Origin: a virus | Taxonomy: Duplodnaviria; Caudoviricetes | Virus record (IMG/VR): IMGVR_UViG_2974651877_000001 | Coordinates: 1 to 64,000 of that record | Direction: 5' to 3' (one strand) | DNA length: 64,000 nucleotides | Shown here: positions 1 to 64,000 of the stretch, in pieces | How positions within the stretch are numbered: the stretch's first letter is position 1 | Layout: each line of letters opens with the position of its first letter | Made by a program: the position numbers and the translations under genes | The notes under the pieces: model-generated | Databases searched by the model: none | Told to the model about the DNA's origin: nothing | What the model saw: only the letters and a program-made list of their open reading frames with translations

Positions 1-660
1 CTCAGCATCAGCAGCTCTAGCATCTGAGCAAGCAGCAGCAGCTAGTGAATCCAACGCGGCCTCTAGTGAATCCGCAGCAGCTAGTTCAGAAACCAACGCA
101 GCAAACTCAGCATCAGCAGCTCTAGCATCTGAGCAAGCAGCACGAAGCAGCAGCCTCCGTTTCCGAAGCTAACGCAGCAACATCCGAAACTAACGCAGCA
201 ATTCATGCAGCAAACGCAGAAGCAGCATTCGATAACTTCGATGACAAATACTTAGGTGCTAAGCCTTCTGACCCAACAACAGACAATGATGGCAATCCAC
301 TACAAGTAGGTGCTACCTACTGGAACACTACAGAAGACGAACAACGCTTCTGGAACGGTGCAGAATGGGACGTACCTTCAGAAACAGCTATTCAGGCAGC
401 TAACACAGCTGTAGCGGCACGTGATGCAGCTTTAATAGCAGAAGCAGCGGCGGAAGCCAGCGAGCAAGCAGCAGCGGCTTCCGAAACTAACGCTCTAGCA
501 TCCGAGATAGCGTCCGCAGCCAGCGAAGCAGCGGCAGCAACCTCAGAAACTAACGCAGCAGCTAGTGAGACAGCAGCAGCTAACAGTGCGTCTGCGGCAG
601 CAACATCAGAAGCTAACGCAGCAGCTAGCGAAGCAGCAGCGGCTAACAGCGCGTCTCTAG
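1..660 (+). repeat. Ala-rich coding tandem repeats (AAxSExNA-type units) of the fibre stalk
   Basis: Positions 1-37 are repeated exactly at 106-142; gcagca/gctagcgaa/actaacgca units recur through ~660. Confidence 0.9.
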
Positions 661-3600
661 CGTTACTGGGCGGAGAAGCCCTAAGTCGCGTAGCTCAAGC
701 GGTTCAGATGGGAATACGTCGCCGCCAGTACACTGGTTCTGGTTTCGCAGAGATGGGTCGTGGTTCCTCTGGTGTGTACCGTAACATCAACCAAGGGCTA
801 TCAGCTTATGGAGACAACCAATACTGGGAAAACGCTATCGGTTTAGGTATAGGTGGAGCAGGTACTAGCCGTACAGAACACCCTATAGCTATCATAGGTG
901 GCATAGAGCACGAAATAATGAACGTAGCCAGAACTCAGGGGTCTGAGATTCGTCTTCCTACAGCTCCAGATGGTTCGAAAACGTTCAACCCAGAGACGGG
1001 AGTGGTTCATAAGTTCACTTCTACAGCAGGGGTAGGAACAGAGTACGAAGCGTACACTACAGATTTCGATGCCTTCACATACCTAGAAATCGACCCTTAT
1101 GAGACAAAGACCGATACCACAGTAGAGGTCAGCTTCATTTTAGCTGAGTCTGACGGAGCTTTCCGTTACCTATTCGACACTAACACCCCTACTAGAACAT
1201 ACATTGGGGTAAATAACTCTGGTAACTTACAATTTTCTACCAATATCCAAAACCTACGAGTTAACGGAGAACCTACGCTCACAGATACTCTAGCTATTGT
1301 GCCAGGAAGAGAGTACCGTGTAACAGCAGATATTGTGGATGAGGTAACTATAGACTTACTTGGTTGTCGTTACGACACTACAGGCAAGTTTAAGGGACAA
1401 ATCTGGGATTACTGGTTCAGAACTCCTTCTTCTGAGGTACCTGACCGAAACTACAAGAACTTGGAATACGTTCCAGCTTCAGACCCAGTACCTGATAATG
1501 CAGTGTCTGCCGACGCTAACGGATACTCTAGCGAGGATTGGGGTCTAGACTGGGACAAGACAGCTAATAACTACGTAGATATTACGGAAGTAAGTGCGTG
1601 GGAAGCTCACGGGGATTTCGATATAGAAATGTTGGTGAAGGTAGATGTCCTACCATCTGGTACGGAACACATCAAACTAATCTCTGATGTACTACCTCAA
1701 GTACCTGATGCAGGTACCACAATTTCTATAAACCCTACTACGAAAAGATTCTGGTGTACGTACCTAGACGAGTCTAACCCTGCTAGTACAACTGTAGTAG
1801 AGGCGAATAAGACATACCATATTATGTATCGCCGTAGAGGAACTACTGGAGAGTTCCTAGTAAACGGTGAAGTAGAACTATCCGGAGTGGATATTGGGTC
1901 TAAACTTGTTTCCTCTATAGGGGCAGGTGGATATGGTCATGAGATGACCGGAGCACTATGGAATGTTAAGCTTACAGACGTTACTAACCCAGGTAACTCA
2001 CGAGCTTACCCAATGGTTCTTAACAGCCCTACTCAACCTACAACTACAGAGATTGAGGATTCTACGTTTGATAAGGACACAGCACCTTTCTACTCTCCTG
2101 ATTTAATTAACGAATCTGCCGGTGTGGATATCCAACCTTGGATTCCTACTACCGATAGCTGGAGTGTTAAGTTCAAGACTCAGGTGGACTCCCTTGAAGG
2201 GAACAACCAATGGTTCGTTCAACAGGTAGACGGTGGTACGGCTAAGATTATAGCCTACATAGGCACAGGAGCTCTAAGCTTCCGAGCTACTGACGGTGGA
2301 AACCTGAACAAGGCAGAGGACTTACGAATAGTCCCAGGACAGGTTCACGAAGTAGAGCTGCGTTGCGTTAACGGAACAGCACAATTCTTCTTGGATGGGG
2401 TGGCGTCAGCAAGTACCTGGTCTACGCCGGTATTTGAGGGAATATCCTCTTTCGGGTATAAGTTCAGTAGTAATAACCTATACGGAAGATTCTGGAACGT
2501 AGAGTTCACTGATAGTGCAGACGACACTAACAGTCGTTTCTATCCAGTTATAGAATACGACTCTGCAGCACCTAAAACAGGTACTGCTGTTGCACAAACC
2601 CACACTGTAACAGCTACAGCATTCTCTGCGGCAGCCGACTGGACACATGGCCCTCTAGGTGTATTTACTAGTGATGCTGCTAAAGTTGGTGGTGGTGTAA
2701 CTAACCAGTTCAACTTCATAGAAGGGCAAACATATACTGTAGAATATCATATTGTATCTACTCTTTCTATACCTGAAGATGTTCAGCTTCGTAATGCATC
2801 GATAGCTGCAGGGGCATCATCTCCATCCATAACTATCGGTAATGGGGCAGGAACCTTTACAGGTACTTGGACGTTTACAGCTGCAGCAGAAGGCGGCTCT
2901 ACAGGTATTTACTTAAGAGCGGTAGATTCTGAGGTAGGTGATACCTTACAGATAGTTAGCTTATTCGCTCGTTCAGCTGATGGAGAGATTGTAGGTCTTT
3001 CCGCAGGAAATGAGTGGGTACAGGCTGGAACAGATAGCCTAACTAAAGCCACTGCTAAGAACTTTGGAGGATTCCCATGGAATAACACTGCACTATCTAC
3101 AGACGCTACAGTTAACGGAGAAACTACAAAAGTAGCTTCTCTTCTAGAACCTTCAAGCAAGGCATTCCTAGAAGGTAACGGATTCTCTGTTATTACCAAC
3201 CGAAAGGATTTCGTAATGATAGAGTCTTGGACTGAAGACCTAGAAGACCTAGATATTGTATGCCCTTACGGTAACGTACAGTACTACGGTTCTGAGTCTG
3301 AAGCAGGGACTTTAGGAAATAATGCACCGCAAAGCTACTCTGCTTTCGGTGAGTGGGACACCAGTACTCACGGACTTAACGTAGTTTGGTCTACCTTAAC
3401 GGATTCAGAGAAAGCAGCATGGGCAGCACAGCCTAAACATAAGATTACATTCGACAGAGATACTGGTAAGTTCTACCAAGAACGATACAGAGTACGCTCT
3501 ATAGAAGGTGTTCAGAACGATTGGGTTCATGTGCTACCAGACGAGTCCAACGACTTACGTCATCAAGGGGGTTCAAGTTCCTCGTCTGCTGTAGTTGAGG

Positions 3601-4996
3601 CTAGAGGAGCGAGCACGTCTATTAAGGACTTAACCAGTGTTGGTGACCCTAACAAGTTCACATATACTAGAAGTACCTCTAAGACTGAAAGTGAGAGAGG
3701 TAGGTTTGTTAAGCATACGTCTACCGACTTCCCTACTTACGCGGTTCCTTTAGTACTTGTACAAAGAATGAACCAGGGTGTATACCATCCAGTACTGAAC
3801 CCATATGGTACAGCATCGCCTACAGTGCCGGACAGCCTAGCGTTAATCAATGTTACAGATAAGATTGACATACTACTAAGAGCTACTCAATACTACACCA
3901 TGTCTGACCTGTTCAAGCAAGGTAATGTATATGATTCCGACTTTATTGCAGGTAGGTACTCTGATACAGGGTCTTTCCGCTCTCCTAGTTCGTACCACGG
4001 TATTCGAGAAGGGGAAATCCAGTCTCACAACGGTATTTACAAACAGCAAATCACTGACCTACGTCTCAACGCTAATAAGCAAGACCACGCTAGGTTAATC
4101 CTAGAAGCTACGTCTTCTGCCTTCTCAGGCAATACTCGTGGATTCGAGGGTGTGACATTCACAAAGGTATTCCCGTCTGTGGCTAGTGTTACAAGTGATT
4201 ATACTGTGGTGGATAGTAGCAATGCTTCTGCTGTAGTAGCTGAAAAGATTATACCAGGCTCTTTCGATAAGATACCTGCGGTGGATATAGTAGGGTTGCC
4301 AGAAAGGATTATGGCAACATTCCCTGAGGGTGTGACAGGTAAGTGGAACTCTGATTTACCTGCTGCGACATCTAAGGATATCAAGCTAACCCGAAAAATG
4401 GTTCAGCCATTCCAACGAGTATTTACCTCTGACGATGGTAACACTTGGAGTAGAGATTCCATCTCTTACAGCGGTTCAGCTAACACAGTATTCGTAGGTG
4501 CCGGAGAGAACCAAGTACTCTTGTACTACTACGATGCAATTACAGTGTTCACGGAGCCAGATAGCTCTAGGAATATGTTAAGTGAGCCGGGTAGGGTAGT
4601 TTACTCCGCAAGGCATTTAAACGACAAAGGTAACAGGCTTTGTTGGTCAACTATAGGGAAATACGCTACGTCTACTCAGCATAGGGCAGATGGTAGAGCG
4701 TTACTTCTAGATTATTCATTGAATAACCTAGGGGCTCTGGAGACTAACGAAGACTACAAACCTCAACATACCCCATTAAACCTGGGGGTCCCAGATAACG
4801 ATTCTATCGCTTTCAAGGCTTTGCCTAAGCTAGTAGATGTAAAGATACCGAGTTCACTCCTTGGGGTGACAACGGAGACTTTGTCATCGAGAACGGTGAA
4901 GATACAGTTGTCGATATAAATGGAAATACTGTGAAAGTAGTCACTCACGTAGAACTACTACCAGTAGGTATCACAGACTATACACTAGTACGTTAA
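1..4996 (+). CDS. Large tail fibre / receptor-binding protein, 5'-truncated at the window edge; reading frame broken at ~143 and ~4841 (main ORF 708-4919)
   Basis: Ala/Ser-rich stalk (SASAALASEQAAA...), FDDKYLGAKPSDPTTDNDGNPLQVGATYWN motif typical of phage fibres, and repeated beta-rich modules. A WGDNGDFVIENGEDTVVDINGNTVKVVTH C-terminus lies in a shifted frame ending at 4996, just before a terminator. Confidence 0.8.
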
Positions 4997-5002
4997 ACTT
5001 AC

Positions 5003-5028
5003 GAGGGGCCTAGTGCCCCTCTTTCTTT
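5003..5028 (+). terminator. Intrinsic terminator
   Basis: gaggggc-ctagt-gcccctc followed by tttcttt. Confidence 0.7.
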
Positions 5029-5038
5029 AGGAGACAAC

Positions 5039-7237
5039 ATGTCTAATAATAAACTAATAACATCTACGGCACCTGGAGTAGCTCCCACTACACAGCAACT
5101 GGGCCCTCATCAGTTAGGTGTTAGTACCAAAGACTCTAAGATATACGTCAACAACGGTACTGAAATAATTGACGTATTAGGGCTAGTATTTGAGGTACCT
5201 CAAACAGTAACAGCTACTAGGAGTTACGTTGTGGATGGGGCAGCACTCTCTATATCTCCAGAAACCGCCAATAACTCTTTCTACATGTCATTTAAGACAG
5301 CGGCCCAAACAGAGGTTGGTAGGTTAGGTAAAGTAACAACCAGCTCTAGTAATCACGATATTAAGCTGCAAGGTATTGGTGCTGTTGGGTTACACAGGGA
5401 TTATATCACTAATGATGACCATCAAATGGTATTGATGTCCGACGGTAGAACCATAGTCTCAGCGAAACCTACTTCGGACGGAATCTTCCTACGACCTAAA
5501 GGATATAGCGAAACGGATAATCAGTGGAGTATAGATAGCGGAGGTACTGTAAGGCATCGCCATGAATCAGGTACTGCGTATGACATTAGAGATTCGGTGG
5601 ACTCGGGTGTAGGTAGCTCTTCTTACATGGCCTGGACCCATGATGATGCCGTCCGCAGAGGTTGGTTTGGTTATGGCTCTGCTAGCGATAATCACTTCTC
5701 TTGGAGAAACGAGGAAGGGGCAGGAGTACCTGAGATAGTGCTACAAGAAGGTGGTAGGATAAAACTTAACCCAGGGACAGATAACGCTGTAGATGCGGAA
5801 AACTCAGCTATATACTACGGCCGCAGCTACTGTAATGCTGCCGTAGGTGGTTCGTGGGGGCATAGTTCATTCGCCGCTTTAGCGCTATTGAATACAACAT
5901 CAGGGCCGGCCTATACAGTGTTTAAGATGGGAACCGACGGTCCTAAGCTACAAGCATTAGGTGAAGGGGGTAGTACTGTACGCCTGTATCCTGGCGGTGG
6001 TAATGCGAACTTTACTGCATGGTTGCCTAATTCCTGGACGCACTACTATACCGGCACTAGCCCTATGAGTTGGGATATGTTTGCTGAAACAGCTAACGTC
6101 AATACCTCTATTCGAATGAGAGAAGACGGTAACAACCATGGTGTTGAGTTCGGGTACGCAGGTGCCTCTAACAATAACGAGTTCTTCTTGAATATGCGAC
6201 AAGGCGGCTCAGATAACCGTGCATTTAGTATTTACCGAGACCGTAGTCGCGCAGTCTTCAATACAGAACGACTGGATGTTGAATCTAGTGGTGCTGAGAA
6301 GATGCTTCTGTACCGTGCGGATGGTGATGCTAACGTAAATATTCGTTACTCTAGTAGCTCTGGTGCTGACGTATGGGCAGGTAAAACTACAAACAACTTC
6401 GCTATTGGTAGTGCTTCAGACTTATCTTCTGCAGGCAATCAATGGATGATTATTGGTAGTGCCGCAGCTACTTTCCGTGTACCTGTTGTGTTGGAGGGCG
6501 GTTCACCTTCAGGCAGCCATGCTATTCGTCGTGATTGGGCTGAAGATAACTTATTCCGCCGCAATGTGCAGAGTGTTACTTCTCAGGACTGGAATACGTT
6601 ATACAACTCTGGGTTTTCATCAGTTAATAATGGCGTTGGTTTAAACCAGCCTAGCGCACCTATTGTTGGCAACGCCTACACGTATGGTTCATTGTTGTCT
6701 ATGTCGCACACTAATACAAACTCTGGTGTTAAAACACAGTTATATTTTCCACATAATGCAAGTAGTCCAGACACGACACCGCGATTACCAGTCTACCGTT
6801 CAGGATATACTAGTGATTACGGTAACTGGCGTACTCTGCTGACATTACAGTACGCAGACATTAGATATACACAGACGTCTTCTGATATCAACCTAAAAAC
6901 TGATATCGCCGAGATTCAGGACGCTACCAGCATAGTTAATGCACTAGGTACTTACTCTTTCCTAAAACAGAATGCTGAAGTTAAGTTCTTGAAAGAGGAA
7001 GGAGAATACCAAGGACAAGAAGAAGAGTACTCCTTCGAAATGGGCTTCATAGCTCAGGAAGTGGAGAAAGTACTACCTCACTTAGTGGGAGAAGACCAGT
7101 TTGGTTACAAAACCATTAAGTCCAAGGATAATACGCTACTGGCTGTAGCATACCAAGCTCTTAAAGAATCCAACAAGAGAGTAGACGACCTAGAAACTAG
7201 GCTCAAAGCCCTAGAAAAACTTTTAGGCGTTATATAA
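5039..7237 (+). CDS. L-shaped tail fibre-like protein with C-terminal intramolecular chaperone (peptidase S74)
   Basis: 732 aa, Gly-rich beta body; SDINLKTDI cleavage motif, GFIAQEVEKVLP and a terminal coiled coil. Confidence 0.85.
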   Translation: MSNNKLITSTAPGVAPTTQQLGPHQLGVSTKDSKIYVNNGTEIIDVLGLVFEVPQTVTATRSYVVDGAALSISPETANNSFYMSFKTAAQTEVGRLGKVTTSSSNHDIKLQGIGAVGLHRDYITNDDHQMVLMSDGRTIVSAKPTSDGIFLRPKGYSETDNQWSIDSGGTVRHRHESGTAYDIRDSVDSGVGSSSYMAWTHDDAVRRGWFGYGSASDNHFSWRNEEGAGVPEIVLQEGGRIKLNPGTDNAVDAENSAIYYGRSYCNAAVGGSWGHSSFAALALLNTTSGPAYTVFKMGTDGPKLQALGEGGSTVRLYPGGGNANFTAWLPNSWTHYYTGTSPMSWDMFAETANVNTSIRMREDGNNHGVEFGYAGASNNNEFFLNMRQGGSDNRAFSIYRDRSRAVFNTERLDVESSGAEKMLLYRADGDANVNIRYSSSSGADVWAGKTTNNFAIGSASDLSSAGNQWMIIGSAAATFRVPVVLEGGSPSGSHAIRRDWAEDNLFRRNVQSVTSQDWNTLYNSGFSSVNNGVGLNQPSAPIVGNAYTYGSLLSMSHTNTNSGVKTQLYFPHNASSPDTTPRLPVYRSGYTSDYGNWRTLLTLQYADIRYTQTSSDINLKTDIAEIQDATSIVNALGTYSFLKQNAEVKFLKEEGEYQGQEEEYSFEMGFIAQEVEKVLPHLVGEDQFGYKTIKSKDNTLLAVAYQALKESNKRVDDLETRLKALEKLLGVI

Positions 7238-7241
7238 ACAA

Positions 7242-7273
7242 AAACCCCAGAGTCTTATAAGACTCTGGGGTTT
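7242..7273. terminator. Bidirectional terminator between convergent late and early units
   Basis: Perfect palindrome aaaccccagagtctta/taagactctggggttt with A and T tracts at both ends. Confidence 0.85.
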
Positions 7274-7277
7274 CTTA

Positions 7278-7703
7278 CTATGTGCGGCCGGAACTACCGT
7301 ACCCACCTTCACCTCTTTCGGTTTCTTCTATATTTACGCTCCCGATTACAAAATCGGTTCTACAAGGGACTAGTACCATCTGGCACATGCGCTCAAAGTC
7401 TTCCATCCAGAAGCCTTCTTCAAAGGTACAGGCTAGTCGGATAACTCCTCTATAGTCCGCATCAATAACACCTACGGTGTTAAGTATGCGAAGCTTGTAT
7501 TTAACGCCCAGTCCACTGCGTGGGAATATCAAACCAACCCATCCTTTAGGTATGGCACAACGAACACCTAAGCTGAAGTGATATTCTACGCCTGGGTCAA
7601 TCCACTGATTCTTAGCGTTTACTCTGAGGTCTATGCCTCCCGCCATCTCCGAACCTAGGGTTGGCATACAGCCTTCGTTCTCTACTTGAAATACTGGTCT
7701 CAT
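7278..7703 (-). CDS. dut: dUTPase
   Basis: AGGIDL, PRSGLG, GVIDADYRG and RGEGGYGSSG motifs. Confidence 0.97.
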   Translation of the reverse strand: MRPVFQVENEGCMPTLGSEMAGGIDLRVNAKNQWIDPGVEYHFSLGVRCAIPKGWVGLIFPRSGLGVKYKLRILNTVGVIDADYRGVIRLACTFEEGFWMEDFERMCQMVLVPCRTDFVIGSVNIEETERGEGGYGSSGRT

Positions 7704-8614
7704 AGCTCTGAAATATCCTCCATATCAATACTATCGTGAACTTGGTTAGCTAGCATGTCAATTAAGTCATCAACGTACTCAAGAGCTTCAGGGTTTTCTG
7801 CGATAATCTCAGGGCTGAAGGTTTTTAAGTCCATTAGCATCAGATTACGCTCTAGGATTTCCTCTGAAGCGTTGAGGTTTTGTATGTACTTCTGCTTACC
7901 TGGTAGTGGCAAGTCGTCAATTAGCTCGTACAGACTATCGTAGTTTCTGATTATGCTGTAGGCTCGTTTATCTCCGATGCCTTCTACTCCACGAATACCG
8001 TCCGATAGGTCTCCTTTTAGGCATTTCATAAGAACATACTGCTCAGGATTATCACACGCATGTTCCTCAAAGAAGTTACACCCTTCTTCCCCGTTGTTGA
8101 AGAAGAACTCCTTTCTAGAAGCATATGAGAATCGATGTACTTTAGGGCTTAGCAACTCATCCCAGTCCTTATCCGTTGAGATTAGCCAGATATTATCATA
8201 GACACCTTCTAAGCCCATAACTAGGTATGCAGCGAAGTCGTCCGCCTCAATACCCGTAAACCTAACCAAGTGCATGCTGCTGCGGGTAATTAGGTCTATA
8301 GTTCTGTCAAACCCAGCGAAGAACTCCATTGCTGCTTCTTTTTCTTGTTCTGTTTGCTTGCTGTAATCTCGGTTTCCTTTGTAGCCTTCATACAGCTCTT
8401 TTCTGTGGTAGGAGCCTTTATGGTCAGACAATACAACAATATCTTCGCAACTATAGGATTTAGCTAAAGAGTTAACCGTTTTTAGGTAGTCTGTAGCAAA
8501 CTCTGACTGACCTTTGTGCTTCCATCGGAAAGCTAAGTTAAATCCATCCACAATTAGCAGGTTTTTACCTGTCTTTCGTTCATCTTTCTTCGGTAATTCC
8601 CAGCCTTGCATCAT
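7700..8614 (-). CDS. D15: Flap endonuclease / 5'-3' exonuclease (T5 D15)
   Basis: LLIVDGFNLAFR, YKGNR, EADD, STDKDWD and GDLSDGIRGVEGIG motifs. Confidence 0.95.
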   Translation of the reverse strand: MMQGWELPKKDERKTGKNLLIVDGFNLAFRWKHKGQSEFATDYLKTVNSLAKSYSCEDIVVLSDHKGSYHRKELYEGYKGNRDYSKQTEQEKEAAMEFFAGFDRTIDLITRSSMHLVRFTGIEADDFAAYLVMGLEGVYDNIWLISTDKDWDELLSPKVHRFSYASRKEFFFNNGEEGCNFFEEHACDNPEQYVLMKCLKGDLSDGIRGVEGIGDKRAYSIIRNYDSLYELIDDLPLPGKQKYIQNLNASEEILERNLMLMDLKTFSPEIIAENPEALEYVDDLIDMLANQVHDSIDMEDISEL

Positions 8615-9105
8615 TTAGCTAAATCCTCCAACTTAATATTATTTAAGAATGCTTTGAAATCTACTACAAAATATTCTTCTACGTCATCCGATACTTTGAT
8701 AATAGCGTAAGGTACTTCACTAACTACCTTCTCCACTAGAGGGTCTTTCGTTCTTATAGCTATGAACCAAGGGCCTCTATCCTTCTTAAACACTAGAACT
8801 GGTCTAGCATTCATTTCTCCAGCTTCACGCTCTGTTTGCAGGAGCCACTTTTCCATTTGACTTTGTGTCTTTGTTTGCTTTAACATATTAGAGTTAAACT
8901 GCTCATCCGCGTAGTGTTTAACCTCAATACAGTACAGGCTCATTAGGCCTGTGGAGTTAGGGAGATAAATATCTCCCTTAAGCCCATGTTGTGAGCCAAA
9001 CCCACCGGAACCGGGAACTCGTTCCCATTGCGCTCCTGTAGCAGCTCTAAGTAGGTCTCTGACAGCATACTCAGCTCTCTGACCTTTATCTCGTGAATTA
9101 GCCAT
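8611..9105 (-). CDS. D14: Holliday junction resolvase-like protein (T5 D14)
   Basis: SRDKGQRAE, RVPGSG, GD...IEVK PD-(D/E)XK pattern; T5 synteny. Confidence 0.85.
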   Translation of the reverse strand: MANSRDKGQRAEYAVRDLLRAATGAQWERVPGSGGFGSQHGLKGDIYLPNSTGLMSLYCIEVKHYADEQFNSNMLKQTKTQSQMEKWLLQTEREAGEMNARPVLVFKKDRGPWFIAIRTKDPLVEKVVSEVPYAIIKVSDDVEEYFVVDFKAFLNNIKLEDLAK

Positions 9106-10981
9106 TGTTTTTGTTTATCCTTGAAAACCCGTCCTCTTTAGAGACGTACAGCTTATTAGTAAGTGGGTGCTCGTAGCCGTGGGAAACTAGGAATGTGTTA
9201 AGTTCCGTTTCCTTCTGTAATAAGTCTACTAACCTGTCACGCCCTAGCGGGTCGATAACAGAGATAATTTCGTCTAAGAACAGTACGTTGATGTCTACTG
9301 AGTTTAGAGTACTAAGTATTTTACGTATAGCTAGTAAAGTAGCCACTTGCACGTTAGCAAACTCACCAGAGCTTAGAGAGTTCACCTCTACCAGCTCAGA
9401 ATTGTCGTATACGACAACGTCGAGCTTAGTCCCAGACAGCTCAAAACCTAACGCGAATTGTCCCGCCGTAAGCTCTGATAGGTACTCGTTAAGCGTTTCT
9501 TCAAGAGACTTAATTGAGCTTTCAATCTTGTACGCCACAAGCCCTTTTGCACCGAAGGCTTTAGTAAGTACTTTGTAATCAGATAGCTTGTCATTCGCTA
9601 ATTCGAACTCCTTTTCTAGTTCTTGTAGTTCTTGTCTGCGCTCATCCAACTGCTCTAGAATCTGCTCTCGCTTAGCGTTGTTTTGCTCTGCGGCAGAGTT
9701 GTGTTCCGTAGCCCTGTCAATTTCGCGTCTCAGTTGTTGGGACTGTCTTGTCAGCTTGCGTAGTTGTTCTTCCAGGTCTTCGACACTTTCTGGCTCTGTT
9801 TCGTAGTCTGGGCAGTTTTCCAAGGTTTGAGTTAAATACTCTTCTGCTGACTGTAGCATGTTAGTCAGGGTCTCAGAACGTCTTACATAATTAGCATAGG
9901 TTTTATGCTTACTCTGCTCAGCCTCTAAGGCCGTAACCTGTTCTTCAAGCTTATCTCGCTCAGGTCTTAAAGCTAGCCATCTTGCTTTAGCAGCGTCTCT
10001 AGCTTTCTCTGCTTCCGTCACGTCTAGTGACGAGCCACAGGTTGGGCACTCTGTGTTCTCCGCAGAGTCCTTGAACTTAACGTATGTAGCTTTCTCTGTG
10101 GCCATATTAGCTTTCACAGTGCTTAGCTCATTATTTACTTTCTGTAGCTCTGCTGACCTATCGTCTGCTTCCTCCGGGGCTTCTCCTAAAGCCTCAAGGT
10201 CTTGCTGCGCTTTTTTATGTTTGTTTTTTGCTGCGGCTACTGCAAGCTTTTGTTTGCCGATTCTTTCGTTGCGCTCAGTTGTTCCGCTCACTTTTGCTCG
10301 GAGGTTAGCAATGTCATCGGTAAGGGTCTCGTCGAATTCTGGAATTTCTACCGTTTCTTCTAAATCAGGGATGGAAGAATGACGAGATAACCAGCTAGAT
10401 GTCGAGTCTAGCGCACCTTTGATTCTCTGAACGTCGTTTGAACAATCCTTAGAATATTCTTTTAATTGGCTCTCGATTTTTTCATATTCTTCTAAGCCTA
10501 AAAGTCCCACTAAGAACTTCTTACGGTTAGTATCTGTTGCAGTAAGGAAATCTAGACTAGACTTCATTGACTGATATACTAACTTAGAGAATGTTGAAAA
10601 ATCCAAACCAATTTCTTTCTCTAGGATTTTATACGTTTGTGTGGCTGTATGTCCACTTATATCTTGACCGTTCTTCAGCAACTTAACCTTAGCGGTAGAC
10701 TTGACTATCTTCTCTACTTCGAAGAAGTCATCCCCGATGGAGAAGGTAGCTTTCATACTGTAGTTATCTGAGTAGCGATTCTTTACAGAAGCTTTCTTAA
10801 CCCCTCTAGAGTTTTTATTATACAGCAGCTCCTCTAAAGCTCCTGGGATTGAGCTCTTACCGCTACCATTGGCACCGATTATTTGAGTGACCCTGGCCTC
10901 GTCAAAAGAGATTAAGTTCCCCTCTCCGTAAGCAAAAACATTGTCAAACAAGAACTCATGAAGTTTTAACTGCACTAGCAA
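9098..10981 (-). CDS. D13: SbcC/Rad50-like recombination ATPase (T5 D13)
   Basis: Walker A GANGSGKS, CPTCG zinc hook, LSSGE signature and LFLDE Walker B. Confidence 0.95.
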   Translation of the reverse strand: MLVQLKLHEFLFDNVFAYGEGNLISFDEARVTQIIGANGSGKSSIPGALEELLYNKNSRGVKKASVKNRYSDNYSMKATFSIGDDFFEVEKIVKSTAKVKLLKNGQDISGHTATQTYKILEKEIGLDFSTFSKLVYQSMKSSLDFLTATDTNRKKFLVGLLGLEEYEKIESQLKEYSKDCSNDVQRIKGALDSTSSWLSRHSSIPDLEETVEIPEFDETLTDDIANLRAKVSGTTERNERIGKQKLAVAAAKNKHKKAQQDLEALGEAPEEADDRSAELQKVNNELSTVKANMATEKATYVKFKDSAENTECPTCGSSLDVTEAEKARDAAKARWLALRPERDKLEEQVTALEAEQSKHKTYANYVRRSETLTNMLQSAEEYLTQTLENCPDYETEPESVEDLEEQLRKLTRQSQQLRREIDRATEHNSAAEQNNAKREQILEQLDERRQELQELEKEFELANDKLSDYKVLTKAFGAKGLVAYKIESSIKSLEETLNEYLSELTAGQFALGFELSGTKLDVVVYDNSELVEVNSLSSGEFANVQVATLLAIRKILSTLNSVDINVLFLDEIISVIDPLGRDRLVDLLQKETELNTFLVSHGYEHPLTNKLYVSKEDGFSRINKNNG

Positions 10982-11921
10982 ACCTCTTCATAATACGCTT
11001 AATAGTGTGCGGTTCTAGCCCCTCTACTTCTGCGAGATATATAGCTAGTTCTTCTTCCACTGTTAAGCCTTCTAATTCTAGGGTAGCATCTTTACTGACG
11101 CTGATGTTTACCTTCTTATCTAGTAAGTCGGCATCTTTTACTTTCCCAAGGGTTTGCAAGTCACCCTCAAGTTCGTATATTACCCTGTGGTATGGGTCTT
11201 CCTTCATGGCCGCTTCCGAGTCTACTTTGAGTCTAAGTAGCTGCGGTAAAGTATCCAAGCTATGAAAAGTCCAATCACCAAGTTCCGTATCAATAATAAG
11301 GTACCCATTCTCTCCCTCTACCAATTCTCTATGGAACGAAGTTGTTAGCGGACTCCCTGGGTAGATAATAGGCGTGCCACCTGCTGTCTTCTGAGACATA
11401 GAGTGAGCGTGCAAGTCGCCTGCAAATACGATTGCATAGTCGTCAAACTTGGCCAAGTCTATTTCTGGCTCTGTTTTCATGTGCTCAGGAAGCTCTGCCC
11501 TTACATGTGTAAACAGTATATCCGATGTCTTAGGCTCCCAATCCTTGTGCAACTCGAAGAAGTCTATAATATCAAACTCTTTTGAGCGGTAAGGTTCTAG
11601 TACTACCTGCACTAACGGGTTGCAGCGGGTTGTTTCTTCTGCTAGGTAATGGAGGATACCATAAGATTTGGTCTTGGCTTCGTGGTTGCCTGAATAGATT
11701 TTCGTTTTGTGAGCTAACTTGGCCATAAGCTCGAAGTATAGTTCAATCTCCTTCAAGGTAGCATCCGCCTTATCGAAGATATCACCGCCTATGATGTGCA
11801 GGTCAGCCTCAACTTTGTTAAGCTCGTCTACCATCATATGGAATCTATTTCTTTGCCAAGCCTCGGGGACTTTACGTTGCCCTATTTTTATATGCCAATC
11901 GGCACTAAACAGTATTTTCAC
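10956..11921 (-). CDS. D12: SbcD/Mre11-like nuclease (T5 D12)
   Basis: ADWH, GGDIFD, GNHE, GDLH and YPGS motifs; GTG start at 11921 after a GGAG RBS. Confidence 0.93.
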   Translation of the reverse strand: MKILFSADWHIKIGQRKVPEAWQRNRFHMMVDELNKVEADLHIIGGDIFDKADATLKEIELYFELMAKLAHKTKIYSGNHEAKTKSYGILHYLAEETTRCNPLVQVVLEPYRSKEFDIIDFFELHKDWEPKTSDILFTHVRAELPEHMKTEPEIDLAKFDDYAIVFAGDLHAHSMSQKTAGGTPIIYPGSPLTTSFHRELVEGENGYLIIDTELGDWTFHSLDTLPQLLRLKVDSEAAMKEDPYHRVIYELEGDLQTLGKVKDADLLDKKVNISVSKDATLELEGLTVEEELAIYLAEVEGLEPHTIKRIMKRFASAVKTS

Positions 11922-11934
11922 GTAGTTCTCCAAC

Positions 11935-11958
11935 AAGAAAGGGAGCCGAAGCTCCCTC
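11935..11958 (-). terminator. Intrinsic terminator after D11
   Basis: Minus strand gggagc-ttcg-gctccc followed by tttctt. Confidence 0.7.
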
Positions 11959-11967
11959 AAACATTAA

Positions 11968-12672
11968 TTAGTCGTCTAGTTCGCTAATTGCTTCATCAGC
12001 TGCGCTGTCGTCACCTGAATCTTTTTCGTTTTTGCCGCTAGCTGAACCACCGGATAACCAAGACTGTAGCTCTTTACGCTGCTCTTCTGGAGTCATACGT
12101 GGGAATAGCTCGTCGATAGGCTTCATTGTAGCGATAATTTCCTTATCAGCTTCGTGCATTGCTGCAACTTCCTCATCGCCCATTAGGCGAGATGTTGCAA
12201 GCTGGTTGATGCTGTACTTGACTTCGTTCCATTTTTCGCCAGTACGTTTCACAACGAAGTCTACAGTAGTTGGGTCTTTGATACCCAGTTCTTCCATAGT
12301 TTCCATGATACCATCGAAGATTGACTTTTTCAAGTCCATAGCTTCTAGCTTACCAGTTTTTCGGTTGATAACCATGCACTTGTACGCTCGCTTACAACGT
12401 AGTGGACGCATTTGGCCTGGGTTATCCGGGTCTTTTTCTTGAAGACCTACTTCTTGGATTGGGTCAGCGCCACCAACAAACTTCTCTAGTTTGCGGTCGT
12501 AACGTAGGCACTCAAACGGGCGAGGTTTACCTTCGGAGTTGTACACCCAGTAATCCATACGGGCTAGTACGCCAGATACGATACGGAATTGAGTGTTACC
12601 GTTAGTTAGTTTCATGTGTGTTACTTCAGATTTTTGTGCTTCGCCGCGAGCTTCGCCCCAGTTCAATGACAT
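11968..12672 (-). CDS. D11: Single-stranded DNA-binding protein (T5 D11-like)
   Basis: FRIVSGVLAR..YWV N-terminus, acidic C-terminal tail and T5 synteny. Confidence 0.8.
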   Translation of the reverse strand: MSLNWGEARGEAQKSEVTHMKLTNGNTQFRIVSGVLARMDYWVYNSEGKPRPFECLRYDRKLEKFVGGADPIQEVGLQEKDPDNPGQMRPLRCKRAYKCMVINRKTGKLEAMDLKKSIFDGIMETMEELGIKDPTTVDFVVKRTGEKWNEVKYSINQLATSRLMGDEEVAAMHEADKEIIATMKPIDELFPRMTPEEQRKELQSWLSGGSASGKNEKDSGDDSAADEAISELDD

Positions 12673-13025
12673 ATGTTTTCCTCTATAAAGATTAATTCAG
12701 TTTTGTTAATGCGGATTAGTGGGTTTGATTTGACGACGTTTGGCTCGATGTACTCAGGTACGTATGCCATATTTAAGTCTGTATACCCTGTTGTTGCGTA
12801 GGTTTGATAGTTACGTAAGGAGCAGAGTCCTAAATACTCTGCGCGCTGCTGATACGTTAGGTTGTAGGGGTTTTGAGTTACTACTTGAGGATTCAGTATG
12901 AAGTTGTCCCCGTTAAGTACATCGTACCCCGTATTATCAGCAACGTAATCTTCAAAGAGCTTAACCATAACCTCGGAGTTTCCAAGTGCTAGTAAGTAAA
13001 GCGCTTCGTAGTTGAAGAATTTCAT
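12663..13025 (-). CDS. Conserved T5-like hypothetical protein
   Basis: 120 aa (MKFFNYEALYLL, AEYLGLCSLRNY) between D10 and D11. Confidence 0.75.
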   Translation of the reverse strand: MKFFNYEALYLLALGNSEVMVKLFEDYVADNTGYDVLNGDNFILNPQVVTQNPYNLTYQQRAEYLGLCSLRNYQTYATTGYTDLNMAYVPEYIEPNVVKSNPLIRINKTELIFIEENICH

Positions 13026-13248
13026 TTTGGATGGATATTATATCCTAAATAACTCCGTGTAGCAAGAAAAATTTTAAATTATTTACTACACGGGTCTTAA
13101 AGTGTTGAAGGAACTTTCAGGAAGGATTTCTAAACTTCTCAATTTCTATAAATATTATATAATAAATGGAGTTTCGAAGCTACCGAAATTTTAACTTTTT
13201 AAGTTAGGGTCGGTTTTGCACTTCTTCTATCTCGATTTCTGAGAAGTA

Positions 13249-14601
13249 TTATATCAATGTTTCACCTTCTTGGCTATTGATTTTTTCCTTTAATTCGAGT
13301 CCAAGTCTCTTCTTGGTATAACGAATCATTTCCCAACCTCGTCCTTGGTAAATCCCTTTTCTAGTTCCCTTGTGTCTGCGACCTGTATTCCCTTGCAAGC
13401 CTAAGTCTACCACCACAGGTAATTCCTTGCCTGCAGCTATACGTTGAATACGTCCAGCTATCTGCTCCACCAAGGATTTATTGTTAGTAGGGGTGGCTAG
13501 AATAACACAACTAAGCTCGTCCAAAGATACACCTTCCGCGAATATAGACTGCGTAGCCCACAGAATAGCAGGCTCCACGGCATCCGCCACAGTATCCATT
13601 ATCTCTAGTCTATCGTCCATATCGACGTTTCCAGTGATGATGTAAGAGTCTACTTGGTTATCTTTGTTCCATTCCTCTAGCATCTCTACTCGGTCGTTTA
13701 CGACCAAGACCTTGTGTCCTAGCTTAGCATAGGCATTGGCCAAGGCTTTTACTGTATGGAAATACTCAGGGTCTTTGTACAGCTCATTGACTCTTAGTGC
13801 CCACGGAGTATCTGAGCCCCCAGGAATCTCACAGTCTAGTTCGTACATGTGTATAGTAGGAGGCAAGGTGTTATTTTCCGCTGGTGTGTATACTTTATTA
13901 CCAAAGAAATTAGAGAAACATACGTGAAGTCCGTCTTTTCTCCATAAAGTACCTGTTAGTCCCACCTTGATTTTAGCCTTAGAGAACATAACCAATAGTT
14001 CAAAAGTAGCTGCTACACAGTGATGTGCTTCGTCTACGATTAGTAGCCCGAACTTATCAGATAAGTCTGAACCATACTTCCTAACAGTCTGAATGTTGGC
14101 TACTACAATAGGTGGGTCGGTTTCGTACTTACCTCCGCCTATGACTCCAGGAGTAAAGCCGAACCATTTCTTAATTTCCTTCTCCCACATAGCCCTGATG
14201 TTCGTGTTTGTACAGACTACCAGAGTTTTTTGTTGGAACTTAAATGCCAAGAACAAAGCACTAATGGTCTTACCGAAACCCGGTGCACCATTGATTATAC
14301 AGTCGCCATCTACATCCTCACATATTTCCGCTTGGTCGCTTCGTAAGGTAAACTCCGGCTCAGGTATTTCGGCAGGTACAGAAATCCTCTTGTCCACTAT
14401 CTCTAGGTCAATACCTTTCAGTAAGTCTAGTCTAGTATTTGGCATCCAGTAAACATCACCCGCTACTTGCCCGAAGTGAGAGACGTATCTCGGGTAGGTA
14501 GCTTGGGGGTCTATAATCTCGTAAGTAAGCTGCTTCTGTAGTCTCTCCTTCAGCTCCTCATCCGGTTTTAAATATATTTTATTAGATAGAACTATTTTCA
14601 C
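13249..14601 (-). CDS. D10: SF2 DNA helicase (T5 D10)
   Basis: GAPGFGKT, DEAHH, GLTGT and QIAGRIQR motifs. Confidence 0.95.
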   Translation of the reverse strand: MKIVLSNKIYLKPDEELKERLQKQLTYEIIDPQATYPRYVSHFGQVAGDVYWMPNTRLDLLKGIDLEIVDKRISVPAEIPEPEFTLRSDQAEICEDVDGDCIINGAPGFGKTISALFLAFKFQQKTLVVCTNTNIRAMWEKEIKKWFGFTPGVIGGGKYETDPPIVVANIQTVRKYGSDLSDKFGLLIVDEAHHCVAATFELLVMFSKAKIKVGLTGTLWRKDGLHVCFSNFFGNKVYTPAENNTLPPTIHMYELDCEIPGGSDTPWALRVNELYKDPEYFHTVKALANAYAKLGHKVLVVNDRVEMLEEWNKDNQVDSYIITGNVDMDDRLEIMDTVADAVEPAILWATQSIFAEGVSLDELSCVILATPTNNKSLVEQIAGRIQRIAAGKELPVVVDLGLQGNTGRRHKGTRKGIYQGRGWEMIRYTKKRLGLELKEKINSQEGETLI

Positions 14602-15080
14602 AGCTTGATTCTCACACGCTCCGAAGGCTTATCCGAGACATCGAATAAAATCCTACCTTTCGGAGTGTCCACCACTACTACATAGTCTCCAGCTTCTGAC
14701 GTTACGAAGTTACCAACCCTAGTCTGTAACAGATACTTTCCATTCCAAGTTCTAGAGCGGTGTAATACTTTATGGGAAGAAATAGGGTAGGTTTTGCACT
14801 TACTAATCTTCCATATTTTTCCATCAGAATCTATAAACTCCCGTCTTCGGGGATTGCGTAGGATTTGTGCTATGGTAGTGTACTTTTCCTTTAACGGATA
14901 CAGAGGTAGTCCTGTATCCATCTCTGCCAACTTTAGCCTCCTTTCGAAGTAGTTTCCAGGTAGTGACGGCATGTCTAGTATATACTGTCGGTATCTGGAA
15001 TTTATAAGAATATACGGAGGGTCTTCGACCCTCCCAAAGTTAGCCCTTAGCGCGTAGAGAGGAAACTTTGCGTTAAGCAT
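14598..15080 (-). CDS. Conserved T5-like hypothetical protein
   Basis: 160 aa (FPLYALR, FIDSDGK) coupled between pol and D10. Confidence 0.75.
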   Translation of the reverse strand: MLNAKFPLYALRANFGRVEDPPYILINSRYRQYILDMPSLPGNYFERRLKLAEMDTGLPLYPLKEKYTTIAQILRNPRRREFIDSDGKIWKISKCKTYPISSHKVLHRSRTWNGKYLLQTRVGNFVTSEAGDYVVVVDTPKGRILFDVSDKPSERVRIKL

Positions 15081-17673
15081 ATTCCTCCTCTACCACTGCC
15101 TTTATCCTTTCGGCTCGCTCAACCCAGACCTTTTCGTGGCCCTGTAAGTCCTCCTCTGGGATAGGGTCGGTTTCGTACTTAGATAACCAGTTCGTTACTT
15201 CCGCAGCGAACTTCTCGTCTTCTAGTACAGCCAAATCTGGCCACATCTTCTTGAGCTTGCCACAACCATAGTCTACAGAGCCTCCTTTCTCGGAGTCGCT
15301 TTCGATACCAATAGGAGTGCCCTCAATACCTAAGAACTCTCCAAGACTATTGAATCTAGCTTTCTGGATATTTCTATCTAAAAGCTCAGAGTACTCATCC
15401 ACTAAGTCTTCACGAACAACTGCAACAATCGAGTCGTGTACTAACGCCACAATTTCTGCGTCCATTCCACGCTCAGCAATCTCGTTATCCGCATCTATAC
15501 AACCCATCAACAGGGAATCAGAAGACGCTGACTGAATAATAGCGTTGAATCCTGAACGAATTTCGCCACCCACAACTCCACGGTCATCAGACTTGATGTT
15601 GTGCAGTCTACGTTTACGCCCGTAGAAGCTGTAAATAAATCCGTACTGACGGATTTGGTCGTGAGATTCTTCAATCCACTTCTTAAGTTGAGGGAATCGA
15701 CCGAAGTAAGTTTCGATGTATCCTTTCGCATCTCCTAGAGTACATGGATTGTACGGAGTACCCATTTCGATGTGTTGCTCTAGTAGAGCTTCGTTTACAG
15801 ACTCCATTACTTTCGCAGGGCCAGAACCGTACAAGATACCGAAGGTGATAGCCTTAGATGCTTGACGCATCGCTGGATATAGCTTCTTAACCTCGTTAGG
15901 TTCACAAGGTAGGTTGAACACCATGTGTGCGATAGTGGAGTGGAAGTCAGCATACTTATCAGGCTCGTTAGTCATATTAACGAACACTTGTTGTAGAGCT
16001 TTGTCTCCAGACAGTACGGCCGCGTAGTAAACCTCGGCAGTTGTCAAGTCTTTTGCCACAATCTTGTAGCCTGGAGGAGCTACAATACAACCCTTAACTA
16101 TTGGGTTATCACGAGGCAATTGTTGCAAGTTAATTGTACCGGAGGACGATAGACGACCTGAGGTGGTTGTAGTGATACCAAAACCTGTACGTACACGACC
16201 ATCCCAGTCCACGTTATCAATCATTTTGTTAATGAAAGAGGATAGTAGCTTGGTGTTCTTACGCACTTTTAGCAGTAACTTAGGTAAGTCCCCGAACTCT
16301 GACAGTTTGGTCAGAACTTCTGCGTTAGTAGAGTCCTGTCCTGTGCCTGTCATAATCCCTGTAGGCTGGTATCCTGCTATATCAAACAACAAGACACGTA
16401 GTTGTATAGGGGATTGAGGATTAAATTTCTTACCTTCCTGCTTTTCGAACTCGATAACTGCTGGGTGTGAGTAAAGCTCTTCTTCAGCCTCAAAGATTGC
16501 TTCATGCAGTAATTTTTGAGCTGCACGTAATCTCTTCTTAGAGACCGGAACTCCTCGGTCTTCCATACGCTTAAGGAATCGCATACCTGGAATCATTAAG
16601 TTCTCGTAAAGTTCCTTCAGACGAGGATTTTTCATTACGATTGGGTAGAACTTGTTGTGTAGGCGAATGGTAGCGTCTGTATCTTTCGCAGCGTAAGCTG
16701 CGAGGATTGGGAAAGGAATCAGGTCATAGGTGAACTGCTCTTTATTAATCTTGTGCACCTTACAGTACTCAGACTTGAACTCGTCTAGCTTTTTATCATA
16801 GTTACCCATATCGGTGTATTTGATTGCTAGAGGTTTTAGGCCGTGGCCTTTACGTTCGTCCAGAACATAGTGCTGAATCATGGAATCGTGTAGGCGTTTC
16901 TCTTTGAAACACTTCTCGAAACTTATGCCCATGTGGTGAGTAAACCAGTGCCAGTCGAACTTAGTATTGTGAAATACTATATGGATATCTTCACAATCCA
17001 CTACCTTCTGGATGAGGTTAAATACTTCTTCATCGAAGTAGTCTGCGTTTACATAAACCCCTTGGCCTTCGGAGTGTGACATTGAGATTCCTAACATCTC
17101 AGCATTTCTGGCGTAAAAGCCCCCTGTTTCCGAGTCGAGAGCAACTACGTTAGGACGCATCTCTAGTACGGAACGCAAGTACATCTTGAACTCAGTCATG
17201 GAGCCAATAACTAAGTTATCTTCCTGCTCATCCAACTCCTCTTGAGTAGTGTGGTTACAGAAGATATTATAGATTACTTTCTCTGGCTCTACGTAGGTTC
17301 CGTCGATGTGAGAATTTAGACGTTCAACCGTTTGGTCGAACACAGGCTTGCCCTCCGGCTTAAAGAAAAGCGCAGCAGGGTTCATAGAACAAAGGAAGTT
17401 CTTGTAGTCTGACCAGTCTTTCTTAGGTTTAGCGTCTACACGCATACCAGTCATATCGACTACAGAGGTTTCCTTAGAAAAATACTTTAATGGGTCAGAA
17501 CCAACTAGGATAACCCAGTCATACTCATACACGTCAATATCTATATCAACGTGCTTCACCAAAACTCGTTTTACTGATTGAGTGGTAAGTGGAAAGACAT
17601 CCACTTCCCTACCGAACAACTTCGAAAAGTTGGTTTTAGTAGGTTTAGGTACAATTAGTGCTACTTTTGACAT
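15073..17673 (-). CDS. pol: Family A DNA polymerase with 3'-5' exonuclease domain
   Basis: LDSETGG, HNTKFD, YAAKD, TSGRLSS, KAITFGILYG and LVHDS motifs. Confidence 0.97.
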   Translation of the reverse strand: MSKVALIVPKPTKTNFSKLFGREVDVFPLTTQSVKRVLVKHVDIDIDVYEYDWVILVGSDPLKYFSKETSVVDMTGMRVDAKPKKDWSDYKNFLCSMNPAALFFKPEGKPVFDQTVERLNSHIDGTYVEPEKVIYNIFCNHTTQEELDEQEDNLVIGSMTEFKMYLRSVLEMRPNVVALDSETGGFYARNAEMLGISMSHSEGQGVYVNADYFDEEVFNLIQKVVDCEDIHIVFHNTKFDWHWFTHHMGISFEKCFKEKRLHDSMIQHYVLDERKGHGLKPLAIKYTDMGNYDKKLDEFKSEYCKVHKINKEQFTYDLIPFPILAAYAAKDTDATIRLHNKFYPIVMKNPRLKELYENLMIPGMRFLKRMEDRGVPVSKKRLRAAQKLLHEAIFEAEEELYSHPAVIEFEKQEGKKFNPQSPIQLRVLLFDIAGYQPTGIMTGTGQDSTNAEVLTKLSEFGDLPKLLLKVRKNTKLLSSFINKMIDNVDWDGRVRTGFGITTTTSGRLSSSGTINLQQLPRDNPIVKGCIVAPPGYKIVAKDLTTAEVYYAAVLSGDKALQQVFVNMTNEPDKYADFHSTIAHMVFNLPCEPNEVKKLYPAMRQASKAITFGILYGSGPAKVMESVNEALLEQHIEMGTPYNPCTLGDAKGYIETYFGRFPQLKKWIEESHDQIRQYGFIYSFYGRKRRLHNIKSDDRGVVGGEIRSGFNAIIQSASSDSLLMGCIDADNEIAERGMDAEIVALVHDSIVAVVREDLVDEYSELLDRNIQKARFNSLGEFLGIEGTPIGIESDSEKGGSVDYGCGKLKKMWPDLAVLEDEKFAAEVTNWLSKYETDPIPEEDLQGHEKVWVERAERIKAVVEEEYA

Positions 17674-17734
17674 ATATTTCCTACAATTATTATGGATAAT
17701 ACTTTCTTCATTTATTTGAATATTATATCAATAA

Positions 17735-18609
17735 TTAGACTTTGTTGGCTAATAATTTTTCGATATAATTCTGTAACTGATACACTTCATCTTCGTCTAG
17801 TCCTCCAGGGTCTTGCCCAGGAAGTAAGAAGTCGCTTGCGTCGAACACCCTACACGAAGTTTTAGCTTTTATCAGTTTCTCTAGCTTAGCGGTTGCTAGT
17901 TGCCCTGCACCATCTCCATCTAGTAATAAAACTATCCTAGTTATTCCTGATGCGGTTAGTGGAGCCAGCTTCTCTTCCGCTGTCTTCCAAGTTAAGTTGT
18001 GAGTACCGAATATAGCCGCTGCTGTGTCCAGTCCTTTATCATGTAGATTAACTACATCAAAAAGTCCCTCTACCAGAACTATTGTATCGCTATTTTTAGG
18101 TATAGGGTAAATTGGGAGGCTAGCTGAGGCTGGATATACTAAGTACTTTGGAGTTGCATTGGAGTGGGTATATCTACCAATCAATGCCGGTATAGTGCCA
18201 CTGACGGAGAATATAGGGAAAACGACCCTATTTAGGAACTCTGGGTCAGTGTGGGTGAAGGCCTGGAATTTTTCAAAAGTCTCTGCCTTTATACCCCTAA
18301 ACTCTTTAGCGAAAGGTACACTAGATTCCGGTATATCTAAGCCTCTAGTTTCTAGGAGTATGTTTTGTATTTGGGACTCCACCTCATAGAGCAAGTCATA
18401 AGTCCTGCTTCTGTACTGTCCGAAGTGGTCGAATAAGTCCCCCTTAAAGCCACAGGACAAACAATGAAAACGTCCTGTGTCTCGGTCTATTCTTAGCGAG
18501 GGGTTATTATCCTCATGTTCTGGGTTGAAGCAGGAAACGACATAGTCGTTCCCCTTTTCAATATATTCTCACCTTTCTCGCTTAAGAGTTTTAACACGTC
18601 TGTGGTCAC
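17735..18609 (-). CDS. pri: DNA primase (zinc finger plus TOPRIM), with a frameshift at ~18570
   Basis: CFNPEHEDNNPS...FHCLSCG zinc finger, VEGLFD and LDGDGAG. The GTG start at 18609 with a GAGGA RBS is one base out of frame. Confidence 0.88.
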
Positions 18610-18653
18610 ACGTAATCCTCTAAGTAGTATGCGCTAAGGCTGGTTTGGCGCGG

Positions 18654-19980
18654 TTATTTTTCAAGCATATCTTCCAACAACTCTTTGGTCAAGTCTACGT
18701 TCTTTATTCTTAAGCACTGCCAATCCATAGGTGGCTTCCAATACGACTATATCCGCTTCTTCATACGCATGAATAATCATAGCGTAATCTGCGGGGTCTA
18801 GGATAGCTTGGGAAAGTCTTGCTTCACCATCGTTATTGATTTGGTAAGGAGATATCATTGCTACCTCATGTTTACGAGCAAGGTTCTTCAAACCTTTTGC
18901 CACTACTAACTGGTCTTTCCAATCATACATAGACGACTGGTCTTCCACGATAACTTGGTTAACATAGTCAACAACACAGGCCGTAACCTGCTCCCCATAC
19001 TTAGCCACTATAGCTCCCAAGTGTGCATCCACGGAGGCGAGCCTAAGTTGGGAATCATCTACTATAATGAATGGTGTGACTTCTGGTAGATTTCTTAGCG
19101 ATGCCTCGAACCCTACTAGGTCAGAACCTTTCTCACACGGCTCCTCCATCTCCTCTAGGAACTCAGATAGTACCTCATAGCTGTCCTCGAACATCGCTGC
19201 GCGAGTAACTAGAAGTTTAAATATATCGGTGCCAGAAGTTTCATTATTACGTAAATCCATAGCATCTGCACCTGACAGATTAGCCATGAATCTTTGGAAC
19301 GTCTCCCCTGCTCGCATCTCAATAGTGAAGTATGGACATATCTTCCCCTCCCTATATTGATTTGCCGCAAAGTTCATTGACATTACGGACTTACCAGAAC
19401 CTCGTTTACCTCCGAGTAATAGTAAATCTTCTCTACGTAAACCACCGTATTCAAAGTCCCATCTAGGGCTTATGCTAGTAAGCACCGTTTCCGCCTCTGA
19501 ATCCTCAGTGGATTGGAAAGCAGATAATTTATTACCAGTGAATACCTTATCACTAGCATCTAGCGAGTCCGAAACGTGAGTTTGGATTTCCGCGAGCCTT
19601 TCAGTGATTTCTTGGGCGTTTAATAGAGTAATGTCTTTAAGTAGTAGATTCTGTATCGTTGTTAGTGATAGTTGTTGTGCGTACTCACTCTCCAGTGCTT
19701 CTATAGCTAGGGACAGTTCCACCTCATCAGGCAGTTCTGTATTCGCTAACGCATCTAAAGTTGCAAGTACGCTACTGGAGCGGTTATTAGCTAACCGTAG
19801 CTCCGTAAGGTTTGGAAGCTTATTGTATTTTTCGTAAAACTGCGCTATTAAATGGCGGATTTTACGATAAGAGTCTGAGAAATACTCGCTTTTTGCTGCA
19901 TCAAACTCTAATACTAGGTCAGATTCTGATGAGGAACTTAATAACAGCTTTAGCACTATTGCTTGAGTATTTATACTCAT
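18654..19980 (-). CDS. D6: Replicative DnaB-like helicase (T5 D6), with a frameshift or deletion near 18730
   Basis: GGKRGSGKS, FTIEM, VDYVNQ and SPYQI motifs; an MDWQCLRIK tail in another frame ends at 18654. Confidence 0.9.
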
Positions 19981-19993
19981 TCAGTGTCCTCAT

Positions 19994-20021
19994 AAAAGAA
20001 AAGGGGCGAGGCTCACGCCCC
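19994..20021 (-). terminator. Intrinsic terminator after D5
   Basis: Minus strand ggggcg-tgagcct-cgcccc followed by ttttctttt. Confidence 0.7.
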
Positions 20022-20049
20022 ACCCCTTCGACTTAGAAATTAGATTTTA

Positions 20050-20787
20050 TTACTCAGCTGACTTTTGAGATGCAATTTTAGCAGCGCGTTTTGCACCATC
20101 GTGGTCTGCACAGCTGATACCACGGCGAGTTAGTGTAGCTTTAATACCACGCTCTGTACGGTCAACGGCTGCTGCAATTTCCGCTACAGTCATATTAGCA
20201 ACATCTAGACCTTCAAGAATATCTTCTTTAGCTTTTGCGCTAGAAGTTTCTTGCTTAGGCATTTCGCTAATGCGACCTTCTTTTTGTAGGCTTAGACACT
20301 TACCGCGAACGCTGTTAAGTGGACGACCCATTGCTTCAGCAACAGCTTCCATAGAAGCACCGCCTGAAACTAAGTCAACAATCTTAGCTTCTTCATCTAC
20401 AGAGTAAGAACGTACCGGAGCCGCTTTTTCAGTAGGCTTAACGTGCTCTGTTAGCTGTAGAGAAAGGATCTTACCTTGAACCTGCTTAGTAGAGAACTTA
20501 CCATCTAGAACTGCTGCTGCGATTTCAGAGTAAGTTAGATTACCTGCGTTAGCGTTTAGGAAGTCTACAAGTACTGCTTCTTCGTCTTCTGTCCATTTTG
20601 GCTTACCAGCTTCTGTTGCTAGCTGCACAGAATATTCCATTTTACGAAGTTTAGAACCTACTGAACGAGCTGAAGTACCTAGCTGTTCCGCGATTTCTTT
20701 AAGTTGGTCTTGAGACACTTCATCTACGCCAGCTACTGCTGCTTCTAGTGCTTTTACGTTGTCTTCAGTCCAAGTGAATTTTGCCAT
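20050..20787 (-). CDS. D5: DNA-binding transcription regulator (T5 D5)
   Basis: Repeated Myb/HTH-like units (WTEDNV, WTEDEE, YSVDEE); position between ligB and the helicase. Confidence 0.85.
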   Translation of the reverse strand: MAKFTWTEDNVKALEAAVAGVDEVSQDQLKEIAEQLGTSARSVGSKLRKMEYSVQLATEAGKPKWTEDEEAVLVDFLNANAGNLTYSEIAAAVLDGKFSTKQVQGKILSLQLTEHVKPTEKAAPVRSYSVDEEAKIVDLVSGGASMEAVAEAMGRPLNSVRGKCLSLQKEGRISEMPKQETSSAKAKEDILEGLDVANMTVAEIAAAVDRTERGIKATLTRRGISCADHDGAKRAAKIASQKSAE

Positions 20788-20814
20788 GTGTGATTTTCTC
20801 CAAAAATTTTCGGG

Positions 20815-21564
20815 TTAAGAGCCTAAAAGCTCTTTGATAGTTAGAATTGGGATGCCTAAATCGTTAGCTTTGTTTGTTTTTGAAGATGTAGAACCATCTT
20901 CGACGATTAGGGCTATAGTCTTTTTCGTTACTCCGCTCTTTACGGAGTATCCATGTTGTTCTAAGAACTTAGCAGCTTCTGTGCGGTTCTTAAAGTCGTT
21001 AAGTTTACCAGTAATTACTACGTCTCCTTTGGCTTCCACAGAGGCGGAGGCTGTAGTTGACTGTTCTGTTACGGTAAACGTAATTGGGATTTGACGGACA
21101 TCCTCACCTTGAGGCGAGACCATCCAGTCTAATAAGTTTTTAGTGGCTTTCTCTCCTAAGCCTGCCTCCGCACAGGAGGCTTCAGTGACGTCTTCCCAAG
21201 AGTTTGCTTTAATACCTAGCTTGTTAGCAGCTACGGTACCAATCAAAGGGATTCCTAGTGCACCTAGAAACTGTCCGAATTCCACTACTCGTTTATTCGC
21301 AATCTCGGCGTGTAACTTAGTAGCTGTCTTCTCTCCTAATTTCTCTGTTAGGTAGTCTTCAGACAAGGAATACAGTTCAGATAGGGACTCAACACCTAAT
21401 TTTTCAATGGTCTTCGGTCCGAAGCCTTTAATCTTCATCTTCTTACAAAAGCTTTCAACAATTTTTGCTGTCTGAGCTGGGCAAGAAGAGTTACGACAAA
21501 AGAGTTGGTCTTTGACTCTTTCGAGTAGAGAGTCGCAGCTTGGGCAATTAGTAGGGATGTTCAT
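20815..21564 (-). CDS. ligB: NAD-dependent DNA ligase subunit B (zinc finger, HhH, BRCT)
   Basis: CPSC...FCRNSSC, IKGFG, LGIPLIG and BRCT VVITG motifs. Confidence 0.93.
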   Translation of the reverse strand: MNIPTNCPSCDSLLERVKDQLFCRNSSCPAQTAKIVESFCKKMKIKGFGPKTIEKLGVESLSELYSLSEDYLTEKLGEKTATKLHAEIANKRVVEFGQFLGALGIPLIGTVAANKLGIKANSWEDVTEASCAEAGLGEKATKNLLDWMVSPQGEDVRQIPITFTVTEQSTTASASVEAKGDVVITGKLNDFKNRTEAAKFLEQHGYSVKSGVTKKTIALIVEDGSTSSKTNKANDLGIPILTIKELLGS

Positions 21565-21715
21565 ATCTGTCCTTCTATCTATTTTGTATACTCATTATAT
21601 CAAAATGATACTGAGAGGGCAAATAAAAGTTTTCCTCTTTATGCCCAGACCTCTTTAATCAATTCGCTTGTGTCCCAAAGCATGAGATATATTATATGCT
21701 AAGGATTCATTCGCG

Positions 21716-22027
21716 TCAATGGTACTTTTTAGGAGCTGACTGAATAGTTGATTCTTCTGTCAATTCAACAACTGGAGCGTTATTAACGATGGCCAGCAGT
21801 GTATCTAGGGAAGTAGTCACCTTGTTTTTATACGCAGTTAATGCCTTGGTCAGTTCTAGCACATCGCTTTCAGACAACGGCTTCTCTGCTAAAGAGAACG
21901 TGGTGATTTTTGCTACCATTTGCATGGTTGCGTCCGCTTCCGCACCGTCACCGCCTAGAGCCATGATGAGAGTCAGTCGGTCGGCTTCTGTGGTTTTTAT
22001 TAACTCTGATAGGTCGTAGTTCTTCAT
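21716..22027 (-). CDS. Hypothetical protein
   Basis: 103-aa ORF with AAGGA RBS, coupled to the upstream ORF. Confidence 0.7.
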   Translation of the reverse strand: MKNYDLSELIKTTEADRLTLIMALGGDGAEADATMQMVAKITTFSLAEKPLSESDVLELTKALTAYKNKVTTSLDTLLAIVNNAPVVELTEESTIQSAPKKYH

Positions 22028-22246
22028 TTAAGTTCCTTGTAGGAGTGCTATTCGGTTATCGAGTATACTTATATACTCCATCATTACTAGTCTCTGTTGT
22101 ACTAGTAATTCTAGCTGGTCGGCTAGCTCTTTTGTTACTTCATGTCCTACGACAGAGTCCAAGAACGCCTCCAGCCGATGGAGCTTTATAGATAACTCGT
22201 TACGCTCTGCCTGTAATTCCGCAGGGCTTAGTTCGTTACTTTTCAT
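22028..22246 (-). CDS. Small coiled-coil hypothetical protein
   Basis: 72-aa helical ORF directly after ligA. Confidence 0.7.
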   Translation of the reverse strand: MKSNELSPAELQAERNELSIKLHRLEAFLDSVVGHEVTKELADQLELLVQQRLVMMEYISILDNRIALLQGT

Positions 22247-22247
22247 A

Positions 22248-23198
22248 TTACCTTACGTCGATAATCTTAGGGATAATGCCGCCTGAGCGGATAACACAAA
22301 CCTCGCAGCCTTCGTAGACTCCTAAGTTTTCCACATAACCAGCATTGTTTAATGTTGCTCGGGTGATTTCTGCATCGTCGATAAAGATTGGTTCGAAGAT
22401 TGCGACTGGAGTCACTTTGCCCGACTTACCAGTCTGCCATGTTAGGTCTACTAACTTAGTCCAGATACCTTCTTCGTCTTCTTTTACTGCGAATGCACCT
22501 TTAGGATGTTTGTGAGTAAATCCAGCGTCGAAGAAATCTTTGTTGCTAGAGAGGCGGAACACTCGCCCGTCTTGCGGGCAGTCTTCCCAGTCTGAGTCAA
22601 CTACCGTACAGAAACCTTCACCAGATAGCCAAGCCATATCCTGCTCATAATGAGGGAAAATACCTGCGTGGTCTTCCGCTTCCTGAACCCCATAAGCTAC
22701 AAAGATAAGCCCGCCTTCTAAAACACGCTCTCGAAACTCTTTCTCGTCCTTTAGCTGCATGGCTCCAGACGCGTAGTTGCGCATGTTTTTTACCGGATTG
22801 GTAGTAACTACCTCGCCAGTAATTTGAATAGGAGAGCTACTAGATAGTTCATCTGGTACAAGCAACGCCAGCTTCCAAGGTTCAAAAGTGGTTGGGGAAG
22901 TTATTCCGTCGCCACGAGTGTTACCTTGAACTAGTTTATTACCAATGTAAAACAAAGAAATTGCACATCCGTCCAATTTCGGAGTTTCTATACATTTTTC
23001 TACAGGTAATGGCAGTTCCTCACCTCGACCAGGATACACCTTGTCTAGTGAGTACATACGGTACATATGCTTGAATTCGCCGCCCACACCTAACCCATCC
23101 TCTCCAAAGCGAGAGACTAGTGCATCGTACTCCTCATTAGAGATTACTGGGTTGCCTTCGTAGTAGCACTTTTGTAGGTAACGGATATACTCTTGCAT
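22248..23198 (-). CDS. ligA: NAD-dependent DNA ligase subunit A (adenylation and OB domains)
   Basis: YYEGNPVISNEEYD, MYSL, TPKLDG, TRGDG, DGRV and RSGGIIP motifs. Confidence 0.95.
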   Translation of the reverse strand: MQEYIRYLQKCYYEGNPVISNEEYDALVSRFGEDGLGVGGEFKHMYRMYSLDKVYPGRGEELPLPVEKCIETPKLDGCAISLFYIGNKLVQGNTRGDGITSPTTFEPWKLALLVPDELSSSSPIQITGEVVTTNPVKNMRNYASGAMQLKDEKEFRERVLEGGLIFVAYGVQEAEDHAGIFPHYEQDMAWLSGEGFCTVVDSDWEDCPQDGRVFRLSSNKDFFDAGFTHKHPKGAFAVKEDEEGIWTKLVDLTWQTGKSGKVTPVAIFEPIFIDDAEITRATLNNAGYVENLGVYEGCEVCVIRSGGIIPKIIDVR

Positions 23199-23509
23199 TA
23201 CTCGTCCTCGTCTTGGGTAGTATGTTTGTGGTAGTTTTCTATTACTTCTTGAGACACCTCAGCTTGAGCCATGATAGAGGCAAAAGCTGAGTATAGTCTA
23301 GTTACTGAATCTAGGTTGTAAGGGAAGCTTAATCCATTCCTTGTAGGAAGCCACTCCCCTTCAAAGTCTAGGTAGTACTCCCTAATGCCTAGGTAGTGCC
23401 TACCCATGAATTCAGAAACAGTGAAGCGTAGCTGGATGCCTAGTTCTTCATCTTGGTAGATGATTGCATCCAGCTTATCTTCATGCCCTTGTAAATCGTC
23501 GTGAATCAC
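23198..23509 (-). CDS. PC4/p15-like ssDNA-binding protein
   Basis: VSEFMGRHYLGIREYYLDFEGEWLPTRNG matches the PC4 pattern. Confidence 0.8.
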   Translation of the reverse strand: MIHDDLQGHEDKLDAIIYQDEELGIQLRFTVSEFMGRHYLGIREYYLDFEGEWLPTRNGLSFPYNLDSVTRLYSAFASIMAQAEVSQEVIENYHKHTTQDEDE

Positions 23510-23807
23510 GTTCTTGTTTGTCTAACTCATAACTCAGCATAGAAAGATGAGTAAACACGTCCACAGGCATTGTACGGAACTTGTTAGTTGTGTAACAGAA
23601 CAGAGCTACGTAACCATCTTTAGGGTTTGCCACCTGCTTTTGTACATGCTCAGGAGCTTTCTCTAGCTCTGCTTTCAGGTACGGCGTATCGAAGTTAGTC
23701 GTAGCCACAATGAAAGACTTGTTGGGAGTACCAGCTTTCTTATACTTATATTGAGCATAGAAAGTATCGAATTTTTGGGATAACTCTAGGAAGCGGGTCA
23801 TTCGCAT
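23481..23807 (-). CDS. Conserved T5-like hypothetical protein
   Basis: TTNFDTPY...LFCYTTNKFR; synteny with D3. Confidence 0.7.
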   Translation of the reverse strand: MRMTRFLELSQKFDTFYAQYKYKKAGTPNKSFIVATTNFDTPYLKAELEKAPEHVQKQVANPKDGYVALFCYTTNKFRTMPVDVFTHLSMLSYELDKQERDSRRFTRA

Positions 23808-23819
23808 ATACTACTCTCC

Positions 23820-24230
23820 TTATGCTTGTGACTGAAGTTCGCGGATTTTTGCAGCTAGGTGTGATGCTGCTTTACCGGTTAGTTTTGAGATAATGTCGTC
23901 ATCTAGGTCTGTGACTCCACCATCTTTGAAGGCTGCGATTAGTTCGCCTTGGGCTTCTGCTTTGCCCACACGCTTAGAACCACCTTCTGACGCATTAGAT
24001 GTTTTCTTAGCTTTGTTAACTTGCTTAACGTACACGCCTAGTTTAGTTAGCTGTGCACGAGCTGATGCTACAGATGTACCAATCTCAGCTGCTGCGTAAG
24101 TAAGTGCTTCGTTAGAGAAAGTACCTTCTTCCGCTTCTGGGTTAGCTTCCGCTAGTTCACCCATTTTTGCTTTGTATAGAGATTCTACTTCTGCTTTAAG
24201 CTCATCTGTCCAAGAGATAGGTTTGGTCAT
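23820..24230 (-). CDS. D3: T5 D3-like DNA-binding protein
   Basis: WTDELK...LTKLGVYVK...DIISKLTGKAA; position after D2. Confidence 0.8.
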   Translation of the reverse strand: MTKPISWTDELKAEVESLYKAKMGELAEANPEAEEGTFSNEALTYAAAEIGTSVASARAQLTKLGVYVKQVNKAKKTSNASEGGSKRVGKAEAQGELIAAFKDGGVTDLDDDIISKLTGKAASHLAAKIRELQSQA

Positions 24231-24361
24231 AAATATTACTTCCTTTGGTTGTCGTTTGTCGAATTTATAGATATATTATACGTAACTTTCAGCCACTAAG
24301 CAACTGAAAGTTTTTGTTATTGGGGGCTTCCGCTATATTAAAGTGAGAAGCCAGTTAGGCC

Positions 24362-25066
24362 TCACTTTCCTTTGTTGGCATTTTTACGTGCAGCTAGTAG
24401 CGCCGCATTTAGAGTATACACAATGTCCTCTCTAGACATATTGTCTTGGAGAACGTTAGGGTTGATACCTTTTTCTTCTAGGTATTTTAAGCTGCCTAAG
24501 TCGTATGCGTAAAAGTTTACGTTACGATGTTTATTTGACGCTAGCAGGTACACTCGATAAGCGTAAATACCGTCAGCATTAGGCTTATGTTCCGCCATAA
24601 CTTCACCTAGACATTTGTACCCTGGAACCCATACCTTTTGTCCAATAGCGAAACGCTCTGACATGGCTTCTTCTGGAACCATGGCAGGGTTTAGAGGGTC
24701 TGCTGACTCTCGAAGCTTAAAGTCTAAAAGACCCATAAGCTCTAGGCGACGACGCACTAAGGCTGGGGAGCGGTAGTATCGCTTAGCAATTTCTTCGATA
24801 GCATCACCAGTAAGATACGCTTCAGCCATATTAATTTCTTCCTGCGGAGAAAGAGGCTTAGTGCGGTTCTTGCGCATCATCTCTTTTCGATGTTCTTTCT
24901 CTGCTAAATAGTTATCTAGCATTTCGTCTAGGCGTTTGGTATTGTAGTTAATACCTAGGATTTCACATTGACGCTTCTTAGTGGCACCCTGTTCACGCTC
25001 AGCAAGAGCCATTTCAAATTGGTCTTCTGTTACGTCTGCTGCTGATTTTGAATTTTTACGAGCCAT
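24362..25066 (-). CDS. D2: T5 D2-like protein
   Basis: GATKKRQCEILGI..., EEIAKRYYRS and YDLGSLKYL; synteny with D3 and obp. Confidence 0.75.
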   Translation of the reverse strand: MARKNSKSAADVTEDQFEMALAEREQGATKKRQCEILGINYNTKRLDEMLDNYLAEKEHRKEMMRKNRTKPLSPQEEINMAEAYLTGDAIEEIAKRYYRSPALVRRRLELMGLLDFKLRESADPLNPAMVPEEAMSERFAIGQKVWVPGYKCLGEVMAEHKPNADGIYAYRVYLLASNKHRNVNFYAYDLGSLKYLEEKGINPNVLQDNMSREDIVYTLNAALLAARKNANKGK

Positions 25067-25353
25067 TAGTCGTCTCCTAGTTCTAGTTCTACCATGTTAA
25101 CTCCGTACCAGTGTAAGGTTACGGGTATATCAACGTATCTTAGGGCTTTCAATAACAGAGGTAGCCGTGTGGCTAACAAAGTTGAATTATACCCATCGAG
25201 GAGTACGTTGCATCCTCTTATATAGTTATGTTTACAAAAAGAGAAGTCAGCCTTTACGTCACTAATCACCGACGGGGCTACTTTTTCCTTTCTCTTACTA
25301 TACTTGGCTCTCAGTCTATGAATCTTCATAAGCTCTCCAATTAATTTATACAA
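25066..25353 (-). CDS. Hypothetical protein
   Basis: ORF whose stop overlaps the D2 start; start codon uncertain. Confidence 0.5.
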   Translation of the reverse strand: MYKLIGELMKIHRLRAKYSKRKEKVAPSVISDVKADFSFCKHNYIRGCNVLLDGYNSTLLATRLPLLLKALRYVDIPVTLHWYGVNMVELELGDD

Positions 25354-25372
25354 ATATTATAAGATAAATTGG

Positions 25373-25621
25373 CTATTTCGGCAATTGAAGATTTTCTTTT
25401 CTTAACTCCGTTATTAGACGTTTACGCTTAAGTAAGAGGGCGGATAAGTCTTCGTTCTTTTGTATCCTGTATACGATTGGGAATTGAAGTATAATATCCG
25501 CCCCTAAAAGTGCTATGGATAAGGGGAATACACGACACCCTTGTGGTTGAAATCTTTTATACTTCTTTTTCTTTTTAGGGCGTTCCTTGCCCATAGTTAT
25601 ACTCGTGAATTCCTTAGCCAT
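25373..25621 (-). CDS. Basic hypothetical protein
   Basis: 82-aa Lys-rich ORF coupled to its neighbour. Confidence 0.5.
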   Translation of the reverse strand: MAKEFTSITMGKERPKKKKKYKRFQPQGCRVFPLSIALLGADIILQFPIVYRIQKNEDLSALLLKRKRLITELRKENLQLPK

Positions 25622-25916
25622 ACTGTACCGTTATGGAAAAGCCTGTACTTGTTATCAAGTTCCTGCAGCCCGTTAGTTGTCCCTGTATGGGGACTGCGCG
25701 AACTTTTGCGGACACCCCTAAGTATCTTAAAATTTGTCGGACATATTTAATATCCGACTCACTATACATAATGTACCTGCCCACTAAGAACTTCTCCTTT
25801 TCTTCTCCTAGGGCTAGTACTATCTCCCTGTAAGCCCGCTTAGCGGCTTCTACCTGCCTAGACTTTTCTAGACTCCTATTTTTGTCTATGCGTCTTCTTA
25901 TCTTTCTAGATATCAT
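25614..25916 (-). CDS. Basic hypothetical protein
   Basis: 100-aa ORF overlapping the obp stop (ATGA). Confidence 0.6.
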   Translation of the reverse strand: MISRKIRRRIDKNRSLEKSRQVEAAKRAYREIVLALGEEKEKFLVGRYIMYSESDIKYVRQILRYLGVSAKVRAVPIQGQLTGCRNLITSTGFSITVQYG

Positions 25917-28900
25917 GAGAACCCCTTAACGTTTACCCAGCTTAGGCTTCCGTAGTCATCGCTAGCTTCTTCCTCTCGCTGTAGTTTATGATTCAAATCA
26001 CTAGCTGCTTCCGCTAGCTTAGCTTTCTCTTCTGCGGTCAAGAACTCTTTAGGGATTGCTAACTCTTCGTACTCGTAGTACTTACGAGCCCAGTCATGTA
26101 ACTGTTCCCAATTAGGCTCCACGCCTTTGTCTTCTATATCAATAACTAAACCTATGCGGCTAGCCTGATACTTGGCATTACGCATGTTCATTTTTCTTCC
26201 ATAACCTGTGAAGGCGTTCTCGCCTGTGGCGTTGTACCATTGAATAGCGTGAACACGGAGGAACTTAGTAAAACGTTCTAATGTGCTTGCGTTGACCTTC
26301 ATCAGACCATACAGACCTCCACGTACCACTTCAGCTAAGTTAGCCATCTTGGTATGGATATCTTGGTCAATATACATGTCTACGTGGTCGTACGAGATAG
26401 CATCAACACTAGGAAGCTCGTAGTAGTGCGCAATTTGTTGTTTTACTTCGAAAGCATTATTATAACGTCTTGGGAAATGGTCTTCTCTAGACATTAAGAT
26501 AGCGTAAATCATCGCTTCACGCTCCGCAGCTTTCGCACCTTCTCCACACATGTCCTTAACAGTGGTTTCTAGGGTTTCCCCTGGCCCTGCCTCAAACAAG
26601 TCATCCACAACTACTTCACACCCTTGGTCCATTAGCATGAATCGTAGATTTGACTTAAATCCAGAGAACTCTGCATTTTTACGGAGTGCGAATTTTTCAC
26701 GCATTAAGTCTTCCAGACTTGGGTACGTGTTCCCCGCACGGAAGTATCCTGTAGAGAAGTTAGAAGTATCTGGGTCTGTGTAAATCCAGTACTCTTTATT
26801 AGGTTTGCGACAACGTCGCAAGGCCTGGAAGCGTAGGTTAGGCGGTGCAATCTTTGTGTTAGTAATCATAGCTACAACATCAAAGTAATGGAAGTCTACC
26901 CCAGATACGACGGACGGAGAACACACTAAACAATCAACATTGTACTGAGCCAAAGCAGCATTTGTATTCTCTAAAATATCGCGTATATCTTCGTCTTTTG
27001 TAGATTCCGAATGCACACCTTTGATTACGTGGCCAGGATGCAACATTTCTAGTCCACGAACCCTTTCATTGATTGCCTTCGGCCCTAGGTCTGATACCAC
27101 TAGAACTTTCAAGCCTTCGTCTAGGTTTGCGTGAACCCCCGACAACCATACGGTTTCCTCTTTCTTACATTCGTAAGCTTTGCTGCCCTCTAGCTTGTTG
27201 AATTTGTAATCAACTGCTGCTACTTCCTTATCTGAGAGTGCAAAGTATGAGAACATGGTCTCTTCACTAATGTCACCATCTGCTAGAACCACATACTTAG
27301 CTCTGCGAAGAATAGTGCTAAGAGCGTCAATACACTTAGCCCTTTCTTTCATAATAACCGCTGATGCGTTAAGTAAAGTATCCATTACAGCGTCGCATTC
27401 ATCAATGAATACAAAGTCTATCGCACCTTCCTCAGCCATTTCCTTAAATCTCCACAAAGAGTGGATTGTAGTAGACATACGACCATTAGGGTTCTGGCGG
27501 AAAGAATCTCGGTGAGCAGGGTCTAAGTACGCCTTATCTGTTGGGGCACCCAACTTGGCGGCGTTGCCATCTACTAGAGATACGGTGTTAGTTACTGCTA
27601 GCATACGCCCATGAAACTTTGGCTTGATGCCTAAAATTTCATCACCTAAAACTAGGCGTTGAAGTGCCGTAGTCTTACCAGTTCCTAGAGATGCCTTCCA
27701 GAACGTAAGTTTGCCCACCGGGGGCATGTCCGGGATGTACAGGTAGCCGTTATCCGTTCCTGCACCGTCAGGATACAGTTTCTCTACTGGCCAATCAGTT
27801 AAGATGTCTTTTCGAACCTCAGGAGGGATTTCCTCATATGGTTTGATTCGAATGTCTATCTTATCTGGAATAGTGCGTATAGCGCGAGATTTGATTGTTT
27901 GGAAACAGAATTCCATGGCCGCCTTTAAGTAGTCATCGATGCTTCTCTCCCCTGAGACAATCTTAGGGTGGTCTTGCATAGCGATGGTAAATGCTTCTTT
28001 AAGCGGCTCGAAGCCTATACCGTCTTCCATTGCTAAGAAGAATAGTCGAGGTGCTTTTTTGGTATAGACGTTATCCGGGTTTTCCTCGATGTCGTCTAGC
28101 ACTCGGCGGACTGGAGGCGTAATTATGTCTGTGCCTTGGAACCTTTTAATGCTCTCTAGGTCTTCTTCGGTTAGTGTTGCTGTTTTCACACGCTCCTTCT
28201 CCTCAGTAGTTGGTGGTATTGATGCCGTAACTCTTGATTTATAGAACACTGTTCGTGGCATCTCCCCGAAAGGGTCTTCCATGCAGCCCTCGAATATAGG
28301 GTCTGCCGTATACAGTATGTGGGCACGGGTGTAAAGAGAGTCATCGAATAAGTCACACTTGAATTCTTCGTTAAAGACTTCGTTCACCTCGTCAGCTATA
28401 GTGTCTAGCTGTTTTGTGTTTACAGGAACCGTATTTTCCAAATACAAGTGCATTCGGATGGTATCCGTTTTAATACCTGCGGAACTAGAGCCCCTAGCAA
28501 TATATCCACACTTCTTATCGAAGTATACAGGGAATCGCTCCGATAGTAGTTCTAGAACGTACTTGGCCTGTTGGTGAATATCTAGAGGGTCTATATGTTC
28601 TGGCCTAGGAAAACTATCAATATCGAATACCATGAATTTGCTCTTTGGTACTACACTGAAAGTTTCTTTATTACGGCGAATGTTTTTTCGTGGTGCTCCT
28701 TCCGCTAGAGCATGCTGTAGCATACAAACATTAGGGTCTTGGGAGTACTTTAGTACAAGTGTGCGTAACTCCTCCATACTTCCAGGAGTTACTTCTTCCA
28801 CGACATCAAAATGCTTTGCTAAATAAATATCTGTTGTTTTTGTAGGGGAGTGCCATACCTTGGTCAGGTACTTTTTACGATTTTGACCCCATCCGTAGGA

Positions 28901-28951
28901 TGAAGCTTCTGGAGCGGTTTCGTTCTCTACCTGTGCTATAAAGGTAAACAC
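25913..28951 (-). CDS. obp: Replication origin-binding protein (primase-like N-terminus plus UL9-like SF2 helicase)
   Basis: FDIDS, SSSAGIK..IRMHL, KASLGTGKT, FIDECD, SGVDF and QALRR motifs. Confidence 0.88.
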   Translation of the reverse strand: MFTFIAQVENETAPEASSYGWGQNRKKYLTKVWHSPTKTTDIYLAKHFDVVEEVTPGSMEELRTLVLKYSQDPNVCMLQHALAEGAPRKNIRRNKETFSVVPKSKFMVFDIDSFPRPEHIDPLDIHQQAKYVLELLSERFPVYFDKKCGYIARGSSSAGIKTDTIRMHLYLENTVPVNTKQLDTIADEVNEVFNEEFKCDLFDDSLYTRAHILYTADPIFEGCMEDPFGEMPRTVFYKSRVTASIPPTTEEKERVKTATLTEEDLESIKRFQGTDIITPPVRRVLDDIEENPDNVYTKKAPRLFFLAMEDGIGFEPLKEAFTIAMQDHPKIVSGERSIDDYLKAAMEFCFQTIKSRAIRTIPDKIDIRIKPYEEIPPEVRKDILTDWPVEKLYPDGAGTDNGYLYIPDMPPVGKLTFWKASLGTGKTTALQRLVLGDEILGIKPKFHGRMLAVTNTVSLVDGNAAKLGAPTDKAYLDPAHRDSFRQNPNGRMSTTIHSLWRFKEMAEEGAIDFVFIDECDAVMDTLLNASAVIMKERAKCIDALSTILRRAKYVVLADGDISEETMFSYFALSDKEVAAVDYKFNKLEGSKAYECKKEETVWLSGVHANLDEGLKVLVVSDLGPKAINERVRGLEMLHPGHVIKGVHSESTKDEDIRDILENTNAALAQYNVDCLVCSPSVVSGVDFHYFDVVAMITNTKIAPPNLRFQALRRCRKPNKEYWIYTDPDTSNFSTGYFRAGNTYPSLEDLMREKFALRKNAEFSGFKSNLRFMLMDQGCEVVVDDLFEAGPGETLETTVKDMCGEGAKAAEREAMIYAILMSREDHFPRRYNNAFEVKQQIAHYYELPSVDAISYDHVDMYIDQDIHTKMANLAEVVRGGLYGLMKVNASTLERFTKFLRVHAIQWYNATGENAFTGYGRKMNMRNAKYQASRIGLVIDIEDKGVEPNWEQLHDWARKYYEYEELAIPKEFLTAEEKAKLAEAASDLNHKLQREEEASDDYGSLSWVNVKGFS

Positions 28952-29205
28952 GTGCGAAATCCTCCATACTGTAGCGAGATACGCTCATGGATATTCTCTT
29001 TAATAACTATACTCCTATGGTGGTTAATTTTTTGCCACTATATTATTTTTATATACTCGCGATATTCCGAGTATCTCACAGAATTTGGACGTAATAATGC
29101 TCGGCTGAGCTAGACAAGAGTCAAGAAGCTCGGGGTAGCAAAATTTATTCTGTGTTAACACTTTACGATTGTAAATCTCAGGTCTCGCCTCACCGACGTC
29201 CCACC

Positions 29206-29456
29206 CGACAGAAGTTAACTGACTCACACAATCCGAGGATTGAGGCTGGCATTAACGGACAATCTAATAATAGACCTCCGAAGTGATAGTCTTGGCCCTG
29301 ATAGGCCGGGGAGTTACGTACTTGGTGATAAAGTCCTTTACTAGCCACACTTCGACAGAAGTTAACCGACTCGCACAATCCGAAGATTGAGGCTCATAAT
29401 CCTAAGATTAAGTTTTACATTAACGGACAACCCTGAGGGCTTCCGAGGTGATAGTC
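29206..29456 (-). repeat. Two-copy structured direct repeat (29206-29291 and 29353-29456) upstream of obp
   Basis: First block 39/42 identical, plus shared cattaacggacaa and tccgaRgtgatagtc blocks with variable hairpins between them. Confidence 0.9.
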
Positions 29457-29630
29457 GCGCCTTTTAAGACATAGTGCTGCTAAGACTTACTTTCTTAAAG
29501 TATTCTTAAATGCTCAGAACCGAACATTTAAGAATACCCTAATTAAAGGGTATATAGGAGTTCTCTTATTAAAGAAGTACCAGCGTACTTGAGGGAAAGG
29601 TTGTCCAGACCTTTTAGAGAATAGATATAT

Positions 29631-29659
29631 AGTATACTAAAGGAAAAGAAAAACGTCAA
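29631..29659 (-). promoter_or_regulatory. Sigma70-type promoter reading into the obp leader
   Basis: Minus strand TTGACG-17 bp-TATACT. Confidence 0.7.
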
Positions 29660-29668
29660 CTCTTTTTT

Positions 29669-30049
29669 TTATTTGCGAGTCCACATTCCTAGTTCAACTA
29701 GTTTATTTCGTCTAAGTTCGATGTAATGCAACCTTTCTTCTGCTCGCATATCAGGAGTAATTAAGACACCTTTGCTGCGTTGAATAGTTACAGGAAAGTA
29801 CGGCTTCAATAGTAGCTTTTGCACTTCCCTCTTTTGCCACTCACTTAACTCTTGGTAGAAAGGAGAAGAGAAGTGGTGGTTATGGATACTGATAAGTTTA
29901 TGCAGTGCCCAAGCATCTTTTCCAGGCCTATGAACAGCCACAGAAAACCCTTGGTTACTACATACCAGAGCCATTCCCAAAGCTACGGCAGTATCTGTTA
30001 GTTTCTTAATCTGGTGGTGTACTTTTACGTGGTAGTTAGTCCAAATCAT
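29669..30049 (-). CDS. Hypothetical protein
   Basis: 126-aa ORF downstream of an AT-rich leftward promoter at ~30085-30115. Confidence 0.7.
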   Translation of the reverse strand: MIWTNYHVKVHHQIKKLTDTAVALGMALVCSNQGFSVAVHRPGKDAWALHKLISIHNHHFSSPFYQELSEWQKREVQKLLLKPYFPVTIQRSKGVLITPDMRAEERLHYIELRRNKLVELGMWTRK

Positions 30050-30265
30050 GTGCGCTCTCTTTGGTTATTTTTCGAATATACGCATATTATACAAAATAAC
30101 CGGATCCCTGGCTACTGAAATTTTACGGAATTCTCCTCGCGCGCACGCGTACTAATAAGGCCCGCGTGATAGTACATCTTTTTGCCCCTTCATGGCAAGT
30201 GAAATTTTTAAAATCGCTCTAATAACCACCACAACTGTAGGTTAGCGAGCTTTAGAAAATTTTAC

Positions 30266-30294
30266 TTGCATCTATGCCCCATATTTGATATGAT
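30266..30294 (+). promoter_or_regulatory. T5-type promoter for phoH
   Basis: TTGCAT-17-TATGAT with an A/T-rich UP element. Confidence 0.65.
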
Positions 30295-30338
30295 ATAGTC
30301 TAAGTTGAAAAGCTCTATTACGAGAAAAAGGAAACTAA

Positions 30339-31775
30339 ATGTCACAAAAACTATATATACTAGATACCAACGTACTACTTTCTGACCCTCATGCTGTTCT
30401 TAAGTTTGAGGAGCATAACGTAGCAATCCCAATGACTGTACTAGAGGAGCTAGACCGACAGAAGTCAAGTGACAGAGATGTAGCCCGCGACGCCCGAGCT
30501 GTCATCCGTACCTTAGACTCAATCATCCGCGATATGGATGCTATTGAGGACGGCGTTGAAATGAACTCAGGTGGACGACTATTCGTTTTACCTAACATCG
30601 GTGTCCCTGAAGCCATTAAGGTTACTTGTCCGGACGATGCAATTATCAATGCAACGATTCATCAGCAAGAACCAGCCGAAGGCTCAGAAGCTTTCAAGGG
30701 CTCACCTGTTCTCGTAACTAACGATGTTTGCATGCGCTTAAAGGCTAGGGGCGCAGGCGTACAACAAGTTCAAGAGTATCGTAATGATGTAGTGGTTCAA
30801 GACCCTGACCTACTACCTCGTGGGTACTTCGAAGTACCAGACGGCTGGCTAAGCACTGTAGGTACCGATGACGTTATCTCAAAGTCTTGTGGTCGCACCC
30901 TAATTAAAACCTCAGTAATCGAAGAATTACTAGGAGATGAACCTTTCGGTATCAACGATTGGCTAATCAACGAGGAAGACGGTATCTTCGCTCAGCTAGA
31001 GGGGCCTGTAGAAGGCGATTCTCGCTACGAAGATGGTATGTACCTCGAATTTACTTTCGTAAACGCTGGGCAATTCCTGAACCGCAAGGCTTCTGGTATT
31101 GTTCCTAAAGACTTTTACCAAGCCATTGCCCTAGACGCTCTACTAGACCCTGAACTAGACATCGTGATTATTAACGGTGCCGCAGGTTCTGGTAAGACTT
31201 TACTAGCTATGGCAGCAGCAGTAGAAATGGTTAAAGGAAAACGTGGCTACCGTCATTACGACGTTATCGTTTCCCGAAGCATGCACTCTCAGTTCGACGA
31301 TATCGGTTTCTTACCTGGTAATGAGTCTGAGAAGACCAAGCCATGGTTAAGCGGTGTTACTGATAACTTAGAGCACCTGGCACGAGTAACCAAGAACATG
31401 AAGCTACACCCTAATAACTCCATTGTTAGCTCAACAGATACTCCAACTGACGAGCAGGGTGGTGATGCGTTCATCCAAGCTAAAGCACTAAACTTTATGC
31501 GTGGTCGTTCTATCGTTCACAAAGTCTTCATTATAGACGAAATTCAAAACTTAACTCAGTCACAAGTTAAAACCATAATCTCCCGTGCGGGTGAGTACTG
31601 TAAGGTTGTCCTAATGGGCTCCCTAAATCAGATTGACTCTCCAATTGTAACCCCTAGAACTTCGGCACTAGCCTGTACTACCGAAAAATTCCATGGAGAA
31701 CCGTTCGCCAAGGTGATTACACTAGGTGGAGTACACCGCTCTCGCCTAGCTAAATTTGCTGACGAGCACCTTTAA
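30339..31775 (+). CDS. phoH: PIN-PhoH fusion (PhoH2-type RNase/ATPase)
   Basis: LDTNVLL...VLEELD...VTND PIN domain; GAAGSGKT, IGFLPG, MRGRS, IDEIQN and RSRLA PhoH motifs. Confidence 0.93.
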   Translation: MSQKLYILDTNVLLSDPHAVLKFEEHNVAIPMTVLEELDRQKSSDRDVARDARAVIRTLDSIIRDMDAIEDGVEMNSGGRLFVLPNIGVPEAIKVTCPDDAIINATIHQQEPAEGSEAFKGSPVLVTNDVCMRLKARGAGVQQVQEYRNDVVVQDPDLLPRGYFEVPDGWLSTVGTDDVISKSCGRTLIKTSVIEELLGDEPFGINDWLINEEDGIFAQLEGPVEGDSRYEDGMYLEFTFVNAGQFLNRKASGIVPKDFYQAIALDALLDPELDIVIINGAAGSGKTLLAMAAAVEMVKGKRGYRHYDVIVSRSMHSQFDDIGFLPGNESEKTKPWLSGVTDNLEHLARVTKNMKLHPNNSIVSSTDTPTDEQGGDAFIQAKALNFMRGRSIVHKVFIIDEIQNLTQSQVKTIISRAGEYCKVVLMGSLNQIDSPIVTPRTSALACTTEKFHGEPFAKVITLGGVHRSRLAKFADEHL

Positions 31776-31779
31776 AACT

Positions 31780-31806
31780 AACCCCGCCTAGAGCGGGGTT
31801 TTTATT
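31780..31806 (+). terminator. Intrinsic terminator
   Basis: aaccccgc-ctaga-gcggggtt followed by a T tract. Confidence 0.8.
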
Positions 31807-31821
31807 CTTCAAAAAATTCAT

Positions 31822-31850
31822 TTGCGGATATCCCCAACATTTTGTATAAT
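31822..31850 (+). promoter_or_regulatory. T5-type early promoter for nrdA
   Basis: aaaaaattcat-TTGCGG-17-TATAAT, then aaattgagagaggag, resembling T5 PN25. Confidence 0.8.
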
Positions 31851-31880
31851 ACTTTCCAGAAATTGAGAGAGGAGCATTAA

Positions 31881-34070
31881 TTGATTTCAACAGTAGTAAA
31901 GCACGACGGACGAACAGAACCATTCTCCGCAACCAAACTTAACCGCCTAGCAGAATACGCAGCGGTAGACCCGACTATGATGTCGGATATCTCCCTTAAC
32001 ACACTAAAGAACTTGTATGACGGTGTGTCAACTCAAGAAATCCTAGAGAGTATGATTCGTTACTGTCTTCTAAAAGAAGATTTAGCGTATACTCGCGCTG
32101 CCGCACGCCTAGAAGAAGCTATTATCCTAAAAAACGCCGAACGACTAGGTATTGATGGAGTAGATGACTTCAAAGGTTCCATGGAGCAGCTAATTGAACT
32201 GGGTTTATGGTGTGAAGTAACACTACCTAAATATAACCCTGAGTGGGAGAACTGGCTAATCGAACTATCCAATATCCCTCTAGAGTACTGGACTATTAAG
32301 CAATGGTCTGATAAGTACTGTACCAAATATGAAGGCTTGTGTGTAGAGCCAGTTGCCCTAGGTGCTATCGGCATCGGTTTAGCACATCATGGAGACACAC
32401 AGCTAGCACTAGATACTGCACGAGCAATTGTACGAGGAAAGATTAACCTACCAACGCCTGCCCTAAACGGCGGTCGTACAGGTGACTTTGACTCCGTTTC
32501 TTGCTGTGTAATTTCCGGTGGTGACAACACGCACTCTCTAGGTGTAGCAGACCATATCGCGTATGAAATGACAGCGAAAAAAGCGGGCATCGGTATCGAA
32601 CTAGACACCCGTAGTAAAGGTGCCCCTGTTAAGAACGGTCGAGTAGAGCACTTAGGTAAACACTCACTATACAAACGAATTGATTCGGCTGTTAAGGCGT
32701 TGACGCAGCAAACCCGTGGTGGTTCAGCAACCGTATCTTACAAGTGTATTGACCCAGAGATTCAGAAACTCCTTCAATGGAAAACACAGAAGGTGGACAT
32801 TGAGGAACGTATTGATAAACTGGACTATAGCTTCTGTATTAATGATGCGTTCATGGAAGCTGTAATAGCTAAGCGAGAGTGGAAGCTATACGACCTACTA
32901 GAAGCACCTAAGATGCACGAGCTTTTCTTCTCAAAAGAGAAAATAACTCTAGCAGAGTGGGAAGCAGAAGGGTCTAAGTATAAGAGCGCAGGCTCAGTAG
33001 ATGCCTTGTCTCTACTTAAGCAGTTCCTAACAGCACGCCAAGAGACTGGACGTGTATACTGTTTTAATGCTTCACGAGCTAACTCACATACGCCTTTTGA
33101 AGACCCTATTCGTCTATCAAACCTATGTCAAGAAATCTTCCTACCTACTAAACCGTATGTAGATATGCTAGATTTATACGTAGGTGACGAGAACGGTGAT
33201 TCTATCGGTGAGACAGCATTCTGTAGCTTATCGGCAATCAACTATGCTAACGTTGAAGAACACGAAATCGAACATATCGTGGAAGTAGCTCTACGAACCG
33301 TAGATAGCATGATTGAAAAAGCACCTGGCCTTACTGAGCCTATGAAGAAGCAGATGTTGAAGCGTCGTTCCGTAGGTATCGGTATCACCGGCCTAGCACA
33401 GTTCCTGTATAAGAATGGCCTAGACTATGACGGCTCCCCAGAGTCTCTGGAGGCTGTGTCTCGTTTAGCAGAGCAGCACATGTTCTTCCTATATAAAGCA
33501 TCTATCAAGATGGCTAAAGAGGCAGGAGAGTCTGTAACAGGAATTACTGATTGGCTGCCTATCGACACACGAGTCAATAAGAAGTACGAGCCTATCATGT
33601 CATGGGAGTCTATTCGTGGTCTTCCTCGCAGACACTCAGTGCTAGTAGCACACATGCCTACAGAATCTAGTGCTGTGTTTAGCGGTGCGTCAAACGGCCT
33701 ATACCCTCCTCGTGAGCGTGTAATCTACAAGAAAGCACGAACAGGTAACGTACAGTTCATTGTTGACCAAGAGAACTTCTTGACAGCTTGGGAAGTACCT
33801 AACACTCGCCATATGCAATACTACAGCCGAGTGCAGGACTGGACAGACCAAGGTATCTCAGCGGATACTTACGTAGTTCCGGAAAATTACCCTAACGGTA
33901 AGGTTCCTATGTCAGAGTTAATTAAGCAAATCATTTACTTCTGGAAGTCAGGAACCAAATCCTTGTACTACCAGAACACTAAAGACAAAACATCAAAAAC
34001 AGCACAAGATGCTATAGCGGCAGCCAATGCCGAAGTAGACGAAGGCTGTGAAGGAGGTTGTAAACTGTAA
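31881..34070 (+). CDS. nrdA: Class Ia ribonucleotide reductase alpha subunit
   Basis: ATP cone (VVKHDGRTEPF), PTP, SCC, SNLCQEI, MPTESS, KSLYY and C-terminal CEGGC. Confidence 0.96.
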   Translation: MISTVVKHDGRTEPFSATKLNRLAEYAAVDPTMMSDISLNTLKNLYDGVSTQEILESMIRYCLLKEDLAYTRAAARLEEAIILKNAERLGIDGVDDFKGSMEQLIELGLWCEVTLPKYNPEWENWLIELSNIPLEYWTIKQWSDKYCTKYEGLCVEPVALGAIGIGLAHHGDTQLALDTARAIVRGKINLPTPALNGGRTGDFDSVSCCVISGGDNTHSLGVADHIAYEMTAKKAGIGIELDTRSKGAPVKNGRVEHLGKHSLYKRIDSAVKALTQQTRGGSATVSYKCIDPEIQKLLQWKTQKVDIEERIDKLDYSFCINDAFMEAVIAKREWKLYDLLEAPKMHELFFSKEKITLAEWEAEGSKYKSAGSVDALSLLKQFLTARQETGRVYCFNASRANSHTPFEDPIRLSNLCQEIFLPTKPYVDMLDLYVGDENGDSIGETAFCSLSAINYANVEEHEIEHIVEVALRTVDSMIEKAPGLTEPMKKQMLKRRSVGIGITGLAQFLYKNGLDYDGSPESLEAVSRLAEQHMFFLYKASIKMAKEAGESVTGITDWLPIDTRVNKKYEPIMSWESIRGLPRRHSVLVAHMPTESSAVFSGASNGLYPPRERVIYKKARTGNVQFIVDQENFLTAWEVPNTRHMQYYSRVQDWTDQGISADTYVVPENYPNGKVPMSELIKQIIYFWKSGTKSLYYQNTKDKTSKTAQDAIAAANAEVDEGCEGGCKL

Positions 34071-34246
34071 TGTGCTTCCCCACATATACTCCGTATATTC
34101 CAGAACACAAAGAAGTATACCTGGCAGCTCGCGCTGCCGGGCTTACTAAGTTAGATGCAGGAAAGTTGCTAAAGAGCACTTTCGGTCTTACCTCTTTCCT
34201 AGACGCTAAACGTTTAGTACATATTATTGAAGGAGAACTAAGTTGA
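34070..34246 (+). CDS. Small hypothetical protein between nrdA and nrdB
   Basis: 58-aa ORF (MCFPTYTPYIPEHKEVY...) coupled at both ends. Confidence 0.55.
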   Translation: MCFPTYTPYIPEHKEVYLAARAAGLTKLDAGKLLKSTFGLTSFLDAKRLVHIIEGELS

Positions 34247-35331
34247 GTAAGTTCAACCCTAACAACACAGGCTATAAAAAGCAAAAATACAAACTCTTCC
34301 TAGACGAACAAATGGGCTTACCGGATACTGTAAACGTAACCTACCCAAAACTAGAGGAGTTGTATCAAGACCAGGTAGCTCAAATCTGGAATGAGTTTGA
34401 GGTTAGCCTAACCCAAGACCGTATGGACATGCAAAAGGCACCGCTAGGGCTAGTACGACCTATGCAACGCACGATTAGTTGGCAAATGCTAGCCGACGCA
34501 GTAGCGGCTCGTTCCATCGGAGCACTATTACTTAAACACGTGACGAACCCAGAGCTAGAAAACCTAATTAATCTTTGGGCGTTCTTTGAGACTATCCATA
34601 ACCGAACATACGCACATATCGTAAAGCAAACTTTCCAAGACCCAACGGAAATGATGCAGGAAACTTACGAGAATGCGCAGGTAATTATGCGTTCTCAAAA
34701 CATCGTGAAAGCATTCGATGCTTTAGAAGACCTGCCGAAAGACGCTAGTGAGAGAGAAGTGAAACGTGCGCTTCTACGTGCGTTAGTAGCATTGTTTGCC
34801 TTGGAAGCTATTTCTTTCATGGGTTCCTTTGCTGTTACCTTCGCGATTACGGAAGCCAAAGTCTTCCAAGGTATTGGGCAGCTAGTAACTCTTATCTGTC
34901 GTGATGAGCAACTACATACACGATTCGATTACGAGATTCTGAACATCCTCCTTTACAAAGAGGGCTGGGCGGCAGAAGCAGCTCTTATGACAGAAGAGCT
35001 AAAAGCAATCCTGGATGAAGTAGTTCAGCAAGAACTAGATTGGGCATCTTATATCTTCGAAGAGGATAACATGGTAGGGCTTAATGAGAAGCTACTACAG
35101 TCTTATATCCTGTACATGGCCCGTCCTGTATATGAAGCACTAGGAATCCCATTTGACTTTGAAGTTATCAAAGAAAACCCACTACCGTACATGACCAAGT
35201 ACATTGACTCTAGTAAGATGCAGGCAGCAGCTCAGGAAATCCAAATCACGTCCTACCAAATCGGGGCAATTTCGGATGACAGTGACGACCTTGACTTCGG
35301 CGATATGGACTTCGACGCTGATTTCGAATAA
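34243..35331 (+). CDS. nrdB: Ribonucleotide reductase beta subunit
   Basis: FETIHNRTY, LEAISF, RDEQLH and AAQEIQITSY motifs. Confidence 0.96.
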   Translation: MSKFNPNNTGYKKQKYKLFLDEQMGLPDTVNVTYPKLEELYQDQVAQIWNEFEVSLTQDRMDMQKAPLGLVRPMQRTISWQMLADAVAARSIGALLLKHVTNPELENLINLWAFFETIHNRTYAHIVKQTFQDPTEMMQETYENAQVIMRSQNIVKAFDALEDLPKDASEREVKRALLRALVALFALEAISFMGSFAVTFAITEAKVFQGIGQLVTLICRDEQLHTRFDYEILNILLYKEGWAAEAALMTEELKAILDEVVQQELDWASYIFEEDNMVGLNEKLLQSYILYMARPVYEALGIPFDFEVIKENPLPYMTKYIDSSKMQAAAQEIQITSYQIGAISDDSDDLDFGDMDFDADFE

Positions 35332-35393
35332 TTACAATAGCCAATTCAACTTGAATTGGCTTATAATATATTTTTAATTGATGGAGAAACCCT

Positions 35394-35567
35394 ATGGACA
35401 AAGTACTTGACCTACGAGAAGTTGATTTAGCTAGCCTAACTAAACAACAAATTTGTTCCCGTATTCATCTAATCCAAGATGAGCAGCGACGTCTAGAGAA
35501 AGAGCATAGAAATCTTGTCCGTATGGAGGCCGCACTAACTCAGGAACTATATGACCGCAATGATTAA
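35394..35567 (+). CDS. Small hypothetical protein
   Basis: 57-aa ORF with GGAG RBS after a promoter at 35338-35367. Confidence 0.6.
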   Translation: MDKVLDLREVDLASLTKQQICSRIHLIQDEQRRLEKEHRNLVRMEAALTQELYDRND

Positions 35568-36084
35568 ACTGGCTGTAGCCACAGGAGAACGGGGCGAGTT
35601 TGGGTTAAAGGGAGGGCTGCCTTGGGGTAAGCCCCTGTCCGCAGATATGAAGGAATTTCGTAGGTTTACGGAAGACTGTACACTGCTTATGGGTAGCGCA
35701 ACATTCGAATCCTTACCCACTAAACTACCTGGTCGAAAACACGTAGTATTGTCTAGTAGGGAAGTTCAGGCTAAGGACGGCTCAAAACCCGATTTAGTCC
35801 TGAACGAAGCAATTACCGAAATGCTACTGCACTCTATAGTATTTCTATTCAATAGATGTGTATGTGTTATCGGAGGTGCAAGGGTAGTGGAATCCTGCGC
35901 TCCTTTTGCCCAAGAAATACTACATACCTACATAAAGCCTTTAGGCATCCATGCAATGAACGCTGATGTCTATGTAGACACATCGAAGCTGTATTACCAC
36001 CCAACTAGGCAGTTAGAAGTAATATCCGCAGGTTGTGAAGGAGATTACCACTACTGCGTATCCATCCTTAGGAGAGAAAATTGA
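35551..36084 (+). CDS. folA: Dihydrofolate reductase
   Basis: GLPW...DMKEFRRFT, MGSATFESL, LPGR, VIGG and ADVY motifs. Confidence 0.93.
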   Translation: MTAMIKLAVATGERGEFGLKGGLPWGKPLSADMKEFRRFTEDCTLLMGSATFESLPTKLPGRKHVVLSSREVQAKDGSKPDLVLNEAITEMLLHSIVFLFNRCVCVIGGARVVESCAPFAQEILHTYIKPLGIHAMNADVYVDTSKLYYHPTRQLEVISAGCEGDYHYCVSILRREN

Positions 36085-36911
36085 AAGGCACACAAAAACT
36101 ATTAGAACTTGGTAATAAAATCCTGACGGAAGGTGAGTGGATTTACAACGAGAGAACTGGCAAGAACTGCCTGACCATCCCCATTCATATAGCTACCTAC
36201 GATGTAGGTGCGGGCGATTTTCCTATAGACACTACCCGTAAACAAGCATACCGTGGCCCTATCATGGAGCTGTTAGGGTATGTACGGGGTTTAACAAACG
36301 CACAAGATTTTGCGGATATAGGTGCTCCAACATGGTTCTCTAACGCCAACAAAACAAAGGCTTGGTTAAATAACCCCCACAGGAAGGGGGAGAACGATTG
36401 TGGACAAATCTATGGAGCAGTAGCTCAGGCTGACTTTGTAAAGGTATACAAGAACCTGAAGGCTGGTATCGACGACCGAGGCGAAATTATTACCTTCTGG
36501 CGTCCAGAAACTTTTGCAAAAGCCTGTCTACGCCCTTGTATGCACACCCACAGTTTCCAATTGATAAATGGAACTCTGCATATGACTAGTATCCAGCGAA
36601 GCGCAGATGTGCCTATGGCGGGGTCGTGGAACGCTATTCAGTGTTACGTACTCCTAGCATTAATGGCACAGATAACTGGACATAAGCCAGGGAAAGTTAC
36701 GCACATAATTAATAACGCACACATTTACGAAGACCAGCTAGAGCTGTTTGAAGAACAAATGTGTCGCATTAGTATGTTCTGTAAGCCCAAGCTAATCATC
36801 AATCCTGAGATTAAGACTTTGGAAGACTTACAAACTTGGGTAACTAAGGAAGACTTCACTCTAGAAGGTTACGCATCTCACGAGAGCATAACATACCCGT
36901 TCTCAGAATAA
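36081..36911 (+). CDS. thyA: Thymidylate synthase
   Basis: ERTG, LRPCMH, QRSAD and NAHIYEDQ motifs. Confidence 0.96.
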   Translation: MKGTQKLLELGNKILTEGEWIYNERTGKNCLTIPIHIATYDVGAGDFPIDTTRKQAYRGPIMELLGYVRGLTNAQDFADIGAPTWFSNANKTKAWLNNPHRKGENDCGQIYGAVAQADFVKVYKNLKAGIDDRGEIITFWRPETFAKACLRPCMHTHSFQLINGTLHMTSIQRSADVPMAGSWNAIQCYVLLALMAQITGHKPGKVTHIINNAHIYEDQLELFEEQMCRISMFCKPKLIINPEIKTLEDLQTWVTKEDFTLEGYASHESITYPFSE

Positions 36912-36917
36912 TTTTAA

Positions 36918-36946
36918 TTGCTAAAAAGCCCTCAATTCCGTATAAT
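36918..36946 (+). promoter_or_regulatory. T5-type promoter whose -10 box lies inside a 16-bp inverted repeat
   Basis: TTGCTA-17-TATAAT; inverted repeat 36924-36939 / 36960-36975. Confidence 0.75.
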
Positions 36947-36977
36947 ATACTTATATTCTGGAATTGAGGGCTTTTCT

Positions 36978-37229
36978 ATGGCTGAACTAAAAACTATATC
37001 TATACATGCTTTGATACTGGAGTATTCTGGTGTTGCGGAAAAGGAGCCTAGTTATAGACTAGGACAGCATTTCATAAATAGATGTGTAAGGGATGACAAA
37101 GACCCCTTACTGGCAGGGTTGTGGGAGGAGACCGACCCAGAGACAGCCAGCATACAGATTTTGAAGGTGTGCGATGCTTGGCAATGGGATTTACGAAATC
37201 TTCCTGTAGAAAGAGATTGGAGCGTATAA
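36978..37229 (+). CDS. Hypothetical protein
   Basis: MAELKTISIH...YRLGQHFIN; stop overlaps the RNase H start. Confidence 0.65.
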   Translation: MAELKTISIHALILEYSGVAEKEPSYRLGQHFINRCVRDDKDPLLAGLWEETDPETASIQILKVCDAWQWDLRNLPVERDWSV

Positions 37230-37729
37230 TGTATTATGTATTTACTGACGGAGGAGCTCGTGGTAACGGTAAGGGTGTCTCCGCTTGGGCAATGGTGGTT
37301 TACGACAAGAACGAGGTTCGTGTAGGCTCCAAATCTGAGGGCTTTGGCTCAAACTTTGGGTATACCAACAACTTCACCGAGCTAACGGCAGTATTGAGAG
37401 CGTTAGAGTGGGCTAAGAAAGCCAAAGTTAAAGTGTCTATCCGCACAGATTCTAATTATGTAAAACAGGGAATCAACGAATGGATGCCGAAGTGGATAAA
37501 GAATCACTGGAGAACTTCCGCTAACAAACCAGTTAAAAACGTAGAGCTATGGAGGCCAATATACCACCTGTATAAAGAGCTAGGGGATATGGTAGAAGTT
37601 ATTCATGTCCCAGGACACGCAACAGGCAATAGTTTTAACGCGGTTGGCAACAGAGCAGCAGACGCATTATGCAACTTAGCTATGGATGAGAAGGAGGCGT
37701 ATGAGTGGATGTACTCTCAAGAAGATTAA
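37229..37729 (+). CDS. rnhA: Ribonuclease HI
   Basis: VFTDGGARGN, TNNFTEL, TDSNYV, VKNVELW, HVPGH and GNRAAD motifs. Confidence 0.95.
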   Translation: MYYVFTDGGARGNGKGVSAWAMVVYDKNEVRVGSKSEGFGSNFGYTNNFTELTAVLRALEWAKKAKVKVSIRTDSNYVKQGINEWMPKWIKNHWRTSANKPVKNVELWRPIYHLYKELGDMVEVIHVPGHATGNSFNAVGNRAADALCNLAMDEKEAYEWMYSQED

Positions 37730-38462
37730 AGCGGAATTACTATACAGGTACCCAGACCTAGTAACTCGTACCGGGCAGTTTACTCGAAGTCCCTCTAAGA
37801 AAGACGCCCTCAGGCAAGCTATAAAGGAAATCTTCCCTGAGGTATGTCCAGGGGTAGAGCTTACGGGGGAGTACTCTAGTATAAAGACTCCATTACAGGT
37901 TAGATGCGTTAGTTGCGGTCTCGGCTGGAGAACCTTCTTAGATAGAAAAATAACATGCCCCTCCTGTGGGACATGTAGAAAATTAACAACAGAAGTAGTT
38001 AGGAATAGGCTTAGATCTAGTAATATACGACTCTTAACCCCAATACAAGGAGCCAAAGATAGAGGAGTATTTGCATGTTTGCAATGTAATAATGTGTGGA
38101 AAACTCAAGTGTCTTCTATAACAAATAACAATACTGGTTGCCCTTCTTGCTCTAGGGTTAGTAATTATCTATACATGTGGACCTCAACCTGTGGTGTACT
38201 AAAAGTAGGAATCACTACACGTAGCAACTTTCTGAGCAGAGTATCCTCTGTATTAAGAAAACATGAATTAGAGTTAGACGACCTAATTCACTTCTATCTT
38301 CCACAGGGAGCCACAGGAACAGAAGCACTCCTACTATCTGAACTACGAAAAGACTACGTACCGTATACTAGAAGCACGCAGGACGGGCACACGGAGATGT
38401 TTGAGTGCCCAGAGACTCTGTCACAGGTAGTGGCCAAATATATTAAAAATTACAGTTGCTAA
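37701..38462 (+). CDS. Free-standing homing endonuclease-like protein (zinc ribbons plus GIY-YIG/T5orf172-like domain)
   Basis: Four CxxC pairs followed by YLYMW...LKVGIT...R...E...DGHTEMF; AAGGAGG RBS inside rnh. Confidence 0.7.
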   Translation: MSGCTLKKIKAELLYRYPDLVTRTGQFTRSPSKKDALRQAIKEIFPEVCPGVELTGEYSSIKTPLQVRCVSCGLGWRTFLDRKITCPSCGTCRKLTTEVVRNRLRSSNIRLLTPIQGAKDRGVFACLQCNNVWKTQVSSITNNNTGCPSCSRVSNYLYMWTSTCGVLKVGITTRSNFLSRVSSVLRKHELELDDLIHFYLPQGATGTEALLLSELRKDYVPYTRSTQDGHTEMFECPETLSQVVAKYIKNYSC

Positions 38463-38510
38463 ATAGATACATTTTGCGTATAATATACTTCTAATTTGAA
38501 AGGAGATACT

Positions 38511-38643
38511 ATGCGCAATTTTGTAGCTAAGCACGCACGCTCCTTTAATAAGGCAGCAGTGCATCGTGACAGAACTAAATACACCCGCAATACTAACTGG
38601 ATGGACGAATGGCTCGACGATATCGAGCCTCCCAGAGTTCTAA
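38511..38643 (+). CDS. Small basic hypothetical protein
   Basis: MRNFVAKHARSFNKAAVHRDRTKYTR, with GGAG RBS after a promoter at 38456-38484; end coordinate approximate. Confidence 0.6.
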
Positions 38644-38691
38644 TATAAGTACTATTATTTATATTAGCATTCTAACAACACAGGAGACCAT

Positions 38692-39357
38692 ATGCTAGCA
38701 CCTACACTACATCAACACCTAGGATGGATGGCTGACCTAGAGACTTTGGCTACTGCTAACTCGGCAGTGGTTCCGGAAATCTCGCTAGTAGCTTTCGAAA
38801 TTGACACTGGTAAAATTGTCCATGAAATGACCCTACACCTTTCCGTAGATGAACAGTTGCAAGCAGGTCGAACGGTATCTAGCGGTACTCTAGGTTTCTG
38901 GTTAACTCAGACACAAGAAGCCCGCGATAAGTTACTCCTAGCTATGGACGATTACCAAAACCAAACAATTGGTAAACTTCCGTGGGGGGTAAACGAAGCT
39001 CTGACTCATATCAGGGATACGGTACGTATGATTACCTATCAATGGGAGATTCAGAATAAACACAAAATAGACCGTGATATTGATGCGTCCGGCCCACGCC
39101 CTCTAATTTATGGCAACGGTGCTCGCTTCGATTGCGGTAAGGTAGCGGATTTGTATGAGAGAGCGAATCGAGAAAACGATTACCCTTGGGGTTACAGTGG
39201 CGATCGTGATATTCGTACTTTGCATTCTCTAGCCCCGTCCTTTAAGGGACAGGAAGAGTTTGAGGGTATCCCGCATTTTGGTTTAGATGACTGTAAGCAT
39301 CAAATCAAATACACACACAAAATCTACAATGCAATTCTGGAGGCCTCAGCCCTATAA
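38692..39357 (+). CDS. DEDDh 3'-5' exonuclease (ExoVIII/RNase AS-like)
   Basis: MADLETL, TLGFW, YGNGARFD, RDIRT and HFGLDDC motifs. Confidence 0.85.
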   Translation: MLAPTLHQHLGWMADLETLATANSAVVPEISLVAFEIDTGKIVHEMTLHLSVDEQLQAGRTVSSGTLGFWLTQTQEARDKLLLAMDDYQNQTIGKLPWGVNEALTHIRDTVRMITYQWEIQNKHKIDRDIDASGPRPLIYGNGARFDCGKVADLYERANRENDYPWGYSGDRDIRTLHSLAPSFKGQEEFEGIPHFGLDDCKHQIKYTHKIYNAILEASAL

Positions 39358-39437
39358 AATTGATTTCTTCAGTTGCCGAATAGCTCGAATAAACGTATAA
39401 TAGTTTCATAAATTAAAAACGACAAAGAGGAAAGATT

Positions 39438-39704
39438 ATGTCTAACACTAATAAAGTAGTAAAAGCACCTGTAGTTGGCGAAACTGTAAAGGTAAACCTA
39501 TACACCGCGCGAAATGCGAAAGCGCCAACTGATTACACGGGTCGCCTACAGCGAAGCCGCTCCTCTTCCATCGAGCGTATCTCAGCGATTTACTCTGATA
39601 CGGAGAAAGACAAGAAAGGCAACACACTCTACAGCGTTCTCCTAACTTCTGGAGACCAGGTGTTCATCGCTCGTGGCGATAAAGGCTGGTACGCTGTTCG
39701 TTAA
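39438..39704 (+). CDS. Hypothetical protein
   Basis: 88 aa with its own promoter (39373-39401) and GAGG RBS. Confidence 0.75.
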   Translation: MSNTNKVVKAPVVGETVKVNLYTARNAKAPTDYTGRLQRSRSSSIERISAIYSDTEKDKKGNTLYSVLLTSGDQVFIARGDKGWYAVR

Positions 39705-39796
39705 ACCCAGTTAAGGGCGAATAATTAAAAACTTTATTTGCCCAATCTCTTAATTTTTCGTATAATAATATCTCATTCAGAAAACAAGGAAACACC

Positions 39797-39973
39797 ATGC
39801 AAAAGATGTCGCGCCGAGGGAAGATGTTCTCTAACCATGACTACGCAGCGAAAGTAATGACTACTCGCTTTAAGGGTCTACAAAAAATCCTAACGTTGCT
39901 TTCACGAGGAACTTCGGTTTCTAAGTCAGAAGCAGCAATCTATCACGCAGCTAACCAAAAGGGGCTATTCTAA
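39797..39973 (+). CDS. Small basic hypothetical protein
   Basis: MQKMSRRGKMFSNHDY..., after a promoter at 39738-39766. Confidence 0.6.
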   Translation: MQKMSRRGKMFSNHDYAAKVMTTRFKGLQKILTLLSRGTSVSKSEAAIYHAANQKGLF

Positions 39974-39974
39974 T

Positions 39975-40268
39975 ATGGCATCAGGTCGTAATTCAAAACT
40001 TATTCGTACGCTAGCCTTACTAAACTCTAGCGAATCAGGTCGTATCCTAGAAACTAAAATGGTCTATGGTGGCCTACGCACTACTCAGCGTGACTACGTG
40101 CAAAACAAAGGCAAGGAAAACGAGTTCACTATCAGTACTCGCACCCTTCAACACGCCGAAGGCACGTATAAGAGCGAAGTTAAGCGTGCAAAAGCACTAT
40201 ACCGAGAAAAGGGTGTAGACGGTCTTATTGAAGCGATTGACGGGGCACTTTCCCGCCACGTTGAGTAA
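39975..40268 (+). CDS. Hypothetical protein
   Basis: 97-aa ORF with phage-like codon usage. Confidence 0.75.
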   Translation: MASGRNSKLIRTLALLNSSESGRILETKMVYGGLRTTQRDYVQNKGKENEFTISTRTLQHAEGTYKSEVKRAKALYREKGVDGLIEAIDGALSRHVE

Positions 40269-40345
40269 ATCTTCAATAGCTTTCAAGGCAAAATCTTGAT
40301 ATAATAATTACAGAAATTGAGGGAAACAACCTCTCAATTTCTAAT

Positions 40346-40422
40346 TGAGGTGTAGCTCAGTAGGTCAGAGCTGGGGAATCATAATCCCTGAGTCGGCGGT
40401 TCGAGTCCGCCCACCTCAACCA
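40346..40422 (+). tRNA. tRNA-Met (CAT)
   Basis: Cloverleaf with TTCGA T-loop and encoded CCA. Confidence 0.85.
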
Positions 40423-40480
40423 AATAATTTAAAATTACGTTTGCCCAATCTCTTTGAGTATTATATAATATTCAAACAAA

Positions 40481-40840
40481 TTGGAAAACAAAGCTAAGGA
40501 GCTTATTATGCCATGTAGAAGCTACGAACCAATCGACGTAGAACGAGCAGAGAAGCATTCTGCCCAACAAGAAGTACGTCAATTAAAGAATAGTCTAGGT
40601 AAAGCCCATACTCATATGGATAACCTAACACGTATGCTTTGCTATGTAGTTACCAAGGCTATAGAGGAAGATGTCGATACAGATATCCTAAATAACGAAG
40701 TGCGGGACTGGTATACAGCACATCGTCAAGCTGACCTGAACAACATGCGTGAGCTTATGGAGAATGTTGACCTAGACAGTCTTCCGAAAGAAGAATTTGA
40801 TACAGTTGACCGAATTTTGAGCAAATACCAAAAGAAATAA
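40481..40840 (+). CDS. Hypothetical protein
   Basis: Own promoter at 40441-40469; likely start MPCRSYE after AAGGAG. Confidence 0.7.
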   Translation: MENKAKELIMPCRSYEPIDVERAEKHSAQQEVRQLKNSLGKAHTHMDNLTRMLCYVVTKAIEEDVDTDILNNEVRDWYTAHRQADLNNMRELMENVDLDSLPKEEFDTVDRILSKYQKK

Positions 40841-40905
40841 AAAATCATTAGCTCAACAGTCGAAAAGTTTGATATAATAATCAAACAAATTGAGAAAAGA
40901 ATAGA

Positions 40906-40983
40906 AGCGGTTTTAGTCACGGCTGGTGCTGTTCCTGGGCTCATATCCCAGGCTGAGGGGTTCGATTCCTCACTCCGCAACCA
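40906..40983 (+). tRNA. Initiator tRNA-fMet (CAT)
   Basis: 1:72 mismatch, GGG/CCC anticodon stem and CCA. Confidence 0.85.
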
Positions 40984-41057
40984 ATTTGGTTCTGCATGAC
41001 CCCAAACTATATGCAGGTAAAACCTAGGATACGGTGCCTAGGAAACCAAAAACAAAT

Positions 41058-41237
41058 TGTTTATCAGGTTTTGGGTCTTTAGGCTAAAACCGACGTACAT
41101 CCTGACTTAGTACCTTGAGTGAGAACGACGTGAGAATGAAACCAACGAACGCTACGGCTCAGTAGTTGCGGATTCCAATACCTGACCAATACCGATAGGG
41201 AAAAGTAAAGCCACCGAGGTTTACTGGTAAGCAACCA
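41058..41237 (+). ncRNA. Putative CCA-terminated structured RNA (not a cloverleaf)
   Basis: tgtttatcag/ctggtaagca 10-bp closing stem followed by ACCA; internal hairpins. Confidence 0.5.
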
Positions 41238-41340
41238 AATTCAGGTGAACTGCGAAACTCTCGACTACCATCGTTCGCAAGTAGTTTACCGAATCCCGCT
41301 AGTGGACAGGGCGGTATATAAGTACTTCCACCCAGATAGT

Positions 41341-41418
41341 TGGGGCGAAGCTTAAGTGTGTATAAGCACCGGACTTTTAATCCGGCGATAGTGGGTTCGA
41401 ATCCCATCGCCCCTACCA
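41341..41418 (+). tRNA. tRNA-Lys (TTT)
   Basis: ccgga-cttttaa-tccgg anticodon arm; CCA. Confidence 0.9.
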
Positions 41419-41425
41419 AGTTAAT

Positions 41426-41500
41426 GCACTAGAAGGCGAAAGGCTAGCCGGCTCCCTTTCAAGGAGTTGTAAGCGGGTTCGATACCCGTCTAGTGTTCCA
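41426..41500 (+). tRNA. tRNA-Glu (TTC)
   Basis: gctcc-ctttcaa-ggagt anticodon arm; CCA. Confidence 0.88.
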
Positions 41501-41507
41501 AATCAAT

Positions 41508-41582
41508 TCACCGGAAGGCAAATGGCGAGCCATCTCCCTTTCAAGGAGACGTTAGCGAGTTCGATTCTCGTCCGGTGAACCA
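41508..41582 (+). tRNA. tRNA-Glu (TTC), second copy
   Basis: tctcc-ctttcaa-ggaga anticodon arm; CCA. Confidence 0.88.
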
Positions 41583-41583
41583 G

Positions 41584-41766
41584 ATTTCTTTAGTTAACAT
41601 TCTGAACTCGTGCCAGCGCAAGAAAACATGCCCAGTGAGGGAGATGACAAGGTGGCGGATGTCTTGGAGATTTGCAACTCCGATGGTGTAAAAGAGGGCT
41701 ATGGACGACCGCGAAAGAATGGGAGTAGCGAGTAACGTGTGGCTTAGGGTGTTAAGCTAAAGAAAT
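41584..41766 (+). ncRNA. Putative ~180-nt structured RNA with long terminal stem
   Basis: atttctttagttaacattct pairs with agggtgttaagctaaagaaat. Confidence 0.55.
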
Positions 41767-41823
41767 TTAAAAAATCAATTGCCTGAGACTCAGGCAATTG
41801 ATATAATAATCAAACAAATTGAG

Positions 41824-41980
41824 ATTTCTTTGAGAAAGCGAACAAAGACGATAGCAGCTAAATGTGGGTATAACACTGCTGAAATCCTCAGGGCACCCTC
41901 AACGCGCAAACCTGTATGCGAAAGAGTCGGAGTTCACGTTGTCTGTAACCGGTTTGGACGACAGCTTTCATCAAAGAGAT
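41824..41980 (+). ncRNA. Putative ~160-nt structured RNA
   Basis: Starts just after the promoter at 41779-41807; atttctttga-gaaagc pairs with gctttc-a-tcaaagagat. Confidence 0.55.
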
Positions 41981-41983
41981 TTC

Positions 41984-42059
41984 GGGGTCTTAGCTCAGTT
42001 GGGAGAGCAGGGTCTTTGCAAGGCTCAGGTCGAGGGTTCGAGTCCCTCAGATTCCACCA
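41984..42059 (+). tRNA. tRNA-Ala (TGC)
   Basis: G3:U70 pair, tttgcaa loop and CCA. Confidence 0.92.
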
Positions 42060-42064
42060 AATTT

Positions 42065-42155
42065 GTCGTATTAAACGTCTATGGAGGACGGCAGGATTGT
42101 AGTCCCTGTGTCTGCGAAAGCGGCTCCCTAGGTTCGATTCCTAGATGCGGCACCA
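42065..42155 (+). tRNA. tRNA-Tyr (GTA)
   Basis: ttgtagt loop, long variable arm and CCA. Confidence 0.85.
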
Positions 42156-42162
42156 TTACAAT

Positions 42163-42241
42163 GCGGTTGTTTGAGTCCACTATACTTGTGTGATATAAGA
42201 TTAATTCTAGGAGAAAACTGACTCAACCTAGAGCCGCACCA
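42163..42241 (+). ncRNA. CCA-terminated mini-RNA
   Basis: gcggtt/agccgc plus ACCA; inner ttgagtc/gactcaa stem; no T-loop or anticodon arm. Confidence 0.5.
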
Positions 42242-42247
42242 AACAAC

Positions 42248-42325
42248 GGGTGAGAAGCATAAGTGAGTATATGCGGTCGGCTGTTAACCGAAAGATAGAG
42301 GGTTCAAGTCCCTCCTTGCCCGCCA
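42248..42325 (+). tRNA. tRNA-Asn (GTT)
   Basis: ctgttaa loop and CCA. Confidence 0.9.
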
Positions 42326-42404
42326 AATTATGAAAACTTTCAATAGCCTAATGAGTTTATTATTGCTATAATAACTTTAGAAATTGAGAGAAAAGGAAAA
42401 ACGT

Positions 42405-42578
42405 ATGTTTAATCAGTTTATGGTAATTAGTTCTATGGGTTGGATTATCCCTAAAGGTGATAAAATGAAAGCAGCTTTGTATGCTTACGCTTATGGAGCC
42501 AGTCTAAAAACGGTTAGACAACAATTCGGTATCAGCAAACGTCGCTTGAAGAAAGCGATAAATGCTGGAAACTGGTAA
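42405..42578 (+). CDS. Small hypothetical protein
   Basis: Own promoter at 42344-42372; AAGGA RBS; MFNQFMVIS... Confidence 0.65.
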   Translation: MFNQFMVISSMGWIIPKGDKMKAALYAYAYGASLKTVRQQFGISKRRLKKAINAGNW

Positions 42579-42586
42579 AGAACAAT

Positions 42587-42665
42587 GCGGTGTTGGTCTA
42601 GTCAGGTCTAGGATGTCTCCCTGTCACGGAGAAGGTCACGGGTTCGAATCCCGTACATCGCGCCA
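42587..42665 (+). tRNA. tRNA-Asp (GTC)
   Basis: tctcc-ctgtcac-ggaga anticodon arm; CCA. Confidence 0.92.
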
Positions 42666-42670
42666 AACAA

Positions 42671-42749
42671 TGGGAGTTACCTCGAAGCTGGTTACCGTCA
42701 GAAGCGCAGGCTAAAGAAAAGCCTATAATACCTGCGCTGCTCCCACCCA
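42671..42749 (+). ncRNA. CCA-terminated mini-RNA
   Basis: tgggagt/gctccca plus CCCA; inner agcgcagg/cctgcgct stem. Confidence 0.5.
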
Positions 42750-42755
42750 AACAAT

Positions 42756-42831
42756 GCGTCTAAGTATACGGGTTATGCCGCGCGCCTTCCAAGCGTTGCA
42801 GAGTGGGGTTCGATTCCCCCTAGACGCTCCA
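42756..42831 (+). tRNA. tRNA-Gly (TCC)
   Basis: cttccaa loop, U73 and CCA. Confidence 0.88.
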
Positions 42832-42847
42832 AATTTTGGAGTCTATT

Positions 42848-43051
42848 ATGATTGTGTTTATTAATGAGAGCCAAGAAGTCTCACTATATTCTGACCTAGG
42901 TCAGTGTTTTGACAACGAGATTAACTTTCGTTTTAGTAAGATTCTTAACACAGAAACCGGAGAACTATACGTCTACGATGACGCCGGTGCTCTTGATTAC
43001 CAAACCGTAATAGAGGTCTTCGATGATGAGTACGAAGACGAAGACGAATAA
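42848..43051 (+). CDS. Small acidic hypothetical protein
   Basis: GGAG RBS; MIVFINES...DDEYEDEDE. Confidence 0.65.
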   Translation: MIVFINESQEVSLYSDLGQCFDNEINFRFSKILNTETGELYVYDDAGALDYQTVIEVFDDEYEDEDE

Positions 43052-43052
43052 A

Positions 43053-43127
43053 GCTGGTATACACAAGCAGGGCATGTGCGGGGCTGATAACCTCTGAAGA
43101 CTGGTTCGAGTCCAGTTACCAGTACCA
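43053..43127 (+). tRNA. tRNA-Ile (GAT)
   Basis: ctgataa loop, T-arm and CCA. Confidence 0.82.
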
Positions 43128-43134
43128 ATTTAAT

Positions 43135-43217
43135 GCACGCATAGCCGAGGGGTACTACGAATGCCCTATCCGTAAGAGGAGCTGAAAATGGTGGTTCGAG
43201 TCCATCTGCGTGTGCCA
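43135..43217 (+). tRNA. Non-canonical tRNA-Arg-like RNA (ACG) without a D-arm
   Basis: Acceptor gcacgca/tgcgtgt plus GCCA, canonical T-arm, and a gggta-ctacgaa-tgccc hairpin ~8 nt after the acceptor strand. Confidence 0.6.
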
Positions 43218-43223
43218 AACAAT

Positions 43224-43300
43224 CAGAGCGTAGGGCAGTCTGGTAGCCTACTCCACTTGGAATGGAGATGTCGCAGGTTCAAATCCTGCCGCTCTGACCA
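43224..43300 (+). tRNA. tRNA-Pro (TGG)
   Basis: ctcca-cttggaa-tggag anticodon arm; CCA. Confidence 0.92.
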
Positions 43301-43307
43301 GTTAACT

Positions 43308-43384
43308 CGGTGCTTAGCTCAGTAGTGTAGAGCGCTCCGTTTGGGACGGAGGGGTCGTGGGTTCGAGTCCTACAGTGCCGACCA
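43308..43384 (+). tRNA. tRNA-Pro (TGG), second copy
   Basis: ctccg-tttggga-cggag anticodon arm; CCA. Confidence 0.92.
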
Positions 43385-43387
43385 ATT

Positions 43388-43529
43388 TTGAGACGTTAGT
43401 TCAGCAACACCCAAGATAGCTGTTAACTCAAAGATGCGGGTCAACCGAGCTGTCGGTTGTAAAGTCAGAACAGTCGTTGAGCTTGCCGTAGGAGGGCAGC
43501 CTTAGCCGGGGTACGTAAAACCTCTCAAA
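43388..43529 (+). ncRNA. Putative ~140-nt structured RNA
   Basis: tttgaga/tctcaaa closing stem; internal caaccga/tcggttg hairpin. Confidence 0.4.
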
Positions 43530-43533
43530 TTAT

Positions 43534-43612
43534 GGGGTGTGATAGCTTTTGTGACTTAACCTTGAGAGACTAGGAGTAAGTGAGAGTTTATCGGGTTTAC
43601 CCAACCCCTCCA
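43534..43612 (+). ncRNA. CCA-terminated mini-RNA
   Basis: ggggt/acccc plus TCCA enclosing an imperfect long hairpin. Confidence 0.45.
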
Positions 43613-43618
43613 ATTTAT

Positions 43619-43690
43619 GGACAGATGGTGTAACGTAACACGCTAGCCAGCCAAAGGCTAGAGCGGGGTTATAATCCTCAATGTCCGCCA
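43619..43690 (+). tRNA. Degenerate tRNA-like gene (possible CCA/Trp anticodon, G33, atypical T-loop)
   Basis: ggaca/tgtcc plus GCCA, gtg/cac D-stem, ctagcc-agccaaa-ggctag, and a ttataat T-loop. Confidence 0.45.
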
Positions 43691-43696
43691 AACAAT

Positions 43697-43773
43697 AGCG
43701 GGTTAGTTTAATTGGTAAAACCTTGGATTTTGATTCCAAAGTCGCAGGGGTTCGAATCCCCCACCCGCCGCCA
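43697..43773 (+). tRNA. tRNA-Gln (TTG)
   Basis: ttgga-ttttgat-tccaa anticodon arm; CCA. Confidence 0.9.
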
Positions 43774-43774
43774 A

Positions 43775-44830
43775 AGAGGAGACACCAGAGCCTTGCAACA
43801 GTTCTGGTATGGGGTGGCTAGCAAGAGCCTGCCCACAGGGTGTCTAGTATATGCACTCACGGTCGATGCCCTTGGAAGATAGGGAATATATAAAGCCGCC
43901 GATACCTTCGGGTTAGGGGCTTCGGAAGTTCGCTTCTGGATTCTAGCAAGTCCGCTATAAACCGTGCCGAAAGGCAGCGCACGGGGAATCACAAAAGTGT
44001 ACTTGTACATTTTCGGCTGTATCTGGTCGTTAGAATAATCTATCGAAAGGTAGGAAGGGCATTACCCACCCAGGGTGTCGCCGGTCTTCGGACGGTTCGT
44101 GGATAAAAGTACGAGACTCCTAGATATAATTTACCTCTAGGGCTTCCTGAAAGAAAAGGGGAGAAAAGTCAAGAAAACTAGAGCGAGGTTCGTAGGTAGG
44201 GTATGCCTATGGATACTGGGAAGATAACCAAGAGCCCTAAAGAAGACCGCAATCTTCTGCCTCGATGCAACTCTGGAAGACCGACGAAAGTCTAACGTAT
44301 AACACATTAGTGCGAGCAGTCATGTAAGTGCGGTGTGTACCAAAACAAGGTTGGGTTGAAGAATCTAAATCTTGCAAGGAGTTTAGTAGCGGGAACGTGA
44401 ACGACATGACTGAGTGGAATATCCGGTTATCCAAAAGGTAACGGGCTCCTGTGGGGACACTCAGTTGGGATGCTTAACATACAATGAACTAGACAGTTAA
44501 TCTAATCTTCATAGGATTTATATAAAAGCAAAAGAGCCCCACGGTACATGTTGAAAGGCGGTTAATTCCTAGCCCCCTCAAGGAACTAGGAGCATAGAAG
44601 GTCGCAAGCCTGATATGTTTTATCGGAAAAAGAATTTAGCGTCTTAGCGGATGCGAACGGGTCGCAAGCTCGGAAGGAATGGAACGATAGAGTAGACATG
44701 TATGACACTCCCACAGCATGGAGTCTAAATATTGCACCGCTGTTCGGATACCAGTGAGAACTGGTGGATAAGCCCTAAGACATACGGGTAGTGAAAGACC
44801 GGACAATGTAAGCCGTAATCTCAGGCTGAA
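43775..44830 (+). ncRNA. Giant structured non-coding RNA, GOLLD-like
   Basis: ~1.05 kb with no + strand ORF in the track, many GNRA/UUCG hairpins, long-range pairings, a 3' agccgtaatctcaggct end and a tRNA-cluster context. Confidence 0.7.
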
Positions 44831-44840
44831 TATTTTGAGG

Positions 44841-44920
44841 ATTCTTTGAGTTGTGTTCGGTGAAGTGGGTTGCCCTCCCAAAGGGTCGTCAGAACTTCCG
44901 AATATAACTCATCAAAGAAT
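44841..44920 (+). ncRNA. Long hairpin RNA (~80 nt)
   Basis: attctttga-gttgtgttcgg pairs with ccgaatataactc-a-tcaaagaat. Confidence 0.5.
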
Positions 44921-44929
44921 AGATTTAAT

Positions 44930-45006
44930 GCAGGAATGGCGGAATTGGCATACGCGCTGGACTTAGAATCCAGATTTTGAGAGTTCGAGTCTCTCTTCCT
45001 GTACCA
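44930..45006 (+). tRNA. tRNA-Leu (TAG) with short variable loop
   Basis: ctgga-cttagaa-tccag anticodon arm; CCA. Confidence 0.9.
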
Positions 45007-45011
45007 AATTA

Positions 45012-45035
45012 AGGGCGAGAAATCGCCCTATTTTT
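45012..45035 (+). terminator. Intrinsic terminator
   Basis: agggcga-gaaa-tcgccct followed by attttt. Confidence 0.7.
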
Positions 45036-45041
45036 ATCCCT

Positions 45042-45118
45042 GCTCGCATGGTCAAATTGGCATAGGCAATAGACTTAAAATCTATGGTATGTGGGTTCGA
45101 CTCCCACTGCGAGTACCA
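45042..45118 (+). tRNA. tRNA-Leu (TAA) with short variable loop
   Basis: ataga-cttaaaa-tctat anticodon arm; CCA. Confidence 0.9.
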
Positions 45119-45250
45119 AACTCTAGGAGACCTGTTAAGAGCCTCACTGGTCTTTAAAGTATCGAAAGAGGTCTGCGCTACACGTGGCATACGTTAGACC
45201 GTAAGGGTTAGAAATATGTCGGAGCATGGGAGCAGCATGCCACTAACAAA

Positions 45251-45347
45251 GGAAGAGTAAGCCGAAAGATTCTGGGTAACGGCAACGGTCTTGAAAACCG
45301 TCAGTCACTTAACGGGCGTGTGGGTTCGAATCCCACTTCTTCCGCCA
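45251..45347 (+). tRNA. tRNA-Ser (TGA)
   Basis: acggt-cttgaaa-accgt, long variable arm, G73 and CCA. Confidence 0.88.
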
Positions 45348-45437
45348 AATTAGAGCGTTCAGGCACCATGCCCTGAGGACGCGTATTCGACCTGATGCCG
45401 GTCAGCTGCGGTGAGACTCCGAAGTGTGGAACAATTT

Positions 45438-45500
45438 ATTAAAATCTTCAATAGCTAAATAACCTAAATTTCTATATAATATATTTATAGAATTAAGAAA
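45438..45500 (+). promoter_or_regulatory. Repeated promoter module, copy 1
   Basis: TAGCTA-17-TATAAT; 57/63 identical to 45920-45982. Confidence 0.8.
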
Positions 45501-45509
45501 GGTATTCGC

Positions 45510-45920
45510 ATGAAGATAAAAACCATGAGTAGAGGCTACAATCCTAGCATAAAGATTTCAAATATGTCAGTATCTTTGTTTATTAGGATGCAAGATGGAG
45601 AAACTTATCAGGTAGGTGTTATTAGACGACCTCTATCTAACCTAGGCTACGGACACGCTTTAATCACTAACGGAGATTACAATAGCAAAAACGTTACCCT
45701 AGAGCAGATAACTAAGCACTTAAAGGATGCGTATGAGCACATCTTAGGCCTAGACCCCAAGTCTGTTTCTTATTTTGACTTCTCGGTAGGTATACTGGAC
45801 TACCACCACGGTAGACTACTATGGTCAGCCAAGAGTACTGATAATGAGGATATTCACGCCACATTACGGAGCTTTAAGACTTTAGTTAAAAATTCCTTTG
45901 CGGTTTCTAAACTACAATAA
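45510..45920 (+). CDS. Hypothetical protein
   Basis: 136-aa ORF between the two promoter repeats. Confidence 0.7.
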   Translation: MKIKTMSRGYNPSIKISNMSVSLFIRMQDGETYQVGVIRRPLSNLGYGHALITNGDYNSKNVTLEQITKHLKDAYEHILGLDPKSVSYFDFSVGILDYHHGRLLWSAKSTDNEDIHATLRSFKTLVKNSFAVSKLQ

Positions 45921-45982
45921 TTAAAATCTTCGTTAGCTAAATAGCCTATATTTCTGTATAATATATTTATAGAATGAAGAAA
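45920..45982 (+). promoter_or_regulatory. Repeated promoter module, copy 2
   Basis: TAGCTA-17-TATAAT. Confidence 0.8.
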
Positions 45983-45992
45983 GGGCAAGAGC

Positions 45993-46250
45993 ATGAAGAA
46001 ACACATGGATTACTACGGTGTAGAGGCACTAATTAGACTAGTTAGTGCAGAAATAAATGTACCCATGCTACAGCCGCGCCCCCACTTTCGAGTTAAGAAA
46101 GATAAAATATCTTGGAAAGTGTACGGAAGGCTAAACGAAGAAAAAGTTTTGTTTACAGGCATCCTAGACAGAAAGTCTTGGTTAGATAAGCGTAAGTCTC
46201 TGATTATGTACCACGAAGACAGTCATCCAACTGGATTCTACGATTTTTAA
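45993..46250 (+). CDS. Hypothetical protein
   Basis: 85-aa ORF after a promoter. Confidence 0.7.
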   Translation: MKKHMDYYGVEALIRLVSAEINVPMLQPRPHFRVKKDKISWKVYGRLNEEKVLFTGILDRKSWLDKRKSLIMYHEDSHPTGFYDF

Positions 46251-46325
46251 GCCTTCAAAGCATTGCTGGCGATGCACTGGATTTGTAACCCAGTGAATTC
46301 GGTTCGATTCCGGATGAAGGCACCA
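46251..46325 (+). tRNA. tRNA-Thr (TGT)
   Basis: tttgtaa loop and CCA. Confidence 0.9.
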
Positions 46326-46331
46326 AACAAT

Positions 46332-46404
46332 GTGGGAGGGACGCTGGGCGTCGGTCGGATTCCAAACCCGTATCTGCTAGGTTCGATTCCTAGCTCCTAT
46401 GCCA
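46332..46404 (+). tRNA. tRNA-Trp (CCA)
   Basis: ttccaaa loop, G73 and CCA. Confidence 0.8.
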
Positions 46405-46406
46405 AA

Positions 46407-46644
46407 TTGTACAATAGCGACGATAACGCTTGGTAAGGCACTGATAAATTATCGGCATAGCGCAACCTTACCACTAATACTATGGTTGTAATCACAACCC
46501 AGTCCACCGATACTGATTAGGAAGGCGGTAGGGTAATCCCCGAATACAGATGTATTCGTTAGTATCTAAAAACAAGCGCAGTGAGGGGTGACAGCCTATA
46601 AGTCGTGTGGAGCAACTGCCTCCCATAGGTACTAACTAATACAA
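46407..46644 (+). ncRNA. Putative ~240-nt structured RNA between tRNAs
   Basis: tggtaagg/ccttacca, gatactga/ttagtatc and cgaatac/gtattcg stems; no ORF. Confidence 0.45.
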
Positions 46645-46645
46645 T

Positions 46646-46721
46646 GCACGGTTGGCAGAGCGGCAGATGCGGCAGATTTACATTCTGTTTGAGGTGGGTT
46701 CGATTCCTACACCGTGTACCA
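46646..46721 (+). tRNA. tRNA-Val (TAC)
   Basis: gcaga-tttacat-tctgt anticodon arm; CCA. Confidence 0.9.
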
Positions 46722-46727
46722 AATTAA

Positions 46728-46803
46728 GCCCCTGTAACTCACCAGGTGAGAGTAGCAAGCTCATAACTTGTTAGGCAGGGTTCGAGTCCCTGAAGGGGTA
46801 CCA
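46728..46803 (+). tRNA. tRNA with CAT anticodon (Ile2-lysidine or elongator Met)
   Basis: gcaag-ctcataa-cttgt anticodon arm; CCA. Confidence 0.82.
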
Positions 46804-46817
46804 GTTAAGGAGCGATT

Positions 46818-46994
46818 ATGGAACATCCATTTATTGTTTATATAAAAGAAGAAGTTAACAAGCTTGATGCGCAAGTTAGGGCAGCTAGAGCCGAAGACTA
46901 CCGAAACTCTAATCCGGTGGCTAGAGCCAAAATAAAGCGACTACTAACTGCTAAGCGAGAATTTGAAACGTTCCTAGCCCAAGAAAACAACTAA
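46818..46994 (+). CDS. Small hypothetical protein
   Basis: AAGGAG RBS; 58 aa MEHPFIVY... Confidence 0.65.
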   Translation: MEHPFIVYIKEEVNKLDAQVRAARAEDYRNSNPVARAKIKRLLTAKREFETFLAQENN

Positions 46995-46998
46995 TTAC

Positions 46999-47075
46999 GC
47001 AGCGGTAGCTCAGTTGGTTAGAGCGGTGGATTGAAGTCCCACAGGTCGAGGTCTCGATACCCTCTCGCTGCACCA
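46999..47075 (+). tRNA. tRNA-Phe (GAA)
   Basis: ttgaagt loop, slightly atypical T-loop and CCA. Confidence 0.85.
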
Positions 47076-47081
47076 TATTAT

Positions 47082-47143
47082 GCCCCACTAGTTAGTGGTC
47101 TATACTCCGGAGATGGCGGTTCGATTCCGTACGTGGGGCTGCA
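47082..47143 (+). pseudogene. tRNA remnant lacking an anticodon arm
   Basis: gccccac/gtggggc acceptor and gcgg-ttcgatt-ccgt T-arm; ends in TGCA. Confidence 0.55.
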
Positions 47144-47158
47144 ATTTAGGAGAACGTA

Positions 47159-47476
47159 ATGGACAGAGACCCAGCATTTCAAGAGTGGCTTGACCGTCAG
47201 CCTAAGTGTGACGAGTGCGGTAAACCACAGACCACACTACATAAGCATTATGAGCATTGTTCTAAGTACGAGCACATAGTTGACGACCATTACGATTCTG
47301 CGTGTATGCGTGGTACGTGTAAGCACTGCTTCCCTAACTACGTTGCTAAGGTTACTATGGAAGTTACCGAACAAGAAAAGTCGCTAATAAAAGCACTTAG
47401 AGACCCAGGTAGTTCAATGGCTGCTATTTACCACCACATAAAGAAAGTAGCAGCTTTCTTTAAGAAAGTACATTAG
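47159..47476 (+). CDS. Cys/His-rich hypothetical protein
   Basis: CDEC and CKHC motifs; AGGAG RBS. Confidence 0.7.
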   Translation: MDRDPAFQEWLDRQPKCDECGKPQTTLHKHYEHCSKYEHIVDDHYDSACMRGTCKHCFPNYVAKVTMEVTEQEKSLIKALRDPGSSMAAIYHHIKKVAAFFKKVH

Positions 47477-47587
47477 TTTCAGAACAACAGGAGCACCGCC
47501 TAACCGTAGGGCTTCTGCTGAAAGACCGTTTAACTGAGAGCGCTTGCACGGTCGGAGGGGTTAAAGTCCTCAGCAAGCCAACAAATT

Positions 47588-47720
47588 ATTTTTTGAGCAC
47601 TCTGTACAGCTAGTCCCTCTCTTGGTTGAGATACTAGCTCTGTTGGAGTAGTGACCTGAGGAAACCAAAGGCTAGGTTTACACTGAACCCAAGTCTGCGA
47701 GGATAGAGTGCTCAAAAAAT
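47588..47720 (+). ncRNA. Putative ~130-nt structured RNA
   Basis: ttttttgagcactct...agagtgctcaaaaaat closing stem; internal agctagt/actagct. Confidence 0.55.
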
Positions 47721-47727
47721 AAAAAAC

Positions 47728-47815
47728 GGAAGATAATCCACAACTGGTGTGTGGGACTCCCTGCTAAGGAGATTGCTTGGAAACGGGTGCAGTTCGATTC
47801 TGCTGTCTTCCTCCA
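47728..47815 (+). tRNA. tRNA-Ser (GCT)
   Basis: ctgctaa loop, variable arm and CCA. Confidence 0.85.
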
Positions 47816-47822
47816 CTCTACT

Positions 47823-47913
47823 AGAAGATGAGCCCTGATGGTGAAGGGGTACGCCTGGAAAGCGTTACGATTGTGGTGACATGGTTTCGGTTCGATTCCG
47901 ACTTCTTCTGCCA
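47823..47913 (+). tRNA. tRNA-Ser (GGA)
   Basis: ctggaaa loop, variable arm and CCA. Confidence 0.85.
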
Positions 47914-47936
47914 ATTTGATTTACAAGAGGTGAAAT

Positions 47937-48245
47937 ATGTTTAAAGGAATTCGTAGATGGTTCCATAAAACTTTCGGTACATGCACTTGGGGAACCCCAA
48001 TTAAGACCTTTGACTTTGTGCCTGTGGAACACGCTAATATTCGATATTGCACCCATGAACTGTGTAACAAAACTTGCACTAAAACAGCAGACCTAGATAC
48101 TATAGCTAAATACAAAGAAGCCCAAAGAATAGAGCTTGAAAAGTCTAGGGTAAGTAAGGCAGCGTCGGCAAAGCAGCCAGAGACGGTTGCAGTAGATAAA
48201 GCGGCACGTAGAGCAAAGCGGGCACTAAAACGAAATAAGCCCTAG
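47937..48245 (+). CDS. Hypothetical protein
   Basis: GAGGTG RBS; 102 aa. Confidence 0.7.
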   Translation: MFKGIRRWFHKTFGTCTWGTPIKTFDFVPVEHANIRYCTHELCNKTCTKTADLDTIAKYKEAQRIELEKSRVSKAASAKQPETVAVDKAARRAKRALKRNKP

Positions 48246-48462
48246 GAGGGATTATGATTTACTGCAAAGACACTCAAGGCTACCTACGCAGAGTAGCATA
48301 CGGAACCTTCAACCAAAACTGGAGTCTTATACAGAACCCTGCTAGAGTTAAAGAAATGCTGAGACAGACTCTAAACATCCACACGAACGGAGCAGTCTTG
48401 GTACTTGTCAAATAACCCCCAAGGGCGCGAACGAAAGTTGTCGCCCTATTTTTGTATCCGAG

Positions 48463-48756
48463 GTGTTTATGCCACGATTTAAGAAACGTAATAAAACCTT
48501 CCTATCAGAGTCACACGAGGAATTTGGCAGTGTATCCTGGTATGTTAAGGAAAGAGGTGATTGGGGCTCTGACGTTCAAAGTGAGATTCGCATCACAGAC
48601 TGTTACAAGGTAGTAACTCTAGACTTTTGTGCAGAAAGCCCTTCAGACGCTAAAAAGCGCCTAGAAAAGCTAGATACTTTGATTACCGAACTACAAGAAG
48701 CTCGAAAAGCCCTACAAGAGTGCGTTGATTTACGCTGGAACCGTAAATACATTTAA
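48463..48756 (+). CDS. Hypothetical protein
   Basis: GAGGTG RBS; IRITDCYKVVTLDF motif. Confidence 0.7.
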   Translation: MFMPRFKKRNKTFLSESHEEFGSVSWYVKERGDWGSDVQSEIRITDCYKVVTLDFCAESPSDAKKRLEKLDTLITELQEARKALQECVDLRWNRKYI

Positions 48757-48823
48757 TCTTTACTAGCCTTTTGTCCGATTTTTCCGTATAATACTTGTAT
48801 AAACTGAAAAGAAGGGATAAAAG

Positions 48824-49096
48824 ATGAGTAACCACGTAATCCTAAGCAAAGAACTGTACACTAAGGTAATGGAGCAGCTAAATCAGTTCGCTAACTACCG
48901 TGACGATTCTGAAGGAGTATTGCAAGGTATTCTGACAGAAGCAGAAGCGGCAAAGCAAGCCAGCGAAGGCGTAGTCCCTGTACATAGAGAAGACTTATCT
49001 ACTGTAATTTCCCTAGCAGGTTACGAAGTAGAGTATGCCGACGAAGAAGACCAGAAAACATACGCTAAGTTAGTAGATTTGACTATAGGAGAGTAG
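48824..49096 (+). CDS. Hypothetical protein
   Basis: Own promoter at 48764-48792. Confidence 0.7.
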   Translation: MSNHVILSKELYTKVMEQLNQFANYRDDSEGVLQGILTEAEAAKQASEGVVPVHREDLSTVISLAGYEVEYADEEDQKTYAKLVDLTIGE

Positions 49097-49099
49097 GCT

Positions 49100-49354
49100 A
49101 TGCAAGGGTGTAAAAATTGTCACGAACTTTTAGATGTACTATTAGACGAGTGTGACCAATGTGGCAGTACAGACCTGGAACCTGTAGTTGAGTGTGTTCA
49201 CTGTGGCTGCTGGGTTTCCGAAGACCACGTAGACAGGGCGGGACTATGCGACTCTCAGGGCAATGACTGTGCCTCTGACCCAGACTTAGTAGATGAGTAC
49301 GACGGTGAAGCCGTCGATACTATCTTAGCTTTATCTAAACAACTATTGCGATAG
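49100..49354 (+). CDS. Zinc-finger-like hypothetical protein
   Basis: CKNC, CDQC and CVHC motifs. Confidence 0.7.
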   Translation: MQGCKNCHELLDVLLDECDQCGSTDLEPVVECVHCGCWVSEDHVDRAGLCDSQGNDCASDPDLVDEYDGEAVDTILALSKQLLR

Positions 49355-49356
49355 GA

Positions 49357-49545
49357 GTGTGTATGTCTCTAACAGAAGGAAAAATGCGTCAAGTACCTAG
49401 GCCACCTAGGCCACCAGGCTTACGGAGTAGAGGGCCAACTAGGGAGCAAGCAGTATCTATGGCCTTTACTGTAGGTACAGTAGTAGGTGTAATCCTGGGC
49501 ATAGTATTTATGTTCGTTGTAACTAGTATAGCAGCTATGCAGTAA
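49357..49545 (+). CDS. Small membrane protein
   Basis: Pro/Arg-rich N-terminus and C-terminal hydrophobic helix. Confidence 0.55.
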   Translation: MCMSLTEGKMRQVPRPPRPPGLRSRGPTREQAVSMAFTVGTVVGVILGIVFMFVVTSIAAMQ

Positions 49546-49621
49546 ATTATTAAAATCTTTAATAGCTTAGCAGCCCAAATTTCCGTATAATATCTGTATA
49601 AATTGAGAAAAGGAAACAGAC

Positions 49622-50110
49622 ATGAGCAAGGCACTTTACGATTTAGTTGACCAAATCTCTGACATGGATGACGAAGTCCATGAAATGCTACCAGGCTATA
49701 TTAAAGATTTTAATACTATGCTGCTAGTAGAGCCTATTATGGCTCTGGCAGATACCAAGGCACTAGAGCTTAAGTATCGTAAACAGCTAGTTTATCTCTT
49801 TAGAGAAGAGCTAGACTCTTGGAACTGCATTCCAGAGTACACGGGAGAGTATCTACTATCTTTCAGTAGAGACCGAGTTTGCTATGCCGAAAAGCAGGTT
49901 AAGCTGACTAAGTACGTAGGGGACTGTAAGGAAACCCTGTCAATACCAATCTTTTCGTTCGAGAAGCTGCGTAAGGTACAGGATGAAGCTTATCGCATTG
50001 TGAACTCGTTAAATGCGGAATATGCTACTGAACAGTCTAGTAAGGCCGCTTTGGAGAAAGAAAAACGTCGCCAACAGTTCGAAAAGCTAAAACGAGAATT
50101 CGGAGAGTAA
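49622..50110 (+). CDS. Hypothetical protein
   Basis: Own promoter at 49563-49591; ends with FEKLKREFGE. Confidence 0.75.
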   Translation: MSKALYDLVDQISDMDDEVHEMLPGYIKDFNTMLLVEPIMALADTKALELKYRKQLVYLFREELDSWNCIPEYTGEYLLSFSRDRVCYAEKQVKLTKYVGDCKETLSIPIFSFEKLRKVQDEAYRIVNSLNAEYATEQSSKAALEKEKRRQQFEKLKREFGE

Positions 50111-50112
50111 TC

Positions 50113-50346
50113 ATGTCAAAAACAGTAATTGATACTGAAACCTTAGAGAAGATTCTGACCCTTGGTAAAGTAGCCTCTCTAGTTATGTTGGCTTCCAAAG
50201 ATATGGTAGCACATCATGGAGCAGAGTCCTTGCTCTCACAGGGAGAGCAGGCTATTAAGGACAGCATGGGTCTTCGTATCTTCACTAAAGAAGAAGTAGC
50301 CGCATTAGAAAAGCATTTCGACCTCGGAGCATTCTTCGAGGAATAG
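50113..50346 (+). CDS. Hypothetical protein
   Basis: GGAG RBS; 77 aa. Confidence 0.7.
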   Translation: MSKTVIDTETLEKILTLGKVASLVMLASKDMVAHHGAESLLSQGEQAIKDSMGLRIFTKEEVAALEKHFDLGAFFEE

Positions 50347-50354
50347 CAGACAAA

Positions 50355-50430
50355 GGGCGATACGCTGAAGACTCGAAGCGCGGGATTGCAAACTCCGTCT
50401 TAGTGGGTGGGAGTCCCACATTGCCCTCCA
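50355..50430 (+). tRNA. tRNA-Cys (GCA) with atypical T-loop
   Basis: ttgcaaa loop, U73 and CCA; T-loop tgggagt. Confidence 0.75.
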
Positions 50431-50610
50431 GATAAGGTAAGAAAATGCCAAAAAATAGAGCAGAAAAGAACGGTCTAGGAGTATGGGTATGTAAGCCCGT
50501 AAAAGAGGAAGAAGACTGGTTCTCCAAGCACGATAGCTTTATAAAGGGTGCTATCTTAGGTGCCTCAGCAATGTATATACTAGCCCTATTCCTATTTTAG
50601 AAACTACTCT

Positions 50611-51024
50611 TTGGAGAGCACAATGAAAGAAGTTATTTTAAAAGCCGGCTATACCCTTAAAATAGTATCTTGGGAAAACGACGCTGACTTCTACAATACC
50701 AAAACCTATCACGTAGAGGACGAGAATTGGGCTATTATTTTAAAGCATATCTGTGAGAACTTACTATGCTCTCGATACTCTAGCTCTAGTGACTACGGAG
50801 TAGGTAATACTAACCTATCTAGTAGCGACAGTGCTAATAGAGTAGCAGAGTATTTTAAAACCTATGGTATTCCAGAACACGTTCCAGAAGACGAACTTCT
50901 TGAATGGCTACACGACCTATCCTACGATTTAGTAGGTAGCTCCTACGAAAGTGATTGTATACGAGTATGTGAGTCGTGTAAAGTCTTGTACACTCCAGTT
51001 GATATTGAGGTAGAAACTCTATAA
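50611..51024 (+). CDS. Hypothetical protein
   Basis: GYTLKIVSWENDADFYNT motif. Confidence 0.7.
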   Translation: MESTMKEVILKAGYTLKIVSWENDADFYNTKTYHVEDENWAIILKHICENLLCSRYSSSSDYGVGNTNLSSSDSANRVAEYFKTYGIPEHVPEDELLEWLHDLSYDLVGSSYESDCIRVCESCKVLYTPVDIEVETL

Positions 51025-51053
51025 CAATCTGCCGAAGCCTTTACTAGGCTTCA

Positions 51054-51224
51054 CATTTAAGCACTCTTGAACGCTAAGGACGTGAGACACCCTTAGCATA
51101 CGGAAATCCGGTATCCACTACAGGGTCTCAACGGCGGTGGGTTAAAGGCTCCTATAATAGCGGCTGGAGCGATGCCATGGGAAGTAGCTATCCCTAAGAG
51201 CTGACTGTGTAGAGTGCTTAAATG
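51054..51224 (+). ncRNA. Putative ~170-nt structured RNA
   Basis: Perfect catttaagcactct/agagtgcttaaatg stem; gctaagg/ccttagc hairpin whose loop tgagac can pair with downstream gtctca. Confidence 0.55.
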
Positions 51225-51300
51225 TGACGTTGGCTGATGTGGAAATGGCTCCGGGTTGTGATTCCGGATAATGCGGGTTCGAACCCCGTACGTCACCCCA
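51224..51300 (+). tRNA. tRNA-His (GTG)
   Basis: ttgtgat loop, C73 and CCA; position -1 is U. Confidence 0.9.
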
Positions 51301-51506
51301 AATTATCGCAGTACCGGCTTCTGAACGCTGCTCGACAGAACATCGTCGAATAGATAAGGCAAAACGGCGTGAAGTGACTCCACGTAAATCGATTTCTAGG
51401 CGTCCGAGTCTATGGTGGTAAATTCCTATAGTCGACAATGGGTTCCACCACAACCAATTAACCAACTAACCAAAGAACTAATCAAGTTAACTTATATAGG
51501 ATTAAT

Positions 51507-51761
51507 ATGTTTTCAATAAAACTATTTCTGCCTTCTGAGAAAGATAAGTCTATGTCTGAGTCAGCAGGAGTATCCGCAGTTTACTATGCTACTAAGCCGG
51601 AGTACACTCAGGATGACCAATTTGTACATCATGTTTTTGAGTGCGAAGATGTCAACGGGGGTAAATACTACTGGCCACTAACCCAAGGTACTAGGGTTTA
51701 CGTAGAGAACTCAGCAGGTAAAACAATAGCCCATTTCTATGGTGGTGGCCCTATCGACTAG
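51507..51761 (+). CDS. Hypothetical protein
   Basis: VYVENSAGKTI C-terminal motif; AGGA RBS. Confidence 0.7.
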   Translation: MFSIKLFLPSEKDKSMSESAGVSAVYYATKPEYTQDDQFVHHVFECEDVNGGKYYWPLTQGTRVYVENSAGKTIAHFYGGGPID

Positions 51762-51840
51762 GGTACATATTAAAACCCTCCGAAGTACTAGAGGGTTTTC
51801 ACATGTAACCGACTAACTATATTACTTTATAAGGATTGAT

Positions 51841-52095
51841 ATGTTTAAACTATTAATTAAATTCCCTCTAGTACGAAAAATCTACCGAGCTTTCGTGCCC
51901 CTTCAAACATCTGACAGCCTAGCTGAGCAGTTTACTGGTAAGTTCAAACGTGTGGTTCAGGAGCAGAATGAAATTGCTAAGGAGTACACCCGTAAAGAAG
52001 TAGAGGCGAATACCCGCCGAGTAGCAGCAGAAAAAGAAGCCGCTCGTGCAGCTAAAGCCGCAAAGAACTTCCAAGACATGCTGGAGAAAGACTAA
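51841..52095 (+). CDS. Hypothetical coiled-coil protein
   Basis: AAGGA RBS; 84 aa. Confidence 0.7.
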   Translation: MFKLLIKFPLVRKIYRAFVPLQTSDSLAEQFTGKFKRVVQEQNEIAKEYTRKEVEANTRRVAAEKEAARAAKAAKNFQDMLEKD

Positions 52096-52262
52096 ATTCT
52101 CAGTAAGCCCCTTTGTAATAAATAAGATGTCAATACGGCTTCTAATTATAGAGACCAGACGACTTCTTCTTGTTACAAAAAATCCCGTCTACCTCAAAAG
52201 GCTAGAGGTAGACCTAAAGAACTACTTAGCCATACAAAATCTACTAGAGCAAGGAGATTAGA

Positions 52263-52457
52263 ATGCCTCTATTTAAAGGTACGGTACTAAGCGAAAAGTT
52301 CGGCGCTAAAATCGAACTACTTTCCCCAGTTAAAAACGGCTGTGCAGTCGTTCGAGTACTGGAAGTTGGCGAGATGCTAGAAGGCGTCAACAAGAATCAA
52401 GTTGTAAAAGACTTTGCAGTTACTTTTGGCGTTCTACGCTTCACTCCTGTAAAGTAA
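52263..52457 (+). CDS. Hypothetical protein
   Basis: AAGGAG RBS; 64 aa. Confidence 0.65.
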   Translation: MPLFKGTVLSEKFGAKIELLSPVKNGCAVVRVLEVGEMLEGVNKNQVVKDFAVTFGVLRFTPVK

Positions 52458-52464
52458 TACCTAC

Positions 52465-52551
52465 GCGGGGTGTCCCCACATCTCCCTTCTAAGGAGATAG
52501 CGTATAAAAGTGGGAAGGAGCTGAGGGGTTCGATTCCTCCACCCTGTTCCA
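52465..52551 (+). tRNA. Non-canonical tRNA-Arg-like RNA (TCT) without a D-arm
   Basis: gcggggt/accctgt plus TCCA, T-arm, and an atctcc-cttctaa-ggagat hairpin nested inside cccac/gtggg. Confidence 0.6.
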
Positions 52552-52560
52552 ATACTAACT

Positions 52561-52585
52561 AACCCTGACCTGTTCAGGGTTTTTT
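52561..52585 (+). terminator. Terminator ending the RNA cluster
   Basis: aaccctga-cctgt-tcagggtt followed by a T tract. Confidence 0.75.
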
Positions 52586-52658
52586 ATTATTTGTCAAAAA
52601 GCTATAATTACGTTATAATACTTTGTAACAATAGATAATGACTTAGAGGAAATAGATA

Positions 52659-53318
52659 ATGTATGTAATTTCAGGCGATGCCGGAGCTGGCAAAGATACC
52701 GTAGGTGCGATGTTAGCGGAAGAACTAAAGGTAGGAACTTATGCCTTGGCTAACCCTATCAAAGCACTACTAAAAGCTCTGTTCAATATTCCAGAACACC
52801 AAATGGAAGACCGAGCGTACAAAGAAATGGAGCTAACGTACCATGTAGACGTTACTAGCCTAGAAGAAGCAGGAATGCTATATAACGAACTAGGGCTAGA
52901 TAAGTATCAAGAGTTCCATGATGCTTGGGAAGAGTGGATTGCACTATTCGGACTAGAAGAAAGTGGAGAGTCTATGACTACCTTCCGCTCCCTACGTAAT
53001 TTAATGCAGTTGCTAGGTACAGAGTGGGGTCGTGCCAAATCGGACACGATTTGGTTAGACCTAGCCCCTGAGAGCCAAATTATCACAGACGCGCGTTTTG
53101 ACAACGAAGCCCAGTACTTTAAAAATAAAAACTACCGAGTAATCGAAGTTGTACTCCCTGGGTTAGAGAAAATACCATCATCTGGCCACGCGTCCGAAGC
53201 GGGAATTTGCCCTAGCCTTATTGATACCGTTCTAATCAACGACGGTAATCTTCTAGACTTACGAACCAAAGCTATTACTATAGCTGCTAACGGAGATGGC
53301 CCGTTAGGTGTATTATAA
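52659..53318 (+). CDS. dnk: Deoxynucleoside monophosphate kinase
   Basis: GDAGAGKDT, ALANPIK, RNLMQLLGTEWGR, DARFDNE and HASE motifs. Confidence 0.93.
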   Translation: MYVISGDAGAGKDTVGAMLAEELKVGTYALANPIKALLKALFNIPEHQMEDRAYKEMELTYHVDVTSLEEAGMLYNELGLDKYQEFHDAWEEWIALFGLEESGESMTTFRSLRNLMQLLGTEWGRAKSDTIWLDLAPESQIITDARFDNEAQYFKNKNYRVIEVVLPGLEKIPSSGHASEAGICPSLIDTVLINDGNLLDLRTKAITIAANGDGPLGVL

Positions 53319-53408
53319 CCCAAAGCCCGCCAAGTGCGGGCTTTTTTGCGTGCAACGAAAGCCACACTCATCATTCGAGGTATGTCAAGCGATAATTTTA
53401 ATCTATAG

Positions 53409-53437
53409 TTGACACCATCCCCATATATAGGTATACT
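53409..53437 (+). promoter_or_regulatory. Sigma70 promoter for the spanin-like pair
   Basis: TTGACA-17-TATACT. Confidence 0.7.
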
Positions 53438-53482
53438 GTCAAGGTAGGGTTACAAATTTAAAGACCAGTAACTAACTGGTAT

Positions 53483-53929
53483 ATGGGAATTTTGCCAATG
53501 AATTGGAAAACAGTAGTTATCAATGCTGCTATCCCAATACTATTAACTTTATCAGTAAACTGGGTTCTAGAGCAGGGCAGTGCCGACAAAGCCTTGGAAC
53601 TCAAGTATAGCGAGTTGGCTTCTAAAGTGCAGGTATTAGAGGACGCAGCTAAAGGTACAAAAATAGATATAAAAACCTATAGCTTAGAGATAAATTCTCT
53701 TAGAGAAAGGATGCTAAAGGTGGAGGGCGACATCAATCGCTTAAAGCTAGATGTTAATGCAGCCCCCAACATTCATAGAATACGACAAGATATAGAGTCT
53801 ATAAAAGAGGATATAGATGTTTTAACTGTCGGAAGAGGCAACAGTACCGCGCTACTCAGCTCCATAAGGCTCCAGCTAAGTGGAATTGAGGGTAAGTTGT
53901 CAATTATAGAACAAGAGGTATTTAAATGA
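53483..53929 (+). CDS. Putative i-spanin (Rz-like)
   Basis: Single N-terminal TM helix followed by a long coiled coil; next to dnk as in T5. Confidence 0.55.
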   Translation: MGILPMNWKTVVINAAIPILLTLSVNWVLEQGSADKALELKYSELASKVQVLEDAAKGTKIDIKTYSLEINSLRERMLKVEGDINRLKLDVNAAPNIHRIRQDIESIKEDIDVLTVGRGNSTALLSSIRLQLSGIEGKLSIIEQEVFK

Positions 53930-54270
53930 TTAAAGCTATCGTACTAGCGTTAGTGTTTCTATGTGCTCCTGTCTTAGGTGAACAATGTAGTGAACTAACA
54001 AAGGTAGAGCCTAATCATCTACCTGAATATCAAGCTTACCAAGAAAGTCTTCAGGAACAGCTTAATGCAGGAATTCCAGAGGATAAATTCAATTATTACT
54101 GCATCAATAATGTAGAATATCAGATTAGTACAGTGTCTGTAATACCAGAGTACCAGAAGGAACAGGAAATGGTAGTAGAGATATTTGAACAACTAGAAAG
54201 GGCATCTGACCTTACTGATAGAATACTAGACGTAGTACCTATTAACAAGCTAGCCAAGAGCGAGGAGTGA
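53926..54270 (+). CDS. Exported protein, possible o-spanin
   Basis: Signal peptide MIKAIVLALVFLC; overlaps the preceding gene. Confidence 0.4.
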   Translation: MIKAIVLALVFLCAPVLGEQCSELTKVEPNHLPEYQAYQESLQEQLNAGIPEDKFNYYCINNVEYQISTVSVIPEYQKEQEMVVEIFEQLERASDLTDRILDVVPINKLAKSEE

Positions 54271-54358
54271 TTGCTGGAAACTTATAGTTGCCTAACTGTC
54301 TCAAAATTGATATAATATTTATATTAATCAACGAAAGACCAGAAACCTAGGAGACTAA

Positions 54359-55108
54359 ATGGAACCACAAAAACTAACCGTAACAGGTGATATTAGCAAA
54401 AACCGTGTAGGTGCTCAGCTACCGTCTGAAGCACCTCACGTATTCATTTCTTACCGACCAAACCCAGGAGGAATTTATCAGGTACATCTAGACGAGGGAA
54501 TTTCCCTGGCATCTAAGTACCGAGACCTAAAGCATCTACTGCGTAATGCCTCCGAGTCGGATACCTTTGAAATCTACCTTAACGGGCCAGGCGGCCACCT
54601 CAGTACGTGTATCGAACTGGTTCATGAGATAGCTAATACCAAGGGTCGGGTTGTTGGGCACCTGACAGGGGAAGCCCAGTCAGCTCACGCTAATATCTTT
54701 ATGGCGTGCCACGAACATGTAGTATACCCGTATAGTTTGCTAATGGTTCATACTTTCTCTGGCGGATTTTACGCCAAGGGCGAAGATGTGACTCGTGCTG
54801 CAAAAGCGTATAACGAGCTTACTCGAACTTGCTATACTGACCTATATACAGGTTTCCTGTCTGACGAAGAGTTGGAAGATGTACTTCGCAACAACCACGA
54901 CAGATACTACATTGGCCAAGAGATTCTTGACCGCTTAGCGGGCACGTACGCTCACCGCGAAAAGCTAGCACAAGAGGCGGACGAACAGGCTCAGGAAGCT
55001 ATGCAAGAGGCATTAAAAACTCTAGAAAACGTGCAATCCGGCCCCAATGACGTAGCACCACCTGAACAGCCTGAGTCCCCTGACGAAGAACAGGAAAATG
55101 GCGAATAA
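54359..55108 (+). CDS. clpP: ClpP-like protease
   Basis: YLNGPGG, AQSAH and LMVHTFSG motifs. Confidence 0.85.
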   Translation: MEPQKLTVTGDISKNRVGAQLPSEAPHVFISYRPNPGGIYQVHLDEGISLASKYRDLKHLLRNASESDTFEIYLNGPGGHLSTCIELVHEIANTKGRVVGHLTGEAQSAHANIFMACHEHVVYPYSLLMVHTFSGGFYAKGEDVTRAAKAYNELTRTCYTDLYTGFLSDEELEDVLRNNHDRYYIGQEILDRLAGTYAHREKLAQEADEQAQEAMQEALKTLENVQSGPNDVAPPEQPESPDEEQENGE

Positions 55109-55484
55109 ATACTCAAAAGCAAGTAGAGAACGACTAGATACTTGTCACCCTCTCCTAATTAAACTTATGGAGAGAATCCTTCCTAGATGGGACCACACCA
55201 TTGTATGTGGCCACCGTTCCAAGGAAGAACAGAACCGACTGTACGCTGAAGGGAAATCACAGCTACAGTATCCTAGGTCAAAACACAATGCCTATCCTAG
55301 CATTGCCGTTGACATACAACCTTACCCATTCAAAGACGAAAGAGACCTATACTACTTTATTGGATACGTGAAAGGCGTAGCTGATGAGATGGGAATTAAG
55401 TTAAGAATGGGAGCCGACTGGAATGACAACAAGACAGTTACAGACAACTGGATTGACGCTTTCCACATCGAGCTAGTACTTTAA
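55098..55484 (+). CDS. lys: Endolysin, L-Ala-D-Glu peptidase (M15)
   Basis: GHRSKEEQ, SKH...AVD, GADW and DAFHIEL motifs. Confidence 0.92.
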   Translation: MANKYSKASRERLDTCHPLLIKLMERILPRWDHTIVCGHRSKEEQNRLYAEGKSQLQYPRSKHNAYPSIAVDIQPYPFKDERDLYYFIGYVKGVADEMGIKLRMGADWNDNKTVTDNWIDAFHIELVL

Positions 55485-55529
55485 TCGAACCCTGCATTAA
55501 CGTGCAGGGTTTTCTCGTATGAGGAGCCT

Positions 55530-55796
55530 ATGAAGATATACCTATTTTCATCCAACGGGTGTTACCCCTGTGAAAAAGCACAGGACGTGGTATCGAAAAT
55601 ACTAAAAGAGAATCCGTTAATAGATATTATAAAGGTTACTAGACCAGACCCACTATTCGCAAGCTATGGTGTGGTTATGGTTCCCACCTTACTTATCGAC
55701 CCCGGCGATAAGCCAGGTGCGGCCTTGGTGGGCGTGAGCAACATTACAAAAGTCGAAGTCGAGGGATTACTACGAGATTTCGGATTTCTTCAATAG
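55530..55796 (+). CDS. Thioredoxin/glutaredoxin-like protein
   Basis: CYPC motif and VPT cis-Pro motif. Confidence 0.8.
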   Translation: MKIYLFSSNGCYPCEKAQDVVSKILKENPLIDIIKVTRPDPLFASYGVVMVPTLLIDPGDKPGAALVGVSNITKVEVEGLLRDFGFLQ

Positions 55797-55853
55797 CCAA
55801 AACATGTAAATTTCGCTATAATATTTATATAAATTGAATGAGAGGAAATATTA

Positions 55854-56147
55854 ATGGAAATGTTGAAACCAGACATGAGCAAAGCAGAACTTCAGCACGT
55901 ACTAGCTATCTTGCTAGGCAACGGTATTTCTGCCGAGGAGCTTAAGCCTCTTACTGTGCCAATCCTTAATAAGATGCTTACTGCTCTAGAGACTAACGCT
56001 AAAGCGTTCAACGCACTAGAAGATAAGTATCGAGAGCTGCTTCAAGCCAGTACTTACAAGCCTATTGCTCCTAAAACACATCGTAACCGTGGGGCGGAGA
56101 ACCGAGCCATGGCTAAAGAACTTCGCAAGCTAAAGAGTACCAAATAA
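55854..56147 (+). CDS. Hypothetical protein
   Basis: Own promoter at 55794-55822. Confidence 0.7.
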   Translation: MEMLKPDMSKAELQHVLAILLGNGISAEELKPLTVPILNKMLTALETNAKAFNALEDKYRELLQASTYKPIAPKTHRNRGAENRAMAKELRKLKSTK

Positions 56148-56232
56148 ATGCAACTGTATTACTTATTCTTAATAGTGTTAGCACTATACGAAAACATCGA
56201 CACAATCAATTACTTAGACGCGAGGTACGGAA

Positions 56233-56646
56233 GTGAAATTCTCTGATAAACTAATCGAACTGGTAGACGAATACGACCTAGAGGGTCCTCACCTGCCTTA
56301 CGGCTTCGCTGTAGAGCATATTAACGAGAAAGGCCAGATGGACTTCGCTCACTTCATCCGTAAATATAAAGTATACGGCTCTGTAAAGGATTTCTGCTCA
56401 GCGGTAGAAACTGTATTTGGTACGTTACAGTTTACCTATGACGTACCCACGGATACAGTGACCAAAGAAGAGTTCCTAGAGATTTACGAGTTTGGTAAAT
56501 TCCCTCGGGTCATGGACTGGATTCCTTACGTAGCTGCTAAGAAAGGCAAGCTAATCTTGCGTGAAGATTTGTTTGCCTGGGTACTTGGTACTTCTGCGCC
56601 TTCCAAAGCTAACTACAGCATGGGAGATATTAATAATGTCGAGTAA
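56233..56646 (+). CDS. Hypothetical protein
   Basis: 137 aa; GAGG RBS. Confidence 0.65.
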   Translation: MKFSDKLIELVDEYDLEGPHLPYGFAVEHINEKGQMDFAHFIRKYKVYGSVKDFCSAVETVFGTLQFTYDVPTDTVTKEEFLEIYEFGKFPRVMDWIPYVAAKKGKLILREDLFAWVLGTSAPSKANYSMGDINNVE

Positions 56647-56857
56647 AGACCCCGTAAATATCGACACAATTTGTAGTATCCTAGAAGAGCTTCACCCTAG
56701 CCACTACGACTCGGTTATTCTGTCCTGTAGGTCAGGTGCTCCACACTCTCTACTGCCTGAGATTGATTTTAGTGATAGAGAGACTTCGGTTTACGTAGAG
56801 TCCTTTCTGACAATAAAGAAAACAATTAATTGCCAATCAGGTAGAATTTCCGTATAA
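56636..56857 (+). CDS. Hypothetical protein
   Basis: Probable start MSSKDPV after GGAG. Confidence 0.55.
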   Translation: MSSKDPVNIDTICSILEELHPSHYDSVILSCRSGAPHSLLPEIDFSDRETSVYVESFLTIKKTINCQSGRISV

Positions 56858-56884
56858 TATTCATATTAAATAAGGAAACGGAAA

Positions 56885-58009
56885 ATGAATTATATGTCAC
56901 TAGACCTACAGATGGGGCCGCAGCAGGAGAGTAAGCTAGATACGCTTATTAGAACCTCTGCCAACATACTACAGGCTAAGCAGCCCCCAAAGGTTCCTTT
57001 AATACCTGTGTCTGAAAGACACCTACTAAACGCATATACACAAACTCTAAGAATAGAGGGTAACGTAAGTTCTTGGGCGGAGTATGTTGCTCAAGCCCCT
57101 GAACGTTTAGGTTCTAAATTCCCAGAACGAGTTAGGTTCTGGGCTAGTAAGAAAAGTAATATGCCAGCTTGTCCTTTCCTACTAGGACAGGAAGTGGTTT
57201 TACCGCTTTACTTCGACTCTATGAATACTATGACTGTGTTCTGTGTGTCAACCTTAAGCTACGGAGAGATGCATCAAGGAGTAAGTTTTGATAGGCTTAT
57301 CCCGTTATTTGATAGGCTCTTCTACTCTAGAGTCCTTAATAAGGTAGAAGTACCTCCAGTAGAAAGAAGCAACATTAGAAAAGCTGTATCCACACTGATG
57401 GACTCTATCAGTGATTGGGACAAGGTTCGTAAAGACGTAATACGCACTCTATCTTTAGAGCCGACTCCAGAAAATATCTGGGACACCCCTGATATATTCG
57501 TAAACAGCAACACTCACACTTTCAAAAATGTAACAGTTAAAGATAAACAGGACAATAAAATGAGCAAGACAAAACGAATCGCAGAAAACATGGTAGAGAG
57601 CAACAAATCAGCAGCAAAAGATATTGCATTTTTGAACGCAGGTCGTACAGCCAATATGGTTATCAAAGCCGCAATGACTCCTCTGCTAAAAGCGGTGCTT
57701 AAACCAACTTTCATGCAGCGAGCCATGATGAAGCTAACAGGCACTACTGACCCAGTGGAACGCTTTATGGAATCCCCAGTGTCTGACCTACTAGCTGCGG
57801 AAGGCTTTAAATTAGCCCTAGAGCTTAAAGGCGTTAAAGACGAAAAACTACAAGAAACCGCAGATAAAGCTATCGTGTACGCAGGTATGAAGGTCACAGA
57901 GAACATTCCTCTAGAAGACCTATTAGATGATGCTATCGAAAAAGTAGCGGAAGCGGTTTCTGGTAGCAATATGCTGGATAAACTAGCAGAGAAAACTCGT
58001 AGGTACTAA
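56885..58009 (+). CDS. Hypothetical protein (two compositionally distinct halves)
   Basis: 374 aa; own promoter at 56830-56858. Confidence 0.7.
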   Translation: MNYMSLDLQMGPQQESKLDTLIRTSANILQAKQPPKVPLIPVSERHLLNAYTQTLRIEGNVSSWAEYVAQAPERLGSKFPERVRFWASKKSNMPACPFLLGQEVVLPLYFDSMNTMTVFCVSTLSYGEMHQGVSFDRLIPLFDRLFYSRVLNKVEVPPVERSNIRKAVSTLMDSISDWDKVRKDVIRTLSLEPTPENIWDTPDIFVNSNTHTFKNVTVKDKQDNKMSKTKRIAENMVESNKSAAKDIAFLNAGRTANMVIKAAMTPLLKAVLKPTFMQRAMMKLTGTTDPVERFMESPVSDLLAAEGFKLALELKGVKDEKLQETADKAIVYAGMKVTENIPLEDLLDDAIEKVAEAVSGSNMLDKLAEKTRRY

Positions 58010-58157
58010 GTATGGGAGCATTACTATATCTTATCGTGTGTGCCTTGGTAGGCTACGCGGCTACTAACTACAATAGGAGCCCCGTAGGCTGGTTCCTATT
58101 CTCTGCGGTCTTTAGTCCTATAGTAGGGATGTTACTCTTACTATTGGTGGGTAGGAA

Positions 58158-58370
58158 ATGAACCCTTTGGAACTAACACAAGCACAGCAAAAACTTCATG
58201 CAGTAGATAGTTGGGCTGACTGGATGGATAATTGGATTACCATCCAGTTAGACCCTATAAGCAACAAACCACTGCACTACTGCTTTCACCCAGACAACTA
58301 CTGTTTTCTGGTAACATCAGACCCTGAAGAGGCATGTAATGGATTTTCAAAATATCCGTACGACGGGTAG
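58158..58370 (+). CDS. Hypothetical protein
   Basis: 70 aa; AGGA RBS. Confidence 0.6.
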   Translation: MNPLELTQAQQKLHAVDSWADWMDNWITIQLDPISNKPLHYCFHPDNYCFLVTSDPEEACNGFSKYPYDG

Positions 58371-58776
58371 TGTATACGAAGCTATCCAAGGAGCTATTGA
58401 GCAGGCTCGTTATACAAAAGATAAAGAAGCTCTATCAGTGTTCCAGTACCTAGTCGGAGAAGTAAGCCGACAACGTACAGTGAATACTTCGGACAGCGCA
58501 GTTGTCCCTCTTGTACGAAAAGTACAGAAACGACTTGTAGAGTCGGTTGAGCAAGGAGCCACTCCTGAAATTCAATTGACTTACCTAAATAGCTTTATCG
58601 ACGCGTGGCTTCCTAAGCAAGCTACCGCAAAAGAGCTAGAGGCCATGGTGAATAAAGCCATTGAGCATCTAGGTGACAAAGCTAACATCGGTTCAGTAAT
58701 GAAGCTGTTAAAACAAACCAACGTACCATTCGATGCTCGATTCGCATCTACCCTAATTAAAGAAAAACTAGCATAA
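58339..58776 (+). CDS. GatB/YqeY-domain protein
   Basis: AR..KDKEAL, WLPKQ...EL and IGSVMKLLK pattern. Confidence 0.75.
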   Translation: MDFQNIRTTGSVYEAIQGAIEQARYTKDKEALSVFQYLVGEVSRQRTVNTSDSAVVPLVRKVQKRLVESVEQGATPEIQLTYLNSFIDAWLPKQATAKELEAMVNKAIEHLGDKANIGSVMKLLKQTNVPFDARFASTLIKEKLA

Positions 58777-58787
58777 GGAATACCACA

Positions 58788-59669
58788 TTGATTAAACGTA
58801 CACTAGCAAAAATCGCCGTAGTCGCTCTAATGGCTACATCACTAACAGGTTGTTTTCGTGGAGAGCGAGTAGAGATTCCTACTGCGTTCGTGGGTAAGGT
58901 TCAGACTGCGGCAGGTTTCGAGAAGGGAAAAGCGCGTAATCCCTCTAAGTTCCGACTTAGTCACTGTGGCCCGACCGAGGCGTGTGAGCGTCTAGTAATT
59001 CTAGATGTATCTGATAATCAGTACACTGAAGACTTTCTTACCTATATGCCGGTCGACCAGCTTAATATGGGCTACCGTATTACAATGACACTGGCTATCG
59101 ACCCAGAGGAGCAGGATGGTCTATTCCAGAACGTCCCATTCCGAGAAGTTTCTGGCTCCCTTGGTGTTATCGAGCAGGCACGAGTGTATAAGACATACGC
59201 ACAGCCTATCCTACAAACAAAAATCCCTGCTGTAGTCTCGCAACTCAGCATCGGTAAAGTATCTTCTAACCTAGATGCGGTTAACGCCGTACTTCTAAAA
59301 GAAGTAGGTACAATTATCAAGTCAGAGACGCCATTCCGACTGAAGCATATCGGTATGGTTAATCCTAAGTACCCTGACATCATTACACGAGCTAAAGAGC
59401 TAGCAAAAGAGCGTGAAGCTGCACTAGGCCAAGTTAAGGCTAAGAAAGAGCTAGAACTAGCAGAAATGGCTGCTGAGAAGGAGCTAGAAGCGGAGCGCCG
59501 AGCAGTACAGCTTATGAAAGCAAAAACTGACTCTATGATTGCAGATGCTGCCTCTGACCGTTATGTAGAGCTTAAACGCCTATCAGTGCTGGAGCGACTA
59601 GCAGACTCTGATAATAAAGCGTTTATCCCTGTGGAAATGTTCGACCAACTAATGATTAAAGGTGAATAA
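58788..59669 (+). CDS. SPFH/band-7-like lipoprotein
   Basis: LTGC lipobox, ERVEIP..VG, and YPDIIT followed by an EA-rich coiled coil. Confidence 0.7.
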   Translation: MIKRTLAKIAVVALMATSLTGCFRGERVEIPTAFVGKVQTAAGFEKGKARNPSKFRLSHCGPTEACERLVILDVSDNQYTEDFLTYMPVDQLNMGYRITMTLAIDPEEQDGLFQNVPFREVSGSLGVIEQARVYKTYAQPILQTKIPAVVSQLSIGKVSSNLDAVNAVLLKEVGTIIKSETPFRLKHIGMVNPKYPDIITRAKELAKEREAALGQVKAKKELELAEMAAEKELEAERRAVQLMKAKTDSMIADAASDRYVELKRLSVLERLADSDNKAFIPVEMFDQLMIKGE

Positions 59670-59671
59670 TC

Positions 59672-60052
59672 TTGGATTTACTAATTAACATCCTACTAGT
59701 AACGAAGCCCGTATTGGGGCTTCTACTACTGCTAGTACTGGTTCTTTGTGGTTGTAAATACTTTAAGGTAGATTTACCTTACGCAAAGATTCTTAAAGGT
59801 TCGGGTGTAGTGGCTTTACTGGCATCAATTGCCATGGTAGCCTTCTCCCCGATAACTCAACCTACTACACAAGTTTACGACAACACTAGAGACTTGCAGG
59901 CTATGGAAGCCAAGATAGACCGAATGGAAGCACCGTCCTTAGATAGCTTCACTTCTAAGGAAGCCACACTAACTCTAGAAAGTATTCAGAACGAACACTC
60001 TAACGCTTACGACGAGGCTTTAGAGGAAATAGAGAAGTTCGAAATTAACTAA
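59672..60052 (+). CDS. Membrane protein
   Basis: Two hydrophobic helices; follows the SPFH gene. Confidence 0.7.
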   Translation: MDLLINILLVTKPVLGLLLLLVLVLCGCKYFKVDLPYAKILKGSGVVALLASIAMVAFSPITQPTTQVYDNTRDLQAMEAKIDRMEAPSLDSFTSKEATLTLESIQNEHSNAYDEALEEIEKFEIN

Positions 60053-60055
60053 CCC

Positions 60056-60085
60056 AATCCCTGACAGCAATGTCAGGGATTTTTT
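60056..60085 (+). terminator. Intrinsic terminator
   Basis: aatccctgaca-gcaa-tgtcagggatt followed by a T tract. Confidence 0.8.
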
Positions 60086-60147
60086 CGTTTGCTAAACTCT
60101 CGAAATTTCGATATAATAGTTATATAAATTAGAGAGGAGACTATCTT

Positions 60148-60411
60148 ATGCGCCATAACGAAGAATGGATTGAGCTTGTGTTTGTTGACGGAGAAGTAGA
60201 CGTACACGAGCTAGCAACTGATGCTTGGGAGCAGTTTGAGCAAAACCGTAGTGAAGTAGCAGAGATTTGGTGGGTTAAGAAAGAGGGCGATGAACTTGAA
60301 ATCACAGCAGAACAACTGGAGCTTTGGGCAACGAATGAAGAAAGCGACGAAGATTATAGCGGTGATGATATGCGCCTTGACTACCTTCCAGACGTTGGCT
60401 TCGGAATCTAG
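60148..60411 (+). CDS. Acidic hypothetical protein
   Basis: Promoter at 60089-60117; GAGGAG RBS. Confidence 0.7.
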   Translation: MRHNEEWIELVFVDGEVDVHELATDAWEQFEQNRSEVAEIWWVKKEGDELEITAEQLELWATNEESDEDYSGDDMRLDYLPDVGFGI

Positions 60412-60679
60412 GTTTTCCAAAGTACCCAAAGCTAACACTACAGATTGCCACACGGTAACAACTAGGCAAGGACGAGATAATAATGGGTATACTTGGGTAG
60501 GGGACTTGTACAATGATAGATACACCCTTATCGTAGATTATCGAAACCCTGTCGATTTAAAATACAATAAAACTTATTTACTACACAACAAACAAGGTTC
60601 TCCTATCTTTACATTAGCAGCTAAGCGGCTCAGACATAAGATAGCGATAACCTACTGCCGATGGGATGCAAGCATATGA
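60335..60679 (+). CDS. Putative exported hypothetical protein
   Basis: MKKATKIIAVMICALTTFQTLAS signal-like start overlapping the previous gene. Confidence 0.5.
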   Translation: MKKATKIIAVMICALTTFQTLASESRFSKVPKANTTDCHTVTTRQGRDNNGYTWVGDLYNDRYTLIVDYRNPVDLKYNKTYLLHNKQGSPIFTLAAKRLRHKIAITYCRWDASI

Positions 60680-61470
60680 AAACATTCGAACACATAGACC
60701 TTAATGACCGAGAGCGTGTATTCTTCGTAGGCGACATTCACGGAGATTCTAAGCTGTTCGAACATGCGGTCAACTTCCTAGGCCTATCTGAGAAGGATTA
60801 CCTAGTATGTACAGGGGACTTAATCGACCGTGGAGAAGCTAGCGTAGACGTGCTAACTAGAGTGTTGATGTCCACAAATATGACCTCTGTACTAGGCAAC
60901 CATGACCACTTCATGGTTAAAGCGATGAATGACCGAAAGATGTCAAACTTCGCTTTATGGTACCAAAATGGTGGATACTGGGCGGAACAACACGACAGGG
61001 CATTCGTTCAAGGATTGGCTAACGCAGTCGAAGAACAGTTCCCCCTAGCACTAATCGTATGGTACAAGGATACTAAAGTACTGGTTACACACGCTGAAGT
61101 CCCTACTGGAGACTTAAAAGTTTTAGAGAGAAAACTGACTCCAATCACGGGTTCTGTAAAAAGCGATGAAGACTTAGCCCGACTGGTTGCCCAGCAGAAA
61201 CTGCGCGAAGAAATCATGTGGGGACGTAACAGAATCTACGAAGGAGAGCAGTTTGTATCGGGGGTGGACTTGACGATTCATGGACACACAGTAACACAGT
61301 GTGTAAGAGAAGACGAAGAACCTCTGCCCTTGCAATTAGGAAATCAGCATTGGATTGACACAGGGGCTTGCTTCACGGGAGGTAGGCTTACTATAGCTGA
61401 GCTTGTAAACGGAGAGTTGCAGTACACTCAATTTTGGTTTGATTCAGACAACGAACTTTGTATCGTATAA
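60676..61470 (+). CDS. Ser/Thr protein phosphatase (metallophosphoesterase)
   Basis: GDIHG, GDLIDRG, GNHD, NGG..W, HGHT and IDTGA motifs. Confidence 0.93.
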   Translation: MKTFEHIDLNDRERVFFVGDIHGDSKLFEHAVNFLGLSEKDYLVCTGDLIDRGEASVDVLTRVLMSTNMTSVLGNHDHFMVKAMNDRKMSNFALWYQNGGYWAEQHDRAFVQGLANAVEEQFPLALIVWYKDTKVLVTHAEVPTGDLKVLERKLTPITGSVKSDEDLARLVAQQKLREEIMWGRNRIYEGEQFVSGVDLTIHGHTVTQCVREDEEPLPLQLGNQHWIDTGACFTGGRLTIAELVNGELQYTQFWFDSDNELCIV

Positions 61471-61482
61471 TAAGGAGTCAAT

Positions 61483-61776
61483 TTGAAAATTAACATGACT
61501 ATTGAGACGGATAACATATCCGGATTAGTAATCTTAGATATGGACTCTGCGGAATGGGGCTCTAGACCAATCCGCAGAGAGGACTGGGAGGCTGTAGAGG
61601 CTATCAAAGCTGACGGTGAATACTTCAAGATTCCTGAAGGCACAGAGGAGTTCTCTGCAATCTTTACAGACGAAAATAAAATTTCGGAATACGAAGCTCT
61701 AGGTCTGGAACGTATGATGAAGATGTACATTTCAGGTGATGCTAAAGCAACAGTAACTTTGACGGGGAGAAAGTAA
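61483..61776 (+). CDS. Hypothetical protein
   Basis: AAGGAG RBS; 97 aa. Confidence 0.7.
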   Translation: MKINMTIETDNISGLVILDMDSAEWGSRPIRREDWEAVEAIKADGEYFKIPEGTEEFSAIFTDENKISEYEALGLERMMKMYISGDAKATVTLTGRK

Positions 61777-61924
61777 ATGTTCCGTAACCTATACCGCAAA
61801 TTTCTAAAGTGGCTTGACTACCATTTTGGTGGCTTTTGTCCTGCTAAGGCCGAAGCCGAAAACGAACAAAAAGATAAGATGTTCTCCCGCAAGGCAGAAA
61901 TCTTAAAGGAGCTAAAGAAGAACG

Positions 61925-62119
61925 ATGGCAAATAAGCACCTACTAACTGGAAACCTACCATTAGAAGTACGAAAACTAGTAATTAAAGACCCATCTCTCA
62001 TAGATGGGCAGCACCGAGAGCTACTAAAGAGCCTACTAGGGTTCCGCACCAACTCAGAATATGCTGGATGGCTCGCAACGTTACCTAAACCAAAGAAAGA
62101 GGAAAAGTCGGATGATTGA
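61925..62119 (+). CDS. Hypothetical protein
   Basis: 64 aa in a coupled operon. Confidence 0.6.
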   Translation: MANKHLLTGNLPLEVRKLVIKDPSLIDGQHRELLKSLLGFRTNSEYAGWLATLPKPKKEEKSDD

Positions 62120-62387
62120 TATCGCAGTCGCACGATGTAAGCACTGTGGCTCTGTCATTACTAGTCGTGCTAGTCATGATTTCAACTCTTGTCAGTGTGG
62201 ACAGCTATCTGTAGACGGCGGAGTCTTTGTAGAAGAAGAGAACCTACTTAACTTCACCCGTGTTATCGGCTCTTTTCAGCGTGAAGACCTCTCAGTAATC
62301 AAGGATTTCCCTGTAGAGTATCAAGACTTGTATGAGGACTGGAATAAAGGAATCAACGAGTACAAAGATTTACGCAAATACGCTTAG
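62112..62387 (+). CDS. Zinc-ribbon hypothetical protein
   Basis: CKHCG...HDFNSCQCG..SVDGG. Confidence 0.7.
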   Translation: MIDIAVARCKHCGSVITSRASHDFNSCQCGQLSVDGGVFVEEENLLNFTRVIGSFQREDLSVIKDFPVEYQDLYEDWNKGINEYKDLRKYA

Positions 62388-62449
62388 GGCAGCACGTAAC
62401 ACTAGGACTTACACAAACAATAGCCGGTGAGGCGCAGGAATTTTAACTT

Positions 62450-62694
62450 ATGCGAGAAAAAGTCAACATATATGATTTCACGACTGATGTGTTAGAGCAA
62501 GAGCTGTCAAACGTGCCCGAGAAAGGGAGAAAGGACTCTATATCCTAGAATTTAGTCAAGTGGAAAGCACGAAAACCGCTATAATTCACGAAGTGGCTCA
62601 CGTACTACTGTGGGCACTGGAAAACAAGTACAATCATGGTCATGGAGCCGACTACATGAGGATGTACGAATACTTGGAGAATAAATACCTATGA
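62450..62694 (+). pseudogene. HEXXH zinc-metallopeptidase-like gene, frameshifted near 62525
   Basis: IIHEVAHV...HGHGADY is in a different frame from the ATG at 62450. Confidence 0.5.
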
Positions 62695-62957
62695 TAACTA
62701 TTAAAGCAGGTGGCTCGGAGATAGATGTAATTAAAGACCTGACTACAGAAGTAGAGCAGAGCCTTTTACCTTTTGGTGTAACCCGAATTACTGCTCGAAA
62801 TCCTGCCTTTTCCACCTTTATGGTGGAGTATGGCAAGCTATTGGTCGATAAAGTTGCTTCTGGAGAATTTGATGCCCTAGCGCCAGAAGTAGCATCGTAT
62901 CACTATGTAAAGTACTGCCTAGCGGCCGGAATAACCATTGAGGTGACTCGTGGATAG
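62691..62957 (+). CDS. Hypothetical protein
   Basis: 88 aa; GGAG RBS. Confidence 0.65.
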   Translation: MITIKAGGSEIDVIKDLTTEVEQSLLPFGVTRITARNPAFSTFMVEYGKLLVDKVASGEFDALAPEVASYHYVKYCLAAGITIEVTRG

Positions 62958-63201
62958 GTGGATTAAGTGGAGAGATAAGAGCTACTTGATAGCTCAAATG
63001 TTCGATGCTTGGCGACCTATCCCTAGGCTGATGTGCGGGATGTACGGATACCTTATTTACCAAATCACTATGTGGTTTATAGGGCTTCCAGACCCTACAG
63101 GAGCTCAAGCAGCGTTTGTTTCTACTATGGTAGGGGCGGCAGCAGCATTTTTTGGTTTCTACGTCAATTCTAAGGCTAGAAAGCCTGACGACAAAGAATA
63201 A
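62950..63201 (+). CDS. Putative holin / small two-TM membrane protein
   Basis: DAWRPIPR, two TM helices and a charged C-terminus. Confidence 0.5.
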   Translation: MDRWIKWRDKSYLIAQMFDAWRPIPRLMCGMYGYLIYQITMWFIGLPDPTGAQAAFVSTMVGAAAAFFGFYVNSKARKPDDKE

Positions 63202-63312
63202 AGGTCTTTCGAGGTGAATTTAGAAAGTTTTTATTCGCCTCGTCGTCGATTTCCTTATATAATATAAATATAAAATCGAGAGACAAAAATTTTTAGTTTA
63301 CTAGGGGGGGAT

Positions 63313-64000
63313 ATGCCTATCACAAAGACTCATGGTTTCATTATCAGCCGACTTCAAGGCTTCCACAAAGGTCATAGGAGCTTAATCCTCAATGCCTTAA
63401 AATATAGTAACACACTAACAGTGCTTATAGGCTCTAGTAACAAAGCTGGTAGCCTAAAGAACCCGTTCACCTATAAAGAACGTGTGAAAATGGCAAAAAT
63501 GGGGTTGCCAGCAGACATTCCGGTAACTTTTGAGCTGCTACCTGATTTTGACTACAACGACGACCTATGGGAAGAGTACCTACACAACACCATTGGTATG
63601 CTTACTAAAGAAGGCCATACCCCTACCATCTTTACCTCTCAAAAAGGCGAAGATGACCTCCTAAGAAAAGAATGGGCTAGGGACATCGAAGTTATCTCGT
63701 TCCCTGTACACAAACAAATTAGCGCCACGGATGTTCGCAAAGCTTTACTAGCCTCCGACATGGATTACTTGAACGAGAACGTTCCTAACCCGTCTATTCT
63801 AGTTCCTCTTATGAAAGAGTGCTCTAAGCCTATGTACGAAAAACATATGGCTGTACTGCGTAACCAGTATGCTTGGAAAGACTCTCCGTATCCGGTTATC
63901 TCTAGCTGTACGGACGCAGTTATTCTAGACAGGGAGCGCCATGTACTCCTAGTAAAACGAGGTAAGCACCCAGGCAAAGGTCTGTGGGCACTACCTGGAG
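63313..64000 (+). CDS. Bifunctional NMN adenylyltransferase / Nudix hydrolase (NadM-Nudix), 3'-truncated
   Basis: Not in the ORF track. Translates as MPITKTHGFIISRLQGFHKGH...GSSN...KNPFTYKER...ISATDVR...LLVKRGKHPGKGLWALPG. Confidence 0.9.
   Translation, partial: MPITKTHGFIISRLQGFHKGHRSLILNALKYSNTLTVLIGSSNKAGSLKNPFTYKERVKMAKMGLPADIPVTFELLPDFDYNDDLWEEYLHNTIGMLTKEGHTPTIFTSQKGEDDLLRKEWARDIEVISFPVHKQISATDVRKALLASDMDYLNENVPNPSILVPLMKECSKPMYEKHMAVLRNQYAWKDSPYPVISSCTDAVILDRERHVLLVKRGKHPGKGLWALPG

What the first reader, a model, noticed from the sequence alone, without database searches (positions are those of the whole stretch)
40346..52551. The tRNA cluster is a ~12-kb structured-RNA locus with a dozen or more unexplained RNAs placed like tRNAs
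Seen: besides 26 cloverleaf tRNAs, nearly every spacer that is not a gene folds into a closed, multi-hairpin, ORF-free unit. These are one ~1.05-kb giant RNA, two rewired Arg tRNA-like RNAs, at least four CCA-ended non-tRNAs, six RNAs closed by related long stems and several further units. Many sit between the same short spacers (aacaat, aaatt) as the true tRNAs. Established: T5 encodes tRNAs plus additional stable RNAs in this region, and phage tRNAs can offset tRNA-cleaving defences. Inference: this is a co-processed phage RNA arsenal (decoys, scaffolds, substitute tRNAs), mostly invisible to standard annotation. It is my best candidate for an undescribed system.
Basis: partly seen in the sequence, partly recalled or inferred. 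Interest (0 to 1): 0.85.

Follow-up and report, generated by a model that had tools for sequence, protein, structure and literature searches.

The report
Phage tRNA cluster with extra RNAs
The tRNA gene cluster of this T5-like Vibrio phage also carries a known giant GOLLD RNA, two oddly built arginine tRNAs and several conserved small folded RNAs that end like tRNAs, much as phage T5 itself does, but nearly half of the stretch is ordinary small protein genes.

Summary
The window is the early tRNA region of a Pogseptimavirus (T5-like Vibrio phage; 95.6% identical to vB_ValS_X1).

**Confirmed**
- There are 26 cloverleaf tRNA genes with encoded CCA.
- The giant RNA is a GOLLD RNA (Rfam RF02032, 185 bits against a cut-off of 150).
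- Two D-arm-less arginine tRNAs (ACG, UCU) are real. In 20 distinct UCU-type sequences 99.8% of cells pair and 14 of 24 pairs covary.
- Three further non-tRNA RNAs show covariation in other phage lineages.

**Not confirmed**
- I found four long-stem units, not six.
- "Nearly every spacer" overstates it. Some spacers fold no better than shuffles, and others are promoters or terminators.
- 44% of the 12.2 kb is 20 small protein genes.

**Reading**
This is not one system. It is a mosaic of modules with different distributions, driven by at least 9 promoters. The kind is known: a T5 GenBank record annotates six such RNAs. The families here are new, and this scan has noted similar ones in other phages. 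No expression data exist, and the decoy idea is untested.

The parts
40346..40422 (+). tRNA-Met (CAU)
   Evidence: ARAGORN; Rfam 63.9 bits
40907..40981 (+). tRNA-Met-like (CAU) with a weak acceptor stem and weak D arm
   Evidence: ARAGORN relaxed; Rfam 27.3 bits, below cut-off; homologue in L111 is called tRNA-Met at default settings
41341..41418 (+). tRNA (annotated Lys in X1)
   Evidence: Rfam 56.1 bits; X1 annotation
41426..41500 (+). tRNA-Glu (UUC)
41508..41582 (+). tRNA-Glu (UUC)
41984..42059 (+). tRNA-Ala (UGC)
42065..42155 (+). tRNA-Tyr (GUA), long variable arm
   Evidence: ARAGORN relaxed; Tyr annotated in X1
42248..42325 (+). tRNA (annotated Asn in X1)
   Evidence: Rfam 48.8 bits
42587..42665 (+). 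tRNA-Asp (GUC)
42756..42831 (+). tRNA-Gly (UCC)
   Evidence: ARAGORN relaxed
43053..43127 (+). tRNA-Ile (GAU)
43135..43217 (+). Rewired tRNA-Arg, anticodon loop CUACGAA (ACG), no D-arm hairpin
   Evidence: ARAGORN calls it Arg-CCG; Rfam tRNA 25.8 bits, below cut-off. The hairpin that carries ACG covaries in 3 sequences. Found in 297 phage records, 293 of them Vibrio
43224..43300 (+). tRNA-Pro (UGG)
43308..43384 (+). tRNA-Pro (UGG)
43697..43773 (+). tRNA-Gln (UUG)
44930..45006 (+). tRNA-Leu (UAG), only 77 nt
45042..45118 (+). tRNA-Leu (UAA), only 77 nt
45251..45347 (+). tRNA-Ser (UGA)
   Evidence: ARAGORN relaxed; Rfam tRNA clan 35.8 bits; Ser annotated in X1
46251..46325 (+). tRNA-Thr (UGU)
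46332..46404 (+). tRNA-Trp (CCA)
46646..46721 (+). tRNA-Val (UAC)
46728..46803 (+). tRNA-Met (CAU)
46999..47075 (+). tRNA (annotated Phe in X1)
   Evidence: Rfam 51.1 bits
47728..47815 (+). tRNA-Ser (GCU)
   Evidence: ARAGORN relaxed; Rfam clan 36.4 bits
47823..47913 (+). tRNA-Ser (GGA)
   Evidence: Rfam 35.6 bits
50355..50430 (+). tRNA-Cys (GCA) between two ORFs
   Evidence: ARAGORN relaxed
51224..51300 (+). tRNA-His (GUG)
52465..52551 (+). Rewired tRNA-Arg (UCU). Acceptor stem, then a 5-bp helix that carries the anticodon hairpin, a 2-bp pseudoknot, T arm, UCCA end
   Evidence: No Rfam hit at E<=1. 20 distinct sequences: 99.8% of cells paired, 14 of 24 pairs with changes on both sides, 0 of 500 shuffles reach this. 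336 phage records
43777..43990 (+). Conserved non-coding unit upstream of GOLLD. It is homologous to the Pro-to-Leu spacer of Thalassavirus phages and of L111, which show no GOLLD
   Evidence: Alignment A5, (structure not resolved); blast
43991..44856 (+). GOLLD RNA. The conserved 3' domain is 44407-44827. The 5' limit is taken from where homology to phage D321 starts
   Evidence: Rfam RF02032, 185 bits, cut-off 150; alignment; also in X1, SJ1, PG07 and D321 at 176-190 bits; D321 homology over 43991-44856
44847..44911 (+). Hairpin between GOLLD and tRNA-Leu
   Evidence: 16-position stem, 15 paired
41583..41768 (+). Glu-to-Ala spacer RNA closed by a 22-bp stem
   Evidence: z -2.5. Homologues in VCPH, Chester and Morian. 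22 of 22 stem pairs are kept in 7 sequences, 5 of them with changes on both sides
41819..41985 (+). Long-stem unit between a promoter and tRNA-Ala
   Evidence: z -3.2. Found only in the four Pogseptimavirus genomes. Same placement as T5 RNA2H
47586..47722 (+). Long-stem unit (22 positions, 21 paired) ending 5 nt before tRNA-Ser
   Evidence: z -4.9; the full unit is matched only in the four Pogseptimavirus records, other records match only 47520-47587
51051..51227 (+). Long-stem unit (17 bp, perfect) whose 3' arm overlaps the first 4 nt of tRNA-His
   Evidence: In X1 and SJ1 the core is replaced but the stem is kept, with C:G changed to U:A
42162..42244 (+). 83-nt RNA that ends like a tRNA. A 6-bp acceptor-like stem stacks on a 3' hairpin and is followed by ACCA
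   Evidence: z -2.1 for the spacer; 312 Vibrio phage records in 3 sequence types; 2 compensatory pairs
42671..42750 (+). 80-nt RNA that ends like a tRNA. Three-way junction with a 6-bp closing stem stacked on an 8-bp hairpin, ending ACCCA (ACCA in D321 and L111)
   Evidence: 6 distinct sequences, including a Chryseobacterium phage and a metagenome contig: 100% of cells paired, 13 of 17 pairs with changes on both sides, 0 of 500 shuffles reach this
41058..41240 (+). Candidate 180-nt CCA-ended unit, unverified
   Evidence: z -0.3; the matching block is absent from PG07; only 3 variable sites among close relatives
43534..43612 (+). Candidate 79-nt CCA-ended unit, unverified
   Evidence: z -0.7; no match in PG07 beyond 43543
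43618..43692 (+). Degenerate tRNA-like element ending GCCA plus AACAAU
   Evidence: ARAGORN relaxed, 'Trp'; z -2.1; spacer motif
47082..47145 (+). Truncated tRNA-like element (7-bp acceptor-type stem and T arm, no CCA) in the 5' leader of ORF 47159
   Evidence: T-arm repeat family D7; fold; z -0.8
47510..47582 (+). Conserved two-hairpin element (85% identical in D321). Its outer stem is not kept in D321
46558..46636 (+). Conserved stem-closed unit just upstream of tRNA-Val, weak support
   Evidence: 75% identical in D321; 1 compensatory pair in the closing stem
40263..40327 (+). Promoter copy (TATAAT family) upstream of tRNA-Met
   Evidence: repeat families D3 and D6
40441..40488 (+). Promoter TTGCCC-17-TATAAT upstream of ORF 40508
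   Evidence: (D10)
40863..40897 (+). Promoter copy upstream of the Met-like tRNA
   Evidence: D6, D10
41779..41826 (+). Promoter TTGCCT-17-TATAAT with TG, between the two long-stem units
42330..42394 (+). Promoter copy upstream of ORF 42405
   Evidence: D3, D6
45438..45502 (+). Promoter copy upstream of ORF 45510
   Evidence: D3
45920..45984 (+). Promoter copy (91% identical to 45438) upstream of ORF 45993
   Evidence: D3
48750..48814 (+). Promoter copy upstream of ORF 48824
   Evidence: D3
49549..49613 (+). Promoter copy upstream of ORF 49622
   Evidence: D3, D6
45012..45037 (+). Terminator-like hairpin with a T run, between the two Leu tRNAs
52561..52591 (+). Terminator-like hairpin with a T run, at the end of the cluster
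40508..40840 (+). Small protein gene (110 aa)
   Evidence: variable sites by codon position 5:3:33; CDS in X1 and PG07
42405..42578 (+). Small protein gene (57 aa)
   Evidence: phrog_13267
42848..43051 (+). Small protein gene (67 aa)
   Evidence: 9:4:24
45510..45920 (+). ORF, 136 aa, with no homologue in the three closest relatives
45993..46250 (+). ORF, 85 aa, with no homologue in the three closest relatives
46818..46994 (+). Small protein gene (58 aa)
   Evidence: 0:0:7
47159..47476 (+). Small protein gene (105 aa)
   Evidence: 4:1:21
47937..50346 (+). Run of eight small protein genes: 47937-48245, 48254-48415, 48463-48756, 48824-49096, 49100-49354, 49357-49545, 49622-50110, 50113-50346
   Evidence: third-position bias and gaps only in multiples of 3; phrog_12065 for 48463
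50445..51024 (+). Two small protein genes: 50445-50600 and 50611-51024
   Evidence: phrog_2290
51507..52457 (+). Three small protein genes: 51507-51761, 51841-52095, 52263-52457
   Evidence: phrog_37428

Best explanation
This is the early tRNA module of a T5-like (Demerecviridae, Pogseptimavirus) Vibrio phage. It is a mosaic of independent cassettes, all on one strand.

**What the DNA holds (shown)**
- 26 cloverleaf tRNA genes.
- Two arginine tRNAs whose D domain is rewired. These are the cluster's only Arg decoders.
- One GOLLD RNA, with a separate conserved unit of about 215 nt in front of it.
- Three small or mid-sized RNAs with covariation support, plus several weaker candidates.
- 20 small protein genes.
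- At least 9 copies of a sigma-70 promoter and 2 terminators.

**How it most likely works (inferred, not shown)**
- Host RNA polymerase makes several polycistronic precursors.
- RNase P cuts at the 5' side of every acceptor-type stem.
- RNase E and 3' exonucleases cut in the A/U-rich AACAAU-type spacers and trim back to the encoded CCA.
- The 17-22-bp closing stems that abut tRNA ends are likely RNase III sites.
- The non-tRNA units would therefore be released as stable, tRNA-like-ended RNAs, like RNAs I, III, IV, 1, 2 and 2H of T5.

**Function**
- The two Arg tRNAs most likely decode CGU/CGC/CGA and AGA/AGG for the phage.
- GOLLD most likely forms the RNA cage reported for that family.
- What the small units do in trans, if anything, is unknown.
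For: **Identity and layout**
- 95.6% identical to Vibrio phage vB_ValS_X1, Pogseptimavirus.
- A T5 record shows the same interleaving of tRNAs, small ORFs and many early promoters. A second T5 record annotates six misc_RNA genes among the tRNAs.
- Their folds show the same two designs: long closing stems (RNA2H, RNAIII, RNAIV) and an acceptor-like stem followed by GCCA (RNAI).

**GOLLD**
- 185 bits against a cut-off of 150, full model length.
- Present at the same place in 4 of 5 relatives' loci.

**Arg tRNAs**
- UCU type: 20 distinct sequences, 99.8% of cells paired, 14 of 24 pairs changed on both sides, 0 of 500 shuffles as high, slid controls 38-48% paired.
- ACG type: anticodon stem, T stem and acceptor stem covary in 3 sequences, and the loop CUACGAA is invariant.
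- Codon use in 17 long ORFs: CGU+CGC+CGA 274, AGA+AGG 142, CGG 1, out of 417 Arg codons.

**Other RNAs**
- 80-nt unit: 100% of cells paired, 13 of 17 pairs changed on both sides.
- Glu-Ala unit: 22 of 22 stem pairs kept, 5 changed on both sides.
- 83-nt unit: 2 compensatory pairs.

**Coding against non-coding**
- In 18 ORFs the variable sites fall 67:40:257 by codon position (p 9e-51).
- The nine spacers show no such phase.

**Spacers and signals**
- The spacer motif is shared by tRNAs and non-tRNA units.
- Promoter repeat families and terminators are present.
Against: - No RNA data. No RNA run holding this DNA could be found, so no 5' or 3' end, abundance or stability is shown for any unit.
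- Processing by RNase P, RNase E and RNase III is inferred from shape and from what I recall of T4 and T5 work.
- Two of the four long-stem units (41819, 47586) have homologues only in four near-identical genomes. They rest on fold energy alone (z -3.2 and -4.9, with boundaries chosen by eye).
- Two CCA-ended candidates and three whole spacers fold no better than shuffles.
- The window's units show no sequence similarity to the six T5 RNAs. The likeness is one of kind and placement only.
- Charging of the rewired Arg tRNAs is untested, and the usual D-loop identity position of tRNA-Arg cannot be placed.
- The sequences for one search were gathered with a pattern that fixed the loop, the T arm and part of one helix. 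Those columns are invariant by construction.
Confidence: 0.72

Rival explanations
1. Processing punctuation only. The folded spacers have no job of their own. They insulate neighbouring tRNAs from misfolding and give RNase P, RNase E or RNase III defined cutting sites, so that tRNAs and the small mRNAs between them are released cleanly. The excised pieces are waste.
For: - Units abut tRNA ends exactly. The 3' arm of 51051-51227 overlaps tRNA-His, and 41583 starts at the CCA of tRNA-Glu.
- In 51051-51227 the core is replaced in X1 and SJ1 while the stem is kept.
- In the Glu-Ala unit the stem is far better conserved than the interior.
- A truncated tRNA-like element sits in the leader of ORF 47159.
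Against: - The 80-nt and 83-nt units have long unpaired stretches that are nearly invariant between distant lineages. Punctuation alone would not require that.
- The 80-nt unit recurs in a Chryseobacterium phage with all stems rewritten and the loops kept.
- GOLLD is a large, autonomously folding RNA (passages read).
Confidence: 0.3
2. Anti-defence arsenal. The tRNA-ended RNAs act as decoys or sponges for host nucleases that attack tRNAs. The rewired tRNAs escape such nucleases.
For: - The units copy the acceptor and T-arm half of a tRNA, with stacked helices of 12-14 bp followed by NCCA.
- By a strict pattern, the rewired UCU tRNA is found in 20 viral contigs and in 1 contig from 185,579 bacterial and archaeal species genomes.
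- A review states that phage tRNAs may counter tRNA-depleting enzymes such as VapC, PrrC and colicins D and E5 (passages read, PMC11025619).
Against: - There is no experimental or genomic link to any defence system.
- No anticodon-loop mimicry is seen in the 80-nt and 83-nt units.
- Codon supply alone explains the two Arg tRNAs.
- The T5 RNAs of the same kind have no function noted in the record.
Confidence: 0.12
3. Decay and recombination debris. The odd units are dying tRNA genes and scars of cassette exchange, under no selection.
For: - Degenerate tRNA-like pieces exist at 43618-43692, 47082-47145 and 45344-45432.
- The block 41050-41238 is simply absent from PG07, and other cassettes differ between close relatives.
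- Several candidates fold no better than shuffles.
Against: - This cannot explain the units that covary across lineages.
- It cannot explain the near-invariant loops.
Confidence: 0.15
4. DNA-level signals. Some conserved 'RNAs' are really promoters, operators or other protein-binding DNA sites.
For: - Nine spacer segments are promoter copies.
- By my own reading of the sequence printed, the invariant core of the 83-nt unit contains TTGAGT, a 17-nt gap, then TATAAG preceded by TG.
- The loop of the 80-nt unit holds TATAAT.
Against: - The stems show G-U pairs and compensatory changes, which are strand-specific RNA features.
- The TATAAT-bearing loop is also kept in a Chryseobacterium phage. As I recall, the promoter consensus of that host group differs.
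Confidence: 0.1

Closest known systems
Phage T5 tRNA-region stable RNAs (misc_RNA RNAI, RNAIII, RNAIV, RNA1, rna2, RNA2H in GenBank AY692264)
   Same: - Same virus family.
- Same placement among tRNA genes on the same strand, between early promoters.
- Same two designs. RNA2H is closed by a stem of about 22 bp and lies between a promoter and tRNA-Ala, like 41819-41985. RNAI has an acceptor-like stem followed by GCCA.
   Different: - No detectable sequence similarity to any unit of the window.
- That the T5 RNAs were seen as stable species is my recollection of the older literature, not something a call showed.
GOLLD RNA (Rfam RF02032)
   Same: - Full-length match above the curated cut-off.
- Lies in a phage, next to tRNA genes, as described for the family (passages of bioRxiv 10.1101/2024.12.08.627333).
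   Different: - Nothing found that sets it apart.
- A T5-like Vibrio phage host was not mentioned in the 10 papers listed of the 20 that hold both 'GOLLD' and 'Vibrio'.
- A separate conserved 215-nt unit sits directly upstream.
Phage T4 'RNA species I and II' in the T4 tRNA gene region
   Same: Non-tRNA RNAs encoded inside a phage tRNA cluster. A figure legend of PMC2330249 names 'RNA species I and II'. Their tRNA-like ends are recalled, not checked.
   Different: The T4 sequences were not fetched or compared here. T4 belongs to a different virus family.
D-arm-less mitochondrial tRNA-Ser(AGY) of animals
   Same: A working tRNA without a D-arm hairpin that reads AGN codons (abstracts listed).
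   Different: - Here the D-stem position is filled by a helix made from two distant strands, plus a 2-bp pseudoknot.
- The anticodons are those of arginine.
- The genes are in phages.
tRNA acceptor/T-arm minihelix
   Same: The 80-nt and 83-nt units stack a 6-bp terminal stem on a 6-8-bp hairpin and end in NCCA. That this is the half of a tRNA read by RNase P and the CCA-adding enzyme is established knowledge that I recall.
   Different: - They carry extra domains with conserved loops.
- They have no T-loop sequence.

Membership tests
GOLLD RNA (RF02032) | Covariance-model score at or above the curated gathering score, over the full model | tested here: met
   185 bits against 150; model positions 1-416 of 416; E 4.7e-51; alignment shown
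GOLLD RNA (RF02032) | Conserved in relatives at the same locus | tested here: met
   176.4-189.9 bits in X1, SJ1, PG07 and D321. No hit in the Morian stretch. That is 4 of 5 loci
GOLLD RNA (RF02032) | Large (about 800 nt), non-coding, with a less conserved 5' half | tested here: inconclusive
   43774-44929 shows no codon phase. D321 homology spans 43991-44856, 866 nt. The 5' end itself is not mapped
GOLLD RNA (RF02032) | Assembles into a 14-mer RNA cage | not testable with these tools
   Property reported for another member (passages)
Canonical tRNA (RF00005), for 43135-43217 and 52465-52551 | 7-bp acceptor stem, discriminator base and CCA; T arm with a UUCGAWU loop; 7-nt anticodon loop | tested here: met
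Canonical tRNA (RF00005), for 43135-43217 and 52465-52551 | D-arm hairpin between acceptor and anticodon arms, and a score above the family cut-off | tested here: not met
   Only 8 nt separate the two arms. Rfam gives 25.8 bits (cut-off 29) for one and no hit at E<=1 for the other. In the UCU type a 5-bp helix made of distant strands takes that place
Canonical tRNA (RF00005), for 43135-43217 and 52465-52551 | Charged with an amino acid and used by the ribosome | not testable with these tools
   Only indirect: the anticodons match 416 of 417 Arg codons
T5 tRNA-region stable RNAs | Encoded among the tRNA genes of a Demerecviridae phage, on the same strand, with a closing stem or an acceptor-like end plus CCA | tested here: met
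   searches compared
T5 tRNA-region stable RNAs | Sequence homology to RNAI, RNAIII, RNAIV, RNA1, rna2 or RNA2H | tested here: not met
   blastn gives only short T-arm-type matches. The nhmmer output printed (cut at 3000 characters) shows no hit for the first three queries, RNAIII, RNAI and RNA1
T5 tRNA-region stable RNAs | Seen as discrete stable RNA species in infected cells | not testable with these tools
   No RNA run listed
T4 RNA species I and II | Sequence or structure homology | not tested
   T4 sequences were not fetched
tmRNA (considered for 42671-42750) | tRNA-like domain plus a tag reading frame, detected by ARAGORN or Rfam | tested here: not met
   No tmRNA in the window. The homologue in the Chryseobacterium phage lies just upstream of a permuted tmRNA and overlaps the start of its ARAGORN call (745) by about 28 nt; I do not read it as one of the tmRNA's pieces
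Any other Rfam 15 family (for the small units) | A match at E<=1 | tested here: not met
   32 matches at E<=1. Apart from one weak beta_tmRNA match that touches 42848-43051, all lie on tRNAs, GOLLD or tRNA-like elements, and none lies on 41583-41983, 42162-42244, 42671-42750, 47586-47722 or 51051-51227

The most novel reading that the evidence does not exclude
The tRNA-ended small RNAs and the rewired arginine tRNAs could be parts of one phage strategy for a cell whose tRNA pool is under attack, whether by host defence nucleases or by the phage's own shut-off. On this reading the rewiring makes the phage's Arg decoders invisible to enzymes that read the normal tRNA elbow. The half-tRNA mimics would soak up or redirect enzymes that recognise the acceptor and T-arm half. 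GOLLD would cage or scaffold these RNAs. Nothing here excludes this, and nothing here tests it.
Probability: 0.12. Interest if true: 0.85.

Novelty: new variant of a known kind. Interest (0 to 1): 0.58.

Why it matters
- **Annotation gap.** Phage tRNA clusters are usually annotated as tRNAs plus hypothetical proteins. Here at least six conserved RNA genes are missing from the public annotation of hundreds of related Vibrio phage records: GOLLD, two rewired Arg tRNAs and three small RNAs.
- **Missed tRNAs.** ARAGORN and the Rfam tRNA model miss or misread both rewired Arg tRNAs. As a result a phage that decodes all its Arg codons appears to lack tRNA-Arg. The same UCU design occurs in large phages of Acinetobacter and Aeromonas.
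- **Testable families.** The small tRNA-ended RNAs provide new, well-defined families with which to ask what the unexplained stable RNAs of T4 and T5 are for.
- **What stays open.** If the units turn out to be only processing spacers, the practical gain is better annotation. The rewired tRNAs would remain of interest for how tRNA shape is read.

Tried and rejected
- **Expression.** The look-up of sequencing runs listed one run of unknown kind holding 0.24 of the words, and no RNA holder. I did not lay reads. This says nothing about expression.
- **More homologues of the Glu-Ala unit.** A pattern scan of IMG/VR found only PG07. A looser pattern found 0 metagenome contigs.
- **Flanking-protein fetches.** These brought 15 and 80 IMG/VR loci. 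By identity only the PG07 copy (99% and 98%) is a close relative; the other loci are 27-34% identical. I did not use them further.
- **The 80-nt unit.** A strict pattern found 0 viral contigs. A looser one found PG07 only in IMG/VR, 2 metagenome contigs and 0 of the bacterial and archaeal genome contigs. BLAST with the Chryseobacterium copy found no further lineages.
- **tmRNA reading of the 80-nt unit.** Rejected.
- **ARAGORN's Arg-CCG call for 43135-43217.** Rejected. The CCG-bearing stem has mismatches, the ACG hairpin covaries, and CGG is 1 of 417 Arg codons.
- **Outer stem of 47510-47582.** Not kept in D321.
- **MAFFT of the four long-stem units.** Showed no common core.
- **Unit 43777-43990.** Conserved blocks, but the consensus fold had a positive covariation term, so I claim no structure.
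- **Trans target for the 83-nt unit's loop.** Only the unit itself matched in the window.
- **PHROG searches.** 4 of 20 ORF products matched a family, all of unknown function.
- **Literature on D-arm-less phage tRNAs.** The search returned 252 papers. The 15 listed held none on phages.
- **Papers.**
  - Passages read: bioRxiv 10.1101/2024.12.08.627333, PMC7567579, PMC2330249, PMC11025619.
  - All other papers were seen as search listings only.
  - Supplements are closed. The GOLLD hit tables of the cryo-EM preprint may already list these Vibrio phages.
- **Recalled, not from any call.** The GOLLD discovery paper, the T5 stable-RNA papers, the role of RNase III in T4 tRNA processing, the Bacteroidota promoter consensus, and the substrate rules of RNase P and the CCA-adding enzyme.

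Full report
**What the region is.** Window 40346-52551 is 95.6% identical, over 92% of its length, to Vibrio phage vB_ValS_X1. It is also close to VB_Vhy_SJ1 and vB_VpS_PG07. These are Demerecviridae of the genus Pogseptimavirus, that is, T5-like phages. The stretch lies between an exonuclease gene and a deoxynucleoside monophosphate kinase gene. Everything described below is on the + strand.

**tRNA genes.**
- ARAGORN at default settings finds 17.
- Rfam's tRNA model at its gathering score finds 19, four of which ARAGORN missed.
- ARAGORN at a relaxed threshold adds Tyr, Gly, two Ser and Cys, all with good cloverleaves. It also adds a Met-like gene at 40907-40981.
- The homologue of that Met-like gene in a metagenomic relative is called tRNA-Met at default settings.
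- All of these genes encode CCA.

**The giant RNA is GOLLD.**
- 44407-44827 matches Rfam RF02032 over all 416 model positions at 185 bits. The cut-off is 150 and E is 5e-51.
- The same hit, at 176-190 bits, is present at the same place in X1, SJ1, PG07 and the more distant phage D321. It is absent from the fetched stretch of phage Morian.
- Nucleotide homology to D321 runs over 43991-44856. I take that as GOLLD proper, about 866 nt.
- The first 215 nt after tRNA-Gln (43777-43990) are a separate unit. They are homologous to the spacer between tRNA-Pro and tRNA-Leu in Thalassavirus phages and in a metagenome contig. In those stretches no GOLLD similarity turned up: an Rfam scan for Morian, and blastn with this window's GOLLD for the metagenome contig. 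The unit's structure could not be resolved.
- The cryo-EM preprint on GOLLD states that the family occurs in phages and prophages, often near tRNA islands, and forms a 14-mer cage (passages). This part of the finding is therefore a new member of a known family.
- In X1 and PG07 no RNA feature is annotated on this stretch (PG07 has one CDS, 6501-7031 of its locus, just after the GOLLD match); in D321 it is covered by short CDS calls labelled hypothetical protein.

**The rewired arginine tRNAs.** ARAGORN reads 43135-43217 as Arg-CCG through a poor stem.
- With the copies from D321 and a metagenome contig, that hairpin changes at nearly every pair and stays paired. The T stem and acceptor stem covary too, and the loop never changes.
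- The second gene, 52465-52551, has the loop CUUCUAA (UCU) and gets no Rfam hit at all.
- BLAST finds the UCU type in 336 phage records: 299 Vibrio, 31 Acinetobacter, 3 Aeromonas, 2 Escherichia and 1 Salmonella. Every one of the 40 rows shown lacks a tRNA annotation.
- A pattern scan finds it in 20 IMG/VR contigs of 6.9-235 kb and in one bacterial genome contig.
- On 20 distinct sequences the structure is as follows:
  - a 7-bp acceptor stem;
  - a 5-bp helix formed by bases 11-15 with bases 46-50, which carries the 6-bp anticodon hairpin;
  - a 2-bp pseudoknot;
  - a T stem.
- This structure is paired in 99.8% of 480 cells. 14 of 24 pairs change on both sides, no shuffle out of 500 reaches this, and slid controls give 38-48%.
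- One caution applies. The search pattern fixed the loop, the T arm and two G of the new helix, so only the other columns are free evidence.
- A first test on six BLAST-found sequences gave the same answer: 99.2% paired and 12 of 22 pairs changed on both sides.
- Codon use fits a decoding role. In 17 long ORFs of the window the Arg codons are CGU 128, CGC 60, CGA 86, CGG 1, AGA 91 and AGG 51. ACG (as inosine) plus UCU would read 416 of 417, while a CCG anticodon would read one.
- No canonical tRNA-Arg was found in the cluster.

**Small RNAs that end like tRNAs.**

*42671-42750 (80 nt)*
- It lies between tRNA-Asp and tRNA-Gly, with AACAAU on both sides.
- Homologues were aligned from X1, PG07, D321, a metagenome contig (order there: Asp, unit, Arg-ACG, Pro) and Chryseobacterium phage MA9V-3. 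In MA9V-3 it sits just upstream of a permuted tmRNA gene.
- In six distinct sequences all 102 cells pair, and 13 of 17 pairs change on both sides.
- The loops, including a 21-nt hairpin loop, stay almost unchanged.
- In D321 and the metagenome copy the unit ends in ACCA.

*42162-42244 (83 nt)*
- It occurs in 312 Vibrio phage records as three sequence types.
- Its 6-bp end stem and a 6-bp hairpin that stacks on it each show one compensatory change.
- About 40 interior bases are nearly invariant.

*Shared design and the weaker candidates*
- Both units thus copy the acceptor and T-arm half of a tRNA.
Homologues turned up only in the closest relatives, and the block 41050-41238 is missing from PG07. 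I leave them unverified.

**Long-stem units.** I find four.
- **41583-41768.** It starts at the CCA of tRNA-Glu and is closed by a 22-bp stem. Homologues lie between tRNA-Glu and tRNA-Ala in VCPH, Chester and Morian. All 22 pairs are kept in 7 sequences, and 5 of them change on both sides.
- **51051-51227.** It has a perfect 17-bp stem whose 3' arm covers the first four bases of tRNA-His. In X1 and SJ1 the core is replaced, while the stem is kept with one C:G changed to U:A.
- **41819-41985 and 47586-47722.** These rest on fold energy alone (z -3.2 and -4.9) and exist only in the four near-identical genomes.
- **Stem families.** The stems fall into two sequence-related pairs. GATTTCTTT occurs at 41583 and 41823. 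AGCACTCT paired with AGAGTGCT occurs at 47596/47705 and 51060/51211.
- I could not find six such units.

**What the rest is.**
- Twenty + strand ORFs take 5355 of 12,206 nt, 43.9%. In 47914-52551 the share is 75%.
- For the 18 ORFs with homologues in X1, SJ1 or PG07, variable sites fall 67:40:257 by codon position (p 9e-51), and gaps come in multiples of three.
- Nine non-ORF spacers show no such phase. The split into genes and non-coding spacers is therefore sound.
- Nine spacer segments are copies of one promoter family with a TATAAT box. Two of them score 10 of 12 in the consensus scan.
- The overall count of promoter-like sites, 26, is not far above shuffles (18.9, sd 3.6).
- Terminator-like hairpins lie at 45012 and 52561.
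- Whole spacers bounded by tRNAs or ORFs fold better than coding controls: mean z -2.13 for 9 spacers against -0.87 for 45 controls, p 0.0035.
- Three spacers are no better than shuffles.

**Comparison with what is known.**
- One T5 record shows the same layout of tRNAs, small ORFs and many early promoters.
- The T5 st0 record annotates six misc_RNA genes among the tRNAs.
- Folded, these show the same designs. RNA2H has a closing stem of about 22 bp and lies between promoter P13b and tRNA-Ala, exactly as 41819-41985 does here. RNAI is closed by GGCUC/GAGCC followed by GCCA.
- No sequence similarity links them to the window's units.
- A T4 paper's figure legend names 'RNA species I and II' in the T4 tRNA region.
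- The kind is therefore known and its function unexplained. The families here are new as far as Rfam 15 and my literature searches show.
- This scan has already noted rewired Arg tRNAs and tRNA islands with extra RNAs in other phage genomes.

**Verdict.** The interpretation as one undescribed system is not supported. The region is a T5-type tRNA module built from independent cassettes. The giant RNA is GOLLD. The two Arg genes are the most surprising item and are very well supported as conserved RNAs, most likely working tRNAs. Three small RNAs are real, conserved and unexplained. Processing with the tRNAs is a fair inference. Decoy or scaffold roles are speculation. No expression data were available.

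Noticed in passing
window 44930-45006 and 45042-45118: Both tRNA-Leu genes are only 77 nt long, CCA included, which leaves room for only a short variable region. The Leu genes of D321, VCPH and Chester are 84-85 nt. Leu tRNAs of bacteria normally carry a long variable arm (recalled).
   Followed up: no
L108 691-772 and 745-1103 (Chryseobacterium phage MA9V-3): This phage carries a permuted (two-piece) tmRNA gene with tag GNVIDINKYVAKLEVAA. A homologue of the window's 80-nt unit lies directly upstream of it.
   Followed up: partly
window 41050-41238: This 189-nt block is missing from PG07, while the flanks align. It looks like a clean cassette gain or loss.
   Followed up: partly
window 45438-46250: Two ORFs (136 and 85 aa) have no homologue in X1, SJ1 or PG07. 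Each is preceded by a copy of the same 65-nt promoter segment, and the two copies are 91% identical. This suggests a recently swapped or duplicated cassette.
   Followed up: no
window, 17 long ORFs: CGG is used once among 417 Arg codons. CUA is the commonest Leu codon (301 of 791), which matches the phage's tRNA-Leu(UAG).
   Followed up: partly
L102 11736-11828 and 9942-10028 (Vibrio phage Chester): ARAGORN calls a 93-nt tRNA-Ile(UAU) and an 87-nt tRNA-Gly(UCC), both far longer than usual for these isotypes.
   Followed up: no
window 49548-49564 and 49699-49715: A perfect 17-bp inverted repeat joins the upstream part of the promoter copy at 49549 to a site inside ORF 49622-50110.
   Followed up: no
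window 52591-52619: The best promoter match of the scan (TTGTCA, 17-nt gap, TATAAT; 11 of 12) lies directly after the cluster's terminator and ahead of the kinase gene.
   Followed up: no
L134 4231-4317 (Spirabiliibacterium pneumoniae contig): This is the only bacterial genome contig with the strict rewired UCU-tRNA pattern. It may be a prophage.
   Followed up: no
window 46939-46952 and 47087-47100: A stem of 14 positions (13 paired) brackets tRNA-Phe. One arm lies inside ORF 46818-46994.
   Followed up: no

What the first reader, a model, noticed from the sequence alone, without database searches (positions are those of the whole stretch)
43775..44830. Giant (~1.05 kb) GOLLD-like ornate RNA inside the tRNA cluster
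Seen: no + strand ORF, many GNRA/UUCG hairpins, and long-range complementarities: cagtcatgt 44317-25 / acatgactg 44404-12; gcggtg 44330-35 / caccgc 44735-40; actgagtg 44409-16 / cactcagt 44458-65; gtgggg 44451-56 / ccccac 44537-42; tacatgt 44545-51 / acatgta 44696-702; gtcttag 44641-47 / ctaagac 44775-81. The terminal hairpin is agcc-gtaatctca-ggct (44811-27). Established: GOLLD and ROOL are giant phage RNAs found next to tRNAs, with unknown function, and form multimeric cages. Inference: the 3' end resembles the GOLLD 3' domain as I recall it. The element is longer than the typical ~800 nt, so it may have an extra 5' domain or be a new family.
Basis: partly seen in the sequence, partly recalled or inferred. 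Interest (0 to 1): 0.8.

Follow-up and report, generated by a model that had tools for sequence, protein, structure and literature searches.

The report
Known GOLLD RNA plus separate upstream RNA
The flagged stretch of this Vibrio phage holds an ordinary-sized member of the known cage-forming GOLLD RNA family, and the apparent extra 5' length is a separate small folded RNA that related phages carry without GOLLD.

Summary
Window 44407-44827 (+) matches Rfam GOLLD (RF02032) over the whole model at 185 bits (cut-off 150). The Rfam model covers only the 3' domain.

The 5' domain is 43992-44406. It has covarying structure (39 of 102 pairs with double changes, 0/500 shuffles). It is collinear with the 5' domains of other viral GOLLDs. 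GOLLD proper is therefore about 836 nt, close to the 833-nt env-38 GOLLD (PMC12286853).

"Longer than typical / extra domain / new family" is not supported. The first ~220 nt (43774-43997, "module A") is a separate folded unit. Four GOLLD-less Vibrio Demerecviridae lineages carry it directly before tRNA-Leu(UAG). GOLLD occurs without it in phage D148 and contig L196.

All six proposed pairings sit at the stated coordinates. Three are supported by covariation, one of them a family-wide pseudoknot. Three are not.

GenBank already annotates "GOLLD" at this locus in related phages (MW824424.1, MW824415.1). The scan also met GOLLD earlier in another marine T5-like phage (e1-6036260). Verdict: new member of a known family, low-to-moderate interest. 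Whether module A stays attached in the mature RNA is untested.

The parts
43697..43773 (+). tRNA-Gln(UUG), the upstream neighbour. Its 3' end abuts module A.
   Evidence: ARAGORN; Rfam tRNA 54.6 bits.
43774..43997 (+). Module A: a folded RNA unit of about 220 nt, not part of the GOLLD family. It ends in CAAAAG, which is invariant in all 11 sequences aligned.
   Evidence: 43883-43997 is 81% identical to the tRNA-Pro/tRNA-Leu(tag) spacer of phage Ceto and 76% to Thalassa-like phages. None of those four records has a GOLLD at E <= 1. Fold of the 3' part: 22 pairs, 7 compensatory. Whole unit: 38 pairs, 14 compensatory. No Rfam match at E <= 1. Single-sequence folding energy is not unusual (z -0.53).
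43992..44406 (+). GOLLD 5' domain (about 409-415 nt), starting with a hairpin that includes AAAAG of the CAAAAG.
   Evidence: Inter-lineage homology starts at 43990/43991 in the three comparisons against the window and at the equivalent point in two between relatives. RNAalifold structure: 102 pairs in 19 helices, 92.4% paired, 39 pairs with double changes against 18.5 in shuffles, 0/500, slid 3-11. Models R2 and R3 built from it hit other viral GOLLD loci at the collinear distance from the 3' domain.
44407..44827 (+). GOLLD 3' domain, the part covered by the Rfam model.
   Evidence: RF02032, 185 bits, gathering 150, E 1.8e-50, model 1-416/416. It is the only copy in the 113,760-bp genome.
44451..44456 (+). 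5' arm (GUGGGG) of a pseudoknot. It lies in the internal loop of the first 3'-domain helix and pairs with 44537-44542.
   Evidence: 6 of 6 pairs kept in 7 of 7 sequences, 3 with double changes. On 56 distinct independent viral GOLLDs: 8 pairs, 84.6% paired against 66.2% shuffled, 83 double-change cells against 22.3, 0/500.
44467..44536 (+). Variable A/U-rich linker. By position it is the published J13/15, which is disordered and faces the cage interior in env-38.
   Evidence: Poorly aligned and variable in length (48-59 nt within the alignment columns measured) between lineages. Low posterior probabilities in the Rfam alignment. The equivalence with J13/15 is by position only (PMC12286853 and PMC12990946 passages).
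44537..44542 (+). 3' arm (CCCCAC) of the pseudoknot.
44545..44702 (+). Long-range helix 44545-44551 / 44696-44702, which encloses the central hairpins of the 3' domain.
   Evidence: It is the [[[ ]]] helix of the Rfam structure line. 7 pairs, 2 with double changes, 100% paired.
44811..44827 (+). Terminal hairpin with the conserved loop GUAAUCUCA.
   Evidence: Sequence. It aligns to the last hairpin of the Rfam model with posterior probability '*' throughout.
44828..44856 (+). Short conserved trailer. Inter-lineage homology ends at 44855/44856.
   Evidence: Beyond it the four sequences compared do not align.
44841..44920 (+). Separate long closed hairpin between GOLLD and tRNA-Leu. Not part of GOLLD.
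   Evidence: MFE -31 kcal/mol, z -3.16, 1 of 200 shuffles folds as well. Its interior differs completely between the window and phage X1, although their GOLLDs are 98% identical.
44930..45006 (+). tRNA-Leu(UAG). In GOLLD-less relatives it directly follows module A.
45012..45029 (+). Terminator-like hairpin followed by a T run; possible end of the transcription unit.
   Evidence: Consensus scan only. The number of such sites in the region is not above shuffled expectation.

Best explanation
The interval holds two RNA elements in a row, inside the tRNA cluster of a complete 113.8-kb T5-like Vibrio phage (Demerecviridae, Pogseptimavirus-like).

(1) 43992-44827 is a canonical two-domain GOLLD RNA of about 836 nt: a 5' domain of about 410 nt and a 3' domain of 421 nt.

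(2) 43774-43997 is an independent folded RNA of about 220 nt (module A). In GOLLD-less relatives it sits directly in front of tRNA-Leu(UAG).

Shown: family membership, the domain structure, the module boundaries, and the independence of the two units across genomes.

Inferred, transcription and processing: no consensus promoter lies directly upstream, and a terminator-like hairpin follows tRNA-Leu. Both units are therefore probably transcribed with the neighbouring tRNAs and released when RNase P and the tRNA 3'-end enzymes cut out the tRNAs, with one further cut near the CAAAAG separating module A from GOLLD.

Inferred, mode of action: by membership, the GOLLD RNA folds into separate 5' and 3' domains and self-assembles without protein into a closed homo-oligomeric cage of 12-14 copies. 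The 5' domains form the caps, the 3' domains form the ring, and the variable linker (44467-44536) points inwards. My odds that it forms such a cage are about 0.7. My odds that its role is tied to the phage's tRNA and translation supply during lytic growth are about 0.35. The cargo and the benefit to the phage are unknown.

Relative to Ceto-type phages, GOLLD plus the trailing hairpin (about 43998-44917) looks like a 0.9-kb cassette lying between module A and tRNA-Leu, flanked by CAAAAG and CAAAG.
For: Identity:
- RF02032 at 185 bits against a cut-off of 150, full model; single copy in the genome.
- The same locus scores 176-186 bits in phages X1, 70E35.6, D260 and D148.
- It is annotated ncRNA 'GOLLD' in MW824424.1 and MW824415.1.

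5' domain:
- 102 pairs, 39 with double changes, 0/500 shuffles.
- Model R2 (last 108 positions of the 5' domain) hit 8 other viral GOLLD loci, all 8 abutting the 3'-domain hit (start-to-start 114-115 nt; window 105).
- Model R3 (first part) hit 22 loci. 19 of these also have a 3'-domain hit, all on the same strand and 384-423 nt upstream (window 392).

Size: 5' domain 409-457 nt and 3' domain 411-421 nt in 7 sequences. env-38 has 420 + 413 nt (PMC12286853).

Boundaries:
- Inter-lineage homology starts at window 43990/43991 and ends at 44855/44856 in the three comparisons against the window (the D-series records, 70E35.6 and L196).
- It starts at the equivalent point, L002 2501, in the two comparisons between relatives (D260 and L196 against 70E35.6).

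Independence:
- Module A without GOLLD in Ceto, Thalassa, PVo5 and VPG01: 0 of 4 records have a GOLLD hit at E <= 1. pVp-1, of the same genus as VPG01, also carries module A but was not searched for GOLLD.
- In the four records with tRNA annotation (Ceto, Thalassa, PVo5, VPG01), the blast match to module A ends 10-12 nt before tRNA-Leu.
- GOLLD without module A in D148, where it follows a tRNA directly, and in L196, where it follows a 175-aa ORF plus about 280 nt of unrelated spacer.
- D148's polymerase is only 31% identical over 177 aa, against 61-63% over the full length for the Demerecviridae. Yet its GOLLD aligns in both domains (55-57% and 62-66% identity).

Module A has its own closed fold with compensatory changes.
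Against: - No transcript ends are known. tRNA processing alone would release one 1,156-nt piece (43774-44929) holding module A, GOLLD and the trailing hairpin. A single longer RNA, at least as an intermediate, is therefore not excluded.
- Divergent module-A-like sequence also precedes GOLLD in 70E35.6 and D260, so the two units are often neighbours.
- The predicted closing helix of module A runs 2 nt into GOLLD and overlaps GOLLD's first hairpin, so the two folds compete at the junction.
- The covariation alignments have only 7 sequences from about 4 lineages, and the 5' domain structure was predicted from the same alignment on which it was counted.
- E-values of my models are rough. Many R3 hits are individually weak (E 0.01-0.9); only their collinearity carries weight.
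- Cage formation, stoichiometry and function are inferred from two published family members, not tested on this sequence.
- Module A's folding energy is no better than shuffled sequence (z -0.53).
Confidence: 0.8

Rival explanations
1. One reading: one giant RNA of 1.05-1.16 kb, in which module A is a lineage-specific extra 5' domain that stays covalently attached to GOLLD and is displayed 12-14 times on or in the cage.
For: No tRNA or recognisable processing signal separates module A from GOLLD. tRNA excision alone would leave them joined. Module-A-like sequence also lies upstream of GOLLD in 70E35.6 and D260. The closing helix of module A co-varies with the two nucleotides after CAAAAG, i.e. 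with whatever follows it.
Against: Module A is conserved at 76-81% identity in phage lineages with no GOLLD. GOLLD of the same subtype exists without it in D148 and L196. Inter-lineage homology breaks exactly at the junction in all five comparisons made. The GOLLD part alone already has the full published size.
Confidence: 0.2
2. Module A is not a functional RNA of its own. It is only a conserved leader that guides processing of whatever follows it: tRNA-Leu in some phages, GOLLD here.
For: It always lies directly upstream of an RNA gene and directly downstream of a tRNA. Its folding energy is unremarkable. IMG/VR holds it only in known Vibrio Demerecviridae isolates.
Against: 14 of 38 predicted pairs keep pairing through double changes across genera, which is more constraint than a mere spacer needs. 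A structured processing guide would, however, show the same pattern, so this rival is not clearly separable from the main reading.
Confidence: 0.25
3. The stretch is protein-coding. About 290 GenBank records of related phages (the D series) annotate it as five or six small hypothetical proteins.
For: CDS features lie over the homologous region in the OZ19xxxx records. Antisense ORFs of 100, 81 and 65 aa exist in the window.
Against: The Rfam hit is full-length. Substitutions follow base pairing, not codons. No + strand ORF of 40 aa or more lies in 43883-45509. The three antisense ORFs match no Pfam family.
Confidence: 0.01

Closest known systems
GOLLD RNA env-38 (833 nt, marine metagenome; cryo-EM 14-mer cage, PDB 9MEE; Kretsch et al. 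2025, PMC12286853)
   Same: Same Rfam family and same two-domain layout. Sizes are nearly the same (about 410 + 421 nt here, 420 + 413 there). The variable linker sits early in the 3' domain. Both come from marine sources and lie next to a tRNA.
   Different: Helix-by-helix correspondence and stoichiometry are untested. Here a separate ~220-nt module lies between the upstream tRNA and GOLLD.
GOLLD annotated in Vibrio crassostreae phages 70E35.6 and 234P1 (GenBank MW824424.1, MW824415.1)
   Same: Homologous over the whole 866 nt (window 43991-44856) at 70.9% identity. Same phage family and same place in the tRNA cluster. Rfam score 176 bits.
   Different: Those records annotate only the 421-nt 3' domain and place a small CDS over the 5' domain. 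The upstream and downstream neighbours differ.
Streptococcus agalactiae GOLLD (700 nt full length, 12-mer; 3' domain alone mainly a 10-mer; reviewed in PMC12990946)
   Same: Same family. It shows that the 3' domain is the conserved assembly core and that the 5' domain caps the cage and fixes the stoichiometry.
   Different: The Sag RNA lacks several 5'-domain helices and is about 135 nt shorter. By size, the window's RNA is of the long, env-38-like form.
ROOL RNA (Rfam; the other cage-forming phage RNA found near tRNAs)
   Same: Large, ornate, phage-borne, in tRNA islands, and cage-forming.
   Different: No ROOL match at E <= 1 anywhere in 39500-52500. The fold is unrelated.

Membership tests
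GOLLD RNA (Rfam RF02032) | Covariance-model score at or above the curated gathering score, over the whole model | tested here: met
   185 bits against 150, E 1.8e-50, model 1-416/416, window 44407-44827 +.
GOLLD RNA (Rfam RF02032) | Conserved terminal hairpin with the loop GUAAUCUCA | tested here: met
   AGCC-GUAAUCUCA-GGCU at 44811-44827, aligned to the model's last hairpin.
GOLLD RNA (Rfam RF02032) | A structured but less conserved 5' domain of about 400 nt directly upstream of the 3' domain | tested here: met
   43992-44406: 102 pairs, 39 with double changes, 0/500 shuffles. Collinear R2 and R3 hits in 8 and 19 other viral GOLLD loci. A sequence-only profile found none of 119 loci, as expected for a variable domain.
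GOLLD RNA (Rfam RF02032) | Variable single-stranded linker early in the 3' domain (published J13/15), closed by a pseudoknot | tested here: met
   The linker 44467-44536 varies between lineages. The pseudoknot 44451-56/44537-42 covaries here and in 56 independent viral GOLLDs. Its equivalence to a published helix (probably P15) is my inference; figures are not held.
GOLLD RNA (Rfam RF02032) | Encoded by a phage or prophage, next to or within tRNA genes | tested here: met
   Complete phage genome with direct terminal repeats. 17 tRNAs by ARAGORN and 19 by Rfam, with tRNA-Gln upstream and tRNA-Leu downstream.
GOLLD RNA (Rfam RF02032) | Self-assembly into a closed homo-oligomeric cage (12-14 copies) | not testable with these tools
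   Known for env-38 and S. agalactiae GOLLD only. Needs mass photometry or cryo-EM of this transcript.
GOLLD RNA (Rfam RF02032) | Expressed as a stable RNA of about 0.8 kb during phage lytic growth | tested here: inconclusive
   Contigs of a ~92% relative in one mangrove metatranscriptome sample cover 44010-44455 and 44539-44837. Contigs show neither ends nor that the source was RNA.
ROOL RNA | Match to the Rfam ROOL covariance model | tested here: not met
   No ROOL row among the 32 matches with E <= 1 in 39500-52500.

The most novel reading that the evidence does not exclude
In Pogseptimavirus-type phages module A is not cut off. The mature RNA would then be a module A-GOLLD fusion of about 1.05 kb, so each cage would carry 12-14 copies of an appended folded module that other phages use on its own next to tRNA-Leu. 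That would make it a natural example of an RNA cage decorated with a functional add-on, and a clue to what GOLLD cages handle.
Probability: 0.17. Interest if true: 0.6.

Novelty: new member of a known kind. Interest (0 to 1): 0.3.

Why it matters
As a GOLLD it is ordinary. The family has been known since 2009, its cage structure was solved in 2025, and the same locus is already labelled GOLLD in GenBank records of related Vibrio phages.

Three things are still useful:
- **A workable experimental system.** Near-identical copies sit in cultured, strictly lytic phages with easy hosts: vB_ValS_X1 on V. alginolyticus (98% identical) and PG07 on V. parahaemolyticus. GOLLD-less sister genera (Ceto, Thalassa) differ at exactly this site. 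That natural with/without comparison could help find the still unknown function of GOLLD.
- **Sharp unit boundaries.** The boundaries (43992 and about 44856), together with the same GOLLD subtype in an unrelated 187-kb Vibrio phage, suggest GOLLD moves between phages as a discrete 0.9-kb RNA cassette.
- **Annotation gaps.** About 290 public records annotate this RNA as five or six small proteins, and the X1 and PG07 records do not annotate it at all.

Module A is a small conserved folded RNA with no Rfam family. It is a modest new item.

Tried and rejected
Searches for closer or wider relatives:
- BLAST of the window's four sub-regions against 119 GOLLD-bearing IMG/VR loci fetched by a 3'-motif pattern gave no hit at E 1e-3 and only short matches at E 10. 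The family is too divergent for BLAST.
- Two 16-mers from the 5' domain, scanned in IMG/VR, gave 10 and 47 loci. Only PG07 itself was real, and 9 of 9 others tested have no Rfam match at gathering score.
- An nhmmer profile of the 5' domain found 0 of 119 loci, while the 3' profile found 30 of 119. Covariance models later found the weak collinear 5' hits.
- The single metagenome scan returned one contig, L196.

Expression data:
- The look-up of sequencing runs gave only Logan contigs with small shares of the sequence.
- When laid, whole contigs from one mangrove metatranscriptome sample (X2 = X4) cover 44010-44455 and 44539-44837.
- Nothing covers module A, the linker 44456-44538 or the trailer. 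Lack of cover in contigs is not evidence, and the library is not shown to be free of DNA.
- I draw no habitat or transcript-end conclusion from it.

Other negatives:
- RNAalifold also proposed a helix between about 44014-44021 and 44732-44738. It is almost invariant, so it is neither supported nor used.
- The tail 44828-44932 aligned with three relatives gave no consensus structure, 0 pairs.
- CTAGCAAG occurs twice in module A but is not enriched in the window: 3 matches against 3.5 expected.
- The promoter scan found no + strand site between 42849 and 44490. The one at 44490-44517 lies in the variable linker and scores 9 of 12. Site counts are not above shuffles.
- The ORF inserted after GOLLD in PG07 has no Pfam family.
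- Module A's single-sequence fold has z -0.53.

Literature:
- No paper in the library holds 'GOLLD' together with 'Vibrio phage'.
- None of the 15 best-ranked papers for GOLLD/Demerecviridae/T5-like/Vibrio contains the word GOLLD.
- A plain 'GOLLD' search is swamped by a surname that begins the same way.
- Supplementary files, including the GOLLD alignments of PMC12286853, are closed. They may already list Vibrio phage members.
- I read passages, not whole texts, of PMC12286853 and PMC12990946. Weinberg et al. 2009 is recalled only through their citations.
Full report
**What the genome is.** The window is the first 64 kb of a complete 113,760-bp virus record with direct terminal repeats. Its closest named relatives are Vibrio phages vB_ValS_X1, VB_Vhy_SJ1 and vB_VpS_PG07 (Demerecviridae, genus Pogseptimavirus), at 88-98% identity over the region studied. 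The finding lies in a + strand tRNA cluster. ARAGORN finds 17 tRNAs and Rfam finds 19. The interval is bounded by tRNA-Gln (43697-43773) and tRNA-Leu(UAG) (44930-45006).

**The observation.**
- No + strand ORF of 40 aa or more lies between 43883 and 45509. One 56-aa TTG ORF (43712-43882) overlaps tRNA-Gln and the first 108 nt.
- Three antisense ORFs have no Pfam family.
- GNRA/UUCG hairpins are strongly enriched: 11 against 2.46 +/- 1.52 in shuffles, with 0 of 500 reaching 11.

**Is it GOLLD?** Yes. Rfam RF02032 matches 44407-44827 at 185 bits (gathering score 150, E 1.8e-50) over model positions 1-416 of 416. It is the only copy in the genome, and no ROOL or other large-RNA family matches at E <= 1.

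The Rfam model covers only the conserved 3' domain. Kretsch et al. 2025 (PMC12286853, passages read) describe GOLLD env-38 as 833 nt, with a 5' region at 1-420, a 3' region at 421-833 and a disordered linker at 497-538. [quoted passage not shown]

**Where the RNA begins and ends.** Inter-lineage homology starts at window 43990/43991 and ends at 44855/44856 in the three comparisons against the window: the D-series records, 70E35.6 (70.9% identity) and the metagenome contig L196. It starts at the equivalent point, L002 2501, in the two comparisons between relatives: D260 against 70E35.6 and L196 against 70E35.6.

A 5' domain running from there to 44406 is 409-415 nt. In seven sequences the 5' domain is 409-457 nt and the 3' domain 411-421 nt. 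GOLLD proper is therefore 43992-44827, about 836 nt, which is an ordinary size for the family.

**Structure of the GOLLD part.** A 7-sequence alignment was folded: window, X1, SJ1, PG07, 70E35.6, D260 and D148, about four independent lineages. It gave 204 predicted pairs, 81 of them with compensatory double changes.
- For the 5' domain alone: 102 pairs in 19 helices, 92.4% of cells paired, 39 pairs with double changes against 18.5 in shuffles (0/500), and 3-11 when partners are slid.
- The caveat is that this structure was predicted from the same alignment.

- **Supported (pairings 3, 4, 5):** 44409-16/44458-65, 44451-56/44537-42 and 44545-51/44696-702 are 100% paired, with 10 of 21 pairs showing double changes (0/500).
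- **Not supported (pairings 1, 2, 6):** 44317-25/44404-12, 44330-35/44735-40 and 44641-47/44775-81 are no better than shuffled (383/500).
- Pairings 3 and 5 are helices of the Rfam structure line. Pairing 4 is a pseudoknot that is not in that line.

I tested pairing 4 independently.
- I built a covariance model of the sub-region without the pseudoknot (R1).
- It matched 62 of 100 IMG/VR GOLLD loci, none of which was used to build it.
- On the 56 distinct sequences, the eight pseudoknot pairs are 84.6% paired against 66.2% in shuffles, with 83 double-change cells against 22.3 (0/500; slid 4-26).
- The pseudoknot is therefore a family-wide feature. Published texts call the linker it closes J13/15, so it is probably the published P15. 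I could not check this, because figures are not held.

**Is the 5' domain the usual one?** A sequence profile of it finds none of 119 viral GOLLD loci, in keeping with a variable domain. Covariance models do find it.
- R2 (last 108 positions) hit 8 loci besides L196. All 8 abut the R1 hit of the same locus (start-to-start 114-115 nt; window 105).
- R3 (first part) hit 22 loci besides L196. 19 of these also have an R1 hit, all on the same strand and 384-423 nt upstream (window 392). The other 3 have no R1 hit.
- Many of these hits are individually weak (E up to 0.9, and E-values from these models are rough). Their collinearity is what cannot be chance.
- The 5' domain is thus the common GOLLD 5' domain, not a new one.

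**The extra 5' part is a different thing.** Window 43883-43997 is 81% identical to a spacer in phage Ceto and 76% to Thalassa-like phages. Shorter matches occur in PVo5, pVp-1 and VPG01.
- The Ceto, Thalassa, PVo5 and VPG01 records have no GOLLD at E <= 1 (0 of 4). pVp-1 was not searched.
- In those four records the blast match to module A ends 10-12 nt before tRNA-Leu(UAG).
- All 11 aligned sequences end the module with an invariant CAAAAG.
- The module folds on its own. The 3' part has 22 pairs, 7 compensatory. The whole has 38 pairs, 14 compensatory.
- It has no Rfam match. Its single-sequence folding energy is unremarkable (z -0.53).

Conversely, GOLLD of the same subtype occurs without module A.
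- In D148 it follows a tRNA directly.
- In L196 it follows a 175-aa ORF and about 280 nt of unrelated spacer, yet it still begins ...ACAAAAG|TGTA.
- D148 is an unrelated phage. Its family-A polymerase is 31% identical over 177 aa, whereas D260, 70E35.6 and Ceto are 61-63% identical over the full length. Even so, its GOLLD aligns in both domains.

Compared with Ceto, the window has about 920 nt (43998-44917: GOLLD plus a trailing hairpin) between module A and the tRNA-Leu leader, flanked by CAAAAG and CAAAG. I read this as a cassette gained or lost at that site. The direction cannot be told.

**What remains open.** No transcript ends are known.
- Divergent module-A-like sequence precedes GOLLD in 70E35.6 and D260 too.
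- The predicted closing helix of module A overlaps GOLLD's first hairpin.
- The only expression data are contigs from one mangrove metatranscriptome sample that lie within the GOLLD bounds, which proves little.
- I give about 0.7 to separate mature RNAs and about 0.2 to a fused one.

**How it works.**
- **By membership:** the RNA should fold into separate 5' and 3' domains and assemble, without protein, into a closed cage of 12-14 copies, with the variable linker inside. This is shown for env-38 (a 14-mer) and S. agalactiae GOLLD (a 12-mer). It is inferred here.
- **From the literature:** the passages read say that function is unknown, that expression rises during phage-induced lysis, that tRNAs are sometimes embedded in the linker, and that ribosomes bind GOLLD in pull-downs.
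- **From position:** the gene lies inside the tRNA operon. No promoter-like site lies directly upstream, and a terminator-like hairpin sits at 45012-45029 (consensus scan only).
- **My best guess:** a role tied to tRNA or translation supply during lytic growth, at about 0.35.

**Novelty.** The family is known, and GenBank already labels the homologous 3' domain 'GOLLD' in MW824424.1 and MW824415.1.

I found no paper linking GOLLD with Vibrio or T5-like phages. Supplements, which may list such members, were closed. About 290 D-series records annotate the region as five or six small proteins, and the X1 and PG07 records leave it unannotated.

**Verdict.** This is a new member of a known kind. 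The element is real, the family call is correct, and the claims of extra length and of a new family are wrong. The by-products are modest: module A, the sharp cassette boundaries, and the family-wide pseudoknot.

Noticed in passing
window 44841-44920: A long closed hairpin lies between GOLLD and tRNA-Leu (MFE -31 kcal/mol, z -3.16). Its closing stem is shared with phage X1, but the interior (about 44860-44900) is completely different, although the two GOLLDs are 98% identical. This is the 'same handle, different cargo' pattern also noted by e1-6217542.
   Followed up: partly
L005 2130-2660 (PG07, MH645904.1): PG07 carries a 176-aa ORF inserted between the GOLLD trailer and tRNA-Leu, at the point where window homology breaks (44850 to 44912). 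It has no Pfam family.
   Followed up: partly
window 45251-45343: A tRNA-like match (Rfam tRNA-Sec model, 35.8 bits, below its cut-off) that ARAGORN missed. The X1 record annotates a tRNA-Ser at what appears to be the equivalent place (L004 2997-3093); I did not map the coordinates. Similar sub-threshold tRNA-like matches lie at 47728-47811 and 40907-40978.
   Followed up: no
window 43385-43696: A 312-nt ORF-free spacer between tRNA-Pro and tRNA-Gln. It is conserved at about 88-94% in X1, SJ1 and PG07 and shows no similarity to the Ceto spacer. It may hold further small RNAs (earlier notes e1-6217540 and e1-6217542 point there).
   Followed up: no
L185 (Vibrio phage D148, OZ196545.1) about 1416-2289: An unrelated 187-kb Vibrio phage carries the same GOLLD subtype (186 bits) in the middle of an array of more than 20 tRNAs, with about 59 extra nt in the first hairpin loop. 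This suggests GOLLD is exchanged between unrelated phages of one host genus.
   Followed up: partly
GenBank OZ195xxx-OZ196xxx records (D-series Vibrio phages), e.g. L184 1496-2495: The GOLLD region is annotated as five or six hypothetical proteins of about 30-60 aa on both strands in about 290 records. These are almost certainly spurious gene calls over an RNA gene.
   Followed up: partly
window 44637-44652: The loop of this hairpin keeps a self-complementary GC in all lineages (CGCG in D260). It lies about 235 nt into the 3' domain, about where env-38 has the symmetric GC/CG kissing loop at nt 656-657. The match is by offset only.
   Followed up: no
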